From NCBI GenBank assembly GCA_963793305.1, contig CAWBZV010000010.1, positions 96,001-160,000 of the forward strand: 64,000 nucleotides of DNA, written 5' to 3'. This DNA comes from an uncultured Gemmatimonadales bacterium (GTDB taxonomy: Bacteria; Gemmatimonadota; Gemmatimonadetes; Gemmatimonadales; Gemmatimonadaceae). Every line of letters starts with the position of its first letter. Position 1 is the first letter of the stretch. Positions 1 through 64,000 of this stretch are shown in pieces. Made by a program: the position numbers and the translations under genes. Below the pieces are notes generated by a model. That model made no database searches. It was not told the origin of the DNA and saw only the letters and a program-made list of their open reading frames with translations.

Positions 1-2106
1 CCGAAGGTCAGGAGGTGACGGAAAGGCGGCGACTGGAGCACGAGGCACAGTTGCTCCTGCGGTTGGCGCTCGCCATTGGTCACACGGATTCGCTCGAGCT
101 CGCGATCGCCGCGGCACTCCGGACCATTTGCGAGGCATCAGGGTGGGCCATGGGGGAGGCCTGGCTCCCTGATGGCGAGGGCGAGGCGACGCGTCTCGTA
201 CGCGGCGGCCTGTGGACGGCACGAGATGCCAAGATCGAGTCGTTCGCCGCTCAAGGAACGGGCATCAGTTTCACGCGAGGAGATGGTCTCCCGGGTCAAG
301 CGTGGGTGCGCGCCCAGCCAATGTGGGAACGCCCATTGAGCGCCGCGCGGACGTTCACCCGGGCGCCGCTCGCCGCCGCCGCCGGACTCAGGGCCGCGGT
401 CGCAATCCCCGTGCTGTCGGGAGATGATGTGGTCGCCGTGCTCAGCTTTTATATGACGGATGCGCGGACCGACGATGCACGGCTGGCGCGCATCACGACC
501 GCGGTCGCGACGCAACTCGGTCCGCTGATCATCCAGAAACGCGCCGAGGAAACACACCGGTTGGCGGAAGCGAAGCTCGGCGGCATCGTGTCGATCGCGC
601 GTCGACGCGATCATCTCGATCGACGAGAACCGGCGCATCACGCTCTTCAACTGGGGTGCGGAGCAGATCTTCGGATACGCCGCGGACGAGGCACTCGGGC
701 AGTCACTCGACATGCTGCTGCCACCCGCCGCCCGCGAGCGCCACGCGTCGCACATCGCGCAGTTCGCGACGTCATCACAAACCGCGCGCCGGATGGGCGA
801 GCGGTCGCCGATCAACGGACAGCGGAAATCAGGCGAGATCTTTCCCTGCGAGGCGTCGATCTCGCGGTTCCGGGCCGGCGGACGCTGGACGTTCACGGTC
901 ACGTTGCGCGACATCACGGACCGGCGGCGGACAGAGGAGGGCCTGCGCTTCCTCTCCGAAGCGGGCGCTCTCCTGAGCGACCTCATTCGAGACCCCGGAG
1001 CCCTCGAGCGCGTAGCGCAACGAGCCGTCCCGACGCTCGGCGATGTGTGCGTGATCGATCTCGCCGATGACGCGAGCATTACCACCGTCGCGGTCGCCGC
1101 GACCGATCCGGGTCGGGCCGACGCGATGCGAGCGGAACGCGAACGCGCGCCGCTCACGCGGGGCTCGGATGATCCCGTGATCGACGCGTTGCGCGACGGC
1201 GCCACGCGCCTGGTGCAGGATCATGGCGTGTTCGGCTCGCTGCTCGTCGTCCCACTTGTCGCCCAACAGCGAACGCTCGGCGCCATGAGCTTCGCGATGC
1301 TGCGTGGCGGACGGCGGCATGACCCGTCCTACATCGCACTCGCCGAGCAGCTCGCGGCCCGCGTCGCATTGGCGGTCGATGCCGCTGCGTTGTATCAGCG
1401 CACCCGCCAAGCCGTTGGCGCTCGCGATGAAGTCCTGGCTGTCGTCTCGCACGATCTCCGGAACCCCCTCAGCGCGATCAACATGTGCGTCAGCGCCCTG
1501 CGCGAATCCCAGGCCGATCCGGAGACGACGCGCGAGCTGCTGGGCACCGTCCGTGACTCGGCGACGCTCATGTCACGGATCATTCAAGACTTGCTGGATG
1601 TCGCCAGCATCGACGCCGGCAAGTTGTCGATCGAGCGGCGGCTGCAGCCCATTGCGCCCGTGCTCGGTCACGCGACGGCGATGTTCGAGGCCATAGCGGC
1701 CGAGAATCAGATCACGCTGCGCGAGGACGAGGAGCCGTCGCTCCCCAATGTCGTGATCGATGCCGAACGCGTGCTCCAAGTGCTGGCCAACCTGCTGCAC
1801 AACGCTTGCAAGTTCACGCCGGCCGGCGGCACCGTCCGCGTGCGCGCCGTCACGGTCGCGGACGCGGTCCAGATCTCCGTCTCGGACACGGGGCCCGGGA
1901 TCCCGCACGAGGATCTGCCCCGCGTGTTCGATCGATTCTGGCACGCCCGGCGCGCGGCCAAAATCCGGTCGACGGGCCTCGGACTGGCCATCGCCCGAGG
2001 CATCGTCGAAGCCCACGGCGGCCGGATCTGGGTCGAGAGCAGACCCGGCCAGGGCAGCACCTTCACGTTCACGCTCCCGACCAGCGCGGCGCCCGTTACG
2101 GCGTGA
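1..2106 (+). CDS. Sensor histidine kinase (GAF-PAS-GAF-HisKA-HATPase); 5'-truncated by the window, apparent +1 frameshift near 600
   Basis: The frame is open from the window edge (EGQEVTERRRLE, a PAC end). ORF 15 encodes a GAF domain (GLPGQAW). After ~600 the frame of ORF 712 gives DAIISIDENRRITLFNWGAEQIFGY (PAS), VSHDLRNPL (H-box), NLLHNACKF, DTGPGI and GLGLAI. Confidence 0.9.
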
Positions 2107-3334
2107 ACATGACGAGGGTCGAACTGGCGCCGCTCTGCACGTGCAGCGTCGCATCCCGACCGCTCCGCGCCGTGGACAAGCCGAGGGAATCCACGTGCCC
2201 GATCGCCCGCGTCAGGTGCCGCCGGGCCTCCGTCCCGTCGCTGAACATGAGATCGACGCGACCGTCGTGGTGATCGTACACGGCGCCACGAAACACCAGC
2301 CCGGCGCCCTGCATCTGCGCGCCGAACGCGGGATCATCGACCTCGATCATGGCCCGCCGGCCCGAGTTCCGCGCCGTGACGCCGTCGAGGAGTGCCGCCC
2401 ACAGCGCGCGCTCCGGCGCGGCCAGCCCGCCCATCGCACGCTCCAGCCGAAGCGCGCCAGCCGGCGTGAGCGGTGGACACACGAGGACCGTCGCGGGACA
2501 TCCGTGCAGCACGCTCGTTGCCGTGCTGCCGACGAACAGTCGCTGCAGGACGCCCGGCCCGTGTGTGCCGACCGCGACGAGATCGGCGCCGATCGTGCTC
2601 GCGCACTCGAGAATGCGGTCCACGACCGCGCCCGCGGCGACCTTCGATTCGATCGTGACATCGGCCGGTCGCTCGGCCTCCAACATGGTGCGCAAGCGCT
2701 CGAACGCCGCTTCCATCGCGTCAACGCTTTCGAATTCGGGGAGAGGCCGAACGTGGAACAGCGTCAGCGTGCCTCCGGGCTCGAGCAGTTGGAGCGCGAT
2801 CTCCGCTGCGCGAACGCTGGCCGGCCCGAAGTCGACCGCGACGAGGGCGCGACGGACCAGTCCTTTCCACGCCGGCGCCACCGACAAGACGGGTGCGTGC
2901 GCCACATGGAGCACCTGAGCGGCGCGACCCGATCGATGACGCGGCGTCGCCGCGAGCACGATCAGGCTCGCCGCATGCGCGTCGGCCGCCGAGGCGATCT
3001 CGCGCGCGGTCGAACCATATCGGACCTCGAGCGACCAGTCCGCGGATCGCAGCCCAACGCCCCCGAGCGCACGACGCACGTCGGCCTCGCGCACGCGTCG
3101 GCGCTCCTCCTCCAGCAGCGTCGGCATCGGCACATCACCCGCGCCATAGATCGGATACGTCTCCAGGACGGTCGCGACGATGAGCGGTGCGTGAAACCGC
3201 GCGATGAGCGCTCGCGCCGCATCGATCGATGCATCGGTTGCGTCATGACCATCCGTCGCGAGCACGATCGGCCCCGAGAACACACGCCGTTCGGCCGCCT
3301 CGGCGTCGAGTTGTTCCCTCACGATTGTTGACAT
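2096..3334 (-). CDS. Tandem-USP protein with C-terminal DUF5335-like domain
   Basis: GPIVLATDG, ALVAVDFGPAS and ADLVAVGTHG...LFVGSTA motifs. The C-terminus is IEVDDPAFGAQ...GAVYDHHDGRVDLM. ATG at 3334 follows GGAGG. Confidence 0.85.
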   Translation of the reverse strand: MSTIVREQLDAEAAERRVFSGPIVLATDGHDATDASIDAARALIARFHAPLIVATVLETYPIYGAGDVPMPTLLEEERRRVREADVRRALGGVGLRSADWSLEVRYGSTAREIASAADAHAASLIVLAATPRHRSGRAAQVLHVAHAPVLSVAPAWKGLVRRALVAVDFGPASVRAAEIALQLLEPGGTLTLFHVRPLPEFESVDAMEAAFERLRTMLEAERPADVTIESKVAAGAVVDRILECASTIGADLVAVGTHGPGVLQRLFVGSTATSVLHGCPATVLVCPPLTPAGALRLERAMGGLAAPERALWAALLDGVTARNSGRRAMIEVDDPAFGAQMQGAGLVFRGAVYDHHDGRVDLMFSDGTEARRHLTRAIGHVDSLGLSTARSGRDATLHVQSGASSTLVMFTP

Positions 3335-3345
3335 CGATCCTCCCA

Positions 3346-4818
3346 TCAGACGGGTTCGGGAATCAGATATTGCCAGAGGCCAAGCGCGCGGAGTTGCGGC
3401 GCCTTCTTATGGACGTGCCCGTGCATCCGGGTCAGGACATCGTCGAGCAACGCGATCGCCTCGCCGACATACGGTCCCTTGTTCAGCATGACACACTCTG
3501 CCCGCGCGGACATGGCCGCATCGGTCACCTCGGCGCGCGACGGCGTTCCGCGCTTGACGAACCGCTCGAGCACCTGCGTCGCCCAGATGACCGGCACGTG
3601 CGCGGCCTCGCACACCCACAGGATCTCTTCCTGGATCTCGGCCAGTCGCTCATAGCCGATCTCGACGGCGAGGTCGCCACGGGCGATCATCACGCCCAGT
3701 GGCTGTCGCGACGCGGCCGCCGCGATGATCCCGGGCAGCTCATGCAGCGCGGCGCGCGCCTCGAGCTTGACGATGAGTGGCGGGAGGGGTGCGCCGGATG
3801 GGAGTCGAGATGTGAGCTCGCGTTGGAGGATGGCGATGTCGCTCGGGCTTTCGACGAACGAGTACCCGATGATGTCGGCGAAGCCCAGCACCGCGTCGAG
3901 ATCGGCGAGATCCTTGTCCGTGAGCGGTGCGAGCCCCAGCGATACGCCGGGCACGTTGATGCCCTGATCGGCGAGGATATGCTCGCCCTTCGCGCGCGTG
4001 TCGGTGACCCGGACGACCGCACCTTCGGGAGACACGGCGTGGATCACACCGCCCAGCTTCCCATCATTGATCCAGATCGTTGTGCCGACGACGAGCTTGT
4101 CGAGCACATCGGGGACGACAGCCTCGTGTCGCAGGAGAAAGGTCTGGCCTGGGAGGAAGCGATTCCCGCCCTCCGGCGTGATCGCCTTGGCCAGGCGGAG
4201 CTTGCGTCCCGCCAGATCGACGAGCACGCGACAGGCACGGAACTCGCACCTCGCGGCACGCCGGACGTTGGCGGCCATAGCCGACCAGACCTCGGCGTCA
4301 TCATGCGCGCAATTGATGCGCGCGCAATCCATGCCGGCGCGCACCAGATCGACGGCCACTTCCTCGTCGGTCGCGGCCTCGGGCGGCAGCGTGACCATGA
4401 TGCGCACCGAGCGCTCCGGCGGCATGGGGCCGAAGAGCTCCTCGGTGTTGCGCATCAAACGCCGTGGGCCGCGCTCGAACAGATGGCGATGCGGCCGCAC
4501 GACCCCGTCGGGGGCCACACCGGCGATCGCGCCGAGCGTTGCCGCGACGGCATCGAGCGTCGGCATGACGTGGGACTCGCTGTGGCCGAGGGTCGACACA
4601 CCGAGCGGCGCCAACGCCGCTTGCAGCACCCGCAGATCGTGACCGCGAAGGGCGAGATACGTGGCGAGGTTGCTCGCACTGACGGCGAAGGCGCGCCGGC
4701 AACCGTCGGTGGTCAGCATCGCGTGGATCGCGCGCGCCTCATCCGCCACGGTGTGGCGCATGTCGAGAAACGCCGCGAGGATCTCGTCAGGAGTGTCCAG
4801 TTGCTGTGTCATGGTCAC
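3346..4818 (-). CDS. pyk: Pyruvate kinase, atypical (N-terminal extension, no C-terminal allosteric domain)
   Basis: GMDCARINCAHD, IVKLE, VMIARGDLAVE, WATQVLE, PSRAEVTDA and CVMLN motifs. Confidence 0.88.
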   Translation of the reverse strand: MTMTQQLDTPDEILAAFLDMRHTVADEARAIHAMLTTDGCRRAFAVSASNLATYLALRGHDLRVLQAALAPLGVSTLGHSESHVMPTLDAVAATLGAIAGVAPDGVVRPHRHLFERGPRRLMRNTEELFGPMPPERSVRIMVTLPPEAATDEEVAVDLVRAGMDCARINCAHDDAEVWSAMAANVRRAARCEFRACRVLVDLAGRKLRLAKAITPEGGNRFLPGQTFLLRHEAVVPDVLDKLVVGTTIWINDGKLGGVIHAVSPEGAVVRVTDTRAKGEHILADQGINVPGVSLGLAPLTDKDLADLDAVLGFADIIGYSFVESPSDIAILQRELTSRLPSGAPLPPLIVKLEARAALHELPGIIAAAASRQPLGVMIARGDLAVEIGYERLAEIQEEILWVCEAAHVPVIWATQVLERFVKRGTPSRAEVTDAAMSARAECVMLNKGPYVGEAIALLDDVLTRMHGHVHKKAPQLRALGLWQYLIPEPV

Positions 4819-5791
4819 GCTTCACGGTTTGGCGAATGGTGGACAGCACGCGCCGCAGGTACCGGCGCATACCGCGCGACAGCAGGAACGCATGCCAACC
4901 GAACCAGGGCTGCGCCTCCCAACTGGTCGGCTGGATGCGCGACTCGGCCCGAACGACCGTGCCGCGCTCGCCGGCGTCGTCGAACCAGATATCGGTGACG
5001 ATTTTCTCGTGTCCCGGCTCGTGGAACGCGAGGAACGCCGCTTCGTCACGCATCGGAGACAGACTGAACCGCCCTTTCTCGAACTGGCCGACGAATTCAC
5101 GCGTCACCTCGTGTGGCGCGGCGCCGATCTCGTCGGGCGTGGCGTCAACGGTCACGCGCTCCATGACCCGGCTCCCGAATCTCGGCATGAGCCGATCGAG
5201 GGTCCGACTCGGCAAGGAGAGCGCGCTGGAACGGAATTGGCTCGCCGCGGCATTCTGGAAGAGGTGGTCGGCGAACAGCTCGACGGTCTCCCACGACGTG
5301 AGATCGTGATCACGCGCGGTGTCGGTCGAATAGTGGTAGTGTGCCGCGATGCGTCGGAGGATCCACCGGGTTAATGGATCGTATTGCCGATAGCTCAGCG
5401 CCCCGCCGAAGCTCGCGATCCAGTCCGGTGTCCAATCGATGTCACTCAACAGCTCGCGGAGCGGCCCCAGCGACTCGATGTATGCCTCGTGCGTCCCGAG
5501 GGCCGCCGTGAGGCACACGGAGTAGAACCCGGTCGACGGATGCCGGCGGAGATCCGTCAGATGTGCGCGGATGAACCGCGTCACCGCCGACGGATAGCGC
5601 TGAATGTAGAGCGGCGCGCCGATCAGTACGGTGTCGAACTCGTGGAGACCCGGGCGGGTTCGCGGATCGCCCTCGAGATCGGTGATGGTGACGTCGCACC
5701 CGTAGTTGGCAAGGCGCTGACCGATGTGCTCGGCGATCGCGCGGGTCTGGCCGTGGTGGGACGCGAAGTAGAGACCAATGCGATGTGGCAT
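4787..5791 (-). CDS. HemG-like flavodoxin (protoporphyrinogen oxidase family) fused to an extra C-terminal domain
   Basis: FASHHGQTRAIA FMN loop, VLIGAPLY, FYSVCL, FGGALSYRQY and DTARDHDLTSW, followed by ~150 extra aa. Start chosen at the MPHR ATG. Confidence 0.72.
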   Translation of the reverse strand: MPHRIGLYFASHHGQTRAIAEHIGQRLANYGCDVTITDLEGDPRTRPGLHEFDTVLIGAPLYIQRYPSAVTRFIRAHLTDLRRHPSTGFYSVCLTAALGTHEAYIESLGPLRELLSDIDWTPDWIASFGGALSYRQYDPLTRWILRRIAAHYHYSTDTARDHDLTSWETVELFADHLFQNAAASQFRSSALSLPSRTLDRLMPRFGSRVMERVTVDATPDEIGAAPHEVTREFVGQFEKGRFSLSPMRDEAAFLAFHEPGHEKIVTDIWFDDAGERGTVVRAESRIQPTSWEAQPWFGWHAFLLSRGMRRYLRRVLSTIRQTVKRDHDTATGHS

Positions 5792-5823
5792 GGCGCAGTA
5801 TCGTCCGAGGCCAACGCGCAGGG

Positions 5824-5864
5824 AGCCGGGGGACACCTGACAAAGCGCACGGGAAACGCCGACT
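5824..5864. promoter_or_regulatory. Tandem island operator boxes (hemG-like / hsp20 divergent region)
   Basis: AGCCGG-GGGACAC-CTGACA at 5824 and weaker CGCACG-GGAAACG-CCGACT at 5846 (+22); TGTCAG half-site at 5869. Confidence 0.6.
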
Positions 5865-5917
5865 GTGGTGTCAGTCGCTGTGAGTTACTGTCCAGTCGTA
5901 ACTCAACTGGAGGTTGT

Positions 5918-6376
5918 ATGTTTACCACCACTCTGCAACGCCGGTTCTTCCCACGCGAAGCCGACGCACTCTCGACGCCATTTGGGCGGCTGTTTCCAAG
6001 GGCGCTGACGTTCGAGCCAGAGCTCGTGACCTATCCCGCGGCCGAGGTCGTAGATGCGGAGAAGGAGTTCATCGTGACCCTCGAGGTTCCGGGACTCGTG
6101 AAGGACGACGTCACGATCAATTTCGAGGACGGTGTCCTCTCGATCGCTGGTGAGAAGAAGGAAGAGGCGAAGGACGAGAACCAGAAGTACTATGTGTTCG
6201 AGCGGTCGTACGGCGCTTTCCAGCGCGCGTTCACGTTCGCCACGCCGGTCGATGTCGAGAAGATCGTGGCGACGATGAAGCACGGCGTGCTGACGCTCCA
6301 CCTGCCGAAAATCACGGCCCAGAAGGAGCTCGGGAAGAAGATCCTGATCAGCGAGACGCCCGCAGTCAAAGCGTAA
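5918..6376 (+). CDS. Hsp20/alpha-crystallin small heat shock protein
   Basis: GGAGG RBS before ATG 5918; LEVPGL, GVLSIAGEK, ERSYGAFQRAF and GVLTLHLPK. Confidence 0.93.
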   Translation: MFTTTLQRRFFPREADALSTPFGRLFPRALTFEPELVTYPAAEVVDAEKEFIVTLEVPGLVKDDVTINFEDGVLSIAGEKKEEAKDENQKYYVFERSYGAFQRAFTFATPVDVEKIVATMKHGVLTLHLPKITAQKELGKKILISETPAVKA

Positions 6377-6389
6377 GCTCTACTTACCC

Positions 6390-6422
6390 GCGCGCGGAGC
6401 AGGATCGACTTGCCCCGCGCGC
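6390..6422. terminator. GC-rich hairpin between the convergent hsp20 and USP genes
   Basis: GCGCGCGGAGCAGG-ATCGA-CTTGCCCCGCGCGC, an imperfect inverted repeat with no U-tract. Confidence 0.45.
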
Positions 6423-6482
6423 CCTTGGCGTCGCTGCTGGCGATCGCCGATCGCCAAGGCTGAACGACTCGTCATCGCATCG

Positions 6483-7352
6483 TTAGTCGCGGCGTGCCGG
6501 TGCCACTATAACCATGCACCGCTCAGCGTGCAGGAGCTCTGCCGCAACCGTCCCTCTGCCGTGCTTCCCGACACCCATCAGGTCGGCGTCCATGCGTTTG
6601 GCGTATGCGATCACCTCTTCCGCCGGACTCCCGGAGCGGCGAGCGGTCTTGATCTCAATACCCGGCGGCACCTCGAGCTGATCGATCATCGACGAGAACA
6701 GATCGCTGACCGCATCGCGATACGATAGGCCCTCGTCCCGACCGGTGAGCAGCGGGTCGAACGCGGGCGCGACGTGAAGGAGTGTCAGTACGCCGGGCAC
6801 CGCAAGACAGTCGAGCGCCGCCTGCGCCGCGGCGAGACTGGCCTGGCCGAAGTCCGTGCCGACCACCGCGTTCCGAGGCAACGTCGTGACCCACTCCGGG
6901 ACGGCGATCACCGGCACCGTCGAGCGCGCGGCAATGTGCAGCGAGGTCTCCTCGCCCAGGACACGCTCGATGGTATGATGTTGTCCGATGCCGATCACGA
7001 CCGCGGCCACCTTGTCGTGATCCGCGCCGGCGGCGAGGGCATCGGGGACGTGCCCACCAACGACTTCGACGGGCCATTCGTACTCGCGCCCCAGGACGCT
7101 CTGGATGCGGCGGCCGACATCCTCTCTCGCGCGCGCGACGCGGTTCGTCGCCCGCTCATCGGGATAGAGATCCATGCCAGCGAGATAGAGCGGGAGCGGC
7201 TCGAGCACCGTCGTCACATGGATGTCGTTCCCATGCCGACGGCTCAGCGCCTCGGCAACGCGGATGGCGCCCGCCGCATCCGCACGGCCGTCGAGCGCCA
7301 GCAGCACCGGCGCGCCAGCCCGTTCAGTAGTCGAGAGTCGTGTCGCAGTCAT
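6483..7352 (-). CDS. Universal stress protein (tandem USP)
   Basis: PVLLALDG, VVGTDFG and ADLMGVGKHGRG. Confidence 0.88.
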   Translation of the reverse strand: MTATRLSTTERAGAPVLLALDGRADAAGAIRVAEALSRRHGNDIHVTTVLEPLPLYLAGMDLYPDERATNRVARAREDVGRRIQSVLGREYEWPVEVVGGHVPDALAAGADHDKVAAVVIGIGQHHTIERVLGEETSLHIAARSTVPVIAVPEWVTTLPRNAVVGTDFGQASLAAAQAALDCLAVPGVLTLLHVAPAFDPLLTGRDEGLSYRDAVSDLFSSMIDQLEVPPGIEIKTARRSGSPAEEVIAYAKRMDADLMGVGKHGRGTVAAELLHAERCMVIVAPARRD

Positions 7353-7410
7353 CGGTCCATCCTCGGAGTGAGTGAGTACCCACAGGATGGCGCGTGGGGC
7401 GCGATGGGTC

Positions 7411-7473
7411 TGTCAGGGGCCCTAAGCGAATGCGTAGGGGATACTCGGACGCAAACGTGGCAACCCCCTGACG
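7411..7473. promoter_or_regulatory. Triple operator array at 22-bp period (USP / BON-USP divergent region)
   Basis: TGTCAG-GGGCCCT-AAGCGA (7411), CGTAGG-GGATACT-CGGACG (7433) and ACGTGG-CAACCCC-CTGACG (7455). Confidence 0.65.
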
Positions 7474-7507
7474 TTGTGCGGCGCGACGACGGCCGACATT
7501 CAAACCC

Positions 7508-7744
7508 ATGCGATCCGACATTGCACTCCACGCCGCCGTCCGCACAGCCCTGCGAGGGGTACTCGGCCCCGCATCGATGCGGGTCGGCGTCACGGTGGTC
7601 GACGGAAGCGTGACCCTGAGTGGTGATGTGGACGCGTCCGATGAGCGGATCAATGCCGCCTGCGCCGTCCGGCGCATCGCCGATGTGCGGGCTCTGGCCG
7701 ACGGCATTCATGTCACACACCCGACATATGCGCACCCCAACTGA
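7508..7744 (+). CDS. Single BON-domain protein
   Basis: MRSDIALHAAV...VGVTVVDGSVTLSGDV...AVRRIADVRAL. Confidence 0.75.
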   Translation: MRSDIALHAAVRTALRGVLGPASMRVGVTVVDGSVTLSGDVDASDERINAACAVRRIADVRALADGIHVTHPTYAHPN

Positions 7745-8570
7745 TGGCGGCGTCCTCGTGGCGTCGCATTATGGCGATGGATCGGACGCGGCCGCGCGGC
7801 TCGCCTCGGCCTTCGCCGCCCGGCGACACGTCCCGATCGAAGCGCTGGCGGTCGTCGAGCCGATCGCGCCCGATCTCGCCGCGTACTCGCCGAATTTCGT
7901 GGCGCTGGAGGCCGAGCGGAATCGCTGGTTGTACGCATCCGCGCCCCACGATCTCCCCGTGGTCATTCAAGAGGGGCGTCCAGCGGAACGTATCGCCGCG
8001 CGCGCCAAGGCGATTGGCGCGACCCTCATCGCGATGGGGATCGGACACCACGACGTCGTGAATCGATTGTTGGGCGTCGAAACAGCAATCGCCGTGCTGC
8101 ATCGCGCGTCGGTGCCAGTGCTGGCCGCGCAACCGAGAGCGATGGCCCCGATGCGGTCGATCGTGATCGCTACCGACTTCAGCCCGGCCGCGCAACACGC
8201 CGCGCAGCTCGCCATGACGCTCGCGTCGGACGATGTGGCGCTGCACGTCGTGCACGTGTGGCCGTGGATGGACCTCGGTGGGTCCAACGCCCCAGTCTGG
8301 CGCCACGTCTATCGGGCCGGGGTACAGGCGAAATTCGACCAGTTGATTCGATCCCTGGATCTGCCGCCCAACGCCTCGATCTCGCTACACCTGGAGCGTG
8401 GAGCGGCCCAGCGGGTGATTCGCTCGATCGCGACGACGCATCACGCGGATCTCATCGCGCTGGGCAGCCATGGGAAAGGGTTCGTCGATCGCCTGATGCT
8501 GGGGAGCGTGGCGGAGGCAGTGCTCCGCCAGGCCGACTGCTCCGTCTTGATCGCACCCCCCGCCGCGTAA
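7710..8570 (+). CDS. Universal stress protein (tandem USP)
   Basis: SIVIATDFSPAA and ADLIALGSHGKGFVDRLMLGSVAEAVLR. Start is 7710 or 7728. Confidence 0.9.
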   Translation: MSHTRHMRTPTDGGVLVASHYGDGSDAAARLASAFAARRHVPIEALAVVEPIAPDLAAYSPNFVALEAERNRWLYASAPHDLPVVIQEGRPAERIAARAKAIGATLIAMGIGHHDVVNRLLGVETAIAVLHRASVPVLAAQPRAMAPMRSIVIATDFSPAAQHAAQLAMTLASDDVALHVVHVWPWMDLGGSNAPVWRHVYRAGVQAKFDQLIRSLDLPPNASISLHLERGAAQRVIRSIATTHHADLIALGSHGKGFVDRLMLGSVAEAVLRQADCSVLIAPPAA

Positions 8571-8589
8571 GGGCTTCGCGGCGCCACGT

Positions 8590-9123
8590 TCAGCGGACGC
8601 TGACGCCGATCTGGACCGGAATCAGTTGGAGCACCGTGCCACTGTGCACGAGTCCCATGTATTGAATCGCCAGCACTCCACCCACGCGACCACCGTACCG
8701 GAGACCGGTTCCCGCCAGCATAGCGACGCCGAAATGGGACGCGTTCGGCAGAATGCGCGTGTCCACGGCCGAACCGGTGGCCCAGGATTGACCCAGGCCG
8801 AGGGCCACGTACGTCTCGAGCTTCGACGCGATCGGGACGACGCGCGTGACCGTGATGGCGGTAACGGAGATCGACGCGTGCTGGTCGCCGGCGGTCGAGA
8901 ACGTCGTATACGACTGGCCGATCTCGAAGGACGTCCGCGATCGACCGCTGTGAAACGCGAGCCCGACATATACGGTCGGCGCGACCCGCGTCTCAGCGGC
9001 CAAGGGCCCCGCGGGCGCCGCGACACCGGCCGTGGCGACGAACAACGGATGGATCCCAGTCGAATCCTGGGCCCGAACGCTGGCCGCCACGAGGAGGCCG
9101 AGTGCCATGAGTGCATATCTCAT
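8590..9123 (-). CDS. Secreted, probable outer-membrane beta-barrel protein
   Basis: Signal peptide MRYALMALGLLVAASVRAQ, alternating beta-strand pattern and C-terminal IPVQIGVSVR. Confidence 0.6.
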   Translation of the reverse strand: MRYALMALGLLVAASVRAQDSTGIHPLFVATAGVAAPAGPLAAETRVAPTVYVGLAFHSGRSRTSFEIGQSYTTFSTAGDQHASISVTAITVTRVVPIASKLETYVALGLGQSWATGSAVDTRILPNASHFGVAMLAGTGLRYGGRVGGVLAIQYMGLVHSGTVLQLIPVQIGVSVR

Positions 9124-9156
9124 GGTTCCAACTTGTGTTGGGGCCGCTGCGGCTAG

Positions 9157-9197
9157 AGCCGGCGATCCCCCGACACGACGTGCGGCAATACCCGACG
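9157..9197. promoter_or_regulatory. Tandem operator boxes upstream of a BON gene
   Basis: AGCCGG-CGATCCC-CCGACA (9157) and CGTGCG-GCAATAC-CCGACG (9179, +22). Confidence 0.6.
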
Positions 9198-9251
9198 CCA
9201 TCAGGTTGCGGCGCGCGTCATCCTCAAGACACGTCTCTAGAGGAGGTTCCG

Positions 9252-9728
9252 ATGTCGCGCGATCGCCAGTTGCATGAGCAAGTCCTCGTCGCCGTGTGCC
9301 GCGTGCTCGGACCCGGCATCGCCAGTGTGAACACGCAAGTCGACAATGGCATTGTCCAGGTGAGTGGCGTCGTCGATACGCCCAACGAGCGCACCGCGGT
9401 CGAGCGGGCCATCTGGAGCGTGCCCGACGTGCGGGCGATCACCCAGCGCCTGCGGTCGCGTCGATCGTATCCGGAGGGGCCGACCGATCGGACGCTCGCC
9501 AGCGACGTGTTGGCGTTGCTCGCGCGCGAGGGCTACCAAGGGCTCCGCGTCCAAGTCGAGGAGGGCAAGGTGACGGTGCTCGGGCGGGTGGGCTTTGGGA
9601 CTGAGCGCGCGGCTCTCAGCGCGGCCGTCGCTACCGTGCCGGGTGTGCGGGGCGTATGGTTGGATGATGCCATGGAAGCCCCAGTGTCACCATCGCTCGC
9701 GTCGCGTATTCGCTCAATCTGGAGTTAG
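9252..9728 (+). CDS. Two-BON-domain protein
   Basis: AGGAGG RBS; VDNGIVQVSGVV...VPDVRAI and VEEGKVTVLGRV...VPGVRGV. Paralog of 39206..39676. Confidence 0.85.
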   Translation: MSRDRQLHEQVLVAVCRVLGPGIASVNTQVDNGIVQVSGVVDTPNERTAVERAIWSVPDVRAITQRLRSRRSYPEGPTDRTLASDVLALLAREGYQGLRVQVEEGKVTVLGRVGFGTERAALSAAVATVPGVRGVWLDDAMEAPVSPSLASRIRSIWS

Positions 9729-10143
9729 GCGAGCGCTGACGCTGGCCGCACTCGTGATCGGTTGTGGCCACGCGTATACGCCGAGAACGCGCGAGTTCAC
9801 GATCACGACCGTGCCGCTGCTTGTCACAGAGCTCGCGCCGACTTACCCGTTTCTGGCCAAGGACTTCGCGAAAGGCGGCGTCCTCGACGGGAAGGAAGTG
9901 TACGCGTTCGAGCCGAGCACGCTCACGGTCTACGCAGGCGACACGCTGGCGCTGACGTTCATCAACCCCGAGGACGACGCGCACTCGTTCGTCCTGAGCG
10001 ATTTTGCCCTGAGCTTGCCGGGCCAATCGGTTACCCATGCGACCTACGTTGCGAAAGAGCCGGGGCTGTACCCGTTTCGGTGCGCGATTCCGTCGCACCT
10101 GCCGTCGATGGTTGGCGAACTCGTCGTGCTCTCCGTCCGGTAA
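9664..10143 (+). CDS. Cupredoxin-domain (type 1 Cu) lipoprotein; start uncertain
   Basis: Lipobox-like RRALTLAALVIGC, FEPSTLTVYAGD, HSF and C-terminal YPFRCAIPSHLPSMVG (C-H-M ligands). Confidence 0.78.
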   Translation: MMPWKPQCHHRSRRVFAQSGVRRALTLAALVIGCGHAYTPRTREFTITTVPLLVTELAPTYPFLAKDFAKGGVLDGKEVYAFEPSTLTVYAGDTLALTFINPEDDAHSFVLSDFALSLPGQSVTHATYVAKEPGLYPFRCAIPSHLPSMVGELVVLSVR

Positions 10144-10174
10144 TCCCTCACAGAATTCAAGGCTTCGCCCGACT
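10134..10174. promoter_or_regulatory. Tandem operator boxes upstream of the USP-USP-ppsA-pfkA operon
   Basis: CGTCCG-GTAATCC-CTCACA (10134) and TTCAAG-GCTTCGC-CCGACT (10156, +22). Confidence 0.5.
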
Positions 10175-10243
10175 CTAGCTCCTCGTCGCGTCGCGCACCT
10201 TGCAGTCGACGCTCGATCAATCCCTTCTGACGAGGATATCGCG

Positions 10244-11170
10244 ATGCCCGCAGCCGAACTGCTCATCTCCACCAAGCCCGTGGCGGCCGGCCAGTTGCCG
10301 CTTGCTGACGGCGTCCTGTTGGCCACCCAAGGCGGCTCTGGCTCCGACCCGGCCGCGCGACTGGCGCATTGTTCTCCACCCGGCGCCAGGTTCCCATCGA
10401 GGCGTTGACCGTCCTCGAGCCGTTCACCTCAGAAGTTCTGGCGTACGCTCCGAGTACCTACGACCTCGACCGGCAACGTCGCGAGGGCGTGACCGAGGCC
10501 GTTCAAGCACAGCTCCGCCGCACGGCTAACGCTGAGAACGTCCCTCTGGTCATCGAGGAAGGCCTCGCGGCGGACTGCATCGCCGGCCGGGCCAAGGCGC
10601 GTGGCGCCGCGCTCATCGCAATGGGTATCGGCCGCCACGACCCCATCGATCGACTGCTGGGCGTCGAACCCGCCATCGCCGTGTTGCACCGGACGTCGGT
10701 GCCGGTTCTCGCCGCTTCCCCGGGTAGCCGGCCGGTGTTGCGCTCGATCGTCATCGCGACGGATTTCAGCCCGGCGGCACTGCGTGCGGCTCGACTCGCT
10801 TTGGTGTTCGCCGCCGATGATGTCACCGTGCACATCGTGCATGCGTGGCCGTGGATGGATCTGGGCGGTTCTGGTGCGCCGACGTGGTTCCACGTCTACG
10901 AAGCCGGCGTCCAGGCATTGGCTGACGAGAATGGTTCGCTCGCTCCCGCTCCCACCGCACGCGAAAGTCGTGACGCATCTCGGGCACGGCGAGGCCGAAA
11001 AGGTCGTCCTCGAAGTCGCGAATGCGAATTGGGCCGACTTGATCGCGCTCGGCAGTCACGGTCGCGGCCTGTTCGATCGACTGACGCTCGGCAGCGTCGC
11101 CGAAGGCGTGCTACGGAAGGCGCAGTGCTCCGTGCTGATCGCGCCGCCGACACCGACGGAGAAGGAGTAG
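10244..11170 (+). CDS. Universal stress protein broken by two frameshifts (~10365, ~10920); sequencing error or pseudogene
   Basis: Three frames join into a close paralog of 7710..8570: GVLLATQGGSGSDPAARLA, then SIVIATDFSPAA...HAWPWMDLGGS, then ADLIALGSHGRGLFDRLTLGSVAEGVLR. Confidence 0.8.
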
Positions 11171-11181
11171 AGGAGGCCACG

Positions 11182-11970
11182 ATGATCACCAACGGCCACA
11201 TTGACCCGTGCGATGGACGAGCCGGCGTGCTGATCGCGACAAACGCCGGCCCCGCCTCGGTCGTGACAATGCGAATGGGACTGGCGCTCGCCGAGCAATG
11301 GCGAGTGCCAGCCACCGTGGTGACGGTGGCGCCATCCGACGTTGTCAAAATCAAAGAACGTCTGGCGTTCCTCGCTGGCGAAGAACACGAGATCCCAGTC
11401 TACGAGATTCGCGGAGCCATCGGCCCGGCCATAGCGGCCGCCGCCGAGCAGTGGGGCGCGGCATTGGTCGTCGTCGGCTTCGGCACGGGAGATCACCGAC
11501 TGGCCACGGACATCGTGCGGCATGCGCGTCGCTCTGTGCTCGTCGTGTCGCCTTCCGAGCTGGGGTCGATCGGACGGGTGATGCTCACCGCCGATTTCGG
11601 CGGGTCGACCATCGAAGCCGATCAGTGCGCGCTCTCGCTCCTCGAGTCGGACGGGCAGGCGGAGCTCATTCACGTCACGCCCGCGCTCCAGCTCGCGCCC
11701 GATATCTATCAGGTCTGGCGCCGGACGTACGACAACGCGGTCACCGAGCTGCTCGATCAGACGCGCGCCGCGCTCCCGCATCGCCCGGGGTCGTCGATAC
11801 CGAGTCGGGTCGCGGTTGGCGACGCCGCGCGCGTGCTCCTCGACATCGCCCGTCGCGAGCGCGTCGACCTCATCGCGCTCGGCCGGCACGCGCGGCCGAA
11901 CGCGAGTCTGGGTCCCGTGCTCGAATCGGTGCTGCAGCAGGCCCCGTGTTCGGTGCTGGTGGCGCCATGA
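11182..11970 (+). CDS. Universal stress protein (tandem USP)
   Basis: AGGAGG RBS; GVLIATN, VMLTADFG and VDLIALGRH...CSVLVAP. Its stop overlaps the ppsA start (ATGA). Confidence 0.85.
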   Translation: MITNGHIDPCDGRAGVLIATNAGPASVVTMRMGLALAEQWRVPATVVTVAPSDVVKIKERLAFLAGEEHEIPVYEIRGAIGPAIAAAAEQWGAALVVVGFGTGDHRLATDIVRHARRSVLVVSPSELGSIGRVMLTADFGGSTIEADQCALSLLESDGQAELIHVTPALQLAPDIYQVWRRTYDNAVTELLDQTRAALPHRPGSSIPSRVAVGDAARVLLDIARRERVDLIALGRHARPNASLGPVLESVLQQAPCSVLVAP

Positions 11971-14331
11971 TGCGTTGGATCCGTTGGTTAGGCAACGTCG
12001 GCCTGGCCGACGTGCCGCTCGTCGGCGGCAAGAACGCGTCCTTGGGCGAGATGCGCCGCAGCTTCAGCGCGCTCGGGGTCCCGGTGCCCGATGGCTTTGC
12101 CGTTACCGCGGAGGCGTTTCGATACTTCTTGCAAGCGAACGCGTTGACCGACCGCATCGCGGCGACGCTCGCCGACCGCAATACCGCATTGGACGCGGTG
12201 AGTCGGTCTGTACGAGCCATGGTCACGGCGGGCACACTGCCGCCCGATCTCGCGGACGAAATCCGGCAGGCCTATCGTCAGTTGGGCGGCGGCGAGGTGG
12301 CAGTCCGCTCGTCAGCGACCGCGGAGGATCTCCCGGGCGCGAGCTTCGCCGGCGCCCACGAGACGTTCCTCAATGTCAGTGGCGAGCCGGACGTCCTGGA
12401 CCGGGTGCGGGCGTGCTTTGCCAGCCTCTATACCGCGCGCGCGATCCGGTATCGCGACGATATGCGTATTGACCAGCACTCGGTCAGCCTGTCCGTCGGC
12501 GTGCAGCGAATGCTGAGGAGCGACGGGGCCGTCTCCGGTGTGATGTTCACGCTCGACACCGAGACCGGGTTTCGCGATGTCGTGCAGATCGACGCGATCT
12601 ACGGCCTTGGCGAGAACATCGTGCAAGGACGCGTCGGCCCCGATGAATACTATGTCCACAAGCCCACGCTCCGAACGGGTCACCGCTCGGTCCTGTGGCG
12701 TAAAGTTGGAACGAAGGAGCAACGTCTCGTGTTCGACCGCGCGACCGGTCGGCACGACGACCAGCTGGTCACCCCGGACGATCGCGGGCGACTGTGCCTG
12801 AGCGATGACGAAGTGCTCCAGCTCGCGCGCTGGGCCCTCATTATCGAGGAGCACTATCGGACGCCAATGGACATGGAGTTCGCCAAAGATGGCCCGGACG
12901 GCGGACTGTACATCGTCCAGGCACGACCCGAGACGGTCCATAGCGCGAAGCACGGCACATCCGTCACGCTCTATGAGCTCCTGCAGCATGGACCGGTGAT
13001 GGTCGAAGGCCTGGCGGTCGGTGAGCAGGTCGCCACCGGCACCGTGCGGGTGATCGCCGACCCGGCCGAGAAGGCGACCTTCCAGACCGGCGAGATCTTG
13101 GTCACCGAAGCCACCGATCCGGACTGGGAGCCCGTCTTGAAGCGCGCGAGCGCGATCGTCACGGCACGCGGCGGACGGAACGTCACACGCGGCGATCGTC
13201 GCGCGCGAGTTGGGCATTCCCGCAGTCGTGGGCGCGGAGCACGCAATGACCGCGCTCGCTACAGGGCAACGCGTGACCGTCTCGTGCGCCGAGGGAGAGG
13301 TCGGGCGCGTGTACGACGGCGCCCTCGCCTTCCGCACGGAGGCCATCGATCCCGCCACCCTTCCGGCGACGAAGACCAAGATCCTGCTCAACGTGTCGAA
13401 CCCCGAGAATGCGTTCAAGCTCGGCCTGATGCCTTCGGATGGGGTCGGTCTCGCCCGCATGGAATTTATCTTCGCCGGTTGGGTCAAGGTCCATCCGCTC
13501 GCCTTGACGCGCTTCGATTCCCTCCCCCCGGCAACCCGCGAGCAGGTCGCCGCATTGACGGCCCGGTATCCCGACAAGCGCGAGTACTTCATCGACACGC
13601 TGTCGCAAGGCATCGCGATGCTGGCCGCGGCGTTCTGGCCGAGACCCGTGATTCTTCGGTTCTCGGACTTCAAGACAAACGAATACGCGCATCTCCTCGG
13701 CGGAGCGGGCTTCGAGACGTCGGAAGAGAATCCCATGCTCGGGTGGCGCGGCGCGAGCCGGTACTATCACCCCGACTATAAAGAAGGATTCCTGCTCGAA
13801 GTCGCCGCCGTTCGCCGCGTCCGTGAGATCGTAGGACTGACAAACCTCAAGGTCATGATCCCATTCTGCCGGACACCGGAAGAAGGCGCGAAAGTGCTCG
13901 ATGTCATGCGCGAGGGAGGTCTCGAGCGAGGGCATGACGGGCTGGAGGTCTATGTGATGGCCGAGATCCCATCGAACGTGATCCTCGCCGAGCGCTTCGC
14001 CGAGTTGTTCGACGGTTTCTCGATCGGGTCGAACGACCTGACACAGCTCGTGCTGGGTGTGGATCGGGACTCGACGCGTGTGGCGCCGCTATTCGACGAG
14101 CGCAACGAAGCCGTACGCTGGGCGTGCGCGCACCTGCTGGAAACCGCGCACGCCGCGGGCCGGCCGGTGGGTATCTGTGGACAGGCGCCATCGGACTATC
14201 CGGAATTCGCGGCATTTCTGGTCGAGCACGGCATCGACTCGATCAGCCTCAACGCCGATGCGGTCGTTCGCACACGCCGGCGCATTGCCGAGGTCGAAGA
14301 AGCATCGACCCCAGCGTTGGCGGGCGTGTGA
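11967..14331 (+). CDS. ppsA: Phosphoenolpyruvate synthase with a +1 frameshift at ~13180
   Basis: VGGKNASLGEM and AVRSSATAEDLPGASFAG. Removing one A restores the phospho-His motif GGRTSHAAIVARELG. EENPMLGWRGASRY and FSIGSNDLTQ follow. Confidence 0.93.
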
Positions 14332-15299
14332 AGCGCATTGCCATTGCCACAACCGGCGGCGACGCCCCGGGCATTAACGCGGCGATCCGCGCCGTCGTGC
14401 GCACCGCGATCGACCGCGGATGGGAAGCCTTCGGTGTGCGGCATGGATACGCCGGCCTCGTGAGCGCTGACTTCATCCCGCTGGGACCGCGCGATGTCGG
14501 CGGCATCATCCAGCTGGGCGGGACCATCCTGCACAGCAAGCGGTGGCCGGCGTTCAAGACGCCCGAAGCGCAGGATCAAGCGGTGCTGTCACTCGGTGGC
14601 CGTGATATTGATGCGTTGGTGGTGATCGGCGGCGACGGGTCGCAGGCCGGTGCGCTGGCGCTCGCCGAGCGAGGCGTACACGTCGTCGGGATCGCGTCTA
14701 CGATCGACAACGATCTCTGCGGATCAGACATCACGATTGGGGTCGACACGGCGCTCAACGTCGCCCTGGAGGCGATTGATCGGCTCAAGGTGACGGCATC
14801 GTCCCATGAGCGTGCCTTCTTGGTCGAGGTCATGGGACGGGAATGCGGATACCTCGCGCTCATGGCCGGCATCGCCGGCGGCGCCGAGTGTATCGTCCTG
14901 CCTGGCGTCGAAACCGATCCCGAGGCGATCGCGGCCGACCTGCGCTCGGCGTACTGCCGCGGCAAGGCGCACGCGATCGTCGTCGTGGCGGAAGGCGCGA
15001 CACAGAACGCGGATGCCCTGGCGCAATATTTCGACGATCATCGCGAGCGGCTCGGCTTCGAGCTGCGCGCCACCAAACTCGGCCACGTGCAACGGGGCGG
15101 TGCACCAGGCGCATTCGATCGACTATTGGCGACCCGCATGGGCGCGACGGCGACCGCACTCATCGCCGGCGGCGCCGATGGCGTGCTGGTGGGTTCGATC
15201 GCCGGCGCCATTGTCGGCACGCCACTGCGTGACGTCGTCGGCCGGGTGAAGCCCCTGGACACACAGTTGCTACGACTATCCACAGTCCTGGCGAGGTAA
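14328..15299 (+). CDS. pfkA: ATP-dependent 6-phosphofructokinase
   Basis: TGGDAPGINAA, GGDGS (ATP type), TIDND, EVMGRECG and LGHVQRGG. The GTG start overlaps the ppsA stop. Confidence 0.93.
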   Translation: MKRIAIATTGGDAPGINAAIRAVVRTAIDRGWEAFGVRHGYAGLVSADFIPLGPRDVGGIIQLGGTILHSKRWPAFKTPEAQDQAVLSLGGRDIDALVVIGGDGSQAGALALAERGVHVVGIASTIDNDLCGSDITIGVDTALNVALEAIDRLKVTASSHERAFLVEVMGRECGYLALMAGIAGGAECIVLPGVETDPEAIAADLRSAYCRGKAHAIVVVAEGATQNADALAQYFDDHRERLGFELRATKLGHVQRGGAPGAFDRLLATRMGATATALIAGGADGVLVGSIAGAIVGTPLRDVVGRVKPLDTQLLRLSTVLAR

Positions 15300-15303
15300 T
15301 ACT

Positions 15304-15981
15304 ATGACTACGTCATTCTCTACACCCAGCGGCCGTCGCGTCTACCTGCATGATCGATTCGACGCCGGTGTGGCGCTCGGCAAGAAGTTGGCTCAGTACG
15401 CGGACCGCACCGATGTCATTGTGCTCGCCCTTCCGCGGGGTGGCGTACCCGTCGCGGCGGCGGTGGCCGACGCGCTGCACGCGCCGCTCGACGTCTTCCT
15501 CGTGCGGAAGCTCGGGGTGCCGGGCCACGAAGAATTCGCGTTTGGGGCGATGGCTTCGGACGGGGCCATTGTGCTGAACCGCCAGGCCATCGACACCCTT
15601 GGGCTACGTCCGGCGCAGATCCAACAAGTCGTGCGAGAGGAGCAAGAGGAGCTGGTCCGGCGCGAGTACGCGTACCGGGATGATCGGCCATTCCCGCACA
15701 TCAAGGGCAAGACCGTCATCACCGTCGACGACGGGTTGGCGACCGGCTCGACGATGTATGCCGCGGTGATCGCGCTGGCCGAGCTGGCCCCGGCGCGCAT
15801 CGTCGTCGCCGCTCCGGTCGCGTCGCCAGAAGCGATCGAATCACTCCGATCGGTCGCCGATTCGGTCGTGGTGCTGGCAGCGCCCGACCCGTTCCTGGCC
15901 GTCGGCGCGTGGTACGAACACTTCGATCAGGTCAGCGACGACGAGGTCCGCACGCTGCTCACCGGGAGGATGGCGCCATGA
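15304..15981 (+). CDS. Phosphoribosyltransferase-like protein (Rv0571c / Rv2030c N-terminal type)
   Basis: DRFDAG, LALPRGGVPVA, VRKLGVPGHEE, VDDGLATGSTM and AVGAWYEHFDQVSDDEV. Confidence 0.9.
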   Translation: MTTSFSTPSGRRVYLHDRFDAGVALGKKLAQYADRTDVIVLALPRGGVPVAAAVADALHAPLDVFLVRKLGVPGHEEFAFGAMASDGAIVLNRQAIDTLGLRPAQIQQVVREEQEELVRREYAYRDDRPFPHIKGKTVITVDDGLATGSTMYAAVIALAELAPARIVVAAPVASPEAIESLRSVADSVVVLAAPDPFLAVGAWYEHFDQVSDDEVRTLLTGRMAP

Positions 15982-17306
15982 GCGCGACCACGGTTCGCGG
16001 CTTGGTACAGTCGGTCACCGACAGCGCCGCGGAGTTGCATGGCACCGCGGGCGACTTCGATCTCGTGCTCGATATCGTGTCCGACGCCAGCGTCGTCCTG
16101 ATCGGCGAGGCGTCGCACGGGACGCACGAGTTTTACCGGATTCGGGCCGAGATCACGAAGCGTTTGATCCGGGATCGGGGATTCGTCGCTGTGGCGGCCG
16201 AGGCCGACTGGCCCGACGCCTATCGCATCAATCGATACGTGCGGGGCACCGACGATGACGGGGACGCGACTGAGGCGCTTGGTGGATTTCGCCGATTCCC
16301 GCAATGGATGTGGCGGAACGCGGACGTGCTCGACTTCGTGGGCTGGCTGCGCCAGTACGATGATGAGCGAGCACACGCGGCGCCGGTCGGCTTTTATGGA
16401 CTCGACCTTTATAGCCTGCACGCGTCGATCGACGCGGTGCTCACCTACCTGCGCGTGGTCGACCCAGAGGCGGCCAGGCGTGCGGCGCAGCGGTACGCGT
16501 GCTTCGATCACGCAGGCTCCGAGCCGGCCGAATACGGCTACGCGGCGACGATGGGACTCACCCCTTCGTGCGAGAACGCGGTCGTGCAGCAACTGGTCGA
16601 GCTTCGACGCTCGGCCGGCGTCTACGCCTCGCGCGACGGCCGCATTGCGAAGGATGATCTCTTCTACGCGGAGCAGAACGCCCGGCTCGTCAAGAACGCC
16701 GAGGCGTACTATCGCGCGATGGTGCGCGACCACGTCGGCTCGTGGAATCTCCGCGATGGTCACATGGCCGAGACATTGGAGGTGCTACGCGGACACACGA
16801 AGGGCAAGATCGTCGTGTGGGCGCACAACTCCCACGTGGGCGACGCCAGGGCCACCGGGATGGGCGAATTGGGCGAGTTGAACATTGGACAGCTGGCGCG
16901 GCAGCGCTACGGCGACGGCGCGAGGTCGATCGGCTTCACGACGTACACCGGCACGGTGACCGCGGCCTCCGATTGGGACGCGGACGCCGAGCGGAAACGC
17001 GTGCGCCCCGCCCTGCCGGAGAGTTACGAGGCCTTGTTCCACGCGACGGGCATACCCACGTTCGCGCTGGATCTGCGTTCGGGAGCGAGCGCCGCACAGG
17101 TGCTGGAGCGGCGGCGGCTCGAGCGGGCGATCGGCGTGATCTACCGCCCCGAAACGGAGCGGCAGAGCCATTACTTCGTGGCGTCGTTACCGCGGCAGTT
17201 CGACGCCGTGCTGCACTACGACACGACGCGCGCGGTCGAACCGCTCGAGCGGACGGGGCGCTGGGAGCACGGCGAGATTCCGGAGACGTATCCTTCGGCC
17301 TTGTGA
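15978..17306 (+). CDS. Erythromycin-esterase-family protein (Rv2030c C-terminal type)
   Basis: LIGEASHGTHEFY, EADWPD, FPQWMWRN, WAHNSHVGDA and ERAIGVIYRPETERQSHY. Confidence 0.9.
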   Translation: MSATTVRGLVQSVTDSAAELHGTAGDFDLVLDIVSDASVVLIGEASHGTHEFYRIRAEITKRLIRDRGFVAVAAEADWPDAYRINRYVRGTDDDGDATEALGGFRRFPQWMWRNADVLDFVGWLRQYDDERAHAAPVGFYGLDLYSLHASIDAVLTYLRVVDPEAARRAAQRYACFDHAGSEPAEYGYAATMGLTPSCENAVVQQLVELRRSAGVYASRDGRIAKDDLFYAEQNARLVKNAEAYYRAMVRDHVGSWNLRDGHMAETLEVLRGHTKGKIVVWAHNSHVGDARATGMGELGELNIGQLARQRYGDGARSIGFTTYTGTVTAASDWDADAERKRVRPALPESYEALFHATGIPTFALDLRSGASAAQVLERRRLERAIGVIYRPETERQSHYFVASLPRQFDAVLHYDTTRAVEPLERTGRWEHGEIPETYPSAL

Positions 17307-17314
17307 CGAGGCCC

Positions 17315-18130
17315 TCACGCCACCGGCACGACGAGAACGGACGTGGTCGCGAGTCGGATGACCTTGGAGGCGACGCTGCCGAGCAGCAGTCGCTTCCACA
17401 GGCCATATCCATGGCTCCCGAGCGCGATCACATCCGCGCCGATACGTCCGGCATGATCGAGCAGCGCGGTCGCGGGTGAACCCGCCAGCTCAGCGGTGCT
17501 CCTCACCACGCCAGGAGCGAGCACCAGGTCTCGTGTCAGTCCGTCGAGTTGATCTCGGGCCGGCGGCGGCGCAACGTGGGCCAGATGCAATTCGTCGCCG
17601 GTGCGCAACCATCCGGCAACGACCTGTGCAGCGCGCAGACTGGTCGGGCTGAAATCGATTGCGGCGAGCGCCCGACGCGGTATCGCGGTGGCGTCCGGCG
17701 GAACCGCGAGCACGGGCGTGCTGGCGTCTTGCGCGAGGCGGAGGGCCGTCTCGCCGCCGAGCGCCCGCGCGGTCAGGTCATGAGGCCCGAGACCGGTGAC
17801 AATAAGGTCAGCGCCGGCGGCCCGTGCGGCCGTGACTGTCTCCCATACGATGAAGCCGGAGCGCACCGCCGGCGTCACGTTCGTGACCTGGCACCGTCTG
17901 AGTTGCTCGACAACCGCATCCAGGAGTGCCCCGCGCACCTGCTCTTCCTCGGCCGGTGTGGTGATGTACGGCCTCATCACGCCGACATCGACCATCGACG
18001 GAGGCTCGTAGATGACGAGCGCGTGAGCCGCGAGGCCCAACCGTTCCGCGAGGCGCGATCCGACGCGAATCGCGCCATCCGCCCCAATGCCCCCATGGGT
18101 GGCGATCAGAATGCCTGGCATATCGTGCAT
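17315..18130 (-). CDS. Universal stress protein (tandem USP)
   Basis: ILIATHG, LAAIDFSPTS and ADVIALGSHGYGLWKRLLLGSVA. Confidence 0.88.
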   Translation of the reverse strand: MHDMPGILIATHGGIGADGAIRVGSRLAERLGLAAHALVIYEPPSMVDVGVMRPYITTPAEEEQVRGALLDAVVEQLRRCQVTNVTPAVRSGFIVWETVTAARAAGADLIVTGLGPHDLTARALGGETALRLAQDASTPVLAVPPDATAIPRRALAAIDFSPTSLRAAQVVAGWLRTGDELHLAHVAPPPARDQLDGLTRDLVLAPGVVRSTAELAGSPATALLDHAGRIGADVIALGSHGYGLWKRLLLGSVASKVIRLATTSVLVVPVA

Positions 18131-18660
18131 GAGGATATAACCACAGGCCCTGGCCACGGCTCCCCGGTCGGGTAGCCCGGGAAATCGTGCATGATCCGGT
18201 GGACCAGCTGGCCGAGGGCGGCCGCTGAGTCGACGGGATCGTCGGGGAGGTCGGCCGTGCCGATGCCGCGCCACTCGAGACGGGTGCCGTCGCGATCGAG
18301 GATGTCGATGGTGACGGTGCCGCGCGCGGACACGATCACCTGGCGCTCCGCCCACCATCCCCACGGCTGTCCCATGAAATCCTCGACCCGATCATCGGTG
18401 TGCACGGAGGGACGCGAAGTGCCTGTGATATAGTATGCGATCGAGAGATCGGCCGTTGGGCTCGCTGCTCGATAGCCGCGCTCCTCGAGCGCTGCAGCGA
18501 TCTCGATGCGCACCGTGCGATTCACGACTGGCACGGGGAGGAAGCGGAACGTGCGATCGCGCGTAAACGTCGCGTTAGGCGTCGTGGCAGTCCGCACTGA
18601 GATGTCCGGTGCGCACGCCAATGCCATGGCCATGGCGGCGGCAACCATGAGATGTCTCAC
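18106..18660 (-). CDS. DUF4136-like lipoprotein
   Basis: Lipobox AMALAC, then TFRFLP, LEERGY, ADLSIAY and GTVTIDILD...LEWRG. Confidence 0.72.
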   Translation of the reverse strand: MRHLMVAAAMAMALACAPDISVRTATTPNATFTRDRTFRFLPVPVVNRTVRIEIAAALEERGYRAASPTADLSIAYYITGTSRPSVHTDDRVEDFMGQPWGWWAERQVIVSARGTVTIDILDRDGTRLEWRGIGTADLPDDPVDSAAALGQLVHRIMHDFPGYPTGEPWPGPVVISSCTICQAF

Positions 18661-18794
18661 CGAATCCGCCGTGGTTGCGCGTGGTGCATCACGTTGCCGA
18701 CAACCATTCCCAGCACGAGGTCGGCTGCCATGAACCTGAGTCCAACGAGAAGAATCGACATGGGCAGATGATGGTGGTGAGGCGTCGCAGGAGG

Positions 18795-18835
18795 AGTCAG
18801 CCGCACCCTCGCGTCGTGTCAGGGGATCACTGACA
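18795..18835. promoter_or_regulatory. Operator: perfect palindrome plus an upstream half-box
   Basis: TGTCAG-GGGATCA-CTGACA at 18817-18835, with AGTCAG 22 bp upstream (18795), between divergent operons. Confidence 0.8.
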
Positions 18836-18868
18836 AGTGCCGCCTGAACGCGCGCCATTGTTCAGGGC

Positions 18869-20104
18869 ATGCCAGATGTCCTCACACCGCCACGAACCGT
18901 CGTACCACCGGCACCACCAGCCACGGCGACTGAACGCCGGCCCAAGCGACCCGCCCGTAGGCGCTGGCTCGCTGTCGTCGCGCTGATTGTCGTCGTGGGC
19001 GCCGTTCTCGTATGGTGGAGTACGCATTGCACGCCCACGGTCCGCTACACGACCGTGGCGGTCACCCGGGGCGACGTCACGCGTGCCGTGACCGCGACCG
19101 GCACCGTCAATCCGGTCCTGACGATTATCGTCGGTTCGTACGTCTCCGGCGTGATCCAGCAGTTGTATTGCGATTTCAACACGCGGGTCAAGAAAGGACA
19201 GATCTGCGCCAAGATCGATCCACGCCCGTACCAAACGGCGGTCGATCAGGCCCGCGCGGATCTCGCGACCGCCAAGGCGCAGCTGATCAAGGACCGCGCG
19301 AATCTGTCGTATGCCAGCATCACGTTCGAGCGGAACGTCACGCTGCAACAGCACGATTACGTGACGCGCGACGCGCTCGACAACTCGAAAGACCTCTACG
19401 ATCAGGCCCAAGCGCAGATGGCGCTCGACTCGGCCACCATCGCCCAGCGCCAGGCCGGGCTCGAGGCCGCGCAGATCAATCTGGGCTACACCGATATCGT
19501 CTCGCCGGTCAACGGGACGGTCGTCTCCCGCAATGTCACAATGGGGCAGACCGTCGCCGCGAGCTTTCAGACGCCGACGTTATTCCTGATCGCGACCGAC
19601 CTCACGAAGATGGAGGTGGACGCGAACATCAGTGAGAGCGACATTGGCGGCACGAAGGAAGGCGACACCGCCACGTTCACTGTCGAAGCGTTCCCGGATC
19701 GCGTCTTCGCCGGTGTCGTCGCTCAGGTCCGTCAGTCTCCACAGACGGTACAGAACGTCGTGACCTACGACGTCGTGGTAACGGCGGCCAACGCCGACCT
19801 CGCCCTCAAGCCCGGCATGACCGCGACAACGCGGATCGTGACCGCCCGTCGCCGTAATGCTCCTCGAGTTCCCGATCAGGCACTGCGGTATGTGCCCGGC
19901 GGATTCCGCGCAGCGTCAACCGGGCCCGCTTCCGCCGCGCACCTTTGGGTGCTACGCCAAGGGCAACCCGTTCGCGTGAATGCCACCCTCGGTCTCGACG
20001 ACGACACGAACACGGAGATCATTGGGAGCGCGCTCGAGCCGGATGATCGGGTCATCGTGTCCGAGCAGCAGAGCGCCAAGGCGGCGCCCGGCCCGCGGCT
20101 CTGA
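18869..20104 (+). CDS. MacA-like periplasmic adaptor (efflux membrane fusion protein)
   Basis: N-terminal TM segment; ATGTVNP, VGSYVSG, IVSPVNGTVVSRNV, GQTVAASFQTPTLF and LKPGMTA. Confidence 0.9.
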   Translation: MPDVLTPPRTVVPPAPPATATERRPKRPARRRWLAVVALIVVVGAVLVWWSTHCTPTVRYTTVAVTRGDVTRAVTATGTVNPVLTIIVGSYVSGVIQQLYCDFNTRVKKGQICAKIDPRPYQTAVDQARADLATAKAQLIKDRANLSYASITFERNVTLQQHDYVTRDALDNSKDLYDQAQAQMALDSATIAQRQAGLEAAQINLGYTDIVSPVNGTVVSRNVTMGQTVAASFQTPTLFLIATDLTKMEVDANISESDIGGTKEGDTATFTVEAFPDRVFAGVVAQVRQSPQTVQNVVTYDVVVTAANADLALKPGMTATTRIVTARRRNAPRVPDQALRYVPGGFRAASTGPASAAHLWVLRQGQPVRVNATLGLDDDTNTEIIGSALEPDDRVIVSEQQSAKAAPGPRL

Positions 20105-20106
20105 CG

Positions 20107-22167
20107 ATGTTGATCGAGCTCAAAGACATCACGCGCGTGTACCACACCGGCGACGTTGATGTGCGGGCGCTCGCTGGGGTGAGCCTCGCGATCGATCGCG
20201 GCGAGTTCGTCGCGATCATCGGCTCATCCGGATCCGGCAAGTCGACGCTCATGTCGATTCTCGGGTGCCTCGATCGGCCGACGAACGGCCAGTATCTCCT
20301 GAACGGCGTCGATGTCGCCCGGCTCACCGAGCCCGAGCTCGCGCGGATCCGCAGCGAGCAACTCGGATTCGTATTTCAGAGCTTCAATCTGCTGCCGCGC
20401 ACGAGCGCCATCGAGAACGCCGCGTTGCCGCTGTTCTATTCGCCGGGCGCGTCGTCGGGTCGACAGTTCCGGTTCGCGCGTGCCGGCGCGGCGCTGCAGC
20501 GACTCGGGCTCGCGGGCCGCGAGCACAATACGCCCGGTCAGCTCTCCGGCGGACAGCAGCAGCGGGTCGCCATCGCCCGGGCGCTGATCAACTCGCCCAG
20601 CCTCCTCCTCGCCGACGAGCCCACCGGGAATCTCGATACGCGAACCTCGCACGAGATCATGGAGACGGTGACCGCGCTCAATCGCCAGCAGGACGTCACC
20701 GTCATCGTCGTCACCCACGAGGCGGATATCGCGGCCTATGCCGATCGCGTGATCACGATGCGCGATGGGCTCATGGTCTCTGATGAGCGCATTCGGCCGG
20801 CGCACGTGCCAGCCACGGCATCCGCGGCGCAGTCAACCGATGATGGCGCGAGCTCACCTTGGGCGTTCGGCCTGATGATCGGCTCTGCCGCGATCCAGGC
20901 CATCGCCCGCAACGCCATGCGCTCGGCGCTCACGATGCTCGGCGTGTTCATTGGCGTGGCCGCGCTGATCGCGATGGTCGCCGTCGGACAAGGGGCGAAC
21001 GAGGCCGTCCGCAAGCAGATCGAGAGCCTGGGCACGAACCTCCTGGTGGTATTGCCGGGCGCGACCACGATGGGCGGTGTGCGCGCCGGGTCCGGCAGCG
21101 CTTCGACCCTCACGGTCGCGGACGCCCAAGCCATCCGGCGGGAAGATCCGGCCGTTGGTCAGGTGAGCTATCTCATCCGACAGCTCGGCCAGGTCCAGTA
21201 CGGCAGCCAGAACTGGAGCACCCAGGTTCAGGGCGTCACGCCCAACTATCCACCGACTACGAATTGGCGGATCGCCGCCGGCCGCGCGATGACGAAGGAC
21301 GACGATGACAACGCCACGCTCGTCGTCTTGATCGGGCAGACCGTCTACACCCAGCTCTTCGCGCCCTCCGAGAATCCCGTCGGAGCCAATGTGCTGGTGA
21401 AGGGTGTACCGATGCGCGTGATCGGCGTCCTCGAAGGCAAGGGGCAGTCCGCATACGGAACGGACCAGGATGACCTCGTGATGATTCCGTTCACGACGGC
21501 CGAGCGGAAAGTGTTGGGGGTCGCGGCGCCGAGTCAACAACAGACGCCGCCGAACTGGGAGTATGTCACGCCGGTGAACCCGTATGGCATCCAGCCCCGA
21601 CTCACCGGATTCGTGAACCAGTTATACGTGCAGGCGGCGAGCCCGACGGAAGTCGACGCGGCCGTCGACCAAGTGACGGAGACGCTCGCGCGCCGGCATC
21701 AGATCAAGGCCGGCGAGATCAATGATTTCAGCGTCCGCAATCTGAGTCAGATCGCGAGCACGGCGGAGGGCTCGAGCCACATCATGGCCATCCTGCTCGC
21801 CGCAGTGGCGTCGATTTCCCTGCTCGTGGGTGGCATCGGAATCATGAACATCTTGCTCGTGTCCGTCACCGAGCGCACGCGCGAGATCGGATTGCGGATG
21901 GCGATCGGCGCGCGGCGGTTACACGTGTTGCTGCAGTTCCTCGGAGAGGCCGTGATCTTGAGCGTCGTCGGCGGCATCGCCGGTATTCTGTTTGGCGCCG
22001 CGGCGTCCGTGACCATCTCCGTGGTGGCCGGTTGGCCGGCGCCGATCTCCGCCGTGGCGATTCTAGGCGGATTCGCGTTCTCCGCCGCCGTGGGCATCTT
22101 CTTCGGCTACTACCCCGCCCGGAAGGCCGCCCGTCTCGATCCGATCGAGGCGCTGCGTTACGAATAG
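20107..22167 (+). CDS. MacB-like ABC transporter (ATPase-permease fusion)
   Basis: Walker [50 protein letters not shown] and [10 protein letters not shown]. Confidence 0.92.
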
Positions 22168-22195
22168 GACGGCACGACGGGGACGCCGGGTCTCG

Positions 22196-22864
22196 TCACC
22201 ATGCCGCCTCCGGGACGCGCGCCGCGGTCAGATGATGCGCCAACCAGCTGCTCGCCAATCGGGCGACTTCATCGAGCGCGCCGGGCTCCGGAAAGAGGTG
22301 GGTCGCCCCGGGAATGATCACCATTTCCTTCTCACAGCGCATGCGACGGAACGCCTGGGCGTTCAGCTCGATCACGTGGGCATTGGCGCCTCCGACGATC
22401 AACAGGGTCGGCGTCTGCAACGCCTCGAGCGCATCGTCCGCGAGATCAGGTCGGCCCCCGCGCGACACGATCGCGCGCACGATACCCGCCCGCCCGGTCG
22501 CGGCGCGGATCGCGGCCGCCGCGCCGGTGCTGGCGCCGAAGTACCCAATCGAGTCGCGCGCGAGGGCTTCCTGACGCAACCAGTCCGTCGCGGCACCGAG
22601 CCGGAATCCGAGCAGCGTGGTGTCGAACCGGAGGTGGCCGGTCGACGCATCGACGCGCTCCTCTTCGGGCGTGAGGAGATCGAAGAGCAGCGTCGCGAGC
22701 CCCGCCTCATTCAGCACCCGCGCCACGAATTGATTGCGGGTGGAGTGGCGACCGCTCCCGCTGCCGTGCGCGAACAACACGGTTCCCGCCGCGTTGTCCG
22801 GAACCGTCAAATGCCCGTCGAGGCACAGGCCGTCGATCTTGATGGATACGTTTTGTCTAAGCAT
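22196..22864 (-). CDS. Dienelactone-hydrolase-like alpha/beta hydrolase (Rv0571c C-terminal type)
   Basis: LFAHGSGSGRHSTRN, GYFGASTGAA, VSRGGRPDLA and IPGATHLF. The expected catalytic Asp reads Asn (VGGAN). Confidence 0.85.
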   Translation of the reverse strand: MLRQNVSIKIDGLCLDGHLTVPDNAAGTVLFAHGSGSGRHSTRNQFVARVLNEAGLATLLFDLLTPEEERVDASTGHLRFDTTLLGFRLGAATDWLRQEALARDSIGYFGASTGAAAAIRAATGRAGIVRAIVSRGGRPDLADDALEALQTPTLLIVGGANAHVIELNAQAFRRMRCEKEMVIIPGATHLFPEPGALDEVARLASSWLAHHLTAARVPEAAW

Positions 22865-24351
22865 GTTGCCTCCCTTGCAGCGCACGGTCGAGCCGTGCAT
22901 TGTGGCCGTAGACGTTCTGGATAGAACGCCACAGTGCCGTCGGGCCACACGACGGTCGTCGCGTAGAAGATCAGAACCGGAATCGGCCGGGCCAGCTCGA
23001 CCTCGAACGGGCGGTCGCCGTTCATGGCCGAGTCGATGCGATCGCGCGTCCATCCGACGTTGTCGCGTAATACGTACTCGGCCAGCCTCGCCGGGTCCTG
23101 CACGCGAATACAACCATGGCTGAAATCGCGCCGCGTCCTGAGGAAGAGCTCCGTCGCTGGCGTTCCGTGCATGTAGATATCGAGATCGTTCGGGAACTCG
23201 AACTTCACGAGACCCAGCGCATTGCCGGGCCCAGGCCGCTGCCGAACGCGGATCGCGCCGGATACCAGGCCGGGGATGGCCTTGGCCAGTGGGACGTTGG
23301 GCACGAGCTCCATGTCGTTCTCATCCAGATAGCGCGGGTTTCGGCGGAGCTCAGGAACGATTTCCCGGCGCGCAATCGATCGAGGAACGTCCCAGTACGG
23401 GCGAAACACGACCGACCGCATCGTCTCATCGAGCACCGGTGTCTGCTTCCGAAGCGCCTGGCCGACGATCGCGTTCATCGCCAGCGTCGGTGCCGCATCG
23501 GATTGGATTGAATCGAGCGCCCAGAGGCGGAAGGCGGGAATGTCCACGACGATCACCTGGGTCGTGTCGCGGTCCGGCACCCACCGAAGGCGCTCGAGCG
23601 CCAGCTCCAGTCGTCGCACGTACCACGACGCCGGCGCGCGAAGGGCCGCCATGGTCTCGGGTCCGATGACGCCGCTCGAATCCAGTCCGCGTCGCCTTTG
23701 GAACGTGCGCACGCCGCGCACGAGCGCCTCGTCATAGGTACTGTCGGTCATTGGAGCAACCGATGGGAGATCGCCGAGCGCGATGAGCCATCGATTCAGC
23801 GCATCGGCAGACGGCATTGGGTCGCCTGGATGGATCGTTCGCCGTGGGAGGTGCACTGGGCCGACGGTGGAGTCCTGAGCGAGCTCGCGATAGAAGGCCA
23901 GCGCGGACTCAATGTGGCGGTATTGCGCGAGGCGTGGCTCCGCGTGGCCGAACGCATCGGCGATCCGTCCGGTCGCGAGCGCTTCGCTCGCGAGCGCGGT
24001 CATGTCACACGCCTGGCGTTTGCCACGGAGGCGATAGCCGAGATCGGCGGGGTCGATTCGCCCCACATGCAGATCGCAGAGCGCGGCCTCGAACACCGCC
24101 GATAGACCCGCGTCGAACTCGGCCAGGACCGAGTCGCTCTGCCGCGGCCCAAAGTCCAATGTGGCGGCCACCTCCCGCCAGTGCGCGGCGTCATAGTCCG
24201 CCGGATCGAGGCCGCGACTATCGATGGTGAGCAGGTTCGCGATCAGCGCGTGGGCGGCCGCGTTGGGCCGGCCGGCCGCATCGAACCACAGCGGGCGATA
24301 GCCGGTGTCAACCGGTATGACCAAGACGAAGATGGCGAGGAGTCGAGTCAT
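22857..24351 (-). CDS. L,D-transpeptidase (YcbB/LdtD-like) with PG-binding domain; +1 frameshift near the C-terminus (~22914)
   Basis: VRTFQRRRGL...GVIGPET, PGPGNALGLVKFEFPN, YMHGTP and SHGCIRV. The corrected end is FYPDVYGHN...stop at 22857. Confidence 0.88.
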
Positions 24352-24385
24352 ACGGCCTCAATATCGACCCCCTCCCACTGGACAT

Positions 24386-24426
24386 TGTCAGGCATTGCCC
24401 GACACGGTGAGCGGAGTCCCTGGACA
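24386..24426. promoter_or_regulatory. Tandem operator boxes (ldt / DUF4389 divergent region)
   Basis: TGTCAG-GCATTGC-CCGACA (24386) and TGAGCG-GAGTCCC-TGGACA (24408, +22). Confidence 0.72.
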
Positions 24427-24486
24427 CCGCCCGATGCTGGCCGATCGTAACATGGAGCCCATGAAAACTCTCGCTCGCCTCCCCGT

Positions 24487-25137
24487 ATGAGCGACGCGTA
24501 TCCAGTCGAGGTGCACGTCGAGTCGGCCACGGAGAATCGCAACCGACTCACGACGGCTTTCCGCTTGATCCTCGGATTGCCCCATCTGATCCTCGTCGGA
24601 GGACCCGCGGCGGCGGTGCTCTCGTGGACCTCGCGGCCGCACGCCGGCCAGGATCACATCACGTGGAGCGCGGGCGGCGGACTGCTCGGCGCCGTCGCCG
24701 TCATGGCCGCGATCATCGCGTGGTTCGCGATCGTGTTCACGGGGAAAGCGCCGCAAGGGCTGTGGGACCTCGCTGCGTTCTATCTCCGCTGGCGCACCCG
24801 CGCGATCACGTACCTGGCGTTGCTGCGCGACGAGTACCCGCCGTTCGGCGACGGACCATATCCCGTTACGCTTGATCTCACCGGGCCCGATGTGCCACGA
24901 GACCGCGTGAAGATCGGCTTTCGGATCATCCTCGCTATTCCACAGCTCATCGTGCTGTGGCTCCTCGGCATTGGCTGGGCGTGCGCGACCGTGATCGCGT
25001 GGTTCGCGATTCTCCTGACTGGTCGGTACCCCGAGACGCTGTATCGCTTCGGCGTCGGCGCGTTGCGGTGGAATCTGCGGGTCGACGCCTATCTGTTGCT
25101 CGTCACCGATGCATACCCACCGTTCTCGCTCGACTGA
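24487..25137 (+). CDS. DUF4389 membrane protein (two repeats)
   Basis: Repeated FRLILGLPH...WFAIVFTG...Y..LL.DEYPPF and FRIILAIPQ...WFAILLTGRYP...YPPFSLD. Confidence 0.85.
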   Translation: MSDAYPVEVHVESATENRNRLTTAFRLILGLPHLILVGGPAAAVLSWTSRPHAGQDHITWSAGGGLLGAVAVMAAIIAWFAIVFTGKAPQGLWDLAAFYLRWRTRAITYLALLRDEYPPFGDGPYPVTLDLTGPDVPRDRVKIGFRIILAIPQLIVLWLLGIGWACATVIAWFAILLTGRYPETLYRFGVGALRWNLRVDAYLLLVTDAYPPFSLD

Positions 25138-25147
25138 CGGCGCGCTC

Positions 25148-25600
25148 TTGCCGATCGCCCTGCCCAAACCGGCACTGCAAGGTGGCACAACGGTGGCGTG
25201 GGGGTTGCTCCTCCGACGCACCGTTCGCGAGATCAGCGACAGCGCTAGCAGGCGTTCGAGCATCGTCTGCTGCCGGTCGTCGCGCACGACCTTCGACCGC
25301 TCGCGATCGGCCACGGCCAATCCACGATCAGCGACGAGGCGCCCGTTCGCCTGATTTTCGTTGCCGACATCGACAAGCTGGCGCACACGGCGGGGTATCA
25401 AGAGCCGGGTCTCCGCGATCCGGAGGTCCAGCGGTCCTAGTATTACGTCGACACCGGCCTCATTGCGGCGAACGTGTATCTGTTCGCTGCCTCGACCGGG
25501 CTCGCGGCCTGGTTTCACAACTGCGACAAGCCCGCGCTCACCTCAGCGCTTCATCTTCGCGCTCAGTCGCATTGCCTCAGCGACTCTTTCGAGTCGAGGC
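25148..25600 (+). pseudogene. SagB/nitroreductase-family remnant (internal deletion, in-frame TAG)
   Basis: IALPKP...GG..V...L..RRTVRE, then in another frame APVRLIFVADIDKL...QRS*YYVDTGLIAANVYLFAASTGLAAWFHNCD. Confidence 0.65.
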
Positions 25601-25654
25601 CGTAGCGGAGAATGCGCGACAGCGTGTGAATGGCTTACTGGCACCGGCAATCAG

Positions 25655-26155
25655 CTACCACTTGCTGTCGCGGATGCCGATCCAATACGCCACCTGATCA
25701 ACGGCGACGTGGCCGGCGAAGCTCATCACGAGGACGACGGCCACGTCGGCCCAGGTGAACATCGCGAACGGCCACACGAGTGCGAGGGCGCCGATCACGA
25801 AATCGAGCTGATCCGCCGGCATCCAACGCGCGCCGGGCGGGATGCCGATCCGGCGCTTGACGGCGCTCTTGAGGGCGTCGCCGCCCAGAGCGCCCATGCC
25901 GAACAAGATGCCGACGGCAAGCCAGGATGAGTCTCGAATGAGCCACCCGGACCAGTCCAGTCGGTGTTGGAGGTACACGACGACGATGGCGACAATCACG
26001 CCGGCGGCAAACCCGATCACCGTCTTGTGCGCTCCGAACCAGCGCGCATTGATCGGGCGATTCCACCACGGCCAGTACTTGACGAACGGAGGCGCCATGT
26101 TCGCCGCGTATGCCGGCGTCATCGCGAATGCCAGCTGCGCGAGGCGATACAGCAC
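25655..26155 (-). CDS. CarS-like (CDP-archaeol synthase / DUF46) membrane protein
   Basis: PAYAANMAP, FGAHKT, GALGGDALKSAVKRRIG and DQLDF motifs. Confidence 0.78.
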   Translation of the reverse strand: MLYRLAQLAFAMTPAYAANMAPPFVKYWPWWNRPINARWFGAHKTVIGFAAGVIVAIVVVYLQHRLDWSGWLIRDSSWLAVGILFGMGALGGDALKSAVKRRIGIPPGARWMPADQLDFVIGALALVWPFAMFTWADVAVVLVMSFAGHVAVDQVAYWIGIRDSKW

Positions 26156-26159
26156 GCTG

Positions 26160-27092
26160 TCAGCGATTCGGCGGCGCGACCAGCACCGAGCACCCCGCAC
26201 GCCGCAGCACGCCGTCGGCCACGCTACCGAGTCGCAACCGCTCGACGAACCCCTTGCCGTGCGTCCCGAGTGCGATCAGCTCGACGCCGTGCGCTTCGCA
26301 GAACGCCGACAGCGCGTGCACGGGATCGCCCTCGAGCAGGTGCACGGTGAGCAGGCGGGGCGCACTCACGGACAGAGCGTCAGCCCACGCGGCAAGGCGC
26401 GACCGGAGCGCATCAGTCGCCGGCCCGACGTGGAGGACGTGCACACGGGCGTCGTCGCTGGCGAGCTCCAGCGCGACGTGAGCCGCCTGAGTTGCCGCAG
26501 GCTCGAAATCTGTCGCGAGCGCGACAACAGTCGTCCGGACCTGTGCGTCTGGCGCGACGGCGAGGACCGGCGTGTGAGCGTAATGGATGACGCCGATCGC
26601 CGTCTCGAGACCGAGCAGGCGGTCGACGGTCGTGTGCTCCCCAATGCCGACCACGATCAGCGATGCCGCGACTGCCTCCGCGTGGGCGGTGATCCCCTCG
26701 GCCGGCGCACCAGTCTCGACCCGGACGCGGGCCACGACCCCCGGCACGCTGTCCTCGACCTGTCGGCGGACGCGCGCGGCGGTGGCCTTTGCCGCGGCGT
26801 CATGGACAGCTTCGACGTACCGGACGTACGCGATGCCCGGAGTCAGCGCCGGCCGAAGAACCGCCACAACATCCAGTAGGCGACGAGTGCGGAAGGCGAA
26901 CATGCCACCGACTCGTATCGCGGCGTCAGAGCTCGGATCGCCACACGTGGCGACGACGACCGGTCCGCCGGCCGCGGAGACGTCCCGGACGGCAGCGACT
27001 TCGTTATCGGCCGACGATTCGCTGCTCACTGACCGACGGTTCCATTTGACCTTGGCCAGCACATCCCTTTCCAGATTCGCATCCGTTGTCAT
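26160..27092 (-). CDS. Universal stress protein with a BON-like N-terminal stub
   Basis: GPVVVATCG, ALATDFEPAA and LIALGTHGKGFVERLRLGSVADGVLR. It begins MTTDANLERDVLAKVKW. Confidence 0.85.
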   Translation of the reverse strand: MTTDANLERDVLAKVKWNRRSVSSESSADNEVAAVRDVSAAGGPVVVATCGDPSSDAAIRVGGMFAFRTRRLLDVVAVLRPALTPGIAYVRYVEAVHDAAAKATAARVRRQVEDSVPGVVARVRVETGAPAEGITAHAEAVAASLIVVGIGEHTTVDRLLGLETAIGVIHYAHTPVLAVAPDAQVRTTVVALATDFEPAATQAAHVALELASDDARVHVLHVGPATDALRSRLAAWADALSVSAPRLLTVHLLEGDPVHALSAFCEAHGVELIALGTHGKGFVERLRLGSVADGVLRRAGCSVLVAPPNR

Positions 27093-27251
27093 CGCAATAT
27101 CCTCGCTCCAATGTCTGATGGACGCCAAGCGTCACCACGCGCCCGCCGGAGTGCGCGAGGACGTCCATTCGATCGGCCAGCGGGGTGATGGGGATGGAAC
27201 GCCGCACCTCGCGGGACATCTCCTCTAAGAGCTGATGCATGATCTCCGTCG

Positions 27252-28505
27252 TCATGGCGCAAATGTCATGAGAGTCGAGCCCAAACCGCTTCGCACGTGG
27301 AGCGCCTCGTCACGCCCGTTGGACCGAGTCACGAGTCCCAACGACTCGACATTGGCGATCGTGCGCGTCAGATGGCGTCTTCCCTCTCCATCGTCGTTCA
27401 ACATGAGATCGACCCGGCGGTCGCGATGATCGTAGGCCGCGCCGCGGAACGTGAGACCGACACCCTGAACTTGCGCTCCAATCGTCGGGTCGTCGATTTC
27501 GATATTGACCCGTCTCCCGGCATTCCGGGCCGTCACGCCGTCGAGCAACCTGCTCCACATCTCCCGATCGCTCGTGGACACACTCCCCATCGCACGACGC
27601 AGTGCGAGTGCCTCGGTGGGAAGCGGCGGAGGGCTCGCGAGGACCGTGCACACCGCTCCGTGGAGCAGGCCCGTCGCTGAACTGCCAACGAACAGGCGCT
27701 CGAGGATCGTCGGACCATGGGTACCGACCGCGATCAGGTCCACGTTCGAGTCGTGCGCGCATTGCAGGACGTGCTCGACGACCGCGCCGCGCGCCACGCG
27801 GGTATCGATCGTCACGTTCTCCGGCGCCTGCGCTTTGAGCACGAGCAGCAGCCGATCGAATGCCTTGCTCATCTCGTCGATGGCGCCGAGCTCGGGCACG
27901 GGCCGGACGTGCAGCAGCGTCAGCGCACCGCCCGGCTCGAGGAGCTGCAGCGCGATCTCCGCCGCGCGAACGCTGGGAGGCGCGAAGTCGACCGCGACGA
28001 TCGCTCGATGGACAATGCCGTTCCATTGAGGAGCCACGGACAGCACCGGGCAGTCCGCGAACCGCAAAACGTGCGCGGCCCGTTCGCCCGCGATGGTCGA
28101 CCACGGTCGATGGTGCGGGTGAGCCGCCAATACAATGAGGCTCGCGCGGTGCTCGTGCGCGAGTCCGGCGATGCCTCGAGCCACCGACCCGTACAGCATC
28201 TGCAGGGACCATTCGTCACTTCCGAGGCCGAACGCGGTCACCCAGCGCCGCACATGCGCCTCACGCGCTCCGCGCTGGAGCTCGTCCATGAACATGGGGA
28301 GCGCGACATCTCCGGTGCCGTAAATCGGCAAGGGCTCCAAGACCGTCGCGACCTCGAGCGGCTGCTTCAGCCGCGTAGCCAGCCGCCGGGCGGTTACGAG
28401 CGACGCATGGGTCCGATCGGCGCCGTCTGTCGCCAGAACAACTGGGCCGGCACGCAGCGCAGACTGACGTGTTTTTGCTTGGGTCTGCTCCACTGTCGTT
28501 GACAC
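27252..28505 (-). CDS. Tandem-USP + DUF5335-like protein, paralog of 2096..3334
   Basis: Near-identical blocks, e.g. SVRAAEIALQLLEPGG.LTL.HVRP and GVTARN.GRR...RRHLTR. Confidence 0.87.
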   Translation of the reverse strand: MSTTVEQTQAKTRQSALRAGPVVLATDGADRTHASLVTARRLATRLKQPLEVATVLEPLPIYGTGDVALPMFMDELQRGAREAHVRRWVTAFGLGSDEWSLQMLYGSVARGIAGLAHEHRASLIVLAAHPHHRPWSTIAGERAAHVLRFADCPVLSVAPQWNGIVHRAIVAVDFAPPSVRAAEIALQLLEPGGALTLLHVRPVPELGAIDEMSKAFDRLLLVLKAQAPENVTIDTRVARGAVVEHVLQCAHDSNVDLIAVGTHGPTILERLFVGSSATGLLHGAVCTVLASPPPLPTEALALRRAMGSVSTSDREMWSRLLDGVTARNAGRRVNIEIDDPTIGAQVQGVGLTFRGAAYDHRDRRVDLMLNDDGEGRRHLTRTIANVESLGLVTRSNGRDEALHVRSGLGSTLMTFAP

Positions 28506-28560
28506 GGGTCACCAACCATTAGAAGGTGCCCTCAGGATGCAGCGGAGAGGCTCGCGAAGA

Positions 28561-28602
28561 TGTCGGCTAAGGGCCTGACAGCGCGTCGGGGACTTGCTGA
28601 CA
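28561..28602. promoter_or_regulatory. Tandem operator boxes upstream of USP-DUF5335
   Basis: TGTCGG-N8-CTGACA (28561) and CGTCGG-GGACTTG-CTGACA (28584); the right half-sites are 22 bp apart. Confidence 0.75.
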
Positions 28603-28623
28603 CCGACCACCGCTCCGCGAGGA

Positions 28624-28824
28624 TCACTTGCGTTGCGCCGTTGCGGCGGCGCGTCCCAGTTCATCCAGCATGCGGTGATACGTCGCCGCATCGATTTCGC
28701 CGCGCGCGTATCGGCTCTTGACGATCTCGATCGGGTCCGCGGTGCGCGAGGCGCGCAGACGCTGGAGGATCACCCACGCGATGGCGATCGCGAGCACCAG
28801 CCAAGCGCCCCAGAGAAAGATCAT
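28624..28824 (-). CDS. Small membrane protein with SHOCT domain
   Basis: A TM helix followed by DPIEIVKSRYARGEIDAATYHRMLDEL. Confidence 0.78.
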   Translation of the reverse strand: MIFLWGAWLVLAIAIAWVILQRLRASRTADPIEIVKSRYARGEIDAATYHRMLDELGRAAATAQRK

Positions 28825-28914
28825 CCCTCTCCCCCATGCATCCCGGCACGCCGGGTACCAGAATGGGTTGCAGCATAGGGCGAAGCAGGATCAGGATCCC
28901 GCGACCGGCTTGCG

Positions 28915-29574
28915 TCACGACGGCTCGACCGTCAGCTGATTGTCCACGCGCCTGGTGCCCGGCGCCGCCCACGCCGCCCGTTCAGCCTCGCGACGCTCGT
29001 CGAACGACCTGACCGTCCCGCGCAGCGTCACCGTGTGCCCCTCGGTTTCGATCCCGATCTGCTCCGCATCGACCCTGGCGTTGCGCTCCAGGGCTGCCTC
29101 GATGTCGGCGCGGATGGCTACCGGCGACGCCTCGGATGGCGACACCGTAATCAAGTTCGTGATGGCCCGCACACCGATGAGGTTCCGGACGGCAGCTTCC
29201 GCCGCGTCGCGCTCGAAGACCGTGTCCACAGTGCCGTCGAGCGTCAGACACCCGCGCTCGGCGCGGATTTTTACCCGATCCTTGGGCACGAAGAGATCCC
29301 AGTCGAGGAGGTTCGCGGCCGAGCGGGCGAGGTCCCCGTCCGACTGCTCGAACTTATGCGGTAGCTCGACCTGTAGCTCTTGTGCGACGCCACGCACGCC
29401 TTTGACGCGTTCCGCGGCTTGCGCGGCCGCGTACTTCTCGCCGTAGCTCGGCACGCAGCCACGCAACGTCACCACACCATCCTTCACACTCACACCAATG
29501 CCCTTCTCCGAAACGCTCGGCTCAAAGCGAAGCGACTCGATGATGTCGTGCTGCAAGTGCGCATCCGTCTTCAT
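28915..29574 (-). CDS. Three-BON-domain (OsmY-like) protein
   Basis: MKTDAHLQHD...IGVSVKDGVVTLRG...VKGVRGVA and AAWAAPG. Confidence 0.9.
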   Translation of the reverse strand: MKTDAHLQHDIIESLRFEPSVSEKGIGVSVKDGVVTLRGCVPSYGEKYAAAQAAERVKGVRGVAQELQVELPHKFEQSDGDLARSAANLLDWDLFVPKDRVKIRAERGCLTLDGTVDTVFERDAAEAAVRNLIGVRAITNLITVSPSEASPVAIRADIEAALERNARVDAEQIGIETEGHTVTLRGTVRSFDERREAERAAWAAPGTRRVDNQLTVEPS

Positions 29575-29678
29575 CTGATCCTCCGCTCCCGCATTCGCAT
29601 GATGACGCGCCATGCGAGGAAGCTGACGAACAGGAGACCGACGGCCGACAGCACGACTACGCCAATGTTCTGCAGCAC
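29571..29678 (-). CDS. 35-aa single-TM small protein (not in the ORF track)
   Basis: GGAG RBS, GTG start, (M)LQNIGVVVLSAVGLLFVSFLAWRVIMRMRERRIR; its TGA overlaps the BON ATG. Confidence 0.6.
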   Translation of the reverse strand: MLQNIGVVVLSAVGLLFVSFLAWRVIMRMRERRIR

Positions 29679-29730
29679 AATGCACTCCGATCAGGTTGTA
29701 TTGAGCCTACCGCGGGCGGTCGGGGACGAC

Positions 29731-29771
29731 TATCGGGTAGTCGGCGACAGCGTGTGAGGCATCACCTGACA
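29731..29771. promoter_or_regulatory. Tandem operator boxes (BON operon / flavodoxin divergent region)
   Basis: TATCGG-GTAGTCG-GCGACA (29731) and TGTGAG-GCATCAC-CTGACA (29753, +22). Confidence 0.7.
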
Positions 29772-29804
29772 CCGCCCAACCCCGAGGTTTATACGCTACG
29801 AAGC

Positions 29805-30287
29805 ATGAAGACACTCATCGTTTATTACTCACGTTCCGGGCACACGCGCCGCGTGGCCGTCGCGCTCGCTGCATCGCTACAAGCGGACCTGGAAGAGATC
29901 ACGGAACCGCGTGGTCGTCAGGGGATCTTCGGGTACCTTCGCTCGGCGAGGGAAGCGATCAAGCGCATTCCGGTGCGCATTACACCGACGCGCGATCCGG
30001 CGCTGTACGACCTCGTCGTGATCGGCACGCCCGTGTGGGCGGCATCCCTGTCCTCCCCCGTGCGGGCCTACCTGATCGCCAATCGCGATCGCTTGGGCGA
30101 CATGGCGTTCTTCTGCACGATGGGCGGACGCGGCAGCGCAAACGTGTTCGCGCAGATGCAGAAGCTGACGCGCAGGCCGCCGCGCGACACGATCGCTGTC
30201 ACGGATCGCGAGATCACCTCTGGCGTGTGTTGGGCGCGCCTCGAAGCCTTCGCGGCGACGATCGCGCCGTTCGTGCCCACAACCTGA
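29805..30287 (+). CDS. Flavodoxin-family protein
   Basis: MKTLIVYYSRSGHT, YDLVVIGTPVW and AFFCTMGG. Confidence 0.88.
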   Translation: MKTLIVYYSRSGHTRRVAVALAASLQADLEEITEPRGRQGIFGYLRSAREAIKRIPVRITPTRDPALYDLVVIGTPVWAASLSSPVRAYLIANRDRLGDMAFFCTMGGRGSANVFAQMQKLTRRPPRDTIAVTDREITSGVCWARLEAFAATIAPFVPTT

Positions 30288-30308
30288 GACCTTCACCGTA
30301 TCCTCACG

Positions 30309-30575
30309 ATGTCACGACTGCTCGCTTTCATCATGATCGCGGGCTGCTGGGCCACCAGCGCTGCGCAGGTTCCCACGCCACCCGATGCCAATGATCCGCC
30401 AGGCCGGGTCGGACGCTTGTCGTTCATCGAAGGCGCGGTGTCCTTCCGGCCGGCCGCCGGGGACACGTGGGCGATACCACAGCCGAACCGAGCGGTTACG
30501 ACCGGCGATGAGCTGTGGGTGGATGTGTCCAGCGTCGAGACCGTGCCGGGCGTGCTGTCGGTGAAGTGCGGGTAG
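30309..30575 (+). pseudogene. N-terminal fragment of a secreted FecR/DUF6600-type protein
   Basis: Signal peptide, then DPPGRVGRLSFIEGAVSF...NRAVTTGDELW, ending abruptly. Confidence 0.55.
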
Positions 30576-30639
30576 ATAATGGCGGCTTCGGTCTCGTTGC
30601 TGCCCGCGACACAGAGAACCGGACCCGCGCTCGCGTCAT

Positions 30640-31015
30640 GCCACGTGAGTTGTCGACCGGGGCGGCGGACGATCTCGTACGGGCAACGGAGCTCGCGCGC
30701 GAGATGGTCATGCGCTACGGCATGGACGCGACCGTTGGCAACGCGGTCTATCGCGACGGGTCGATTGCGCCGGAATCGCGACTGTACAGCGAGCAGACGG
30801 CGCGCGATATCGAGTCCGCCGTCCGGGGCTTGCTGCAAGGGGCGCTCGATCGCGCCATTGCGATTTTGACGCTCAACCGGACTGCGCTCGACGACGGCGC
30901 GAAGCGCTTGCTCGACCGCGAGACGCTGACGCGCGACCAACTGCCGTCCGTCACGCCGGCGCCGGAGGAAGAGGCCCCCCGCGTCAGTGTCAGCGTCAGG
31001 GAACCCCTGACATAG
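30640..31015 (+). pseudogene. C-terminal fragment of an FtsH (peptidase M41) protease
   Basis: ELSTGAADDLVRATELAREMVMRYGM...YSEQTARDIESAV...LLDRETL, with no AAA domain or HExxH upstream. Confidence 0.75.
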
Positions 31016-31034
31016 AACGCGGTGAGCCCCGACG
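30994..31034. promoter_or_regulatory. Tandem operator boxes upstream of the nirK-like gene
   Basis: CGTCAG-GGAACCC-CTGACA (30994) and AACGCG-GTGAGCC-CCGACG (31016, +22). The first half-site is the last of three hexamers, CGTCAG TGTCAG CGTCAG (30982-30999). Confidence 0.75.
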
Positions 31035-31067
31035 CCGCAGGGGTTCGCGGTTCGCGATTGTTGGACC

Positions 31068-32075
31068 ATGCGTACATCTACTCACAAACTCATCTCCCTT
31101 GTCCTTATCGTCGTCGCGCTGATCGTCGGCGGCTTCTCGCTCCTCGGCGCCGTGCGCCGCGGGGGTCCGATCGAGTCCGTGGACTTCGACCGCGTGCAGC
31201 GCTCGACCTCTCCCGCCTACGATGCTCGGCTCACGAGACCATCGGACGCACGGGTCAAAGCGTTTCGCATCCCGATCAAGGACGCGACGATCGAGATCGC
31301 GGCCGGCGTCACGTATCACGCCTGGACATTCGGTGGCACGGTCCCCGGCCCGGTGCTTCGCGTTCGCGTCGGCGACGAAGTCCGTATTACGGTGGTGAAC
31401 GAGTCACCACTGCCCCACTCGATCGACTTCCACGCAGCCCGGATTCCGGCAAACGTCGCGTATCGCATGATCATGCCGCACGACTCCGTGGCCTTCACGT
31501 TCACGGCGCGCGATGCCGGCGCATTCATGGTGCACTGCGGTACCCCCCCGGTGCTCATGCACATCATGCAGGGCATGTATCTCCCGATCATCGTCGACCC
31601 CCGAGACGGCTGGCCGACCGCAGCGGACAAGGAGTTCGTGTTGGTCGAGAGTGAGTTCTACAACAAAGGACAGGACGCCGACTGGCCCGCGGCGATGGCG
31701 AAGAACGCCAGCTATGTCGTCTTCAATGGCCGGGCGTTCCAATACAGGGACATCCCCCTCCACGTCGATGTCGGTGATCGCGTGCGATTGTTCGTGGTGA
31801 ACGCCGGGCCGAACGCGACCAGCGACTTTCACATCGTCGGCGCCGTCTTCGACCACGTATATCCCAATGGCGATCCGTCGCATGGGCTGAGCGGCGTGCA
31901 GACCTATGCTGTCCCGCCTGGCGGCGGCGCGGTCTTCGAGACCGTGTTCGACCGAGGCGCCAGTGGCGAGGGCTTGTATCCGTTCGTCACGCACAGCTTC
32001 GCTGATGCGGAGAGGGGCGCGGTCGGCGTGATTCAGGTCAGCACGCCGAAGATGTACGCCCACATGTCGCATTGA
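31068..32075 (+). CDS. nirK: Copper nitrite reductase-like two-domain multicopper protein, membrane-anchored
   Basis: WTFGGTVPGP, HSIDFH, VHC...HIMQGM, SDFHIVG and YPFVTHSFADAERGA. The T1/T2 Cu ligands and catalytic Asp/His positions are present. Confidence 0.72.
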   Translation: MRTSTHKLISLVLIVVALIVGGFSLLGAVRRGGPIESVDFDRVQRSTSPAYDARLTRPSDARVKAFRIPIKDATIEIAAGVTYHAWTFGGTVPGPVLRVRVGDEVRITVVNESPLPHSIDFHAARIPANVAYRMIMPHDSVAFTFTARDAGAFMVHCGTPPVLMHIMQGMYLPIIVDPRDGWPTAADKEFVLVESEFYNKGQDADWPAAMAKNASYVVFNGRAFQYRDIPLHVDVGDRVRLFVVNAGPNATSDFHIVGAVFDHVYPNGDPSHGLSGVQTYAVPPGGGAVFETVFDRGASGEGLYPFVTHSFADAERGAVGVIQVSTPKMYAHMSH

Positions 32076-33958
32076 CATACACCAGGCTGAGCTCGATGGC
32101 AGCCGGAGGAAACGAGCGACCCCGGTATTCGACACTACTGCCAGTGGCTGCGGCGGTCGCGCTCGGTGCTGGCGGCGCCCTGTGGGTCTCGCCCGCCACG
32201 CGATCAATGGCGGTCGAAATCTGGGAGCTCGGCCTCGCCGCCATCGGAGCACCGTTGGTATGGCAGACAGTCCGAGGGCTTTTCGCGCGACGCTTCGCGG
32301 CGGATATCGTCGCCTCTTTGTCGATCATTGCGGCGTTGATCTTTCTTCAACCGTTCGCTGGTCTCTTGATCGTGCTGATGCAGAGTGGCGGCGAGGCACT
32401 CGAGCAGTTCGCCGCCGGCCGCGCATCGGCGGCCGTCCGCGCACTCGAAGCCGCGGCGCCGAATGTGGCCCACCGATTGATCGGCAATGGCGTCGAGGAC
32501 GTGTCCGCCGACGTAGTGGCGGTCGGCGACATGCTGTTGATCCGCCCGGGTGATCTCGTCCCTTGCGACGGACTCGTCGTGCACGGGCGCTCACATGTCG
32601 ACACGTCGCGCTTGACCGGGGAACCGATTCCCGTCAGCGCCGAACCAGGCACACGGCTGCTGAGCGGAAGCCTCAACGGCGAGGGCCCGCTTGCGGTGCG
32701 CGTGACGGCGCTGGCCCGGGAAAGCCAGTATGCCCGTATCGTCGATCTCGTCCGGTCGGCGCAGGCGAGCAAGGCGCCGCTCCAACGACTCGCGGACCGG
32801 TACGCCATCTGGTTCACGCCACTGACGCTCGCCGCGTGCGCGGTGGTCTACGTCCTCACGCATGACGCGATCAGAGTACTCGCCGTCCTGGTCGTCGCGA
32901 CGCCGTGTCCGCTCATTCTCGCGGCGCCGGTCGCCATCATCGGCGGCATCAATCGCGCCGCGCAGCGCCAGATCATCGTGCGCCACGGCGGCGCGCTCGA
33001 ACAACTCGCCGGCGTGAACGTGATGGTGTTCGACAAGACGGGCACGTTGACGGTCGGCCAGCCGACCGTGCGTCGGGTGGTGCCCGCGCCAGGCGAGGAT
33101 GAGGCGACGGTACTCGGATTGGCCGCGGGAGTCGAGCGCGGATCGAGTCACCTCCTGGCGCGCACCGTGGTAGAGGCCGCCGAACACCGGGGTCTCGCCG
33201 TCAGGACCGCCGACGATATTGTCGAGGTTCCAGGTCGCGGAGTGACTGGGACGGTGGACGGTCACCGCGTCACAGTCGGATCGCGCGCGTTCGTCGTCGA
33301 GCGCCATCCGGGAACGGCACCCGCCATCGCGACGCTTGACGCCGGGACAAGCGCGCTGCGCGCTTACGTCGTGATCGACGGCCGGGCCGGCGGGATGATC
33401 GAGTTCGCCGATCAGTTGCGGCCCTCCGTTACGAATCTCGTCACTGATTTAGGCCGACTCGGCATCGAGCGCACCATCCTATTGTCTGGTGACCAAGAAC
33501 GGTACACGCAGGATATCGCCTTGGCGTCCGGCATTCGTGAGGCACATGGCGGGCTCCTTCCCGCGGACAAAGAGCGCATCGTGCGCCAACTCGGCCGCGA
33601 CGGCAATCGGGTGCTCATGGTCGGCAATGGGACGAACAATGCCCCGGCGCTCTCCAGCGCCGCGGTCGGCGTAGCGCTTGCCGGCCACGGCGGCGGGATC
33701 GCCGCCGAGGCCGCCGACGTCGTGCTGCTGGTGGATGACGTATCGCGCGTCGTCGACGCCATCCGCATCGGCCGCCACACCGTCCGCATCGCGAAGGAAA
33801 GCATCTGGGCCGGACTCGGCCTCAGCGCGGCGGCCATGGTGTGCGCGGCATTCGGTCTGATCCCGCCAGCAGTGGGCGCTGGGCTGCAAGAAGCGATCAA
33901 TGTCGCGGTGATCGTCAACGCGCTGCGTGCGTCGGTGAAACCCGGATACCACGGCTGA
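32072..33958 (+). CDS. Heavy-metal P1B-type ATPase (TPCP, P1B-5-like) with Asp->Asn changes in conserved motifs
   Basis: LTGE, ATPCP, DKTGTLT and SSHLLA. The hinge reads MVGNGTNNAPAL and the last TM reads QEAIN. Confidence 0.88.
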   Translation: MTYTRLSSMAAGGNERPRYSTLLPVAAAVALGAGGALWVSPATRSMAVEIWELGLAAIGAPLVWQTVRGLFARRFAADIVASLSIIAALIFLQPFAGLLIVLMQSGGEALEQFAAGRASAAVRALEAAAPNVAHRLIGNGVEDVSADVVAVGDMLLIRPGDLVPCDGLVVHGRSHVDTSRLTGEPIPVSAEPGTRLLSGSLNGEGPLAVRVTALARESQYARIVDLVRSAQASKAPLQRLADRYAIWFTPLTLAACAVVYVLTHDAIRVLAVLVVATPCPLILAAPVAIIGGINRAAQRQIIVRHGGALEQLAGVNVMVFDKTGTLTVGQPTVRRVVPAPGEDEATVLGLAAGVERGSSHLLARTVVEAAEHRGLAVRTADDIVEVPGRGVTGTVDGHRVTVGSRAFVVERHPGTAPAIATLDAGTSALRAYVVIDGRAGGMIEFADQLRPSVTNLVTDLGRLGIERTILLSGDQERYTQDIALASGIREAHGGLLPADKERIVRQLGRDGNRVLMVGNGTNNAPALSSAAVGVALAGHGGGIAAEAADVVLLVDDVSRVVDAIRIGRHTVRIAKESIWAGLGLSAAAMVCAAFGLIPPAVGAGLQEAINVAVIVNALRASVKPGYHG

Positions 33959-33959
33959 C

Positions 33960-34537
33960 TCACACAACGGCGCTGCCGACAGCCTGTCGGGCCATAGCGG
34001 ACAGACGGTAGACGCGGCCACCTCGCGCGGCGAGCGAATGCTCGACGGTTATTTCATCCGGATGCGCGGCCGCCACATGGGCACCAACCGATTCGGCGAA
34101 CGCGAGCACATCGTTCGCGTCCGTCCCCTTTCGGATCGGCACCAGGATATGCATCCCTCGGCTGCCCAACGTCTTGGCGTACGACACCAGGTTGAGCGCG
34201 TCGAGGACTGCCTTGACGTACGATCCCGCGCGAGCGGCGTCGGCAAACTCACCGGACGGTGGATCGATGTCGAAGCATACCCAGTCGGGCTGCCGCGGTG
34301 CGCTCGCCCGGCTCGCCATCACGTGTACCGCAATGCAGCCCATGTTGACCAGCGTCAGCTGCGTGAGCAAGGAACCGCCGACCACGTACTCCGTGAACGC
34401 GCGCGTCTCGGTCTCATGAGCGATCCGCTTGGTCGGCGTATGGCATGGGGGGTGAATGCTTCTTTCAGAAACTGGTACCCAAGGGTATGCCGCCCGGGAT
34501 GCGACACGGCGATCGGCAATTCCCCGGTGTGCTTCAT
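33960..34537 (-). pseudogene. LigD-type primase/polymerase domain remnant
   Basis: LVNMGCIAVH...PDWVCFDIDP...KTLGSRGMHILVP...RGGRVY, then truncated; the upstream part is out of frame. Confidence 0.7.
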
Positions 34538-34544
34538 GCGCCGT

Positions 34545-35171
34545 TCAGCGTATCCAGCTCAGCGTGACAACCGGCTTGCGTGGAGTCGGCGGCGCATCCT
34601 CAGTCGGAACACCGACGATGATCGCCGCGAACGCGTGAATGTCCGCGGGGATGCCAAGCTCCGCTTTTGTTTCCGGCTCATTCAGCGCTTTGAGCGCGAA
34701 TCCAATGCAACACGTGCCCAACCCCTCCGCGCACGCCGCCAGCATCAGGTTCTCGGCCGCCAGCCAGCAGTCCGCGGAGACGAACTCGCCAGTCGGAGTT
34801 GCGCCGATGACGACCAGCGTACCGGCATCATAGAAGATATTGAACGCCGGGTCGCCAAACGGTGAGGCGAGACCGTCACCGGGAGAGCCGGGCTGTTTCA
34901 GCACATTGCCGTGTCGCAATGCCTCCGCGCGGGCCATCCCCTTCGCCCGGTCGGACAGTCGCGCGAGCACCGCGCGATTCTGCACGACAATGAACCGCCA
35001 CGGCTCTTCGTGCATGGCCGTCGGCGCGCGCACCGCAGCATCGAGCAGCGCCCGCAACTGACCCTCGTCAATCGGATCTGTCTTGTACGATCGAACCGAG
35101 CGCCGCCGGTAGATGAGATCGACCAGGTCGCTGTGCGCCTCCGGCTCCCTGACATTCGTATGCATGGTCAT
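34545..35171 (-). CDS. Nitroreductase-family protein
   Basis: IYRRRSVRSY, APTAMHEEPWRFIVV and AAENLMLAACAEGLGTCCIG. Confidence 0.9.
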   Translation of the reverse strand: MTMHTNVREPEAHSDLVDLIYRRRSVRSYKTDPIDEGQLRALLDAAVRAPTAMHEEPWRFIVVQNRAVLARLSDRAKGMARAEALRHGNVLKQPGSPGDGLASPFGDPAFNIFYDAGTLVVIGATPTGEFVSADCWLAAENLMLAACAEGLGTCCIGFALKALNEPETKAELGIPADIHAFAAIIVGVPTEDAPPTPRKPVVTLSWIR

Positions 35172-35184
35172 TGGTGGCTGGGCC

Positions 35185-35640
35185 TCATACGAGGATGCCG
35201 GACTCTGCGATTCGGACTTCACTCGTAACGCCCCGCACTCCGCCCACGCACTCGAGCGCACGCTCGACCGCGTCATTCGCGCGCGCCGAAGGGACCGTGC
35301 CGCCGAGCGTCACCCAGCCGTCCTCGACCCGGATCGTCACGTGGAGCAGCCCACCCGCGACCGCCGCCGGCAACGCCGCCACGATCGCATGCGCAATCGT
35401 CGTATCACTGAGCGGCCGCGTAGCCTCGCCCACCACGTGCAATCCTTCGGCAATGGCCCGCACGCCATGCACATTGGCAATCGCGCGCTCTACCGCGATC
35501 TTCTGACTGACGGACGGAACGTACCCCGTCAACGTGATCACCCCGTCGGCGATCGTCACGCCGACCGTGCGCTGTGTCGTGCCCAGCTCGCGCTCGAGCG
35601 TGGCGACAACGTCACCATAGATCTCTCGATCCGTTCGCAT
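35185..35640 (-). CDS. Two-BON-domain protein
   Basis: MRTDREI...DGVITLTGYV and VEDGWVTLGGTV...GGVRGV. Confidence 0.85.
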   Translation of the reverse strand: MRTDREIYGDVVATLERELGTTQRTVGVTIADGVITLTGYVPSVSQKIAVERAIANVHGVRAIAEGLHVVGEATRPLSDTTIAHAIVAALPAAVAGGLLHVTIRVEDGWVTLGGTVPSARANDAVERALECVGGVRGVTSEVRIAESGILV

Positions 35641-35697
35641 TGTCTGCCTCTCGTGGCTTGATGTGACGACAAGCTAGGCACGAGTCACACGCGCGGG

Positions 35698-35738
35698 TGT
35701 CGGGCTATCGCTCGACTTCCGTCCGACATTCCCCGACG
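35698..35738. promoter_or_regulatory. Tandem operator boxes upstream of BON-nitroreductase
   Basis: TGTCGG half-box (35698) and CGTCCG-ACATTCC-CCGACG (35720, +22). Confidence 0.55.
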
Positions 35739-36190
35739 GGTGGCTCCAAGCTTCGCGATACTGTCGACGTCGTGCTGGTCGGATACCTGCGCGGTCGCGG
35801 CAGGCGCGCGGCGCTGGGCATCGGATCACTCCTCGGCGCCGTCTACGATCCGGCGCACGATCGGTTCCGAACGATCGCAAGATCGGGTCGGGACTCTCGG
35901 ACTCCCAATGGAAAGCCCTACGCGCCAAGCTCGACGAGCAGGCCAAGCGGGTCTAGCCGGCACGCGTCGATTCGTCGATCACGCCGGACGTCTGGGTCGA
36001 GCCCACATACGTTGTCGAGGTGCTAGCGGACGAGATCACGCAGTCGCCGTTTCACACGGCGGGCAAGGTCGACGGAAAGCCGGGGTATGCGCTCCGGTTT
36101 CCCCGGGTGCTGTCGCTGCGGACCGACAAGTCGCCGGCCGACGCAACGACCGAGCGAGAGATCGTGAGTCTGTACCGCATGCAACGGCGA
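35738..36190 (+). pseudogene. C-terminal OB-fold remnant of an ATP-dependent DNA ligase
   Basis: DTVDVVLVGYLRGRGRR, GSLLGAVYD, (K)IGSGLSD, PDVWVEP, EITQSPFHT and LRFPR...RTDKS. Frameshift at ~35880, in-frame TAG at ~35954, no adenylation domain. Confidence 0.78.
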
Positions 36191-36286
36191 TCTCGCCCTA
36201 ACACTGCCGCGAAGCGGTCACGGTCTCCCACCCGAACCCGAGCACGCGCACAGTGGCCGGGATTCGAATGGGAGATCCTGTCCTGC

Positions 36287-36949
36287 TTAGCCCGTCACCG
36301 TGATCAGATCCTCGACGTCGGTCACGCCGGGCGCCGACCATGCTGCGCGCTCAGCCTCGCGCCGTTCCGGCCACGACGGCACGCTACCGCGCAGCGTGAC
36401 CTTCGGCCCAATCGTCTGCACGACGATCCGGCTCGCGTCGACCTCGGCGTGCCGCTTGAGCGCCGCCTCGATCTCGGTCTTGACCGTTTGCGACGTTGGC
36501 ATACGCGGACTCACCACGATGAGATTCGTGATGCCCCGTAGGCCGACCAGAGTGCGCAGCGAGCGCTCAGCCTCACTACGCTGGTACTCGTGGTCCACTG
36601 TCCCGCCGAGCGTCGCCCATCCCTTCTCGACGGCGACGGTCACTTTCCCCCGAGGCACGAAGCTGTTCCATTCGATCAATGTCGCCGCACCCTCAGCGAG
36701 TCTCGCGTCCGTTCGCTCGTCGGCCTTGGGCAAAGCAATCTCGAGCTCCTGCGCGACCGCGCGCACGCCCTTGACGCGCTCAGCGGCCCTGAGCGCTGCA
36801 TACTTCTCGGCATAACTCGGGACCGTGCCCCGCAAGGTCACCACCCCATCCTTGGCCTTGACCCCGATCCCCTTCTCCGTGACGCTCGGCTCCCAGCCGA
36901 GCTCGGCGAGCACATCGCGTTCCAGATCCGTATCCGTTTTGATCGGCAT
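36287..36949 (-). CDS. Three-BON-domain (OsmY-like) protein, paralog of 28915..29574
   Basis: AGGAGG RBS; KTDTDLERDVLAELGWEPSV...KDGVVTLRG...AAWSAPGV. Confidence 0.92.
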   Translation of the reverse strand: MPIKTDTDLERDVLAELGWEPSVTEKGIGVKAKDGVVTLRGTVPSYAEKYAALRAAERVKGVRAVAQELEIALPKADERTDARLAEGAATLIEWNSFVPRGKVTVAVEKGWATLGGTVDHEYQRSEAERSLRTLVGLRGITNLIVVSPRMPTSQTVKTEIEAALKRHAEVDASRIVVQTIGPKVTLRGSVPSWPERREAERAAWSAPGVTDVEDLITVTG

Positions 36950-37008
36950 ATCGCCTCCTATTGTGAGTACTATGGCGATTGCTATTTAGATCAGGCCGCG
37001 GTCAATCG

Positions 37009-37049
37009 TGTCAGGGGATCCCGGTAATCGTGTGCGGAATTCTCGGACA
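37009..37049. promoter_or_regulatory. Tandem operator boxes upstream of the BON gene
   Basis: TGTCAG-GGGATCC-CGGTAA (37009) and TGTGCG-GAATTCT-CGGACA (37031, +22). Confidence 0.7.
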
Positions 37050-37068
37050 TGGTGCTGACACAGCAAGA

Positions 37069-37100
37069 ACCCCCCGCACCGATCGCTCAATGCGGGGGGT
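37069..37100. terminator. Strong hairpin, terminator-like
   Basis: ACCCCCCGCA-N12-TGCGGGGGGT, a perfect 10-bp stem. Confidence 0.55.
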
Positions 37101-37321
37101 CCTTCAGCTGGTAGCTGTCGATCGTTCGTTCGGCACCACCGAAATGGTCTGATCGATAGCCGTGACCGTCGTCGAACGGGTTCGCCATCGGCCTTTTTCA
37201 CGACGCTGTGACCAGCGACCTCACAGCCTGCGCACCATTGCCGAACAGCTGATGCGTATGCGCCCATGGTATCCCGTACCAAGAACGCACCACCAATATC
37301 GCCACTTTCGTATGGCACGCC

Positions 37322-37362
37322 AGTCAGGGATTCCCCGAAACACGCAAGCGGTTCTCCCGACA
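37322..37362. promoter_or_regulatory. Tandem operator boxes with no clear adjacent target CDS
   Basis: AGTCAG-GGATTCC-CCGAAA (37322) and GCAAGC-GGTTCTC-CCGACA (37344, +22). Confidence 0.6.
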
Positions 37363-37509
37363 GATAACGCGTCGCGGCATGGTATTCATCATGATGCCGT
37401 GAACCAGGAGTGGAGATGAAGACCGATGCGACCGCTGGGATAGTCACACTTCGCGGGGCAGTACCGAGTTACGGCGAGAAGATTGCTGCGGAACGCGCCG
37501 AGCACTAAC

Positions 37510-38488
37510 ATGCGGCCGCGAATCCTTCTGATCACAACGGCGGTCATCGTGCTTGGGCTCGCGAGTGTCTGCGTGCTCTATGCGCACGACCTCGGACGCG
37601 CGCGTGCGCGCCTTGCCGGCCGTAGTCAGATAGTCGAGACGTCGCTGGGCACCGTGGAGTACGCCGTACTGGGTGCGGGCGAACCGATACTCGCTGTCCA
37701 CGGCGCGAGCGGTGGCTTTGACCAAGGCATCGATCTGACCGGCGCGATGACTGGACACGGCTATCGGATTATCGCTCCCTCCCGTTTCGGCTACCTTCGC
37801 TCGTCGATGCCCGCTGGCGCGACAACCGCCATGCAGGCTGATGCCTACGCCCAACTGCTCGACCACCTCGGCATCGACAAGGTGTTCGTCGTCGGCATTT
37901 CGGCGGGTGCCTGGTCGGCCAGTCAGTTCGCGATCCGATATCCGCAACGGTGCCGGGCGCTTGTGCTCCTCGTTCCCGCGAACTACCTGCCGCCGGGGAT
38001 GTCTATACACGGCGGCGCCATCGCGAGGGCGATCTTGAGCTCCGATTTCGTCGCCTGGGCAGCGCTCAAACTCATGCCGCTTGCGCCAGGTGGGATGACC
38101 CGGAGCCTGCTCGGCACGGACGATGCCCTTGTGCGCTCATCAGAGCCCAGCGAGAGGGCGCGAATTCAGCAAGTGCTCGACCATCTGCTGCCGATAACAC
38201 CGCGCGCCGCGGGGACACAGTTCGAACGTCCGGACAGCCGCCACGCGCGAGCCGTACGCGATCCAACGTATCGTCTGCCCTGTCCTGACGATCAGTGCCG
38301 ATGACGATCAATTTCACACGAACGACCGAGCTCGGTATATCGCGGCCACCGTCCCGGACGGCCGCGATATTGTGTTTCCGACCGGCGGCCATGCGTTGGT
38401 CGGCCACTACACCGACGCCCTGGCTGACGTGATGACTTTTCTCCAGAGAGGTGCGGGGAGCGGCCCGGGCCGCGCGCGCGGCAGCTGA
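37510..38488 (+). CDS. Alpha/beta hydrolase with N-terminal TM; +1 frameshift at ~38225
   Basis: VHGASGG, APSRFGY and GISAG. The corrected frame continues FDVRTAA...CPVLTISADDD...PTGGHAL. Confidence 0.82.
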
Positions 38489-38718
38489 CGGGCCTCTAGC
38501 CTTCGACATGATCACCGTCCGAGTCACGCAAGCGGTCCCGCGCCTGAATGGCCTGGCCGTCTTCGCGCTGGGCCTCTAGTTCTGGCCGAGTCGCTGGCCA
38601 AGCACATTGAAACCCTCGCCGGCGCCGCACGATAGCGCGGCCCACAGTGACGGTCCACAGCGGCGTTTTTCGCATCTCATGTCATGAAGCGCTTCGAACA
38701 CGGCCCAAGCACACGATA

Positions 38719-38946
38719 GTGGATCCGTTGACTGTCGCATTTGGAGTAGCCGTGGCCCGTCGGCGGCGCGCGATGGGACTCTCGTGGCGCGGGCTGGGCA
38801 CGCGGTGCCGTGTGAGTGCGAACACCATACGCAACGTGGAGCGAGCCGTTGGATGCAGTCGACTGGATATCGTCGCGCGCGTCGCCGAGGGTCTGGGGAC
38901 GCCCCTGTGGCGACTGATCCGCGAGGCTGAAAAGAGTCACCGGTGA
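38719..38946 (+). CDS. XRE-family HTH protein
   Basis: FGVAVARRRRAMGLSWRGLG...VSANTIRNVERA...LDIVARVAEGLG. Confidence 0.75.
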   Translation: MDPLTVAFGVAVARRRRAMGLSWRGLGTRCRVSANTIRNVERAVGCSRLDIVARVAEGLGTPLWRLIREAEKSHR

Positions 38947-39109
38947 GGACGACCACGCGATGGGCCGTTGGCTACTCGTCTCTCAGCGCCGCAACGGGAT
39001 CGAGGTTCGCCGCACGTCGCGTGGGTAAGTAACTCGCGACCAATGCCACACACGCCAGGATGGCTCTTGTTCATCCTATTCCATGAACGCGGGAACGTCC
39101 GACACGTAG

Positions 39110-39150
39110 CGTCAGGGACTCCCCGACACGTTCGCGGCTTCGACCCGACA
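39110..39150. promoter_or_regulatory. Tandem operator boxes upstream of a BON gene
   Basis: CGTCAG-GGACTCC-CCGACA (39110) and TCGCGG-CTTCGAC-CCGACA (39132, +22); another CCGACA at 39099. Confidence 0.75.
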
Positions 39151-39205
39151 GACGCCGCGCGGGGCTCGACCGATACTCCTGATGTCAACCGTATCGGAGG
39201 GAGCC

Positions 39206-39676
39206 GTGTCCAATGATCGCAGGCTACACGAACAGGTGCTCGTGGCCATATGCCGTGAGCTCGGTGTCGACATTCAGAGCGTCAGTGCGCGGGTGGAGTC
39301 AGGCGTCGTGTCGCTGAGCGGCATCGTCGATACCCCTGCCGAGCTGGTGGCGGTCGAGCGGGCGGTGTGGGGCGTGTCGGGCATCCGTGGGATGACGCAA
39401 CGCATGCGCGCGCGCCGGACATTCGAAGGTGGCCCGACCAATGCCGAGCTTGTCCTGGCGGTACTGAATACCGTCAAGCGCAACGTGCGCGTCCGCGTCG
39501 AAGACGGCGTCGTGACGCTCATGGGCCCGTTTGCGACCGCGGCCGAGCGCGATGGGGCCGCCGCTGCCGCAGCATCGGTCGCCGGTGTGCGTGGCGTGTC
39601 GGTCGCAGACGACATCGGTACGACGGTATCGCGTCGGCCAACGCTCGTGTCGCGTATTCGCGCGTCGTGGGCGTAG
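39206..39676 (+). CDS. Two-BON-domain protein, paralog of 9252..9728
   Basis: DRRLHEQVLVAICR, AVERAVW and GPT...SRIR.SW are shared with the 9252 copy. Confidence 0.85.
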   Translation: MSNDRRLHEQVLVAICRELGVDIQSVSARVESGVVSLSGIVDTPAELVAVERAVWGVSGIRGMTQRMRARRTFEGGPTNAELVLAVLNTVKRNVRVRVEDGVVTLMGPFATAAERDGAAAAAASVAGVRGVSVADDIGTTVSRRPTLVSRIRASWA

Positions 39677-39707
39677 CGGCAAGGATTGCGCCAGCGTACC
39701 GAATGGC

Positions 39708-40688
39708 ATGCGTATCCTCGTCTACGGCGCCGGCGTGCAGGGCTCGCTGTACGCCGCGCGGCTCCACGAGGCCGGGCACTATGTGACCGTGCTCGCGCGC
39801 GGCGAGCGTCTCGGCGCGCTGCGGGCACAGGGCGTCGTCCTCGAGGAGGCGCTGACCGGGCGGCGCACGCACGCGCGCGTCGACGTGACCGCGTCACTCG
39901 AGCCCGATGACGTATTCGACCTCATCATAGTCGCCGTGCGGCGCGACCAAGTTGACGCCGTGCTCCCAACGATCGCGGCAGCGCGCCGCGTGCCGATGGT
40001 GCTGTTCATGCACAACCACGCCGGCGGCGCCTCGGCGCTGCTCAATGCGGTCGGAGCCGAGCGAGTCGTGCTCGGGTTCCCGGGCGCCGGCGGGGTACGC
40101 GTTGGGTCGGTCGTGCGCTACGTGCTGATCCCACAGCAACCGACGACCATCGGCGAGCCGAGCGGGCGTCGAACGCCCCGGCTCCACACGCTCACGCGAG
40201 CGTTGCGCCGCGCGGGATTTCCCGTCAGAACGGAGTCACGCATGAACGCGTGGCTCAACGCACACGCCGTCTTCGTGACCGCCGTTGCCGGGAGCCTGTA
40301 TCTCGTCGACGGTAACACGGCGACACTGGCCGCAGATCGAGGTGCCATCGCGGGCTTGATCCGAGGCGTGCGCGAGGGGTTCCGGGCGCTGGCCATGAGC
40401 AGGAGCGGGGCGCCACCGATCAATCTGCGCGCGATATTCGCGTGGGCGCCGGAACGGGTCGCGGTATGGTACTGGAGCCGATATTTCTCGCAGCCGATGG
40501 CCGACTATGCGTTCGGCGGTCATGTCAAAGCCGCTGCCGTCGAGATGCAAGCACTCGCTCGGGAGGTGGGCCGCATCCTGCACGGTACCTCGGTGCCAAC
40601 GGCCACGCTGGACGCGTTGTGGGCTGCGATAGAGGTCCGAGCACGCGATGGCGCGATGGCGTCCGAACAGAAGACTGGATGTCGGTAG
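39708..40688 (+). CDS. Ketopantoate-reductase (PanE/ApbA)-family oxidoreductase
   Basis: MRILVYGAGVQGSLYA, DLIIVAV and LGFPGAGG. Confidence 0.82.
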   Translation: MRILVYGAGVQGSLYAARLHEAGHYVTVLARGERLGALRAQGVVLEEALTGRRTHARVDVTASLEPDDVFDLIIVAVRRDQVDAVLPTIAAARRVPMVLFMHNHAGGASALLNAVGAERVVLGFPGAGGVRVGSVVRYVLIPQQPTTIGEPSGRRTPRLHTLTRALRRAGFPVRTESRMNAWLNAHAVFVTAVAGSLYLVDGNTATLAADRGAIAGLIRGVREGFRALAMSRSGAPPINLRAIFAWAPERVAVWYWSRYFSQPMADYAFGGHVKAAAVEMQALAREVGRILHGTSVPTATLDALWAAIEVRARDGAMASEQKTGCR

Positions 40689-40699
40689 TTCCGCAGCGC

Positions 40700-40965
40700 A
40701 CCAGGTCCCACTGAAGTTCTTCCTGTTGGTTGTGTCCTCTGCATTCCGTTCTGGTTGGCCGGCGCCTCGATGCTGCTGCAAGCTCACCGGTCTCCGGCAT
40801 GGATCGCCGAGTGGGGTGTTGGCACTATCGCAACACGGGTTCTTCTCGTCTGGCTGTACAACAACACGGGCAGGAGCGTCTTCGCCGTCACGCAGTGCCA
40901 CGCGATGCAGAATCTCAGTTGGATGCTGTTCCCGGTCTACGGTTCCTACTACGACCCGCTGGTTA
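40700..40965 (+). pseudogene. Possible CPBP (CAAX protease) membrane protein remnant
   Basis: RVLLVWLYNNTGRSVFAV..CHAMQNLSW resembles a CPBP C-terminus; the gene is short and out of frame. Confidence 0.45.
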
Positions 40966-42120
40966 TCCACCGTGCCGGACGAGCGTCACGCAGAGTCCCA
41001 TCAGGGCCCCGCCGAGCACGAGCCAGGCGGAGCTCGCCCGAAATTTGACCAGCAGCACGAGACTCGCGATCAGAATTCCCAGGGTCAGACCATCAACCAG
41101 CGCCGCGCGCCCGAGTTGTACGCTAACGACCGCCATGAGTGCGAGCGACGCGACGGTCACCCCGCTCAGCACCGCGCCGGCGATCGCCGAGCGTTTGATC
41201 CGTGGAACGAGTGGACCGCTGGCCGCCACGTAGAGGAACGAGGGAAGAAAGACGCCGACGGTGGCAACGAGTGCGCCCGGCAGTCCGCCGAGCACATATC
41301 CGATGAACGTCGCCGTCGTGAACACCGGCCCCGGCGTCACCTGGCCGACCGCGACCGCGTCCAACAACTGCCGCTCTGTCAACCAATGCAGACGCTGTAC
41401 GAGGTCGCCTTGCAGAAAGGCCAACAGGACATACCCGCTCCCGTACAACACGGCGCCAACTTTAAGAAAGACGACGAACAGCGGCCAGAGTCCGAATGCC
41501 GTCCCACCCGCCGTCGACGTCGCGGTGAGACCGGACCACCATACGGCAGCCGCCACCCGTCCCTTGCGCACGAGCTCCGGTAGCACCCCGAGCAGTCCTC
41601 CAATGCCGAGCACCGGGAGTACACCGATCCCCAGCGCGGCCGCGACGAGCGTGCAGATCGCTACGACGCCGAGCCATCGGCTTTTGATCGCAGTCGGCGC
41701 CAGGTTGCGAAGTGCCTCGAGGACCACAGCGATCACCACCGGCTCGACGCCATAGAGAACGCCCGCCGCGGCCGGCAGGGTGCCGAACTGGCGATAGGCC
41801 CACGCGATCGCGCTCACGATCAGAAACGCCGGGAGAATGAAGCACACGCCGGCGACCACGAGTCCGCGCCACCCCGCACGCCGGTAGCCAATGAAGATCG
41901 CCAGCTCCGTCGAGTTCGGACCTGGGATCACGTTGGCCGCGCCCAGCAGGTCGAGAAACTCCTCACGCATCAGCCACCCGCGCCGCCGCACGACCTGATC
42001 TTCCATCATCGCGATGTGCGCCGCCGGCCCGCCGAACGCGGTTGTCCCGAGCGTCAGAAAGTACGTGGCCAATTCGATGAGTGATACCGGCTGGCCGTCA
42101 TGAGCAGGACGCTCGCTCAT
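40963..42120 (-). CDS. chrA: Chromate (CHR family) transporter
   Basis: AFGGPAAHIAMM, IPGPNSTE, GSGYVL and GQVTPGP. Confidence 0.9.
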   Translation of the reverse strand: MSERPAHDGQPVSLIELATYFLTLGTTAFGGPAAHIAMMEDQVVRRRGWLMREEFLDLLGAANVIPGPNSTELAIFIGYRRAGWRGLVVAGVCFILPAFLIVSAIAWAYRQFGTLPAAAGVLYGVEPVVIAVVLEALRNLAPTAIKSRWLGVVAICTLVAAALGIGVLPVLGIGGLLGVLPELVRKGRVAAAVWWSGLTATSTAGGTAFGLWPLFVVFLKVGAVLYGSGYVLLAFLQGDLVQRLHWLTERQLLDAVAVGQVTPGPVFTTATFIGYVLGGLPGALVATVGVFLPSFLYVAASGPLVPRIKRSAIAGAVLSGVTVASLALMAVVSVQLGRAALVDGLTLGILIASLVLLVKFRASSAWLVLGGALMGLCVTLVRHGG

Positions 42121-42800
42121 GAAGGGTTGTCCATCATTCGGCGCAGCGCCGCGACATCCTTGAGGTGAATCCGGCCGCGGCCGGCGCTGGCGATCAGTCC
42201 ACTCGCTCGCAGCGATCGGAGCGCACGCACCACGACCTCGCGCACGGTACCCAGCTCCGCAGCCAACGCTTCTTGTGACATGCCGAGGCCAACCTCCGCA
42301 TCCCCACCGATCGTCGTTCGCGGCACTTTGGCGAGCAAGAGCCCGACGAGCCGTGTCGTAGCGCTCTGCAGCGCCAATCGATCCACTCGCTCTACCAGTC
42401 CCCGTACACGCGACGCCAAGCGGTCGAGCAGCACCCATGCCACCGCCGGGTCGGCGACGATTGCCGCCTCTATGGCCTCGCGCGACAATATCAGACACTG
42501 CGTAGCTGCGGTAGCGATGGCGGTTGCCGGGGCGGATCCGCCGCTGTAGAACGGCACCTCGCCCAAGGTCCCACCCGGACCCTCGGTGTGCAGCACGTGC
42601 TGACGCCCACCCGACTCCCGGATCACGCGCACCTCACCTTCGATCACCACGAGCATGCGATCGATCGGGCTGCCTGCGGTCCAGAGCACTTCGCCGGCGT
42701 GGAACTGCCACACCGTGGCCCGAGCCGCGAGCGCGCGCCGCGCCGGCGGCGACAGCCGGTCGAGGATCGGAACCCGAGGGAGTGCGTCCTGGCGGATCAC
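42117..42800 (-). CDS. Crp/Fnr-family transcriptional regulator
   Basis: cNMP-binding domain (GEVRV...LGEVP) and HTH SQEALAAELGTVREVVVRAL; no FNR Cys cluster. Confidence 0.9.
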   Translation of the reverse strand: MIRQDALPRVPILDRLSPPARRALAARATVWQFHAGEVLWTAGSPIDRMLVVIEGEVRVIRESGGRQHVLHTEGPGGTLGEVPFYSGGSAPATAIATAATQCLILSREAIEAAIVADPAVAWVLLDRLASRVRGLVERVDRLALQSATTRLVGLLLAKVPRTTIGGDAEVGLGMSQEALAAELGTVREVVVRALRSLRASGLIASAGRGRIHLKDVAALRRMMDNPS

Positions 42801-42811
42801 GGCACCTCAAA

Positions 42812-42827
42812 TGAGACTTTGGTCCCA
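42812..42827. promoter_or_regulatory. CRP-like box in the divergent promoter
   Basis: TGAGA-CTTTGG-TCCCA has the TGTGA-N6-TCACA geometry. Confidence 0.55.
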
Positions 42828-42883
42828 GCGCCGCTCAGGAGCGAGAGCCTACACTGGTCGCATCCTGATCCCGGGAGAATCGA

Positions 42884-43462
42884 ATGACAATCAATGTATG
42901 GAACTTATCGCTCCTCGTCCAGACGCGCCGACTCAGCGCACTCGTCGCACTTCAATTCGCGGCCCTCGCGCCGTTGCGGGCACAGGAGTGCAACATGGAC
43001 AGTATGCCCAAGATGCACGACATGACCGCCAGCCAAGACAGCGCGTATCACGCCATGGAGGCGCGCGGCGCTCGGGCCATGGGTGTCGACCAGTACACCT
43101 CAACGCACCACTTCACAGACTTGACCGACGGCGGCCGCATCGAGCTCGAGCGCAATGTCGACGACTCCGCCGGCGTCGCCATGATCAGGCACCACCTCCG
43201 GATGATCGCGCGGGCGTTCGGCAGCGGCGACTTCTCGACGCCAATGTTCGTACATATGCGCAATGTGCCGGGTACCGCGACCATGGCGGCCAAGCGCAAC
43301 GCGATCACCTACACCGTGCGCGACCTGCCGCGCGGCGGCGCTGTCCGCATCACCACTCATGATCCGGACGCTCTCGCCGCAGTCCACCAATTTCTGGCCT
43401 TTCAACGTCGCGACCACCACGCAGAGTCTCGCACCGAAACCTCACGTCGGGCTGGGCCGTAG
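42884..43462 (+). CDS. Secreted His/Met-rich hypothetical protein
   Basis: Signal-like N-terminus; MDSMPKMHDM, MGVDQYTSTHHF, GDFSTPMFVH and AVHQFLAFQRRDH. Confidence 0.65.
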   Translation: MTINVWNLSLLVQTRRLSALVALQFAALAPLRAQECNMDSMPKMHDMTASQDSAYHAMEARGARAMGVDQYTSTHHFTDLTDGGRIELERNVDDSAGVAMIRHHLRMIARAFGSGDFSTPMFVHMRNVPGTATMAAKRNAITYTVRDLPRGGAVRITTHDPDALAAVHQFLAFQRRDHHAESRTETSRRAGP

Positions 43463-43716
43463 GGATGCGCTATGAATCCAAATGCCGCCTGGATCAGAGC
43501 ATCCATCATCGCCGGCTCGGCAATGTTCGTGTTCGCGCTCGCGGTATCGTCGGATTCTTGCGGACGCGTCCCGCCGGACGCCAGTGGCGTGAGTTCGTCG
43601 CGGGCGGCGCGATCGCGATCGGGTATCTCTTGGCAATGGTGTGGACGGTGGGACCACCGGAGGGCGTCGAACACATCAAGCAAGCATTCGGGCTGCGCTA
43701 GCAGTAAGATCAGCGC

Positions 43717-45036
43717 ATGCCGGATGTCCTCGTCACCGACTGCGGGGCGCTGGGAGATGCCAGCGGCCGGAAGATCACCGCCGCCGAGCTCTCGGCGATG
43801 CACCCGATCGGGCAGCACTATCAGCCCGGCGTTGATACGGTCGACCTCGTTGGCTGCCAGGAAGGGATCTATCGCGCATTCGGCCCGCCGGGCAACGAGA
43901 ACGGCGCGAGCTACCGCCGCAACAAGCGCCTCAAATTCCCAGGCGGCGAATATGTGCTGAATCGCCCGCTCGAGCTGCGCTACCTACAGGGCGGCACGAT
44001 CGAAGGCGACGGAGAGTTTGCGACGACGCTCACCGGTACGAACAAGAGCGGCGGCGAGGGCGGTGCGTCGGTCCTGTACGTCAACGGCATGAGCTACAGC
44101 GGTATCTCGGCCATGCAGTTGCGACAAGCGCCGGGCACGGGCGCGCCGGGCGGAGCGCTCCTCACGCTCGACTACGACGGAACGTCGCCACCGAGCGGAT
44201 GGCACGCGGAGATGCAGGGGAACATGTTCCAGCGGCTGTATCTGTCGGGCGAGGGGTATGGCAATCGCTCGTCCGGCGTATACGCGTACGGCCACTATCG
44301 CATGGGCAGCGAGAACCTGTGGCAGGCGTGCTCGTTCATCTGGTTCGACTACGGGTACTACGGCGACCGGTCGTTCAATTCGCTGCAGAATTGCTTCCAG
44401 GGCGGCAATTTCGCGAACTGCCGCAAGCGCGCGATCCTCATTCGCGCCGGCTCGGTCGCCTGCATCTCCGTCGGGTTCCAGTGTGGCGACCTGGGTACGC
44501 AACTCACCGGCGCCGATACGCCGGTCGATATCGAGCTCCAGAATAGCGCCGGCAACGTCTCGTACTTCACGTACTGCCGGAGCGAGTCGGCGCGGTTCCT
44601 CCGCGCGGCCAATGACCACAAGGCGGTCGTGACCGCGTGCAATGTGCTGCCCGACTTGAACCGCTGGCGCGCCGGAGTCGCCCAGCGCACCCTGTCGGTC
44701 ATCATGGGCACGCACGCCAAGGGCGTCGGGTGCATCTATATCGCCGAGAAAGAGGGCACGACGGGGACGACGGAGCCCGACTGGGCGACCGCCAGCGAGC
44801 GCGTGACCGACGGCACGGTCACCTGGAAGCGGTCGGACCACAACATCATCAATGGAGGGTTGACCAACGTCACGGCGTGCGTGTTGACGTTTGGGCGGAC
44901 GGCCGTTGACTACATCGATCGATGCGAGTTGTCGCGCAAGGACTGGCCGAACATGCCCACGCAACGCAATGGGGGGCACAATCGGATATGGCTCAATGGT
45001 CACGCCAACGACTCGCGGGGGATCGTGACCCCATGA
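43717..45036 (+). CDS. Right-handed beta-helix (pectate-lyase-3 / tailspike-like) protein with a CBM-like insert
   Basis: VTDCGALGD and LKFPGGEYVLNRPL N-terminal signature, N/C-rich repeats, and GTTGTTEPDW...VTDGTVTW. Confidence 0.6.
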   Translation: MPDVLVTDCGALGDASGRKITAAELSAMHPIGQHYQPGVDTVDLVGCQEGIYRAFGPPGNENGASYRRNKRLKFPGGEYVLNRPLELRYLQGGTIEGDGEFATTLTGTNKSGGEGGASVLYVNGMSYSGISAMQLRQAPGTGAPGGALLTLDYDGTSPPSGWHAEMQGNMFQRLYLSGEGYGNRSSGVYAYGHYRMGSENLWQACSFIWFDYGYYGDRSFNSLQNCFQGGNFANCRKRAILIRAGSVACISVGFQCGDLGTQLTGADTPVDIELQNSAGNVSYFTYCRSESARFLRAANDHKAVVTACNVLPDLNRWRAGVAQRTLSVIMGTHAKGVGCIYIAEKEGTTGTTEPDWATASERVTDGTVTWKRSDHNIINGGLTNVTACVLTFGRTAVDYIDRCELSRKDWPNMPTQRNGGHNRIWLNGHANDSRGIVTP

Positions 45037-45710
45037 ACGCTCGTGCGCTCTCGGCGCTGATCGCCCTCGCGGTGCAAGGCGCGCCACTGCAACGGGTGAC
45101 GCGCGATCAGCTGTGCGTCACGAATGGTGAGATCACGACGATGCCAAAGGGGCGACTGGCGATCAATACGCCGAGCTCGCGAGCGATTGTCCAGATTCCG
45201 ACCGCGTCTGGCGTGGCCGAGATTCGGTTCACGTATCTGGGTCCGAGCGAAGGCTCGAAGCCGCTGGCGAGCGGCGAGATGCGGCGACAGATCGGGCTCA
45301 AGCTCCGGGCGCTGAATCAGTGCAACCTGCTCTACATCATGTGGCACATTGAGCCGGACGCCAAGATTGCCGTGTCGATCAAGCGCAACCCTGGCCAGTC
45401 TACGCACGAGCAGTGCGACGCACACGGCTACGCGACGATTCGGCCGCGGGCGATGCTGGCCGCACCGCGCGTGCTACCGGGTCAATCCCACACGTTGCGC
45501 GCGGATCTCGCCGGTCAAGATCTCACGATCACGGCCAATGGCAAAGTCGTCTGGGATGGGTCGGTCGGGAATGGCCTGACCGGTATCAATGGACCGATTG
45601 GTCTCCGCACCGATAACGCGCGGTTCGAATTCGACTACGCTGTCATGCCGGCCACCAACGGGCCGACGAGTCGGTGTGAATCGTCAGGCCAGGACGCGGG
45701 CGCCGACTGA
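45033..45710 (+). CDS. Secreted hypothetical protein, beta-sandwich-like
   Basis: Signal peptide; ATGA overlap with the upstream gene; NGKVVWDG...GPIGLRTDN. Confidence 0.65.
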   Translation: MNARALSALIALAVQGAPLQRVTRDQLCVTNGEITTMPKGRLAINTPSSRAIVQIPTASGVAEIRFTYLGPSEGSKPLASGEMRRQIGLKLRALNQCNLLYIMWHIEPDAKIAVSIKRNPGQSTHEQCDAHGYATIRPRAMLAAPRVLPGQSHTLRADLAGQDLTITANGKVVWDGSVGNGLTGINGPIGLRTDNARFEFDYAVMPATNGPTSRCESSGQDAGAD

Positions 45711-47135
45711 CGACCGCGAAATCGGCACCTCGATCCAGAACGTCGTCTCGCCGCCCGCTCTCCGCTCGGACTCGACCCCGATGCGCCCACCGTGCTGCTC
45801 GATGATCGCCTTGGCGATCGCGAGCCCGAGGCCGGTCCCGCCGTGTCGGCGCGCGTCGGAGCCGTCGAGCTGCTGAAAGCGAGCGAATAATCGCGGGAGG
45901 TCCGACCCGGCAATCCCGTCGCCGATGTTGGTCACGGCGATACGCACGACGCCAACGTCGCGGCCAATGCCGACACGGACATCGGAGCCCGGCGTCGCGA
46001 ACTTGATCGCGTTCGAGACGAGATTCGTCAGCACTTGCACCATCCGATCGCGATCGGCGCTGAACGTCGTGTCGTCCATCACCCGCGCCGCGAGCGTCAC
46101 ACGATGCTCGGCCGCGGTCGCGGCCAGCCCATCGAGCGTCGCCCGCACGATCTCGCTGGCGAGGAGCGGCTGCCGACGCAGCTCCACCCGACCCGCTTCG
46201 ATCTTGTCGAGATCGAGCATGTCGTTGATCAACCGCACCAGGCGCTCCGAGTTGGCGCGTGCCATCGTCACGAGCTGCGTCGCCTGCGGTGAGCCGGCCG
46301 GTATGACGCCGCTCTCCAGCAATCTCAGCGACCCATGGATGGCGGTGAGCGGCGTCCGCAGCTCATGCGACACGGTCGACACGAACTCGCTCTTGAGCCG
46401 GTTGACCCGCATCCACGCGGTCACGTCGCGCACGATGGAGATCCGCGCCGCCAGCCCGCCGTAATCAATCGGCCGGCCGGACACCTCGGCCTCGAATGTC
46501 GTCCCGTCGGGCCTGAGCAAGGTGATCAAGTACGTCAAAGGCCGGTTCTCGACCATGATCCGTCGCACCGCATCGCGCTCCGGCAGCGCGATGTACTCCT
46601 CGGCCCGCGTCCCGATGGCGTCCTGCTCGGTCACGCCGAACATGCGCAGCCAGGCGGCATTGACCTCGAGGACGACCCCTTCGCGCGTGATCACGACGCC
46701 GTCGGTCGACGCGTCGGACAGCCGCCGAAACCGTGCCTCGCTCTGCGCCAACTCCACCATCACGCCATGCACGGCCCGCTCGGCCGTACAGTCCCGATAT
46801 CCGGCCACCGAGCCGCGGCACACGCCGTCGACGATGTCGGCGATCGCCCAGCCCCGACACAGAACGCGGCGGCCATCCTTGGCCAGGAGCGTGGCCTCGA
46901 AATCCTCGACCGGGTCGCCGCTGATGACCGCGCGGGCAACACGCAGGTAGCGATCACGATCTTCGGGTACGACGAAATCAACAGAGCGCATCGCGGACGC
47001 TTCGGCCAACGTGTAGCCGAGGGCGCGCTGCCAGGCCGCATTTACGTATACCAGCTCACCACTGGCGCCGGTCGCGCAGAGCATCTCGCTTGCGCGCTCC
47101 AGCAGGATTTTCCACCAACGTTCGCCCACGTCCAT
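45684..47135 (-). CDS. PAS-PAS sensor histidine kinase
   Basis: Two PAS domains, VSHELRTPL, NLVSNAIKF and GGTGLGLAI. Confidence 0.92.
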   Translation of the reverse strand: MDVGERWWKILLERASEMLCATGASGELVYVNAAWQRALGYTLAEASAMRSVDFVVPEDRDRYLRVARAVISGDPVEDFEATLLAKDGRRVLCRGWAIADIVDGVCRGSVAGYRDCTAERAVHGVMVELAQSEARFRRLSDASTDGVVITREGVVLEVNAAWLRMFGVTEQDAIGTRAEEYIALPERDAVRRIMVENRPLTYLITLLRPDGTTFEAEVSGRPIDYGGLAARISIVRDVTAWMRVNRLKSEFVSTVSHELRTPLTAIHGSLRLLESGVIPAGSPQATQLVTMARANSERLVRLINDMLDLDKIEAGRVELRRQPLLASEIVRATLDGLAATAAEHRVTLAARVMDDTTFSADRDRMVQVLTNLVSNAIKFATPGSDVRVGIGRDVGVVRIAVTNIGDGIAGSDLPRLFARFQQLDGSDARRHGGTGLGLAIAKAIIEQHGGRIGVESERRAGGETTFWIEVPISRSSVGARVLA

Positions 47136-47159
47136 ATGTCCGTTGACGACGAGCCGGCG

Positions 47160-47864
47160 TCATGGGATACCGGCAACCGCCTTGCGCACGGGCTCGGGCA
47201 GGGCGAACATGGCGTCGTCGACGTCGTCATACGTCACCGACGCGATTCGGTCGACCGATACGTCATCCCCATCGCGCGAGGTGGTCTTGGCCGCCATGAG
47301 GACGCCGCCATAGTTCGTGTAGTCCTCGAAGGTCGCCGTGGCATCGCCATTGCCACCTCGCCAGGCGGTGTTGAAGGCGTAGCCGAGGAGTAGGCCCGAC
47401 GCCGTATCATAGAACTGCTCGTTGACCTTCCCCCAGTTGTTCACGCCCTTGAGGTGATAACAGGGGTGGCCGTTGAACGGCTTGACATCGACGACGGTCA
47501 TCGAGCGGAAATAGTTCATGACGTGCAGGTGATAGTACATGTCCGCATCGCGCGCGATCGTCTTGATCACGTCGCTTTGCGGCAGGTGCACCTTGCCCGC
47601 CGTATCGATGGACCAGGCGATTTTTCCGTCGTAGCCGCCGCGCATCGTCTTCCCGTCCGGGAACAGGATCTTTTGCGCGGCCTTCGTGTCCTTCATGTAG
47701 AGCACCAGCTCGACATCGCCCTCCTTCATGTGCATGGTCATCGACTTGTGCCGTAGGAGCGCGTCGCGGCCACCGGTCGCCGTGACGTACCGGTCGAGGA
47801 CCTGCTGGACCGTCGGCAGCTGCAGCGCGGCCACAACGGCCAGCGCGAGGACGTTCATGGGCAT
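47160..47864 (-). CDS. Secreted hypothetical protein (lipoprotein-sorting-like fold)
   Basis: Signal peptide; LPTVQQVLDRYVTATGG, GYDGKIAW and FEDYTNYGGV. Confidence 0.65.
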   Translation of the reverse strand: MPMNVLALAVVAALQLPTVQQVLDRYVTATGGRDALLRHKSMTMHMKEGDVELVLYMKDTKAAQKILFPDGKTMRGGYDGKIAWSIDTAGKVHLPQSDVIKTIARDADMYYHLHVMNYFRSMTVVDVKPFNGHPCYHLKGVNNWGKVNEQFYDTASGLLLGYAFNTAWRGGNGDATATFEDYTNYGGVLMAAKTTSRDGDDVSVDRIASVTYDDVDDAMFALPEPVRKAVAGIP

Positions 47865-47897
47865 GCCCAGAAGCTCGGCGCTTGCCAGGGCAAAATC

Positions 47898-48599
47898 TTG
47901 TACGAGATTAGCGTCATGGTGGTCGAGGAGATGGTGTATCCGCCCGGACTGTGCGTCGAGCGACACGCGCACGAGACCGACAATCTCATCTACATCGTCT
48001 CGGGCCCGCATTGGTCCAGTTACAGCCGCGGCGGCAATGTCTGTCTTCCCGGAACGGTCCGCTTTATTCCGGCTGGCGAACCACACGAGAACTACTTCCC
48101 GGTGCGCTCACGCTGTCTGGCGATCGATCTGAGCCAGCCCGTCGGGACTTCTGGCGCACCTGGTGAGGTGAAAACTTCACTCGGTGCCCGTCTGTATCAC
48201 GAATTCCGCCAGCGCGACGACCTGAGCGCGCTCGGCATTGAAGCCACGATCCTGGAGATTCTCCTGAGCCAGCGGCGTGCGGAGAGGCTTCCGGCGTGGC
48301 TGTTGAGAGTCAGAGAGATGCTCCGTGAGGAGCGTCCGACCCTGAGGGACCTCGCGCGTGCAGTCGAGCGGCATCCCGTTCAGGTGAGCCGTCAGTTCCG
48401 ACGGCATTTCGGCTGCACGATATCCGAGTACGTCCGGCGCGTCCGCGTCGGACGAGCGCAATCCCTTCTCAACCGGGGCAAGATGAGAGTCGCCGAGGTT
48501 GCGCTCGCCTGCGGATTTTACGATCAGAGCCACTTCACGACCACGTTCGTGCGACTGGCCGGTATGTCCCCGCGTCAGTGGGTGATGGCGAAGAAATAA
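47898..48599 (+). CDS. AraC-family transcriptional regulator
   Basis: Cupin HAHE; FRRHFGCTISEY and VALACGFYDQSHFT. Confidence 0.88.
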   Translation: MYEISVMVVEEMVYPPGLCVERHAHETDNLIYIVSGPHWSSYSRGGNVCLPGTVRFIPAGEPHENYFPVRSRCLAIDLSQPVGTSGAPGEVKTSLGARLYHEFRQRDDLSALGIEATILEILLSQRRAERLPAWLLRVREMLREERPTLRDLARAVERHPVQVSRQFRRHFGCTISEYVRRVRVGRAQSLLNRGKMRVAEVALACGFYDQSHFTTTFVRLAGMSPRQWVMAKK

Positions 48600-49591
48600 G
48601 CGCCGACGATCGGGCCACGGGGCATGCGGCCGCGCTCGTCCGGCTTGGCATCAGCCGGCGGCGGCCCGTATTCGGGCTGGAACAGATAGGCCACGTGCTT
48701 GACGGGATCGACCGCTATGGTCTTCGCGCCACGCATCGTCGTGACCGTTGCGACGACCGTGTACTTGTCCGGCCCATCCTCGCGCACGACCGTCACGTTG
48801 GAATCGCGGCCGGCGGGAACGTAGAACAGCTTCTCCGACGGATCGAACCCGAGCGCGTCGACGCCGTCGCCGTTCGTGATCGTCGCCACGATCTTGCCAG
48901 AGGCCGGATCGAGGACCACCGAGTTCTTGCCGCAGGCAGAGAAGACTCGATTCGACTTCCGGTCATACGCGATGCCCGTCGGGCCGTCGCACGGCGCGAG
49001 CGGCCAGGACGCGATCGCCTTCCACGCCTTCGAGTCGATCACCTGGATTGTGCTCTTGCCTTCCAGATTGACGAAAATCTTGCCCTTCCCATCGCTCGCC
49101 GCGCCTTCCGGCCCGGTATCCTCGAGCTCCACCGTGGCGGCAATGTCGCCCGTCTTGGGATCGAGCGCGACCAACGTGCCGGGATGACTGTGGTTGGTGA
49201 GAATGACGCGATCCGAGAAATCATCGAACATGATCCCATCCATGCCGCCGGTCTTGACCGGGATCTTCTTGATGACGGCGAGGGTCTTGAGGTCGAACAT
49301 CGTCACCGTCGAATCGCCGCCGTTGGTGATGAACCCGTGATCCGCCTTTGGCGCGAGCGCGATGCCGTGCGTGCGTGGCGTGTCCAGGATGTCGCCGATC
49401 ACCTTGCCGGTCGCGCCGTCGATCACCATGACGTGCGTGGCCCGCGATACGAACACCCGGCCTGTGCCGGATTCGGCCGTCAGATAGTCAGTCCCGCCAT
49501 CGCCGCCAATGCTGTATTTCGCTACCTTGAACGTCTGGGCTTGGGCGACACTCGCTAAGACGAATGTGCCAATAAGGGCGTATTTGGTCAT
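48575..49591 (-). CDS. YncE/YVTN-like beta-propeller secreted protein
   Basis: Signal peptide; GGTDYLT, HGIALAP and PCDGPTGIAYD repeats. Confidence 0.8.
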   Translation of the reverse strand: MTKYALIGTFVLASVAQAQTFKVAKYSIGGDGGTDYLTAESGTGRVFVSRATHVMVIDGATGKVIGDILDTPRTHGIALAPKADHGFITNGGDSTVTMFDLKTLAVIKKIPVKTGGMDGIMFDDFSDRVILTNHSHPGTLVALDPKTGDIAATVELEDTGPEGAASDGKGKIFVNLEGKSTIQVIDSKAWKAIASWPLAPCDGPTGIAYDRKSNRVFSACGKNSVVLDPASGKIVATITNGDGVDALGFDPSEKLFYVPAGRDSNVTVVREDGPDKYTVVATVTTMRGAKTIAVDPVKHVAYLFQPEYGPPPADAKPDERGRMPRGPIVGAYFFAITH

Positions 49592-49601
49592 GCTTAAGAA
49601 T

Positions 49602-51746
49602 ATGCACATCCCGCCTGTCAGGACGCTTACACTCGTTTTCGCCACATTCTGCGCCAGCACGGCGTTCGGTCAGGTCACGCGGTGGAAACAAGAAGCGCGC
49701 GATGTGACCATCACCCGAGACGACTTGGGAATCCCGCATATCCACGGGAAGACCGACGCGGATGCCGTGTTCGGGCTCCTCTATGCCCAGGCGGAAGACG
49801 ACTTCAATCGCGTGGAGATGAACTACATCAACGCGATGGGTCGGCTGGCCGAGGTCGAGGGGGAGGGCGCGGTGATGCGAGACCTGCGCATGAAACTGTT
49901 CATCGATCCCGACTCGATGAAGGCGAAGTACGCGGCGAGTCCGGCGTGGCTCAAGCAGCTGATGGACGCCTATGCCGACGGGCTCAACTACTATCTCTAC
50001 ACACATCCGAGGACGGTTCCACGGCTCATCAAGCACTTCGAGCCGTGGATGGCCCTGACGTTCAGCGAGGGCAGCATCGGTGGGGATATCGAGCATGTGT
50101 CCCTGAGGCAGCTGGCCGCGTTCTACGGGAGCGATTCGGTTCCCCGCCTCCCATCGGTTTCGATGGAGCCCACGGGCTCAAACGGCATCGCGATCGGGCC
50201 TGCGCTCACGGCGTCGCACCACGCGATGCTGCTCATCAACCCGCATACGTCGTTCTACTTTCGCGCCGAAGTCCAGGCCACGAGCGACGAAGGGTTGAAT
50301 GCGTATGGCGCCGTGACGTGGGGGCAGTTCTTCGTCTACCAAGGCTTCAATACGCGCGTCGGCTGGATGCACACGAGCAGTGGCGTGAATGACATCAGCG
50401 ACTACGCCGAAACTATCGTCAAGAACGGGAGATCACTGGGGTATCGCTACGGCGGGCAGGTACGCCCCCTCGTGACAAGCACGATCGTCGTGCCCTATAA
50501 GACGGCAACCGGGATCAGCGCGCGACGGTTTACCGTGTATAGAACCATTCACGGTCCCATTGTCATGGCCGCCGACGGCAAATGGGTCAGCGTGCGACTC
50601 ATGCAGGAGCCGGTCAAGGCGCTCACGCAGTCCTACACCCGGACGAAGGCGACGAATTACAAGACGTTTCGTGAGACGATGGAGTTGCACACGAACTCGT
50701 CGAACAACACGATCTTCGCCGATGCCGACGGGGATATCGCGTATTTTCATGGCAACTTTATTCCAAAGCGGGACGATAAGCTCGACTGGACCAAGCCCGT
50801 TGACGGGAGTGATCCGGCGACTGATTGGAAGGGGCTCTTGTCCATCAATGAAACGCCACTGTTGCTGAATCCAGCCGACGGGTGGCTCTACAACAGCAAC
50901 AACTGGCCATGGTCGGCCGCGGGACCAGATAGCCCGAAGCGCGAGAACTTCCCGCGCTACGTCGAAACAGGCACGGGCGAGACCGCGCGGGGATTGCACG
51001 CCATCCGGGTGCTCGAGCACGCGCGCAATTTCACGCTCGACTCTCTGATGACCGAGGCGTACGACAGCTACCTGCCCGCGTTCCAGATCATGATCCCGTC
51101 GCTGATCAAAGCGTGGGATGACGCGCCGGCCGGAGACGAGACGAAAGCGAAAGTCGCCGAGCAAATCGCGCTGCTGAGAGCGTGGGACTATCGGTGGTCG
51201 GCAACGTCGGTGCCCACCGCACTCGCGATCTTCTGGGCAGAGAACTTGGGGCGAGGCTCGGGCGAACCGAACGTGGACTACTTTCGGCGCTTGGCGGACG
51301 AGACGAGCGGCGCCGACAAGCTCCACGCGCTCGCGGCGGCGTCGGATTACCTCGCCGGAGCGTTCGGCAGTTGGAAGACGCCGTGGGGCCAGATCAACCG
51401 ATTCCAACGCCTCACGCCGCAGATCGTTCAGCAGTATGACGACAGCAAGCCCAGCATCCCGGTGGGATTTACGGCGTCGCAGTGGGGATCGCTCGCGGCG
51501 TTTGGCGCGAGAGAGTACCCGGGCACGAAGAAGCGGTATGGGTCGATCGGCAATAGCTTCGTCGCGGTCGTGGAGTTCGGCGACAGTGTCCGGGCAAAGG
51601 CGGTGACGGCTGGCGGTGAGAGCGGCGATCCGGCGTCGCCGCACTTCAATGATCAGGCCCAGCGCTATAGCACCGGCAGCCTACGCAACGTCTATTTCTA
51701 CCCGAATCAGCTCAAGGGCCACATCGAGCGCGAGTACCACCCGTAG
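49602..51746 (+). CDS. Penicillin acylase / glutaryl-7-ACA acylase-family Ntn hydrolase
   Basis: RDDLGIPHI, YAQAED, GSNG (Ser nucleophile), LLINPH and GNSFVAVVEFG. Confidence 0.9.
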   Translation: MHIPPVRTLTLVFATFCASTAFGQVTRWKQEARDVTITRDDLGIPHIHGKTDADAVFGLLYAQAEDDFNRVEMNYINAMGRLAEVEGEGAVMRDLRMKLFIDPDSMKAKYAASPAWLKQLMDAYADGLNYYLYTHPRTVPRLIKHFEPWMALTFSEGSIGGDIEHVSLRQLAAFYGSDSVPRLPSVSMEPTGSNGIAIGPALTASHHAMLLINPHTSFYFRAEVQATSDEGLNAYGAVTWGQFFVYQGFNTRVGWMHTSSGVNDISDYAETIVKNGRSLGYRYGGQVRPLVTSTIVVPYKTATGISARRFTVYRTIHGPIVMAADGKWVSVRLMQEPVKALTQSYTRTKATNYKTFRETMELHTNSSNNTIFADADGDIAYFHGNFIPKRDDKLDWTKPVDGSDPATDWKGLLSINETPLLLNPADGWLYNSNNWPWSAAGPDSPKRENFPRYVETGTGETARGLHAIRVLEHARNFTLDSLMTEAYDSYLPAFQIMIPSLIKAWDDAPAGDETKAKVAEQIALLRAWDYRWSATSVPTALAIFWAENLGRGSGEPNVDYFRRLADETSGADKLHALAAASDYLAGAFGSWKTPWGQINRFQRLTPQIVQQYDDSKPSIPVGFTASQWGSLAAFGAREYPGTKKRYGSIGNSFVAVVEFGDSVRAKAVTAGGESGDPASPHFNDQAQRYSTGSLRNVYFYPNQLKGHIEREYHP

Positions 51747-51824
51747 GCGCTGGCGAAGCCAAGCGCTGTCGAACAGACCAGTCGAGCGGCGCGAAGCGCT
51801 GCATCGACGCGCGGCGGAGCCGCC

Positions 51825-53381
51825 TTAGCGCCGAGCCGACACGAACGCGCGAATCGACGCGATAACCTTCGCGAGCTCGGGCGACGGCGGCCGATCGGTC
51901 GGGCGACGGAGCGGAGGCGGTGGCGCGCCAACGTCGAGCCCCGCGCGCGACTGCTCGGCGTCGTGCAACTCCTGATAGAGCTGGCAATCCTCGGCGATCG
52001 TCAGCGCGCGTGAGTAGGCCTGTCGCGCGAGAGCGAGTCGGCCGCTTCGCCAGTAGCCGAGCCCGAGCGAGAGGTTGTAATCGGCATGTTGCTCGGGCAA
52101 CATCTGCTCGCCTTCTTCGGCCAATTCCGCCGCGTAGCGCTCGAAGTCGGCCCGTTCTCCGCACTGGGCCGCGAGACGAATGCCCTTGAGTCCCGCCGCG
52201 ACGTGCACGTCGGGGTCGTCGGCCGTTTGAAACATGAAGTCGTAGATGTCGCGGGCGACTTGCGGGTAATCGAGGTCGATGAACGCGGTCGCCGTGTCGT
52301 CGAGCACGCGATTCCGACGCGCGTCGTCCCAGTAGGCGCGGAGCGCCTGGGAAAGCCACACGAGCGCCTGTTGCGTCTCGAGCCCCTCGGGCTTGCGGCG
52401 TGCGTACAGGGCGAGCGCGCGCTCGTGCAGCGCTACCGCGCGCACATCCGGAAGTCCGACCACCTCGGCGTCGCGCGCAACGTCCGCATAGGCGCGATCA
52501 GAGCCCGGGACGTTATCGCCGACGAGGAGCGCGGCGGCCTCGCCGAGTCGGTTCATGAGCGCGAGCATGGGGACGCCCAGTTCCGTCGCCAGATCGCCAC
52601 CCGCATGGTGCGCCGCGATCGCGGCGGCGAGCCGGCCCGCCTTCCTGAGGCAGATCCCCATCCTATTGTAGAACTCCGGCGTCTGCAGCTGCTCCTCGCG
52701 CGAACGGACGTGCTCGATGGCCGTTCCATATACGTCGGCGGCGAGCTCCCACTGGTCGCTTCGATCGAGCACGCCGGCGTAGCCGACGAGAAGCCCGTAG
52801 ACCGAAGGCACACGCGTGGGCGAATCGTTGGTCAGCGCCGCGACCAGGGCCGACAGCATCCGCTGGGTGACGCCGGGAGGCAGGAGGTCGACGAGGCTGC
52901 GCGCGGCGCCGAGCTCGACAAACGATGCCGACCGGCGAATGAACTTGCGGCGGCCCCAGCGATCGATGAGCCGCATGGCCTCGAGGCCCGCGCGCGGCAT
53001 GTTACCGGTCAGACCTTTGGCGCGAAACTCCTTGACCATCTCGACGAACGCGTCATGCGATGGTTCTGGCCAGAACGGCGTCAGACCAGCGTTCCACGCG
53101 ACGGCTGGGAAAGGGAACGCAGTCTGTTCGGCGATTTCGTCGACGGCCGGCTCTGGGGCGAGTGTCCACTCGAAGTCGAAGACAATGTCGCCCACGGCAT
53201 CGCGACGCCGCACGAACGCACGCTCATAGCCGTTGCAGCAACGCGCCGCGTCGGCGGGATCGACCCAGCGATGTTGTTCGGGGCCTGAACAGAGGAAGAA
53301 CGCGTCAGTCGGGATCGGATCCAAGGGCCAAGGCTCAGGGGTCCACTCCAACTGCCCAGCACCGACGCACACATCGGCCAT
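51825..53381 (-). CDS. Hypothetical protein with C-terminal TPR-like repeats and a Cys-containing N-terminal region
   Basis: FYNRMGICLRKAGRLAAA and YNLSLGLGYWRSGRLALARQAYSRAL helices; N-terminal FLC..H...ARCCNG. Confidence 0.65.
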   Translation of the reverse strand: MADVCVGAGQLEWTPEPWPLDPIPTDAFFLCSGPEQHRWVDPADAARCCNGYERAFVRRRDAVGDIVFDFEWTLAPEPAVDEIAEQTAFPFPAVAWNAGLTPFWPEPSHDAFVEMVKEFRAKGLTGNMPRAGLEAMRLIDRWGRRKFIRRSASFVELGAARSLVDLLPPGVTQRMLSALVAALTNDSPTRVPSVYGLLVGYAGVLDRSDQWELAADVYGTAIEHVRSREEQLQTPEFYNRMGICLRKAGRLAAAIAAHHAGGDLATELGVPMLALMNRLGEAAALLVGDNVPGSDRAYADVARDAEVVGLPDVRAVALHERALALYARRKPEGLETQQALVWLSQALRAYWDDARRNRVLDDTATAFIDLDYPQVARDIYDFMFQTADDPDVHVAAGLKGIRLAAQCGERADFERYAAELAEEGEQMLPEQHADYNLSLGLGYWRSGRLALARQAYSRALTIAEDCQLYQELHDAEQSRAGLDVGAPPPPLRRPTDRPPSPELAKVIASIRAFVSARR

Positions 53382-53499
53382 GGCGCGAAGGTATCCTCAA
53401 AAGATCGACGTGGCAACGGTGACGATTGAGCCGGGGTAAGTTAGGCCGTGGTCAGATGGACCGTGGCCGAGGGGACACCGACCCGGTACGCATTTTCGC

Positions 53500-53745
53500 G
53501 TGTCGCGACCACGCCCAACGACCGAGACTTTGGCGGCTGTCATTCGCTCGTTGCGGAAAATGCAGGGGTTGTCGCAAGAACGTCTCGCTGACCTTGCCGA
53601 GCTCGACCGTACGTACCTAGGGGGTATTGAGCGGGCCAAACGCCGGCCGACTTTTGTGGCCCTCGAGCGGGTGTTAGCCGCCCTCGACGTTGGCTGGGGC
53701 GAATTTGGGGCGGAGCTCGACAAGGCCGCCAAACGCCGAGGATAA
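53500..53745 (+). CDS. XRE-family HTH regulator
   Basis: IRSLRKMQGLSQERLADLAELDRTYLGGIERAKRRPT. Confidence 0.9.
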   Translation: MSRPRPTTETLAAVIRSLRKMQGLSQERLADLAELDRTYLGGIERAKRRPTFVALERVLAALDVGWGEFGAELDKAAKRRG

Positions 53746-53777
53746 CGGCGGCCCATAGGTTGCCTTATAGGATTCTC

Positions 53778-54680
53778 GTGCGCGCTCCCGTTCGTTGGCG
53801 GTCGCTCGGCCCCGGTTTCCTAACGCTCGGGGTCCTGATCGCCACACCCCTGATGGCGACCCTCGGCCACCGAATCTTCAGCCGGACGATCCAGGTGTAT
53901 GTCGCCACCGATAATGCCACGGGCGTCATTCGTGGCACCGAGGTGTGGCACAGCGGAGAACGCATCGGCGAGGTCGAGGGAACGAGCCTCCGACCGGTGA
54001 GTGTCGACACCTCGCAACGCGTGCTCGTACGGGTGACGATCCCGCGCGATCTCGCCCCGCGCATCCGTCGCGACACCAGAGCGCAGATTCGCCCGGGATC
54101 GAGCATGCTGGGCTCGCCCGTGGTGTACCTGTCGGGTGGTACGCTCGACGCGCCAGTCATTCGCAATGGCGATACGCTGGTGGCGCAACCTCAGAGTGCA
54201 TTCGATGAGACCCGGGCCGCGGTCGCCGTGGGTGTCGCCGAGATCCCGGAATTACGCGCCGACGTCGAATCGTTGACGTTGCAACTGTTTTCGCGCTCGG
54301 GGACGATCGGCGCGGTCGGCACGCGCGATGTCAGCGACAAGCGCGTGACGGTCCTCGGCGCGCTCACCCGAGACTTGAAGCGCCGCACGCGCGCGACGCA
54401 GCCTCGCGTGCTCGACACGGACCGCGTCGCACTGCTGGACGCCGTGCAGCACGCGCTCGCCGCGAGCGACTCCCTGCGACGCCTGGTCGTGCTGGCCGGC
54501 GGCTCACTCGATCGGCTGGAGCGAGACAGCACATTTGTGCGCGCCGTCCGCGAAACACGCGCCGAGATCGACTCGACACAGCGCCTGTTGGCCACTCCGG
54601 TCGGCACGGCCGGCCGGCTGAGCGCGGACTCCGCGATCCGCCATCAGCTCCACGAGGCCTCCCGCTCGCTCCCATTCTAG
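53778..54680 (+). CDS. MlaD/MCE-domain protein
   Basis: TM segment, then [20 protein letters not shown] and [17 protein letters not shown]. Confidence 0.75.
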
Positions 54681-54711
54681 GTTATTTTCGCTGTTCTCCC
54701 CCCCACAAGAA

Positions 54712-56019
54712 ATGTCTTCGAGTGACGGTCCGGTCCCCCCGGACGTTGTGTTGCCCCCAATCGACGTCGCGGGGCTCAGACGCCAATCGATTCTCGAGCT
54801 GCAGCGCAAAGCCGAGGAGCTGGGCGTTCAGAGCGTCGCGGGGATGCGCAAGCAAGATCTCATCTTCAAGATCGAGCAGGCGCTCCTCCAGTCCGACGCA
54901 CCGCTCCGGGCCCATGGCGTGCTGGAGATCATGGCCGAGGGCTACGGGTTTCTGCGTAGCCAGGAGTGGAGCTACCTCTACAGTCCGGACGACGTCTACG
55001 TCTCGCCATCGCAGATCCGGCGGTTCGATCTCCGGACCGGCGATACCATCGACGGCCAGGTGCGCCCGCCGAAAGAGTGGGAGCGGTATCTCGCCCTGCT
55101 CCGGGTTGAGTCGATCAATGGCATGGACGCCGAGGCCAGTCCAAAAGAGCGGCCGCAGTACGACAACCTCCGGCCGCGCTATCCAGACCGCCGCATTCGG
55201 CTGGAGACCAAGAGCGGCGATCTCAGCATGCGGGTCGTTGACATCCTCGCGCCCGTTGGCAAAGGGCAGCGCGGGCTGATCGTCGCTCCGCCTCGCGCCG
55301 GCAAGACCATCTTGCTCCAGAAGATGGCGAACGCGATCGTCGAGAATCATCCCGAGGTCGTGCTGATCGTGTTGCTGATCGATGAGCGCCCCGAGGAAGT
55401 CACCGACTTTTTGGCCAACGTCCCGTCGGCCGAGGTTGTCGCCTCGACGTTCGACGAGCCGGCCGATCGGCATGTCCAGGTCGCGGACATGGTGATCGAG
55501 AAAGCCAAGCGACAGGTCGAGAGTGGCAAGGATGTCGTGATCCTGCTGGACTCGATCACGCGACTCGCGCGCGCCCACAACACGATTATCCCACACTCCG
55601 GCAAGATTCTGTCCGGTGGCGTGGACGCGCAGGCGCTGCAGAAGCCGAAGCACTTTTTCGGCGCAGCCAGAAATGTCGATGGCGGCGGATCGCTGACCAT
55701 TGTCGCCACGGCATTGGTGGAAACGGGTTCGAGAATGGACGAAGTCATCTTCGAGGAGTTCAAAGGCACAGGGAACATGGAGCTCGTGCTCGACCGCAAG
55801 GTCGCGGACAAGCGCATTTTTCCCGCGATCGACATTGGCCGATCCGGCACCAGAAAAGAGGAGCTGCTGTTGACGCCCGAGGAGATCAATCGCGTGTTTC
55901 TCCTCCGCAACTTCCTCGGGGATATGCCGGAGGATGAGGCGGTGCTGTTCCTGCTGACGCGCATGGCGCGCACGAAGACCAACCGCGAGTTCTTCGTGAG
56001 TATGGCCCAAGGCCAGTGA
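54712..56019 (+). CDS. rho: Transcription termination factor Rho
   Basis: [45 protein letters not shown] and [11 protein letters not shown]. Confidence 0.98.
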
Positions 56020-56438
56020 CGCTCCGTGGTCGGCTGATCGCGATCGACTATGGCGAGCGTCGCATCGGTCTGGCGATCAGTGATCCATCGGGGACCATTG
56101 CCTCGCCGGCGGGTGTGATCGTTCGACGTCCCGGGAAACGGCCACCGGTGGCGGAGTTGGCCCGACAGGCGGCTGACCTGGGCGCCACTGGAATCGTCAT
56201 GGGATTGCCGCTCGACGGCGACGGCGAGGAGACCCCGCGCACGGCTGAAGTGCGTGACGTTGGCGCCAAGCTCGCGGAGCGGACCGGGTTGCCCGTGCGT
56301 TATGTTGACGAACGATATACCAGCGCAGCCGCGTTGCGTGCGGTCCGCGAGATGGGTGGATCCACGAAGGGACGCAAAGGAGACGTTGACGCTTTGGCCG
56401 CGACTATCCTTCTTCAACATGCGCTGGCGTTGTCTTAG
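56016..56438 (+). CDS. ruvX: RuvX/YqgF nuclease
   Basis: [27 protein letters not shown] and [11 protein letters not shown]. Confidence 0.95.
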
Positions 56439-57369
56439 CCTCGCCCTGTTGTGCGCCGCGTGTGACGCGCACACCACGGAAGAGAAGCGCGTGATGATCC
56501 CGCCGGGATCGACCTTCCGCGCGGCGGCGGACTCGCTGGCGTCAGCCCATGTCGTGTCTTCGCCGCATCTCTTTCGGATTTACGCGAAACTGACCCATCA
56601 GGATCGGGCGATCAAGCCGGGGACATATGTCCTGCCCAAGGGCAGCTCCTGGGGATCGACGCTCGACGCGCTGACGCACGGTCGTGGGCTCGTCCACACC
56701 ATCACCATCCCCGAAGGCTGGGAAGTCGCCGAGATCGCTCCCGCGCTCACCCACGGGCTCGGGGTATCGGCCGACTCCGTGACCGATGCGCTGCGCGACA
56801 GCGCGCTGCTCGCCGAGGTCGCCGTGCCGGATGAGGTGGAGTCGCTCGAGGGGTTCCTGTTTCCGGACACGTACACGTTCCCCGATGGGACGACCGCGCA
56901 CGAGGCGATCACCGAGATGGTGCACGAGTTCGAGCATGCGTGGAAGCCCGAGTGGAACGGGCGACTGGACTCCCTCGGGCTCACCCGCTACCAGGTCGTC
57001 ACGCTGGCGTCGATCGTCGAGAAGGAGGCGCGCGTGGCCGATGAGCGGCCGATCATCGCGGCCGTCTATTTGAACCGTCTCCAACGCCGCATGCCGCTCC
57101 AAGCCGATCCCACGGTGCAATACGCGCTCGGCCACCACGTCGAACGGGTGCACTACAAGGACCTCGGCATCGACTCTCCGTACAACACGTACAAGCATCC
57201 CGGGTTGCCGCCCGGGCCGATCGCGTCGCCCGGCGCGGCGAGCTTGTTTGCGGTCATCGAGCCCGCGCAGGTGCCGTATCTCTACTTCGTCGCGCGGCCT
57301 GATGGGCATCACGAGTTCAGCGAGACGTTCTCCGAGCATAAGGAGGCGAAACGCTCGATCTCACGCTGA
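56419..57369 (+). CDS. mltG: Endolytic transglycosylase MltG
   Basis: TIPEG, LEGFLFPDTY, LASIVEKE, LQADPTVQY, SPYNTY and GLPPGPI. Confidence 0.95.
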   Translation: MRWRCLSLALLCAACDAHTTEEKRVMIPPGSTFRAAADSLASAHVVSSPHLFRIYAKLTHQDRAIKPGTYVLPKGSSWGSTLDALTHGRGLVHTITIPEGWEVAEIAPALTHGLGVSADSVTDALRDSALLAEVAVPDEVESLEGFLFPDTYTFPDGTTAHEAITEMVHEFEHAWKPEWNGRLDSLGLTRYQVVTLASIVEKEARVADERPIIAAVYLNRLQRRMPLQADPTVQYALGHHVERVHYKDLGIDSPYNTYKHPGLPPGPIASPGAASLFAVIEPAQVPYLYFVARPDGHHEFSETFSEHKEAKRSISR

Positions 57370-57941
57370 TCGCCATTACCGACGATCTGCGTGACGGGCG
57401 CGATGGGCTGGTGGCTCGGGCGCGGGCCGCCGTTCGGGGGGGCGCGACGGTGGTGCAACTGCGGCTCAAGAACGCCGACGCTCGGACGCTCGTCGATGTC
57501 GGGCGTGCGCTGGTCGCGGCTCTCCCCGTTCCGGTGATCGTCAACGACCGCGCCGACGTCGCGCTCGCTTGTGGCGCGGCGGGAGTGCATGTCGGGGCTG
57601 ACGACGTGCCCGTCGCTGCGCTCCGGCACGTGCTTCCGCCACCGTTTGTCATCGGCGCCTCGGTTCGCGCTGACACGGCTGGTGCGGATTACGTTGGCAT
57701 TGGGCCGGTGTTCTCCACCATCTCGAAACCCGACGCACCCGCGGCAATCGGGATTGCAGGCTTCGTCGCGCTTCGCGCTCGAAGCACCGCACCCGCCGTC
57801 GCCATCGGTGGCATTACAGCCGAACACTGCGTGGCACTCAGGCAGGCGGGAGCAGTCGGCGTTGCGGTCATTGCGGCGATATTTGGGACGGCCGATCCCG
57901 AGGCCTCAGCCAGGCGGATAAGAGAAGCATGGGCGCGGTGA
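57351..57941 (+). CDS. thiE: Thiamine-phosphate synthase; start non-canonical or uncertain
   Basis: LIAITDD, VQLRLK, IVNDRADVA, GVHVG, DYVGIGPVFST and AIGGI. The frame is open back to TAA at 57339 with no ATG. Confidence 0.88.
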   Translation, partial: TLDLTLIAITDDLRDGRDGLVARARAAVRGGATVVQLRLKNADARTLVDVGRALVAALPVPVIVNDRADVALACGAAGVHVGADDVPVAALRHVLPPPFVIGASVRADTAGADYVGIGPVFSTISKPDAPAAIGIAGFVALRARSTAPAVAIGGITAEHCVALRQAGAVGVAVIAAIFGTADPEASARRIREAWAR

Positions 57942-59102
57942 CCGTTTCGGGACGCGGCGCGGCGCGGTGGACCGCGGGGCATCCGTGGATCTTCGCGAGC
58001 GACGTTCGAGGGCGTCCCCGCCGACGTTGAAGCGGGTGCAGTGCAGGTCAAGACCGAGCGTGGGCGGCCGATCGGGTGGGCCCTGTACAGTCCGCGCTCG
58101 GAGATTGCGCTCCGTCTCATCGATCGCGACCCGGACGCGCGCATCGACTCGGACTGGTGGCGCCGCTGCCTCGCGGCTGCCGCGACACGCCGGGCGTCGC
58201 TCGCGGACGTGGCGACGGCATACCGGCTCGTGCATGGCGAGGCCGACGGCTGCCCGTCGCTGGTCGTCGACAAGTATGATCGCTGGCTCGTCGTGCAGCT
58301 GGCGAGCGCCGGGGTCGAGCGCTATCGCGAAGAGATCGTGCACGCGCTGCGCGAGATGACCGGCGCCGAGGGAATATTGGCGCGAAACGATCTCGCGGTC
58401 AGGCAAAAAGAAGGGTTGCCGCGGACGGTCGAGCTGCTGAGCGGCGATGTCCCGCGCATGATCGACGTGCAGGAGTACGGCGTGCATTACTACGCCGCGC
58501 CGTGGGACGGGCAGAAGACCGGCGCGTTTCTCGACCAACGCGAGAACCGGGCGCACATTGGTGCCCTGGCCCGAGCCGGCGGTCGCGCGCTCGATTGCTT
58601 CAGCTATCACGGGTCGTTCGCGCTCCACCTGGCCCGGCGCTCCGGGGAAGTGCTCGCGCTCGATACGTCGGCCGCTGCGCTCGCTCGGGCAAGGGAGAAC
58701 GCCGGGCGAAATGGCGTGACCAATATCTCGTTTGTCGAAGCCGATGCGTTTGAGTATCTCAAAGCCGCCGAGCGGGCGCGGGAGCGATTCGATACGGTCG
58801 TCCTCGACCCGCCGGCGTTCGCCAAAACCAAGCGGTCAGTCAGCGCGGCGGCGCGCGGGTACAAGGAGATCAATTTGCGTGGCATGCGGCTGCTCAAGCC
58901 CGGCGGGCTGCTGTATACGGCGAGTTGCAGCTTTCATCTGAGCAAAGCGCAGTTTCTCGACATCTTGGAGTCCGCCGCGGCGGATAGTGGCCGACGCCTC
59001 GCGCTCCGCGAGTTTCTGGGGCAACCCATCGATCACCCGGAAGTTCTCACGATACCCGAGACCGGGTATCTCAAGGGCGCGATCATCGAGGCCTTGGACT
59101 AA
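57929..59102 (+). CDS. RlmI-like 23S rRNA m5C methyltransferase; +1 frameshift at ~58005
   Basis: PUA start GHPWIFASD, then in the shifted frame GEADG, GQKTGAFLDQRENR, LDCFSYHGSF, LDPPAF and TASCS. Confidence 0.88.
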
Positions 59103-59173
59103 TTCGCCGCGCGCTGTCGCGCGTCGGCTGCAATTGCGTTGCCCGGCAACGAGAACAGCGGCTTCTTGTTGGC

Positions 59174-59812
59174 ATGCGTGTCAGTGCCGTTATCGCCGTA
59201 CCCATTGCCGCGGTCATTGCCGCCATTCCGGTTGTGCTCCGACCGGGCGCGCCGGAGATCACCTCCGATCACCTCGGCGCCGCCACTGAGACGGTGCGCT
59301 TCATGAAGGGCGACAGCGAAATCGGCCGATTTCGTTACGACTGGTCCGTTGTATCAAACGATGGGCTGTTGCTGGTGACTACCGGCGAGGTTCGAGCGAA
59401 GCCGTTCGTCGATTCGTCGCTCGTGAAACGCCATGGCCTCGCGCCCGTCTGGGAGGTTTCCCAGTTCGGAGGTAAGGTCAAACGATGGACCTACAAGGGC
59501 GACGTGTTCAACTTCCAGGAGCTGGACGATCTCCTGCGGAGCCTGCCGCTCCGCGAGGGCTACGAGCGGATCTTGCCGCTCTTCTCCGAGGGAGATGATT
59601 CGCTGGAGATGGACACGGTGCGCATCGTGAGTCGCGATCCCACGGGACGTTGGACGCTGCGCTTTGCCGATCCCGCCATCGTCGCTACGTACGAGATCGA
59701 CGAGCGGACGCGGCGCATCGTGCGCCACGAGCACGTCTCGCGGAAGACTGGGGCGCTGCTTCGCTTCCTTGACAGCTCGGACACCAGTACGTCGAGCGCC
59801 CCGCCTGGGTGA
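59174..59812 (+). CDS. Secreted hypothetical protein
   Basis: Hydrophobic N-terminus and coherent codon usage. Confidence 0.55.
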   Translation: MRVSAVIAVPIAAVIAAIPVVLRPGAPEITSDHLGAATETVRFMKGDSEIGRFRYDWSVVSNDGLLLVTTGEVRAKPFVDSSLVKRHGLAPVWEVSQFGGKVKRWTYKGDVFNFQELDDLLRSLPLREGYERILPLFSEGDDSLEMDTVRIVSRDPTGRWTLRFADPAIVATYEIDERTRRIVRHEHVSRKTGALLRFLDSSDTSTSSAPPG

Positions 59813-60506
59813 TGCGCTCGACGGTCGTCCCGCAGCGAGGGCAACGCTGGCCCTCGCGATCGTAGACGGACCAGGGTTCGCCCTTGTCCAACACACGTCG
59901 GATGGCCTGAACGAGCCGCGACAGTTCCTTGCGATCTAGCGAAGAGGCCGGGCGGCGCGGGTCGATGCGGGCCAGCCAGAGGGCTTCGGTCGCATAGATG
60001 TTGCCGAGGCCCGCGACGACCCGCTGATCCAATAGCGCGGGCTTGATCGCGATGCGGCGCTTGGACAGTGCATTGGCCAGGTACGCGGGTGTGAACCCCG
60101 GATCAGTGGCATCTGGCCCGAGATCGGGGAGCGGGTCGACGCCCGGCGCATGCAGGGTCAACGTTGAGAGTGCACGCGGATCCGTCAGTACCGCCCGAGA
60201 CCCATCAGTGAAGGCAATGACCACGCGGGCGTACGGTGGCACAGGGTCTTGCACATGGCCGACGTCCCAATCTCCGGTCATGCGAAAGTGGACGTGCAGG
60301 GTCGATCCGTCCCCGAATCGAATGAGCTGATGCTTGCCACGGCGCTCGATCGAGACGACCTGCGCGCCGATCAGCCGCCGCACTTTGGACGGAGGTAACA
60401 GGCGCCGATGCACACGGTGCAGTCGTTCGACCGCGGCAATCGTCTTGCCGAGGGCGACCGTGCGCAGCACGCGAGCGGCAGCGTCGACTTCCGGGAGTTC
60501 AGGCAT
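59685..60506 (-). CDS. mutM: Formamidopyrimidine-DNA glycosylase
   Basis: MPELPEV, RRGK, HFRMTG, LLDQRVVAGLGNIYA and zinc finger CPRC...YWCPSCQ. Confidence 0.95.
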   Translation of the reverse strand: MPELPEVDAAARVLRTVALGKTIAAVERLHRVHRRLLPPSKVRRLIGAQVVSIERRGKHQLIRFGDGSTLHVHFRMTGDWDVGHVQDPVPPYARVVIAFTDGSRAVLTDPRALSTLTLHAPGVDPLPDLGPDATDPGFTPAYLANALSKRRIAIKPALLDQRVVAGLGNIYATEALWLARIDPRRPASSLDRKELSRLVQAIRRVLDKGEPWSVYDREGQRCPRCGTTVERITQAGRSTYWCPSCQGSEAAPQSSARRARGARCAASARRSRT

Positions 60507-60525
60507 AGTGCTACCTTATCGAAAC

Positions 60526-61290
60526 ATGGGCGACCGCCGTCCGCGCTCGTTGAAGCACGAGTACGAGATGTACGTCGAGCGCGAGATCGAAAACTATAAA
60601 GATTCCCTTCCCCGGCCCGTGCTGCTCGGCATTGGGGACGAGGCAGTGCGGAGTCTGAGTCGCCAACCCCAGTTTGCGCTGACCGAGCTCGTGCTGTGGG
60701 AGGAAGTCGATCGCATCATCATGCGTCGGCTTCGGATGCCCACGTATCAGACCTGGCGACGCCGCAGGGTGCGGATTCTCGAGAAATATCGGAAGCCAGA
60801 GCACTGGGGACTCGACGCCGAAAGTCCGCTCGTGCGCGCTGTCGAACCTGGTGACTTAGCCAACGTGCTGGTCGCCGGCGCCCGGCTGGAAGGCGCGACG
60901 CTCTATCTCGCCGCCAATGGTTGCGACGTCATTACCGTCGAGGAAGCACCCGACGTCGTCGCGCGGGTGTTGAGCGCGGCTGAGGAAGCCGGCCTCACGG
61001 CGCGTGTGCGTGGGTGTGTGACGGACATTGGACATTGGACACCGGATGTCCCGCTCAACGCCTTCGTGTGTACACCGGCCGCGTTCGACGGGCTCTCGGC
61101 GGCCGAGCGGCGACGGGTCATCGAGGTGCTCAAGTCCGCTACGGCTGACGGTGGAGTGCATCTCGTCGAGACGATTCTGGCCGGGCAAGAAGCCGAGTTG
61201 CGCGATCGCTACGTGGGCTGGGAGATCACCGTCGAGCGCGACCCCGCTGCGCTATCGCGCGCGTTTGTAGCTCGGAAGAGCGTGGCCTAA
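60526..61290 (+). CDS. Hypothetical protein with a degenerate SAM-methyltransferase-like C-terminus
   Basis: RSLKHEYEMYVEREIE N-terminus; LYLAANGCDVITVE...TADGGVHLV. Confidence 0.65.
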   Translation: MGDRRPRSLKHEYEMYVEREIENYKDSLPRPVLLGIGDEAVRSLSRQPQFALTELVLWEEVDRIIMRRLRMPTYQTWRRRRVRILEKYRKPEHWGLDAESPLVRAVEPGDLANVLVAGARLEGATLYLAANGCDVITVEEAPDVVARVLSAAEEAGLTARVRGCVTDIGHWTPDVPLNAFVCTPAAFDGLSAAERRRVIEVLKSATADGGVHLVETILAGQEAELRDRYVGWEITVERDPAALSRAFVARKSVA

Positions 61291-61400
61291 GCCGGCGCGT
61301 AATGACACAGTGTACACTTTGCGGCGTGTCGATCTGCGACATACTCAACTAACCGATTCTCTAAAGCGCGGCCCTGTAGCGTCTTAGCGATCCGTTCGTC

Positions 61401-61417
61401 TTGGCACCAGTGGTGCT
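61401..61417 (+). promoter_or_regulatory. Candidate sigma-54 (-24/-12) promoter
   Basis: TTGGCAC-CAGTG-GTGCT has GG and GC at the canonical spacing. Confidence 0.55.
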
Positions 61418-61445
61418 TATGGGGACACCACTGGAGGAAAAGCAT

Positions 61446-61604
61446 ATGACGGACGAACGTCAGCACACGGAAGAGCCCGAGCTCATCGGCATCATTATAT
61501 CGCAGGGCGTGCGGCCACAGCCGCTGCCTCGGTTTGCGGCATATATCTGGGGCGTTGCGCCCACCGACGCACAGAGCTCGGCTTCGACGACACGCGCGGC
61601 GTAA
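61446..61604 (+). CDS. 52-aa hypothetical protein
   Basis: GGAGG RBS, ATG and a terminator immediately downstream. Confidence 0.6.
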   Translation: MTDERQHTEEPELIGIIISQGVRPQPLPRFAAYIWGVAPTDAQSSASTTRAA

Positions 61605-61617
61605 GGCGCGCAGCAGT

Positions 61618-61660
61618 AAAAAAAAAAGCGGGAGCGCCGAGGCGCACCCGCTCTTTTTTT
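61618..61660. terminator. Bidirectional intrinsic terminator
   Basis: A10-GCGGGAGCGCC-GA-GGCGCACCCGC-TC-T7, between convergent small genes. Confidence 0.85.
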
Positions 61661-61669
61661 GCCCAAAAA

Positions 61670-61762
61670 CTAGCGGCGCTTCTTCGCTGCCTTCTTGCGA
61701 CCACCCTTCTTGGCCGTCGACTTCCGACCACCCTTCTTCTTTGCGCCTTTCTTGATAGCCAT
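61670..61762 (-). CDS. 30-aa Lys-rich histone-H1/protamine-like protein (not in the ORF track)
   Basis: GGAG RBS; MAIKKGAKKKGGRKSTAKKGGRKKAAKKRR*, ending at the terminator. Confidence 0.7.
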   Translation of the reverse strand: MAIKKGAKKKGGRKSTAKKGGRKKAAKKRR

Positions 61763-61823
61763 ACGAACTGCTCCATTGCTGGAGTGGAACACCCGACCGA
61801 TCCCCCGGTGGATCGGCGAGCGC

Positions 61824-63185
61824 TTACACGGCCTCGGAGAGGCTCGTGAAGTTGAAATCGTGAACCTTGATTGGCGGCATCACGACGGCGCCACCGGCCT
61901 CCGTGCCGGCGACCCGCACAGGCTGCCCCATCGCATCGAGGTTCGCGAGCATAAACAACGGCGAATCGTTGAATCGCATGTTACGGACCGCTGCGGAAAT
62001 CTTGCCATTCTCAATGAGAAACGTTCCGTCGCGCGTCAGTCCCGTGTAGAGGATCGTCCGCGGGTCGACTTCGCGTAAGTACCAGAGTCGTGTGACGAGC
62101 ACGCCGCGCGGTGTGGACGCGATCATCTCGTCAATCGTTTGCGTGGGACCCGTCCCCTGGAGCTTGATCGACCCGGGATTCCCGGTCGCCGGCTGCTTCG
62201 ATTTTTTTCCCCAGTACCGCGTGTACTGTAGCTGTTGCAGGGTGCCTTTGTCGATCCATACCTGACGGCCGAGCGGCAAGCCTTCGAAGTCGAACGGCGT
62301 ATCGAGCAGTTGATCATCGCGTGGATCGGACAGCAGCATAACCCGTGCATCGACGATCTTCTGCCCGACTTTGTTACCGCCACCGGCCTTCGTGAACGGG
62401 CTGCGACCTTCGTCGGCGGAGCGCGCGTCGAGATATCCGCTGATGAGTTGCACGAGATCACCAACGGCCTGCGGCTCGAAGATGACCGTGTAGCGACCTG
62501 GCTCGATCGCTTTCGGGCTCCTCGAGGCGCGCGCTTTCTCCAGCGCATGCGCACTCGTCGCCGCGAAATCGATCTTCGCCCAGTCGGGATGCTCGGCGCC
62601 CGCCCAACCCGAACCCGTGCCGTCGGTCGTCCGAACCGTAATCGTATAGTTCGCATTCGTCGACCGATGATAGGCAAAGAGGCCGCCCGAGTTCCCCACC
62701 ACCGTCGCGGTCGCGTTGACGATCAAGAACCCCGCGGCATTGACATCGCCAGCGGCGCGCGCCGGCGCCAGCGCCGCGAGCGCCGCGCGCGCACGATCCT
62801 CGGGCGAGACGTTGGCCGTCGCCTCGAAATACGCCGGGACGGACTGATACGACTGCTTCGGCAGCTCCGGCATACTCTCCGGATCATCCGGCGCGAGCTT
62901 CGCCAACGCCTCGGAGGACGCGATCACCCGTGCGACCGACGCGTCTGACAGGTCATTGGTGGTCGCAATCGCATGCTTCGCGCCGAACGCGCTCGTGACG
63001 ACCAATTGCGCGTCGGTGACCGCGCCCGAGGTCGACATTTGGTTCGCGGCGAACCGGAGGTTCGTCGTATACGTGCTTTGCAGGTTGACGTGCACCGCGT
63101 CGGCTTTCGACTGCTTGACGACCCTGGCGACCAACGCCTCGGCGTCAGATTGCGTGGTCAGCGCGTTCGCGGGAAGGCCGGCCAT
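61824..63185 (-). CDS. TldE/PmbA-family protein
   Basis: NLRFAAN, IEPGRYTVIFEPQAV, RGVLVTRLWY and TGLTRDGTFLIENG. Confidence 0.88.
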   Translation of the reverse strand: MAGLPANALTTQSDAEALVARVVKQSKADAVHVNLQSTYTTNLRFAANQMSTSGAVTDAQLVVTSAFGAKHAIATTNDLSDASVARVIASSEALAKLAPDDPESMPELPKQSYQSVPAYFEATANVSPEDRARAALAALAPARAAGDVNAAGFLIVNATATVVGNSGGLFAYHRSTNANYTITVRTTDGTGSGWAGAEHPDWAKIDFAATSAHALEKARASRSPKAIEPGRYTVIFEPQAVGDLVQLISGYLDARSADEGRSPFTKAGGGNKVGQKIVDARVMLLSDPRDDQLLDTPFDFEGLPLGRQVWIDKGTLQQLQYTRYWGKKSKQPATGNPGSIKLQGTGPTQTIDEMIASTPRGVLVTRLWYLREVDPRTILYTGLTRDGTFLIENGKISAAVRNMRFNDSPLFMLANLDAMGQPVRVAGTEAGGAVVMPPIKVHDFNFTSLSEAV

Positions 63186-64000
63186 CAAGCTTTCCGTCCG
63201 GTGTTGATGACGTTGATCTGGCGGAATCGCGCCGGGACGACGCCGTGGCTCACGGCGTTCACCTGGCCGGGCTGCCCTTTGCCATCGAAGAAGCTGCCGC
63301 CCAGCATGTAGCCGCGCTTCCCGCCGATCATATCCATCGAGTTCCAGAAATCCGGCGTCCGCATCTGGTAGGCAACGTCTTTGAGCATCCCGACGATCTT
63401 GCCGCCCTTGATCTCGTAGAACAACTGACCACCGAACTGGGCATTGTAGCGCTGTTGATCGATCGAGAACGATCCGTCGCCGATGATGGCGATGCCCGAG
63501 TCCGTGGCGGCGATCAGATCCTCCCACACCAGATCTTTTTCACCAGGCAGCAACGAGACGTTGGGCATCCGCTGGAACTGGACGTCGTTCCAGTTATCCG
63601 CGTAGGAATTGCCATGCGACCGCGTCGGCCGGCCCTGGGAGTCGTACCACCATTTCAGCCACATCGCTTGCTCGCGCGTGGTCTGATAGTCGTTCACGAT
63701 GCCGTTCTTGATGACCAGGAACGTCTCGGGCTGCACTCCCTCATCATCGTATCCCGTCGTGGCGCAACCGCCGGCTTGGGACCGGTCGCCCTGGACGTTC
63801 ATGAATTCGGGACCGTACTTGAACTTCCCGAGCATCTTCTCCGGCGGCGAGACGAAGCTGGTCCCCGCGTAGTTGGCCTCGTATCCGTTCGCCCGGTCGA
63901 GCTCCGTGGGGTGCGCGACACTCTCGTGCAGCGTCAGCCAGAGGTGCGTCGGGTGGAGCACGAGATCATACCGGCCGACCTCAACCGGCTTCGCCTTGAG
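63185..64000 (-). CDS. tldD: TldD-family metalloprotease; 5'-truncated by the window
   Basis: GRYDLVL, HESVAHPTE (HExxxH), YDDEGV, QRMPNVSL and DGKGQPGQ. Confidence 0.9.
   Translation of the reverse strand, partial: LKAKPVEVGRYDLVLHPTHLWLTLHESVAHPTELDRANGYEANYAGTSFVSPPEKMLGKFKYGPEFMNVQGDRSQAGGCATTGYDDEGVQPETFLVIKNGIVNDYQTTREQAMWLKWWYDSQGRPTRSHGNSYADNWNDVQFQRMPNVSLLPGEKDLVWEDLIAATDSGIAIIGDGSFSIDQQRYNAQFGGQLFYEIKGGKIVGMLKDVAYQMRTPDFWNSMDMIGGKRGYMLGGSFFDGKGQPGQVNAVSHGVVPARFRQINVINTGRKA

What the first reader, a model, noticed from the sequence alone, without database searches (positions are those of the whole stretch)
5824..39150. Candidate new regulon operator: YGTCRG-N7-CYGACA in 13 promoter regions, in tandem arrays 22 bp apart
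Seen: the best copies are TGTCAG-GGGATCA-CTGACA (18817), CGTCAG-GGAACCC-CTGACA (30994), TGTCAG-GCATTGC-CCGACA (24386), CGTCAG-GGACTCC-CCGACA (39110), CGTCGG-GGACTTG-CTGACA (28584) and TGTGAG-GCATCAC-CTGACA (29753). Each of the 13 regions (5824, 7411, 9157, 10134, 18795, 24386, 28561, 29731, 30994, 35698, 37009, 37322, 39110) has a second, sometimes third, degenerate box or half-box 22 bp away, about two helical turns. I saw no full copy beyond 40 kb. Known: cooperative binding to primary + secondary boxes is how the NarL-family regulator DosR works, and the half-site resembles the GacA/UvrY box TGTAAG-N6-CTTACA. It is not the DosR box sequence and does not fit CRP/FNR/CooA N6 geometry. Inference: one NarL/FixJ-type response regulator, possibly the partner of the kinase at 1-2106 and encoded left of the window, controls the whole island. 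I do not recognise this operator from a described regulon.
Basis: partly seen in the sequence, partly recalled or inferred. Interest (0 to 1): 0.9.

Follow-up and report, generated by a model that had tools for sequence, protein, structure and literature searches.

The report
Operator of an oxygen-stress gene island
A 19-base palindromic DNA signal sits at a fixed distance in front of dozens of stress and low-oxygen genes in an uncultured soil or peat bacterium (Gemmatimonadaceae) and is most likely the landing site of one two-component regulator encoded next door, a layout that mirrors the tuberculosis dormancy switch with different parts.

Summary
The motif is a 19-bp palindrome, consensus TGTCAGGGAWTCCCTGACA. 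It is enriched in the window (19 strand matches against 5.2±2.7 in shuffles). All 13 listed regions score at least 8.5 bits on a weight matrix. An unseeded 7-mer count ranks its half-site first.

Boxes form arrays 22-23 bp apart. They lie in fixed register with -10-like hexamers, which puts box centres near -42 and -64. This matches the published DevR/DosR architecture of -42.5 and -63.5.

The predicted NarL-type regulator exists 1.3 kb left of the window, with a near-perfect box in its own promoter. A box lies within 2.5 kb of the orthologous regulator gene in 20 of 35 Gemmatimonadota loci.

The adjacent kinase carries a FixL-like haem-PAS domain, so oxygen is the likely signal. The regulator is not an orthologue of DosR, FixJ, NarL or UvrY, and the operator matches none found in my searches.

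Verdict: a real, undescribed regulon and a new member of a known kind. Binding, activation and the signal are inferred, not shown.

The parts
1..2106 (+). 3' 2.1 kb of the sensor kinase gene. The gene starts at C10:95706, 295 nt left of the window. Domain order is PAS-GAF-PAS(FixL-like haem PAS)-GAF-HisKA-HATPase_c. In this assembly it is broken by a 1-nt frameshift at about 599-601.
   Evidence: Pfam hits are. tblastn of the intact 827-aa orthologue (L007) switches frame between residues 319 and 320. The central PAS matches FixL haem domains at E=6e-23, with the His aligned.
5824..5842 (.). Box (9.0 bits) between a flavodoxin-like gene (4787-5791, minus strand) and an Hsp20 gene (plus strand).
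   Evidence: Score. A GATACT hexamer lies 21 nt to the left, and ATG 5791 follows 5 nt after it.
7411..7451 (.). Half-box at 7411 plus a box at 7433 (8.6 bits), between two divergent Usp genes (6483-7352 minus, 7620-8570 plus).
9157..9197 (.). Two boxes 22 bp apart (9.3 and 8.5 bits) between an ORF ending at 9123 (minus) and a BON-domain gene (plus).
10134..10174 (.). Box (15.9 bits) plus a half-box at +22. It lies upstream of the run Usp, PEP synthase, phosphofructokinase, phosphoribosyltransferase and erythromycin-esterase-like genes (10369-17306, plus strand).
18795..18835 (.). Half-box plus a primary box (26.3 bits) upstream of the HlyD-MacB transporter operon (18869-22167, plus strand).
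   Evidence: Score. A CATTGT hexamer lies 20 nt after the box, and ATG 18869 follows 7 nt later.
24386..24426 (.). Primary box (24.6 bits) plus a secondary box at +22, in the divergent promoter of an L,D-transpeptidase gene (22807-24351, minus) and a DUF4389 gene (24487-25137, plus).
   Evidence: GATATT lies 20 nt to the left, and ATG 24351 follows 8 nt later.
28561..28602 (.). A 20-nt variant box (8-nt spacer) plus a box of 20.1 bits, upstream of the Usp-DUF5335 gene (27252-28505, minus).
29731..29771 (.). Two boxes 22 bp apart (9.0 and 19.9 bits) between a BON gene (28915-29685, minus) and a flavodoxin-like gene (29805-30287, plus).
   Evidence: ATG 29805 lies 7 nt after the hexamer.
30994..31034 (.). 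Primary box (26.0 bits) plus a half-box at +22, upstream of a NirK-like copper oxidase gene (31068-32075) and a P-type ATPase gene (32072-33958), both plus strand.
33930..34003 (.). Their status is unclear.
35698..35738 (.). Half-box plus a box (11.8 bits) between a BON gene (35185-35640, minus) and a small ORF (35772-36026, plus).
37009..37049 (.). Two boxes 22 bp apart (10.6 and 9.9 bits) upstream of a three-BON-domain gene (36287-36949, minus).
   Evidence: This gene has the deepest cover by RNA-library contigs.
37322..37362 (.). Box (17.4 bits) plus a half-box at +22, upstream of an alpha/beta-hydrolase gene (37483-38304, plus).
39110..39150 (.). Primary box (24.5 bits) plus a half-box at +22, upstream of a BON gene (39182-39676) and a ketopantoate-reductase-like gene (39531-40688), both plus strand. 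This is the right edge of the island.
38647..38946 (+). Small XRE-type HTH gene, the rival candidate binder.
   Evidence: Pfam HTH_31. No homologue at E<=1e-8 was found in 40 other genomes of the family.

Best explanation
The boxes are the operator of one NarL/FixJ-family response regulator. It is encoded at C10:94080-94742, 1.26 kb left of the window, in a Gemmatimonadaceae genome.

Proposed mechanism:
1. A cytoplasmic kinase (PAS-GAF-haem-PAS-GAF-HisKA-HATPase, its gene running into window 1-2106) senses falling oxygen through a FixL-like haem-PAS domain and phosphorylates the regulator.
2. A regulator dimer binds the 19-bp palindrome TGTCAGGGAWTCCCTGACA.
3. Further dimers load cooperatively onto degenerate neighbouring boxes 22-23 bp away (a 3-4 bp gap, two helical turns, the same face of the DNA).
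4. The promoter-proximal box is centred near -42/-43, where a -35 element would lie. From there the regulator recruits RNA polymerase and switches on the gene. Many of these genes appear to have little or no leader.
5. The regulator also activates its own gene and the divergent Usp-kinase operon.

The regulon covers about 70 kb on C10 (boxes from C10:67247 to window 39150) plus a second island on C23. It includes many Usp and BON proteins, Hsp20, flavodoxin-like proteins, pyruvate kinase, PEP synthase, phosphofructokinase, a nitroreductase, a NirK-like oxidase and a P-type ATPase. Left of the window it also covers a NiFe hydrogenase, multihaem cytochromes, a Rieske/cytochrome b unit and CcmEF.

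Shown: the motif, its enrichment, its spacing, its register with -10-like hexamers, its linkage to the regulator gene across genomes, and the domain make-up of both proteins. Inferred: who binds, that binding activates, cooperativity, and oxygen as the signal.
For: Motif and clustering:
- Genome-wide, 34 sites score at least 16 bits and 27 of them lie on C10 and C23, which are 4.7% of the genome. Without the 16 seed sites, 12 of 18 do.
- Boxes precede unrelated gene families, and their flanks are not alike.

Spacing.

Promoter register:
- A NANNNT hexamer starts 20-21 nt after the box end in 40 of 144 flanks and 43-44 nt after it in 42 of 144. No other single offset exceeds 10.
- For island sites of at least 9 bits the counts are 27 and 27 in 96 flanks, against 2.7 per offset elsewhere.
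- The 192 non-island sites show no peak: 22 and 17 in 384 flanks, against 12.4 per offset.
- In 7 of 13 window promoter calls a start codon of a long ORF follows the hexamer by 5-9 nt.

Regulator:
- It has REC and GerE domains.
- A 25.1-bit box lies 51 nt before its start, with TATTCT 21 nt from the box.
- It has a single copy in the genome at E<=1e-60.
- A box of at least 14 bits lies within 2.5 kb of the orthologue in 20 of 35 Gemmatimonadota loci and in 1 of 7 loci from other phyla.
- In L013, L022 and L038 the box precedes the kinase-regulator operon.
- Orthologues occur in 34 of 38 same-family genomes.
- The rival XRE gene occurs in 0 of 40.

Sensor:
- The FixL haem-PAS match is E=6e-23 with the His aligned.
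- The same PAS, 49-54% identical with the His kept, is in the kinase next to the regulator in L013, L022 and L038 and in L007.

Precedent: in the DevR tgs1-Rv3131 promoter the P and S boxes are 3 bp apart, at -42.5 and -63.5, and their helical phasing is required (PMC3177182, passages read). DosR contacts sigma region 4 and alpha (PMC13486717, abstract).
Against: - There is no binding, expression-change or transcription-start data.
- The weight matrix was seeded from the islands, and C10 and C23 are paralogous (83% identity over 25 kb). Site counts, and the register peaks at 20-21 and 43-44 nt, are therefore partly redundant.
- 15 of 35 orthologous regulator loci have no box of at least 14 bits within 2.5 kb.
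- With the strict pattern, all 200 other genomes of the phylum have at most 5 strand hits against 19 in this one. Regulator-bearing genomes are barely above the reversed-pattern control (55 hits against 20 in 38 genomes, my sums).
- G098 has no regulator homologue at E<=1e-35 yet has 5 hits, which look like chance.
- The kinase is of the HisKA type, not HisKA_3. In more distant loci a HisKA_3 kinase sits directly before the regulator and may be the true partner.
- In this assembly the kinase gene is frameshifted.
- The box's outer half, CTGACA, resembles a -35 hexamer placed 3-4 bp too far upstream, so part of the register could reflect promoter sequence itself.
Confidence: 0.72

Rival explanations
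1. The boxes are a real operator, but a different protein binds them. One candidate is the small XRE-type HTH protein encoded in both islands (window 38647-38946 and C23:9480-9770). Another is a regulator encoded elsewhere in the genome.
For: XRE-type proteins bind palindromes as dimers. The gene is present in both islands and a third copy lies on C5. No binding data exist for any candidate.
Against: No homologue at E<=1e-8 was found in 40 other genomes of the family. The operator, in contrast, is found beside the response-regulator gene in 20 of 35 loci across two orders. No box precedes the XRE gene. Phased arrays of degenerate boxes at -42 and -64 are the published habit of a NarL-family regulator.
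Confidence: 0.08
2. The response regulator binds the boxes but represses. It occludes the -35 region until a signal releases it.
For: The proximal box covers the place of a -35 element. Its outer half, CTGACA, resembles a -35 hexamer.
Against: The CTGACA hexamer lies 20-21 nt from the -10-like hexamer, which is too far for an ordinary sigma-70 spacer (established knowledge). The promoters therefore look activator-dependent. The same geometry is used for activation by DevR/DosR. Positive autoregulation fits the box in the regulator's own promoter.
Confidence: 0.1
3. The motif has no regulatory role. It is a relic of repeated duplication of stress genes together with their promoters, or a composition effect of GC-rich DNA.
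For: Usp and BON genes are multi-copy, and a whole second island exists. A loose iteration of the matrix drifted onto codon-periodic CGTCG-type coding sequence.
Against: None of the 100 shuffles reached the observed count. Boxes precede unrelated families, including HlyD, an L,D-transpeptidase, flavodoxin-like proteins, a copper oxidase and the regulator itself, and their flanks are unrelated. The palindrome, the 22-23 bp spacing and the register to -10 hexamers are absent from non-island matches. The motif is conserved in MAGs whose regulator is only 54-89% identical.
Confidence: 0.02
4. It is the site of a CRP/FNR-type oxygen regulator, as proposed for the similar low-oxygen (lxa) island of Burkholderia cenocepacia.
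For: Gene content resembles the lxa locus: six Usp proteins, an alpha-crystallin, transporters, a cation ATPase and two-component systems (PMC3721108, passages and table read).
Against: The lxa motif is a 4-bp inverted repeat with a 6-bp spacer that shares TGA-N6-TCA with Anr/Fnr sites. The element here has 9-base arms around a single central base. No cNMP-binding or Crp-type HTH protein was found among the 82 and 119 ORFs scanned on C10:56-138 kb, C23 and the C3 locus.
Confidence: 0.03

Closest known systems
DevR/DosR dormancy regulon of Mycobacterium tuberculosis (and OsdR of Streptomyces coelicolor)
   Same: A NarL-family regulator that is autoregulated. The regulon is rich in Usp proteins, Hsp20, nitroreductase, glycolytic enzymes and a P-type ATPase. 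The boxes are palindromes of about 19-20 bp in tandem, with primary and degenerate secondary sites 3 bp apart in helical phase, at -42.5 and -63.5 (PMC3177182). Here the centres lie near -42/-43 and -64/-65. OsdR likewise controls Usp, nitroreductase and pyruvate phosphate dikinase genes around its own gene (PMC5069765).
   Different: The operator sequence differs. The Dev box half-site is G4G5G6A7C8T9 and the OsdR consensus is AGGGCCGATCGGCCCT. Here it is TGTCAGGGA, a W, then TCCCTGACA. Of DosR's base-reading residues, K182 and N183 are D and T here. The sensor has a FixL-like haem PAS and a HisKA domain. The phylum is different.
FixL-FixJ oxygen-sensing two-component system of rhizobia
   Same: A haem-PAS kinase with HisKA and HATPase domains next to a REC+GerE regulator. 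The PAS domain aligns to FixL haem domains at E=6e-23, with the His and a downstream Arg aligned.
   Different: The kinase scores 167.6 bits against a FixL cut-off of 850, and the regulator 75.5 against a FixJ cut-off of 255. The kinase has two GAF domains and a second PAS. It controls a large structural regulon directly, whereas rhizobial FixJ works through a short cascade (that last point is recalled, not from a call).
UvrY/GacA/SirA box
   Same: This is the most similar operator sequence found. The consensus is the 18-nt TGTAAG-N6-CTTACA, and the csrB half-site TGTGAGAGA matches TGTCAGGGA at 7 of 9 positions (PMC4682653). The regulator's second-best NCBIfam hit is the UvrY/SirA/GacA model.
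   Different: The spacing differs by one base (18-nt even palindrome against 19-nt odd palindrome). The UvrY site lies near -183 and serves sRNA genes. The NCBIfam score of 161.5 is below the cut-off of 280.
lxa low-oxygen-activated locus of Burkholderia cenocepacia
   Same: A roughly 50-gene island of Usp, alpha-crystallin, transporter, ATPase and two-component genes, with one shared promoter motif at 17 intergenic points. It is induced by low oxygen and needed for anoxic survival (PMC3721108).
   Different: Its motif is Anr/Fnr-like (TGA-N6-TCA) and its candidate regulators are CRP-family proteins. Here the operator is a different palindrome and the candidate is a NarL-family regulator.

Membership tests
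DevR/DosR orthologue group | Response regulator with a REC domain and a GerE (NarL-type) DNA-binding domain | tested here: met
   Pfam Response_reg at 1.1e-28 and GerE at 3.6e-16. PDB DevR 3c3w matches at E=4.9e-34, but VraR (1.6e-37) and NarL (2.3e-34) match equally well.
DevR/DosR orthologue group | Base-reading residues K179, K182 and N183 of helix alpha-9 (PMC13486717) | tested here: not met
   In the alignment to 3c3w, DevR has EKTVKNY and the query has AKTVDTY. The first Lys is kept, K182 is D and N183 is T.
DevR/DosR orthologue group | Operator with GGGACT-type half-sites | tested here: not met
   The count matrix of 32 island sites gives TGTCAGGGAWTCCCTGACA.
DevR/DosR orthologue group | Tandem primary and secondary boxes in helical phase, with the proximal box at about -42.5. 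This is a working-mode feature, not a test of ancestry. | tested here: met
   compared. Positions here are inferred from -10-like hexamers, not from mapped transcription starts.
FixL/FixJ | Haem-binding PAS domain with a proximal His | tested here: met
   The alignment to FixL haem domains places the query's RARH His on FixL's RSRH His. It is conserved in 3 further kinases. That this His ligates haem is recalled knowledge, and haem binding itself was not tested.
FixL/FixJ | Scores above the NCBIfam equivalog cut-offs for FixL and FixJ | tested here: not met
   FixL model 167.6 against 850. FixJ model 75.5 against 255.
UvrY/GacA/SirA | Score above the NCBIfam equivalog cut-off, and an 18-nt inverted repeat TGTAAG-N6-CTTACA | tested here: not met
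   161.5 bits against 280. The spacer here is 7 nt, not 6.
NarL | Score above the NCBIfam equivalog cut-off | tested here: not met
   151.9 bits against 250.
CRP/FNR-controlled low-oxygen island (lxa type) | A TGA-N6-TCA type motif and a CRP-family regulator in the island | tested here: not met
   The motif geometry differs. No cNMP-binding or Crp HTH domain was found among the ORFs scanned.

The most novel reading that the evidence does not exclude
Gemmatimonadota have independently assembled a 'dormancy switch' equivalent to mycobacterial DosRS from other parts. A FixL-type haem sensor is coupled to a NarL-family regulator that is not a DosR orthologue. Its own 19-bp operator is placed with base-pair precision at -42 and -64, often on leaderless genes. 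In this lineage it drives a duplicated regulon of more than 100 kb that ties Usp, BON and Hsp20 stress proteins to a hydrogenase, multihaem cytochromes and glycolysis. If so, one sensor decides how an abundant, mostly uncultured soil and peat phylum survives anoxia.
Probability: 0.45. Interest if true: 0.65.

Novelty: new member of a known kind. Interest (0 to 1): 0.5.

Why it matters
Gemmatimonadota are common in soils and peat but rarely cultured, and I found nothing in print on their transcriptional regulons. Four searches returned no paper on this operator or on a Gemmatimonadota stress regulon.

If the reading is right, three things follow. It gives a testable sensor, regulator, operator and target map for how such bacteria ride out anoxic spells. 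It shows that the DosR promoter design (tandem phased boxes at -42.5 and -63.5) recurs with a different regulator and a different DNA word. It also supplies a weight matrix that can annotate the regulon in related metagenome-assembled genomes.

It does not reveal a new principle of regulation.

Tried and rejected
- Iterating the weight matrix genome-wide at a low threshold drifted onto codon-periodic CGTCG-type coding sequence and was abandoned. The un-iterated 16-seed matrix was used afterwards.
- My 'coding' and 'intergenic' labels rest on longest-ORF gene calls that overshoot gene starts. They wrongly mark many promoter boxes as coding, so I make no coding-versus-intergenic claim from them.
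- Rfam at gathering score found nothing in the window.
- Counting the strict pattern across 200 genomes of the phylum did not separate regulator-bearing genomes from the rest at low counts. Background is 0-5 hits per genome.
- An alignment of the small ORFs downstream of the tandem boxes at window 35772, C23 and C3 gave no credible homology. My start choices there are probably wrong.
- Earlier notes of this scan held nothing relevant.
- RNA-library contigs: stretches without cover, and two contig ends that run into adapter at 36936 and 36967, cannot be read as transcript ends or as silent genes.
- A resemblance to other TGTNA-type palindromes (GlnR/TnrA, recalled) was considered. The spacing differs and no MerR-type gene was seen in the islands, so I dropped it.

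Full report
**What the window is.**
The window is C10:96001-160000 of a 5.72-Mb, 26-contig, 65% GC assembly. Completeness is 92% and contamination 5%. The closest public relatives of its proteins are metagenome-assembled genomes titled Gemmatimonadaceae or Gemmatimonadales.

Bases 1-40000 hold a dense set of stress and energy genes:
- at least seven Usp genes and five BON-domain genes;
- Hsp20 and two flavodoxin-like genes;
- pyruvate kinase, PEP synthase and phosphofructokinase;
- a phosphoribosyltransferase and an erythromycin-esterase-like protein;
- a HlyD-MacB transporter and an L,D-transpeptidase;
- a NirK-like copper oxidase, a heavy-metal P-type ATPase and a nitroreductase.

Yes. The pattern with up to one mismatch gives 19 strand matches, against 5.23±2.73 in 100 dinucleotide-preserving shuffles, and none of the shuffles reached 19.

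I built a weight matrix from 16 good copies and did not iterate it. An iterated version drifted onto coding periodicity. With the un-iterated matrix:
- All 13 listed regions score 8.5 bits or more.
- The window has 16 sites of at least 9 bits in 1-40000 and one in 40001-64000.
- Genome-wide, 34 sites reach 16 bits and 27 of them lie on C10 and C23, which are 4.7% of the assembly. Leaving out the 16 seeds, 12 of 18 do.

Because the matrix was seeded from the island, I also ran an unseeded test. Among 7-mers in the island's non-coding and 5' stretches, compared with the rest of the genome, CCTGACA/TGTCAGG ranks first (11 against 1.23 expected). CCCGACA, CCCTGAC and TCAGGGA are third to fifth.

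The spacer is not free. The count matrix of 32 island sites reads TGTCAGGGAWTCCCTGACA, with G2, T3 and G6 and their mirror positions nearly invariant.

**Spacing.**
- Among pairs of boxes of at least 7 bits lying 19-120 bp apart, 6 of 17 in this genome are 22 or 23 bp apart.
- In related loci 3 of 9 are, and others lie at 44, 63 and 64 bp.
- A half-site test gives 9 and 7 half-boxes at 22 and 23 bp, against 0.05 expected per cell. No other offset between 12 and 89 reaches three in either cell.
- Most secondary boxes are weak. They fall below 3 bits on the full matrix and keep one half-site, usually the distal CCCGACA type.

**Register with promoters.**
- From the end of a box, a NANNNT hexamer starts 20-21 nt away in 40 of 144 flanks and 43-44 nt away in 42 of 144. 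No other single offset exceeds 10.
- For island sites of at least 9 bits the two peaks hold 27 and 27 of 96 flanks, against 2.7 per offset elsewhere.
- The 192 matches outside the islands show no peak.
- Taking the hexamer as -12 to -7, box centres lie near -42/-43 and -64/-65.
- In 7 of 13 window promoter calls the start codon of a long ORF follows the hexamer by 5-9 nt. This suggests leaderless or nearly leaderless messages.
- These counts are not independent. Tandem boxes share one hexamer, and C10 and C23 are paralogous.

**The regulator.**
Left of the window, at C10:94080-94742 on the minus strand, lies a 220-aa REC+GerE response regulator. It is divergent from a Usp gene that is followed by the kinase gene entering the window.

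A 25.1-bit box lies in this divergent promoter. TATTCT lies 21 nt from it on the regulator's side. A -10-like hexamer lies 43 nt from it on the Usp side, behind a degenerate second box.

The genome has one copy of the regulator at E<=1e-60. Orthologues at that threshold occur in 34 of 38 other genomes of the family and in 4 of 96 genomes of the neighbouring family. These tallies include the unpublished genomes G157 and G057. Without them the figures are 33 of 37 and 3 of 95.

In 35 Gemmatimonadota loci fetched around orthologues, 20 have a box of at least 14 bits within 2.5 kb of the gene, where about 0.016 per locus is expected by chance. Of 7 loci around 40-43% identical regulators from other phyla, 1 does. 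L011 and L012 come from one MAG.

In the nearest relatives (L007, L008, L011, L015) the box or array lies 33-87 nt before the gene. In L013, L022 and L038 it precedes an operon in which a HisKA_3 kinase gene comes before the regulator.

The rival in-island regulator is a 99-aa XRE-type protein. It has no homologue at E<=1e-8 in 40 other genomes of the family.

**The sensor.**
- In L007 the kinase is one 827-aa ORF with the order PAS-GAF-PAS-GAF-HisKA-HATPase_c.
- Its central PAS matches FixL haem domains at E=6e-23. The His of FixL's RSRH motif aligns to a His, and a downstream Arg also aligns.
- The same PAS, 49-54% identical and with the His kept, is in the kinase directly after the regulator in L013, L022 and L038.
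- So the linkage of regulator and FixL-like kinase holds in 5 of the 8 loci I annotated: G000, L007, L013, L022 and L038. It does not hold in L020, L025 or L040.
- In this assembly the gene is split by one extra base at window 599-601.
- PEP synthase is also split near 13185-13210, and the MacB gene on C23 is in three pieces. I therefore suspect assembly indels rather than decay, but I could not check reads.

**What it is not.**
- In the alignment to DevR (3c3w), DosR's base-reading K182 and N183 are D and T.
- NCBIfam places the regulator below every equivalog cut-off: MctR 166 against 300, UvrY/GacA 161.5 against 280, NarL 151.9 against 250, FixJ 75.5 against 255.
- The Dev box core, the OsdR consensus and the Burkholderia lxa motif are all different words.
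- The nearest word is the UvrY/GacA 18-nt repeat. Its csrB half-site agrees at 7 of 9 positions, but it has one base less at the centre and lies near -183.

**What it works like.**
For the DevR tgs1-Rv3131 promoter, PMC3177182 (passages read) states the following. [quoted passage not shown] Moving them out of phase abolishes secondary-site binding and most activity. At least two boxes in tandem are the hallmark of the regulon. The arrangement found here is the same. DosR at that position contacts sigma region 4 and the alpha subunit (PMC13486717, abstract).

**Extent of the regulon.**
Left of the window, boxes of at least 16 bits precede an aldehyde dehydrogenase, malic enzyme, a multicopper oxidase, multihaem cytochromes next to a NiFe hydrogenase, a Rieske/cytochrome b unit and CcmE-CcmF. 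A weaker box of 12.4 bits precedes a BON gene.

Contig C23 (52 kb) carries a rearranged second copy of much of the island. 25.2 kb of it aligns to C10 at 83% mean identity, and it has its own boxes. With 5% contamination I cannot say whether C23 belongs to the same cell line.

With the strict pattern TGTCRGG-N6-CYGACR this genome has 19 strand hits, and the 200 other genomes of the phylum have at most 5. The two nearest relatives have 7 and 9. The regulon is therefore conserved but unusually large here.

**Expression.**
Contigs from four metatranscriptome libraries of one peat study match parts of island genes with 0-1 differences over 200-697 nt. The genes covered include the L,D-transpeptidase, two Usp genes, four BON genes, the copper oxidase, the nitroreductase and the hydrolase. 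The deepest cover is on the BON gene 36287-36949.

This shows that the organism, or a very near relative, is present in RNA libraries from peat. It does not prove transcription, because DNA carry-over was not excluded. It says nothing about regulation or about transcript ends.

**Literature.**
- Passages read: PMC3721108, PMC3177182, PMC13486717 (abstract, passages), PMC5069765 and PMC4682653.
- Searches for a description of this operator or of a Gemmatimonadota regulon found none.
- The library holds open-access papers and preprints only. Supplements were not opened.

**Verdict.**
It is a new, undescribed regulon and operator, but it belongs to a familiar kind: a NarL-family activator with phased palindromic boxes that controls a hypoxia or dormancy-type island.

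Noticed in passing
window 590-610 (C10:96599-96601): The sensor kinase gene changes frame by one inserted base, exactly between the residues matching 319 and 320 of the intact 827-aa orthologue. The site (gcgcgtcgac) is not a homopolymer run.
   Followed up: partly
window about 13185-13210; C23:36937-39026 (L004:16937-19026): PEP synthase is split into two overlapping ORFs, matching model residues 3-417 and 427-791. The MacB gene on C23 is in three pieces. Together with the kinase this makes three broken genes in about 110 kb, which points to assembly indels.
   Followed up: no
contig C23 (L003-L005) against window 8088-43432: A rearranged second copy of the island: 25.2 of 52.4 kb aligns at 65-90% identity. 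It has its own boxes but no second regulator gene. It could be a true duplication or a co-binned relative, since contamination is 5%.
   Followed up: partly
window 5791, 9123, 10098, 18869, 24351, 29805, 35772: Start codons of long ORFs lie 5-9 nt after the -10-like hexamer. This suggests that many regulon genes are transcribed without a leader. The regulator gene itself has a 24-nt leader with a GGAGG.
   Followed up: partly
C3:567079-567120 (L006:10079-10120): A tandem pair of strong boxes 23 bp apart (25.0 and 20.9 bits) lies outside both islands, just after a DUF167 (YggU) gene. The same arrangement occurs on C23 at 24410 and 24433.
   Followed up: no
island non-coding stretches, e.g. window 24421-24432, 28597-28606, 29766-29775: A second enriched 7-mer, CACACCG/CGGTGTG (14 observed against 3.2 expected). 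Part of it arises from ACACCG directly following boxes, so the operator may extend on its promoter side.
   Followed up: no
window 38647-38946; C23:9480-9770; C5:493975-494199: A small XRE-type HTH gene is present three times in this genome. It was not found at E<=1e-8 in 40 other genomes of the family.
   Followed up: partly
window 33960-34385 (minus strand): The LigD primase-polymerase gene is only a 141-aa fragment (model positions 77-194 of 254). The C23 copy is full length (315 aa, positions 1-254).
   Followed up: no
window 20001-40000: Near-identical contigs in four peat metatranscriptome libraries of one study cover parts of at least nine island genes. Depth is highest on the three-BON-domain gene 36287-36949.
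   Followed up: partly
L013, L022, L038, L040 (loci around regulator orthologues): In more distant Gemmatimonadota the regulator gene is flanked by two kinase genes. A HisKA_3 type precedes it, and in L013, L022 and L038 a FixL-like PAS-HisKA type follows it. This hints at two sensory inputs. The genome studied here keeps only the second type next to the regulator.
   Followed up: partly
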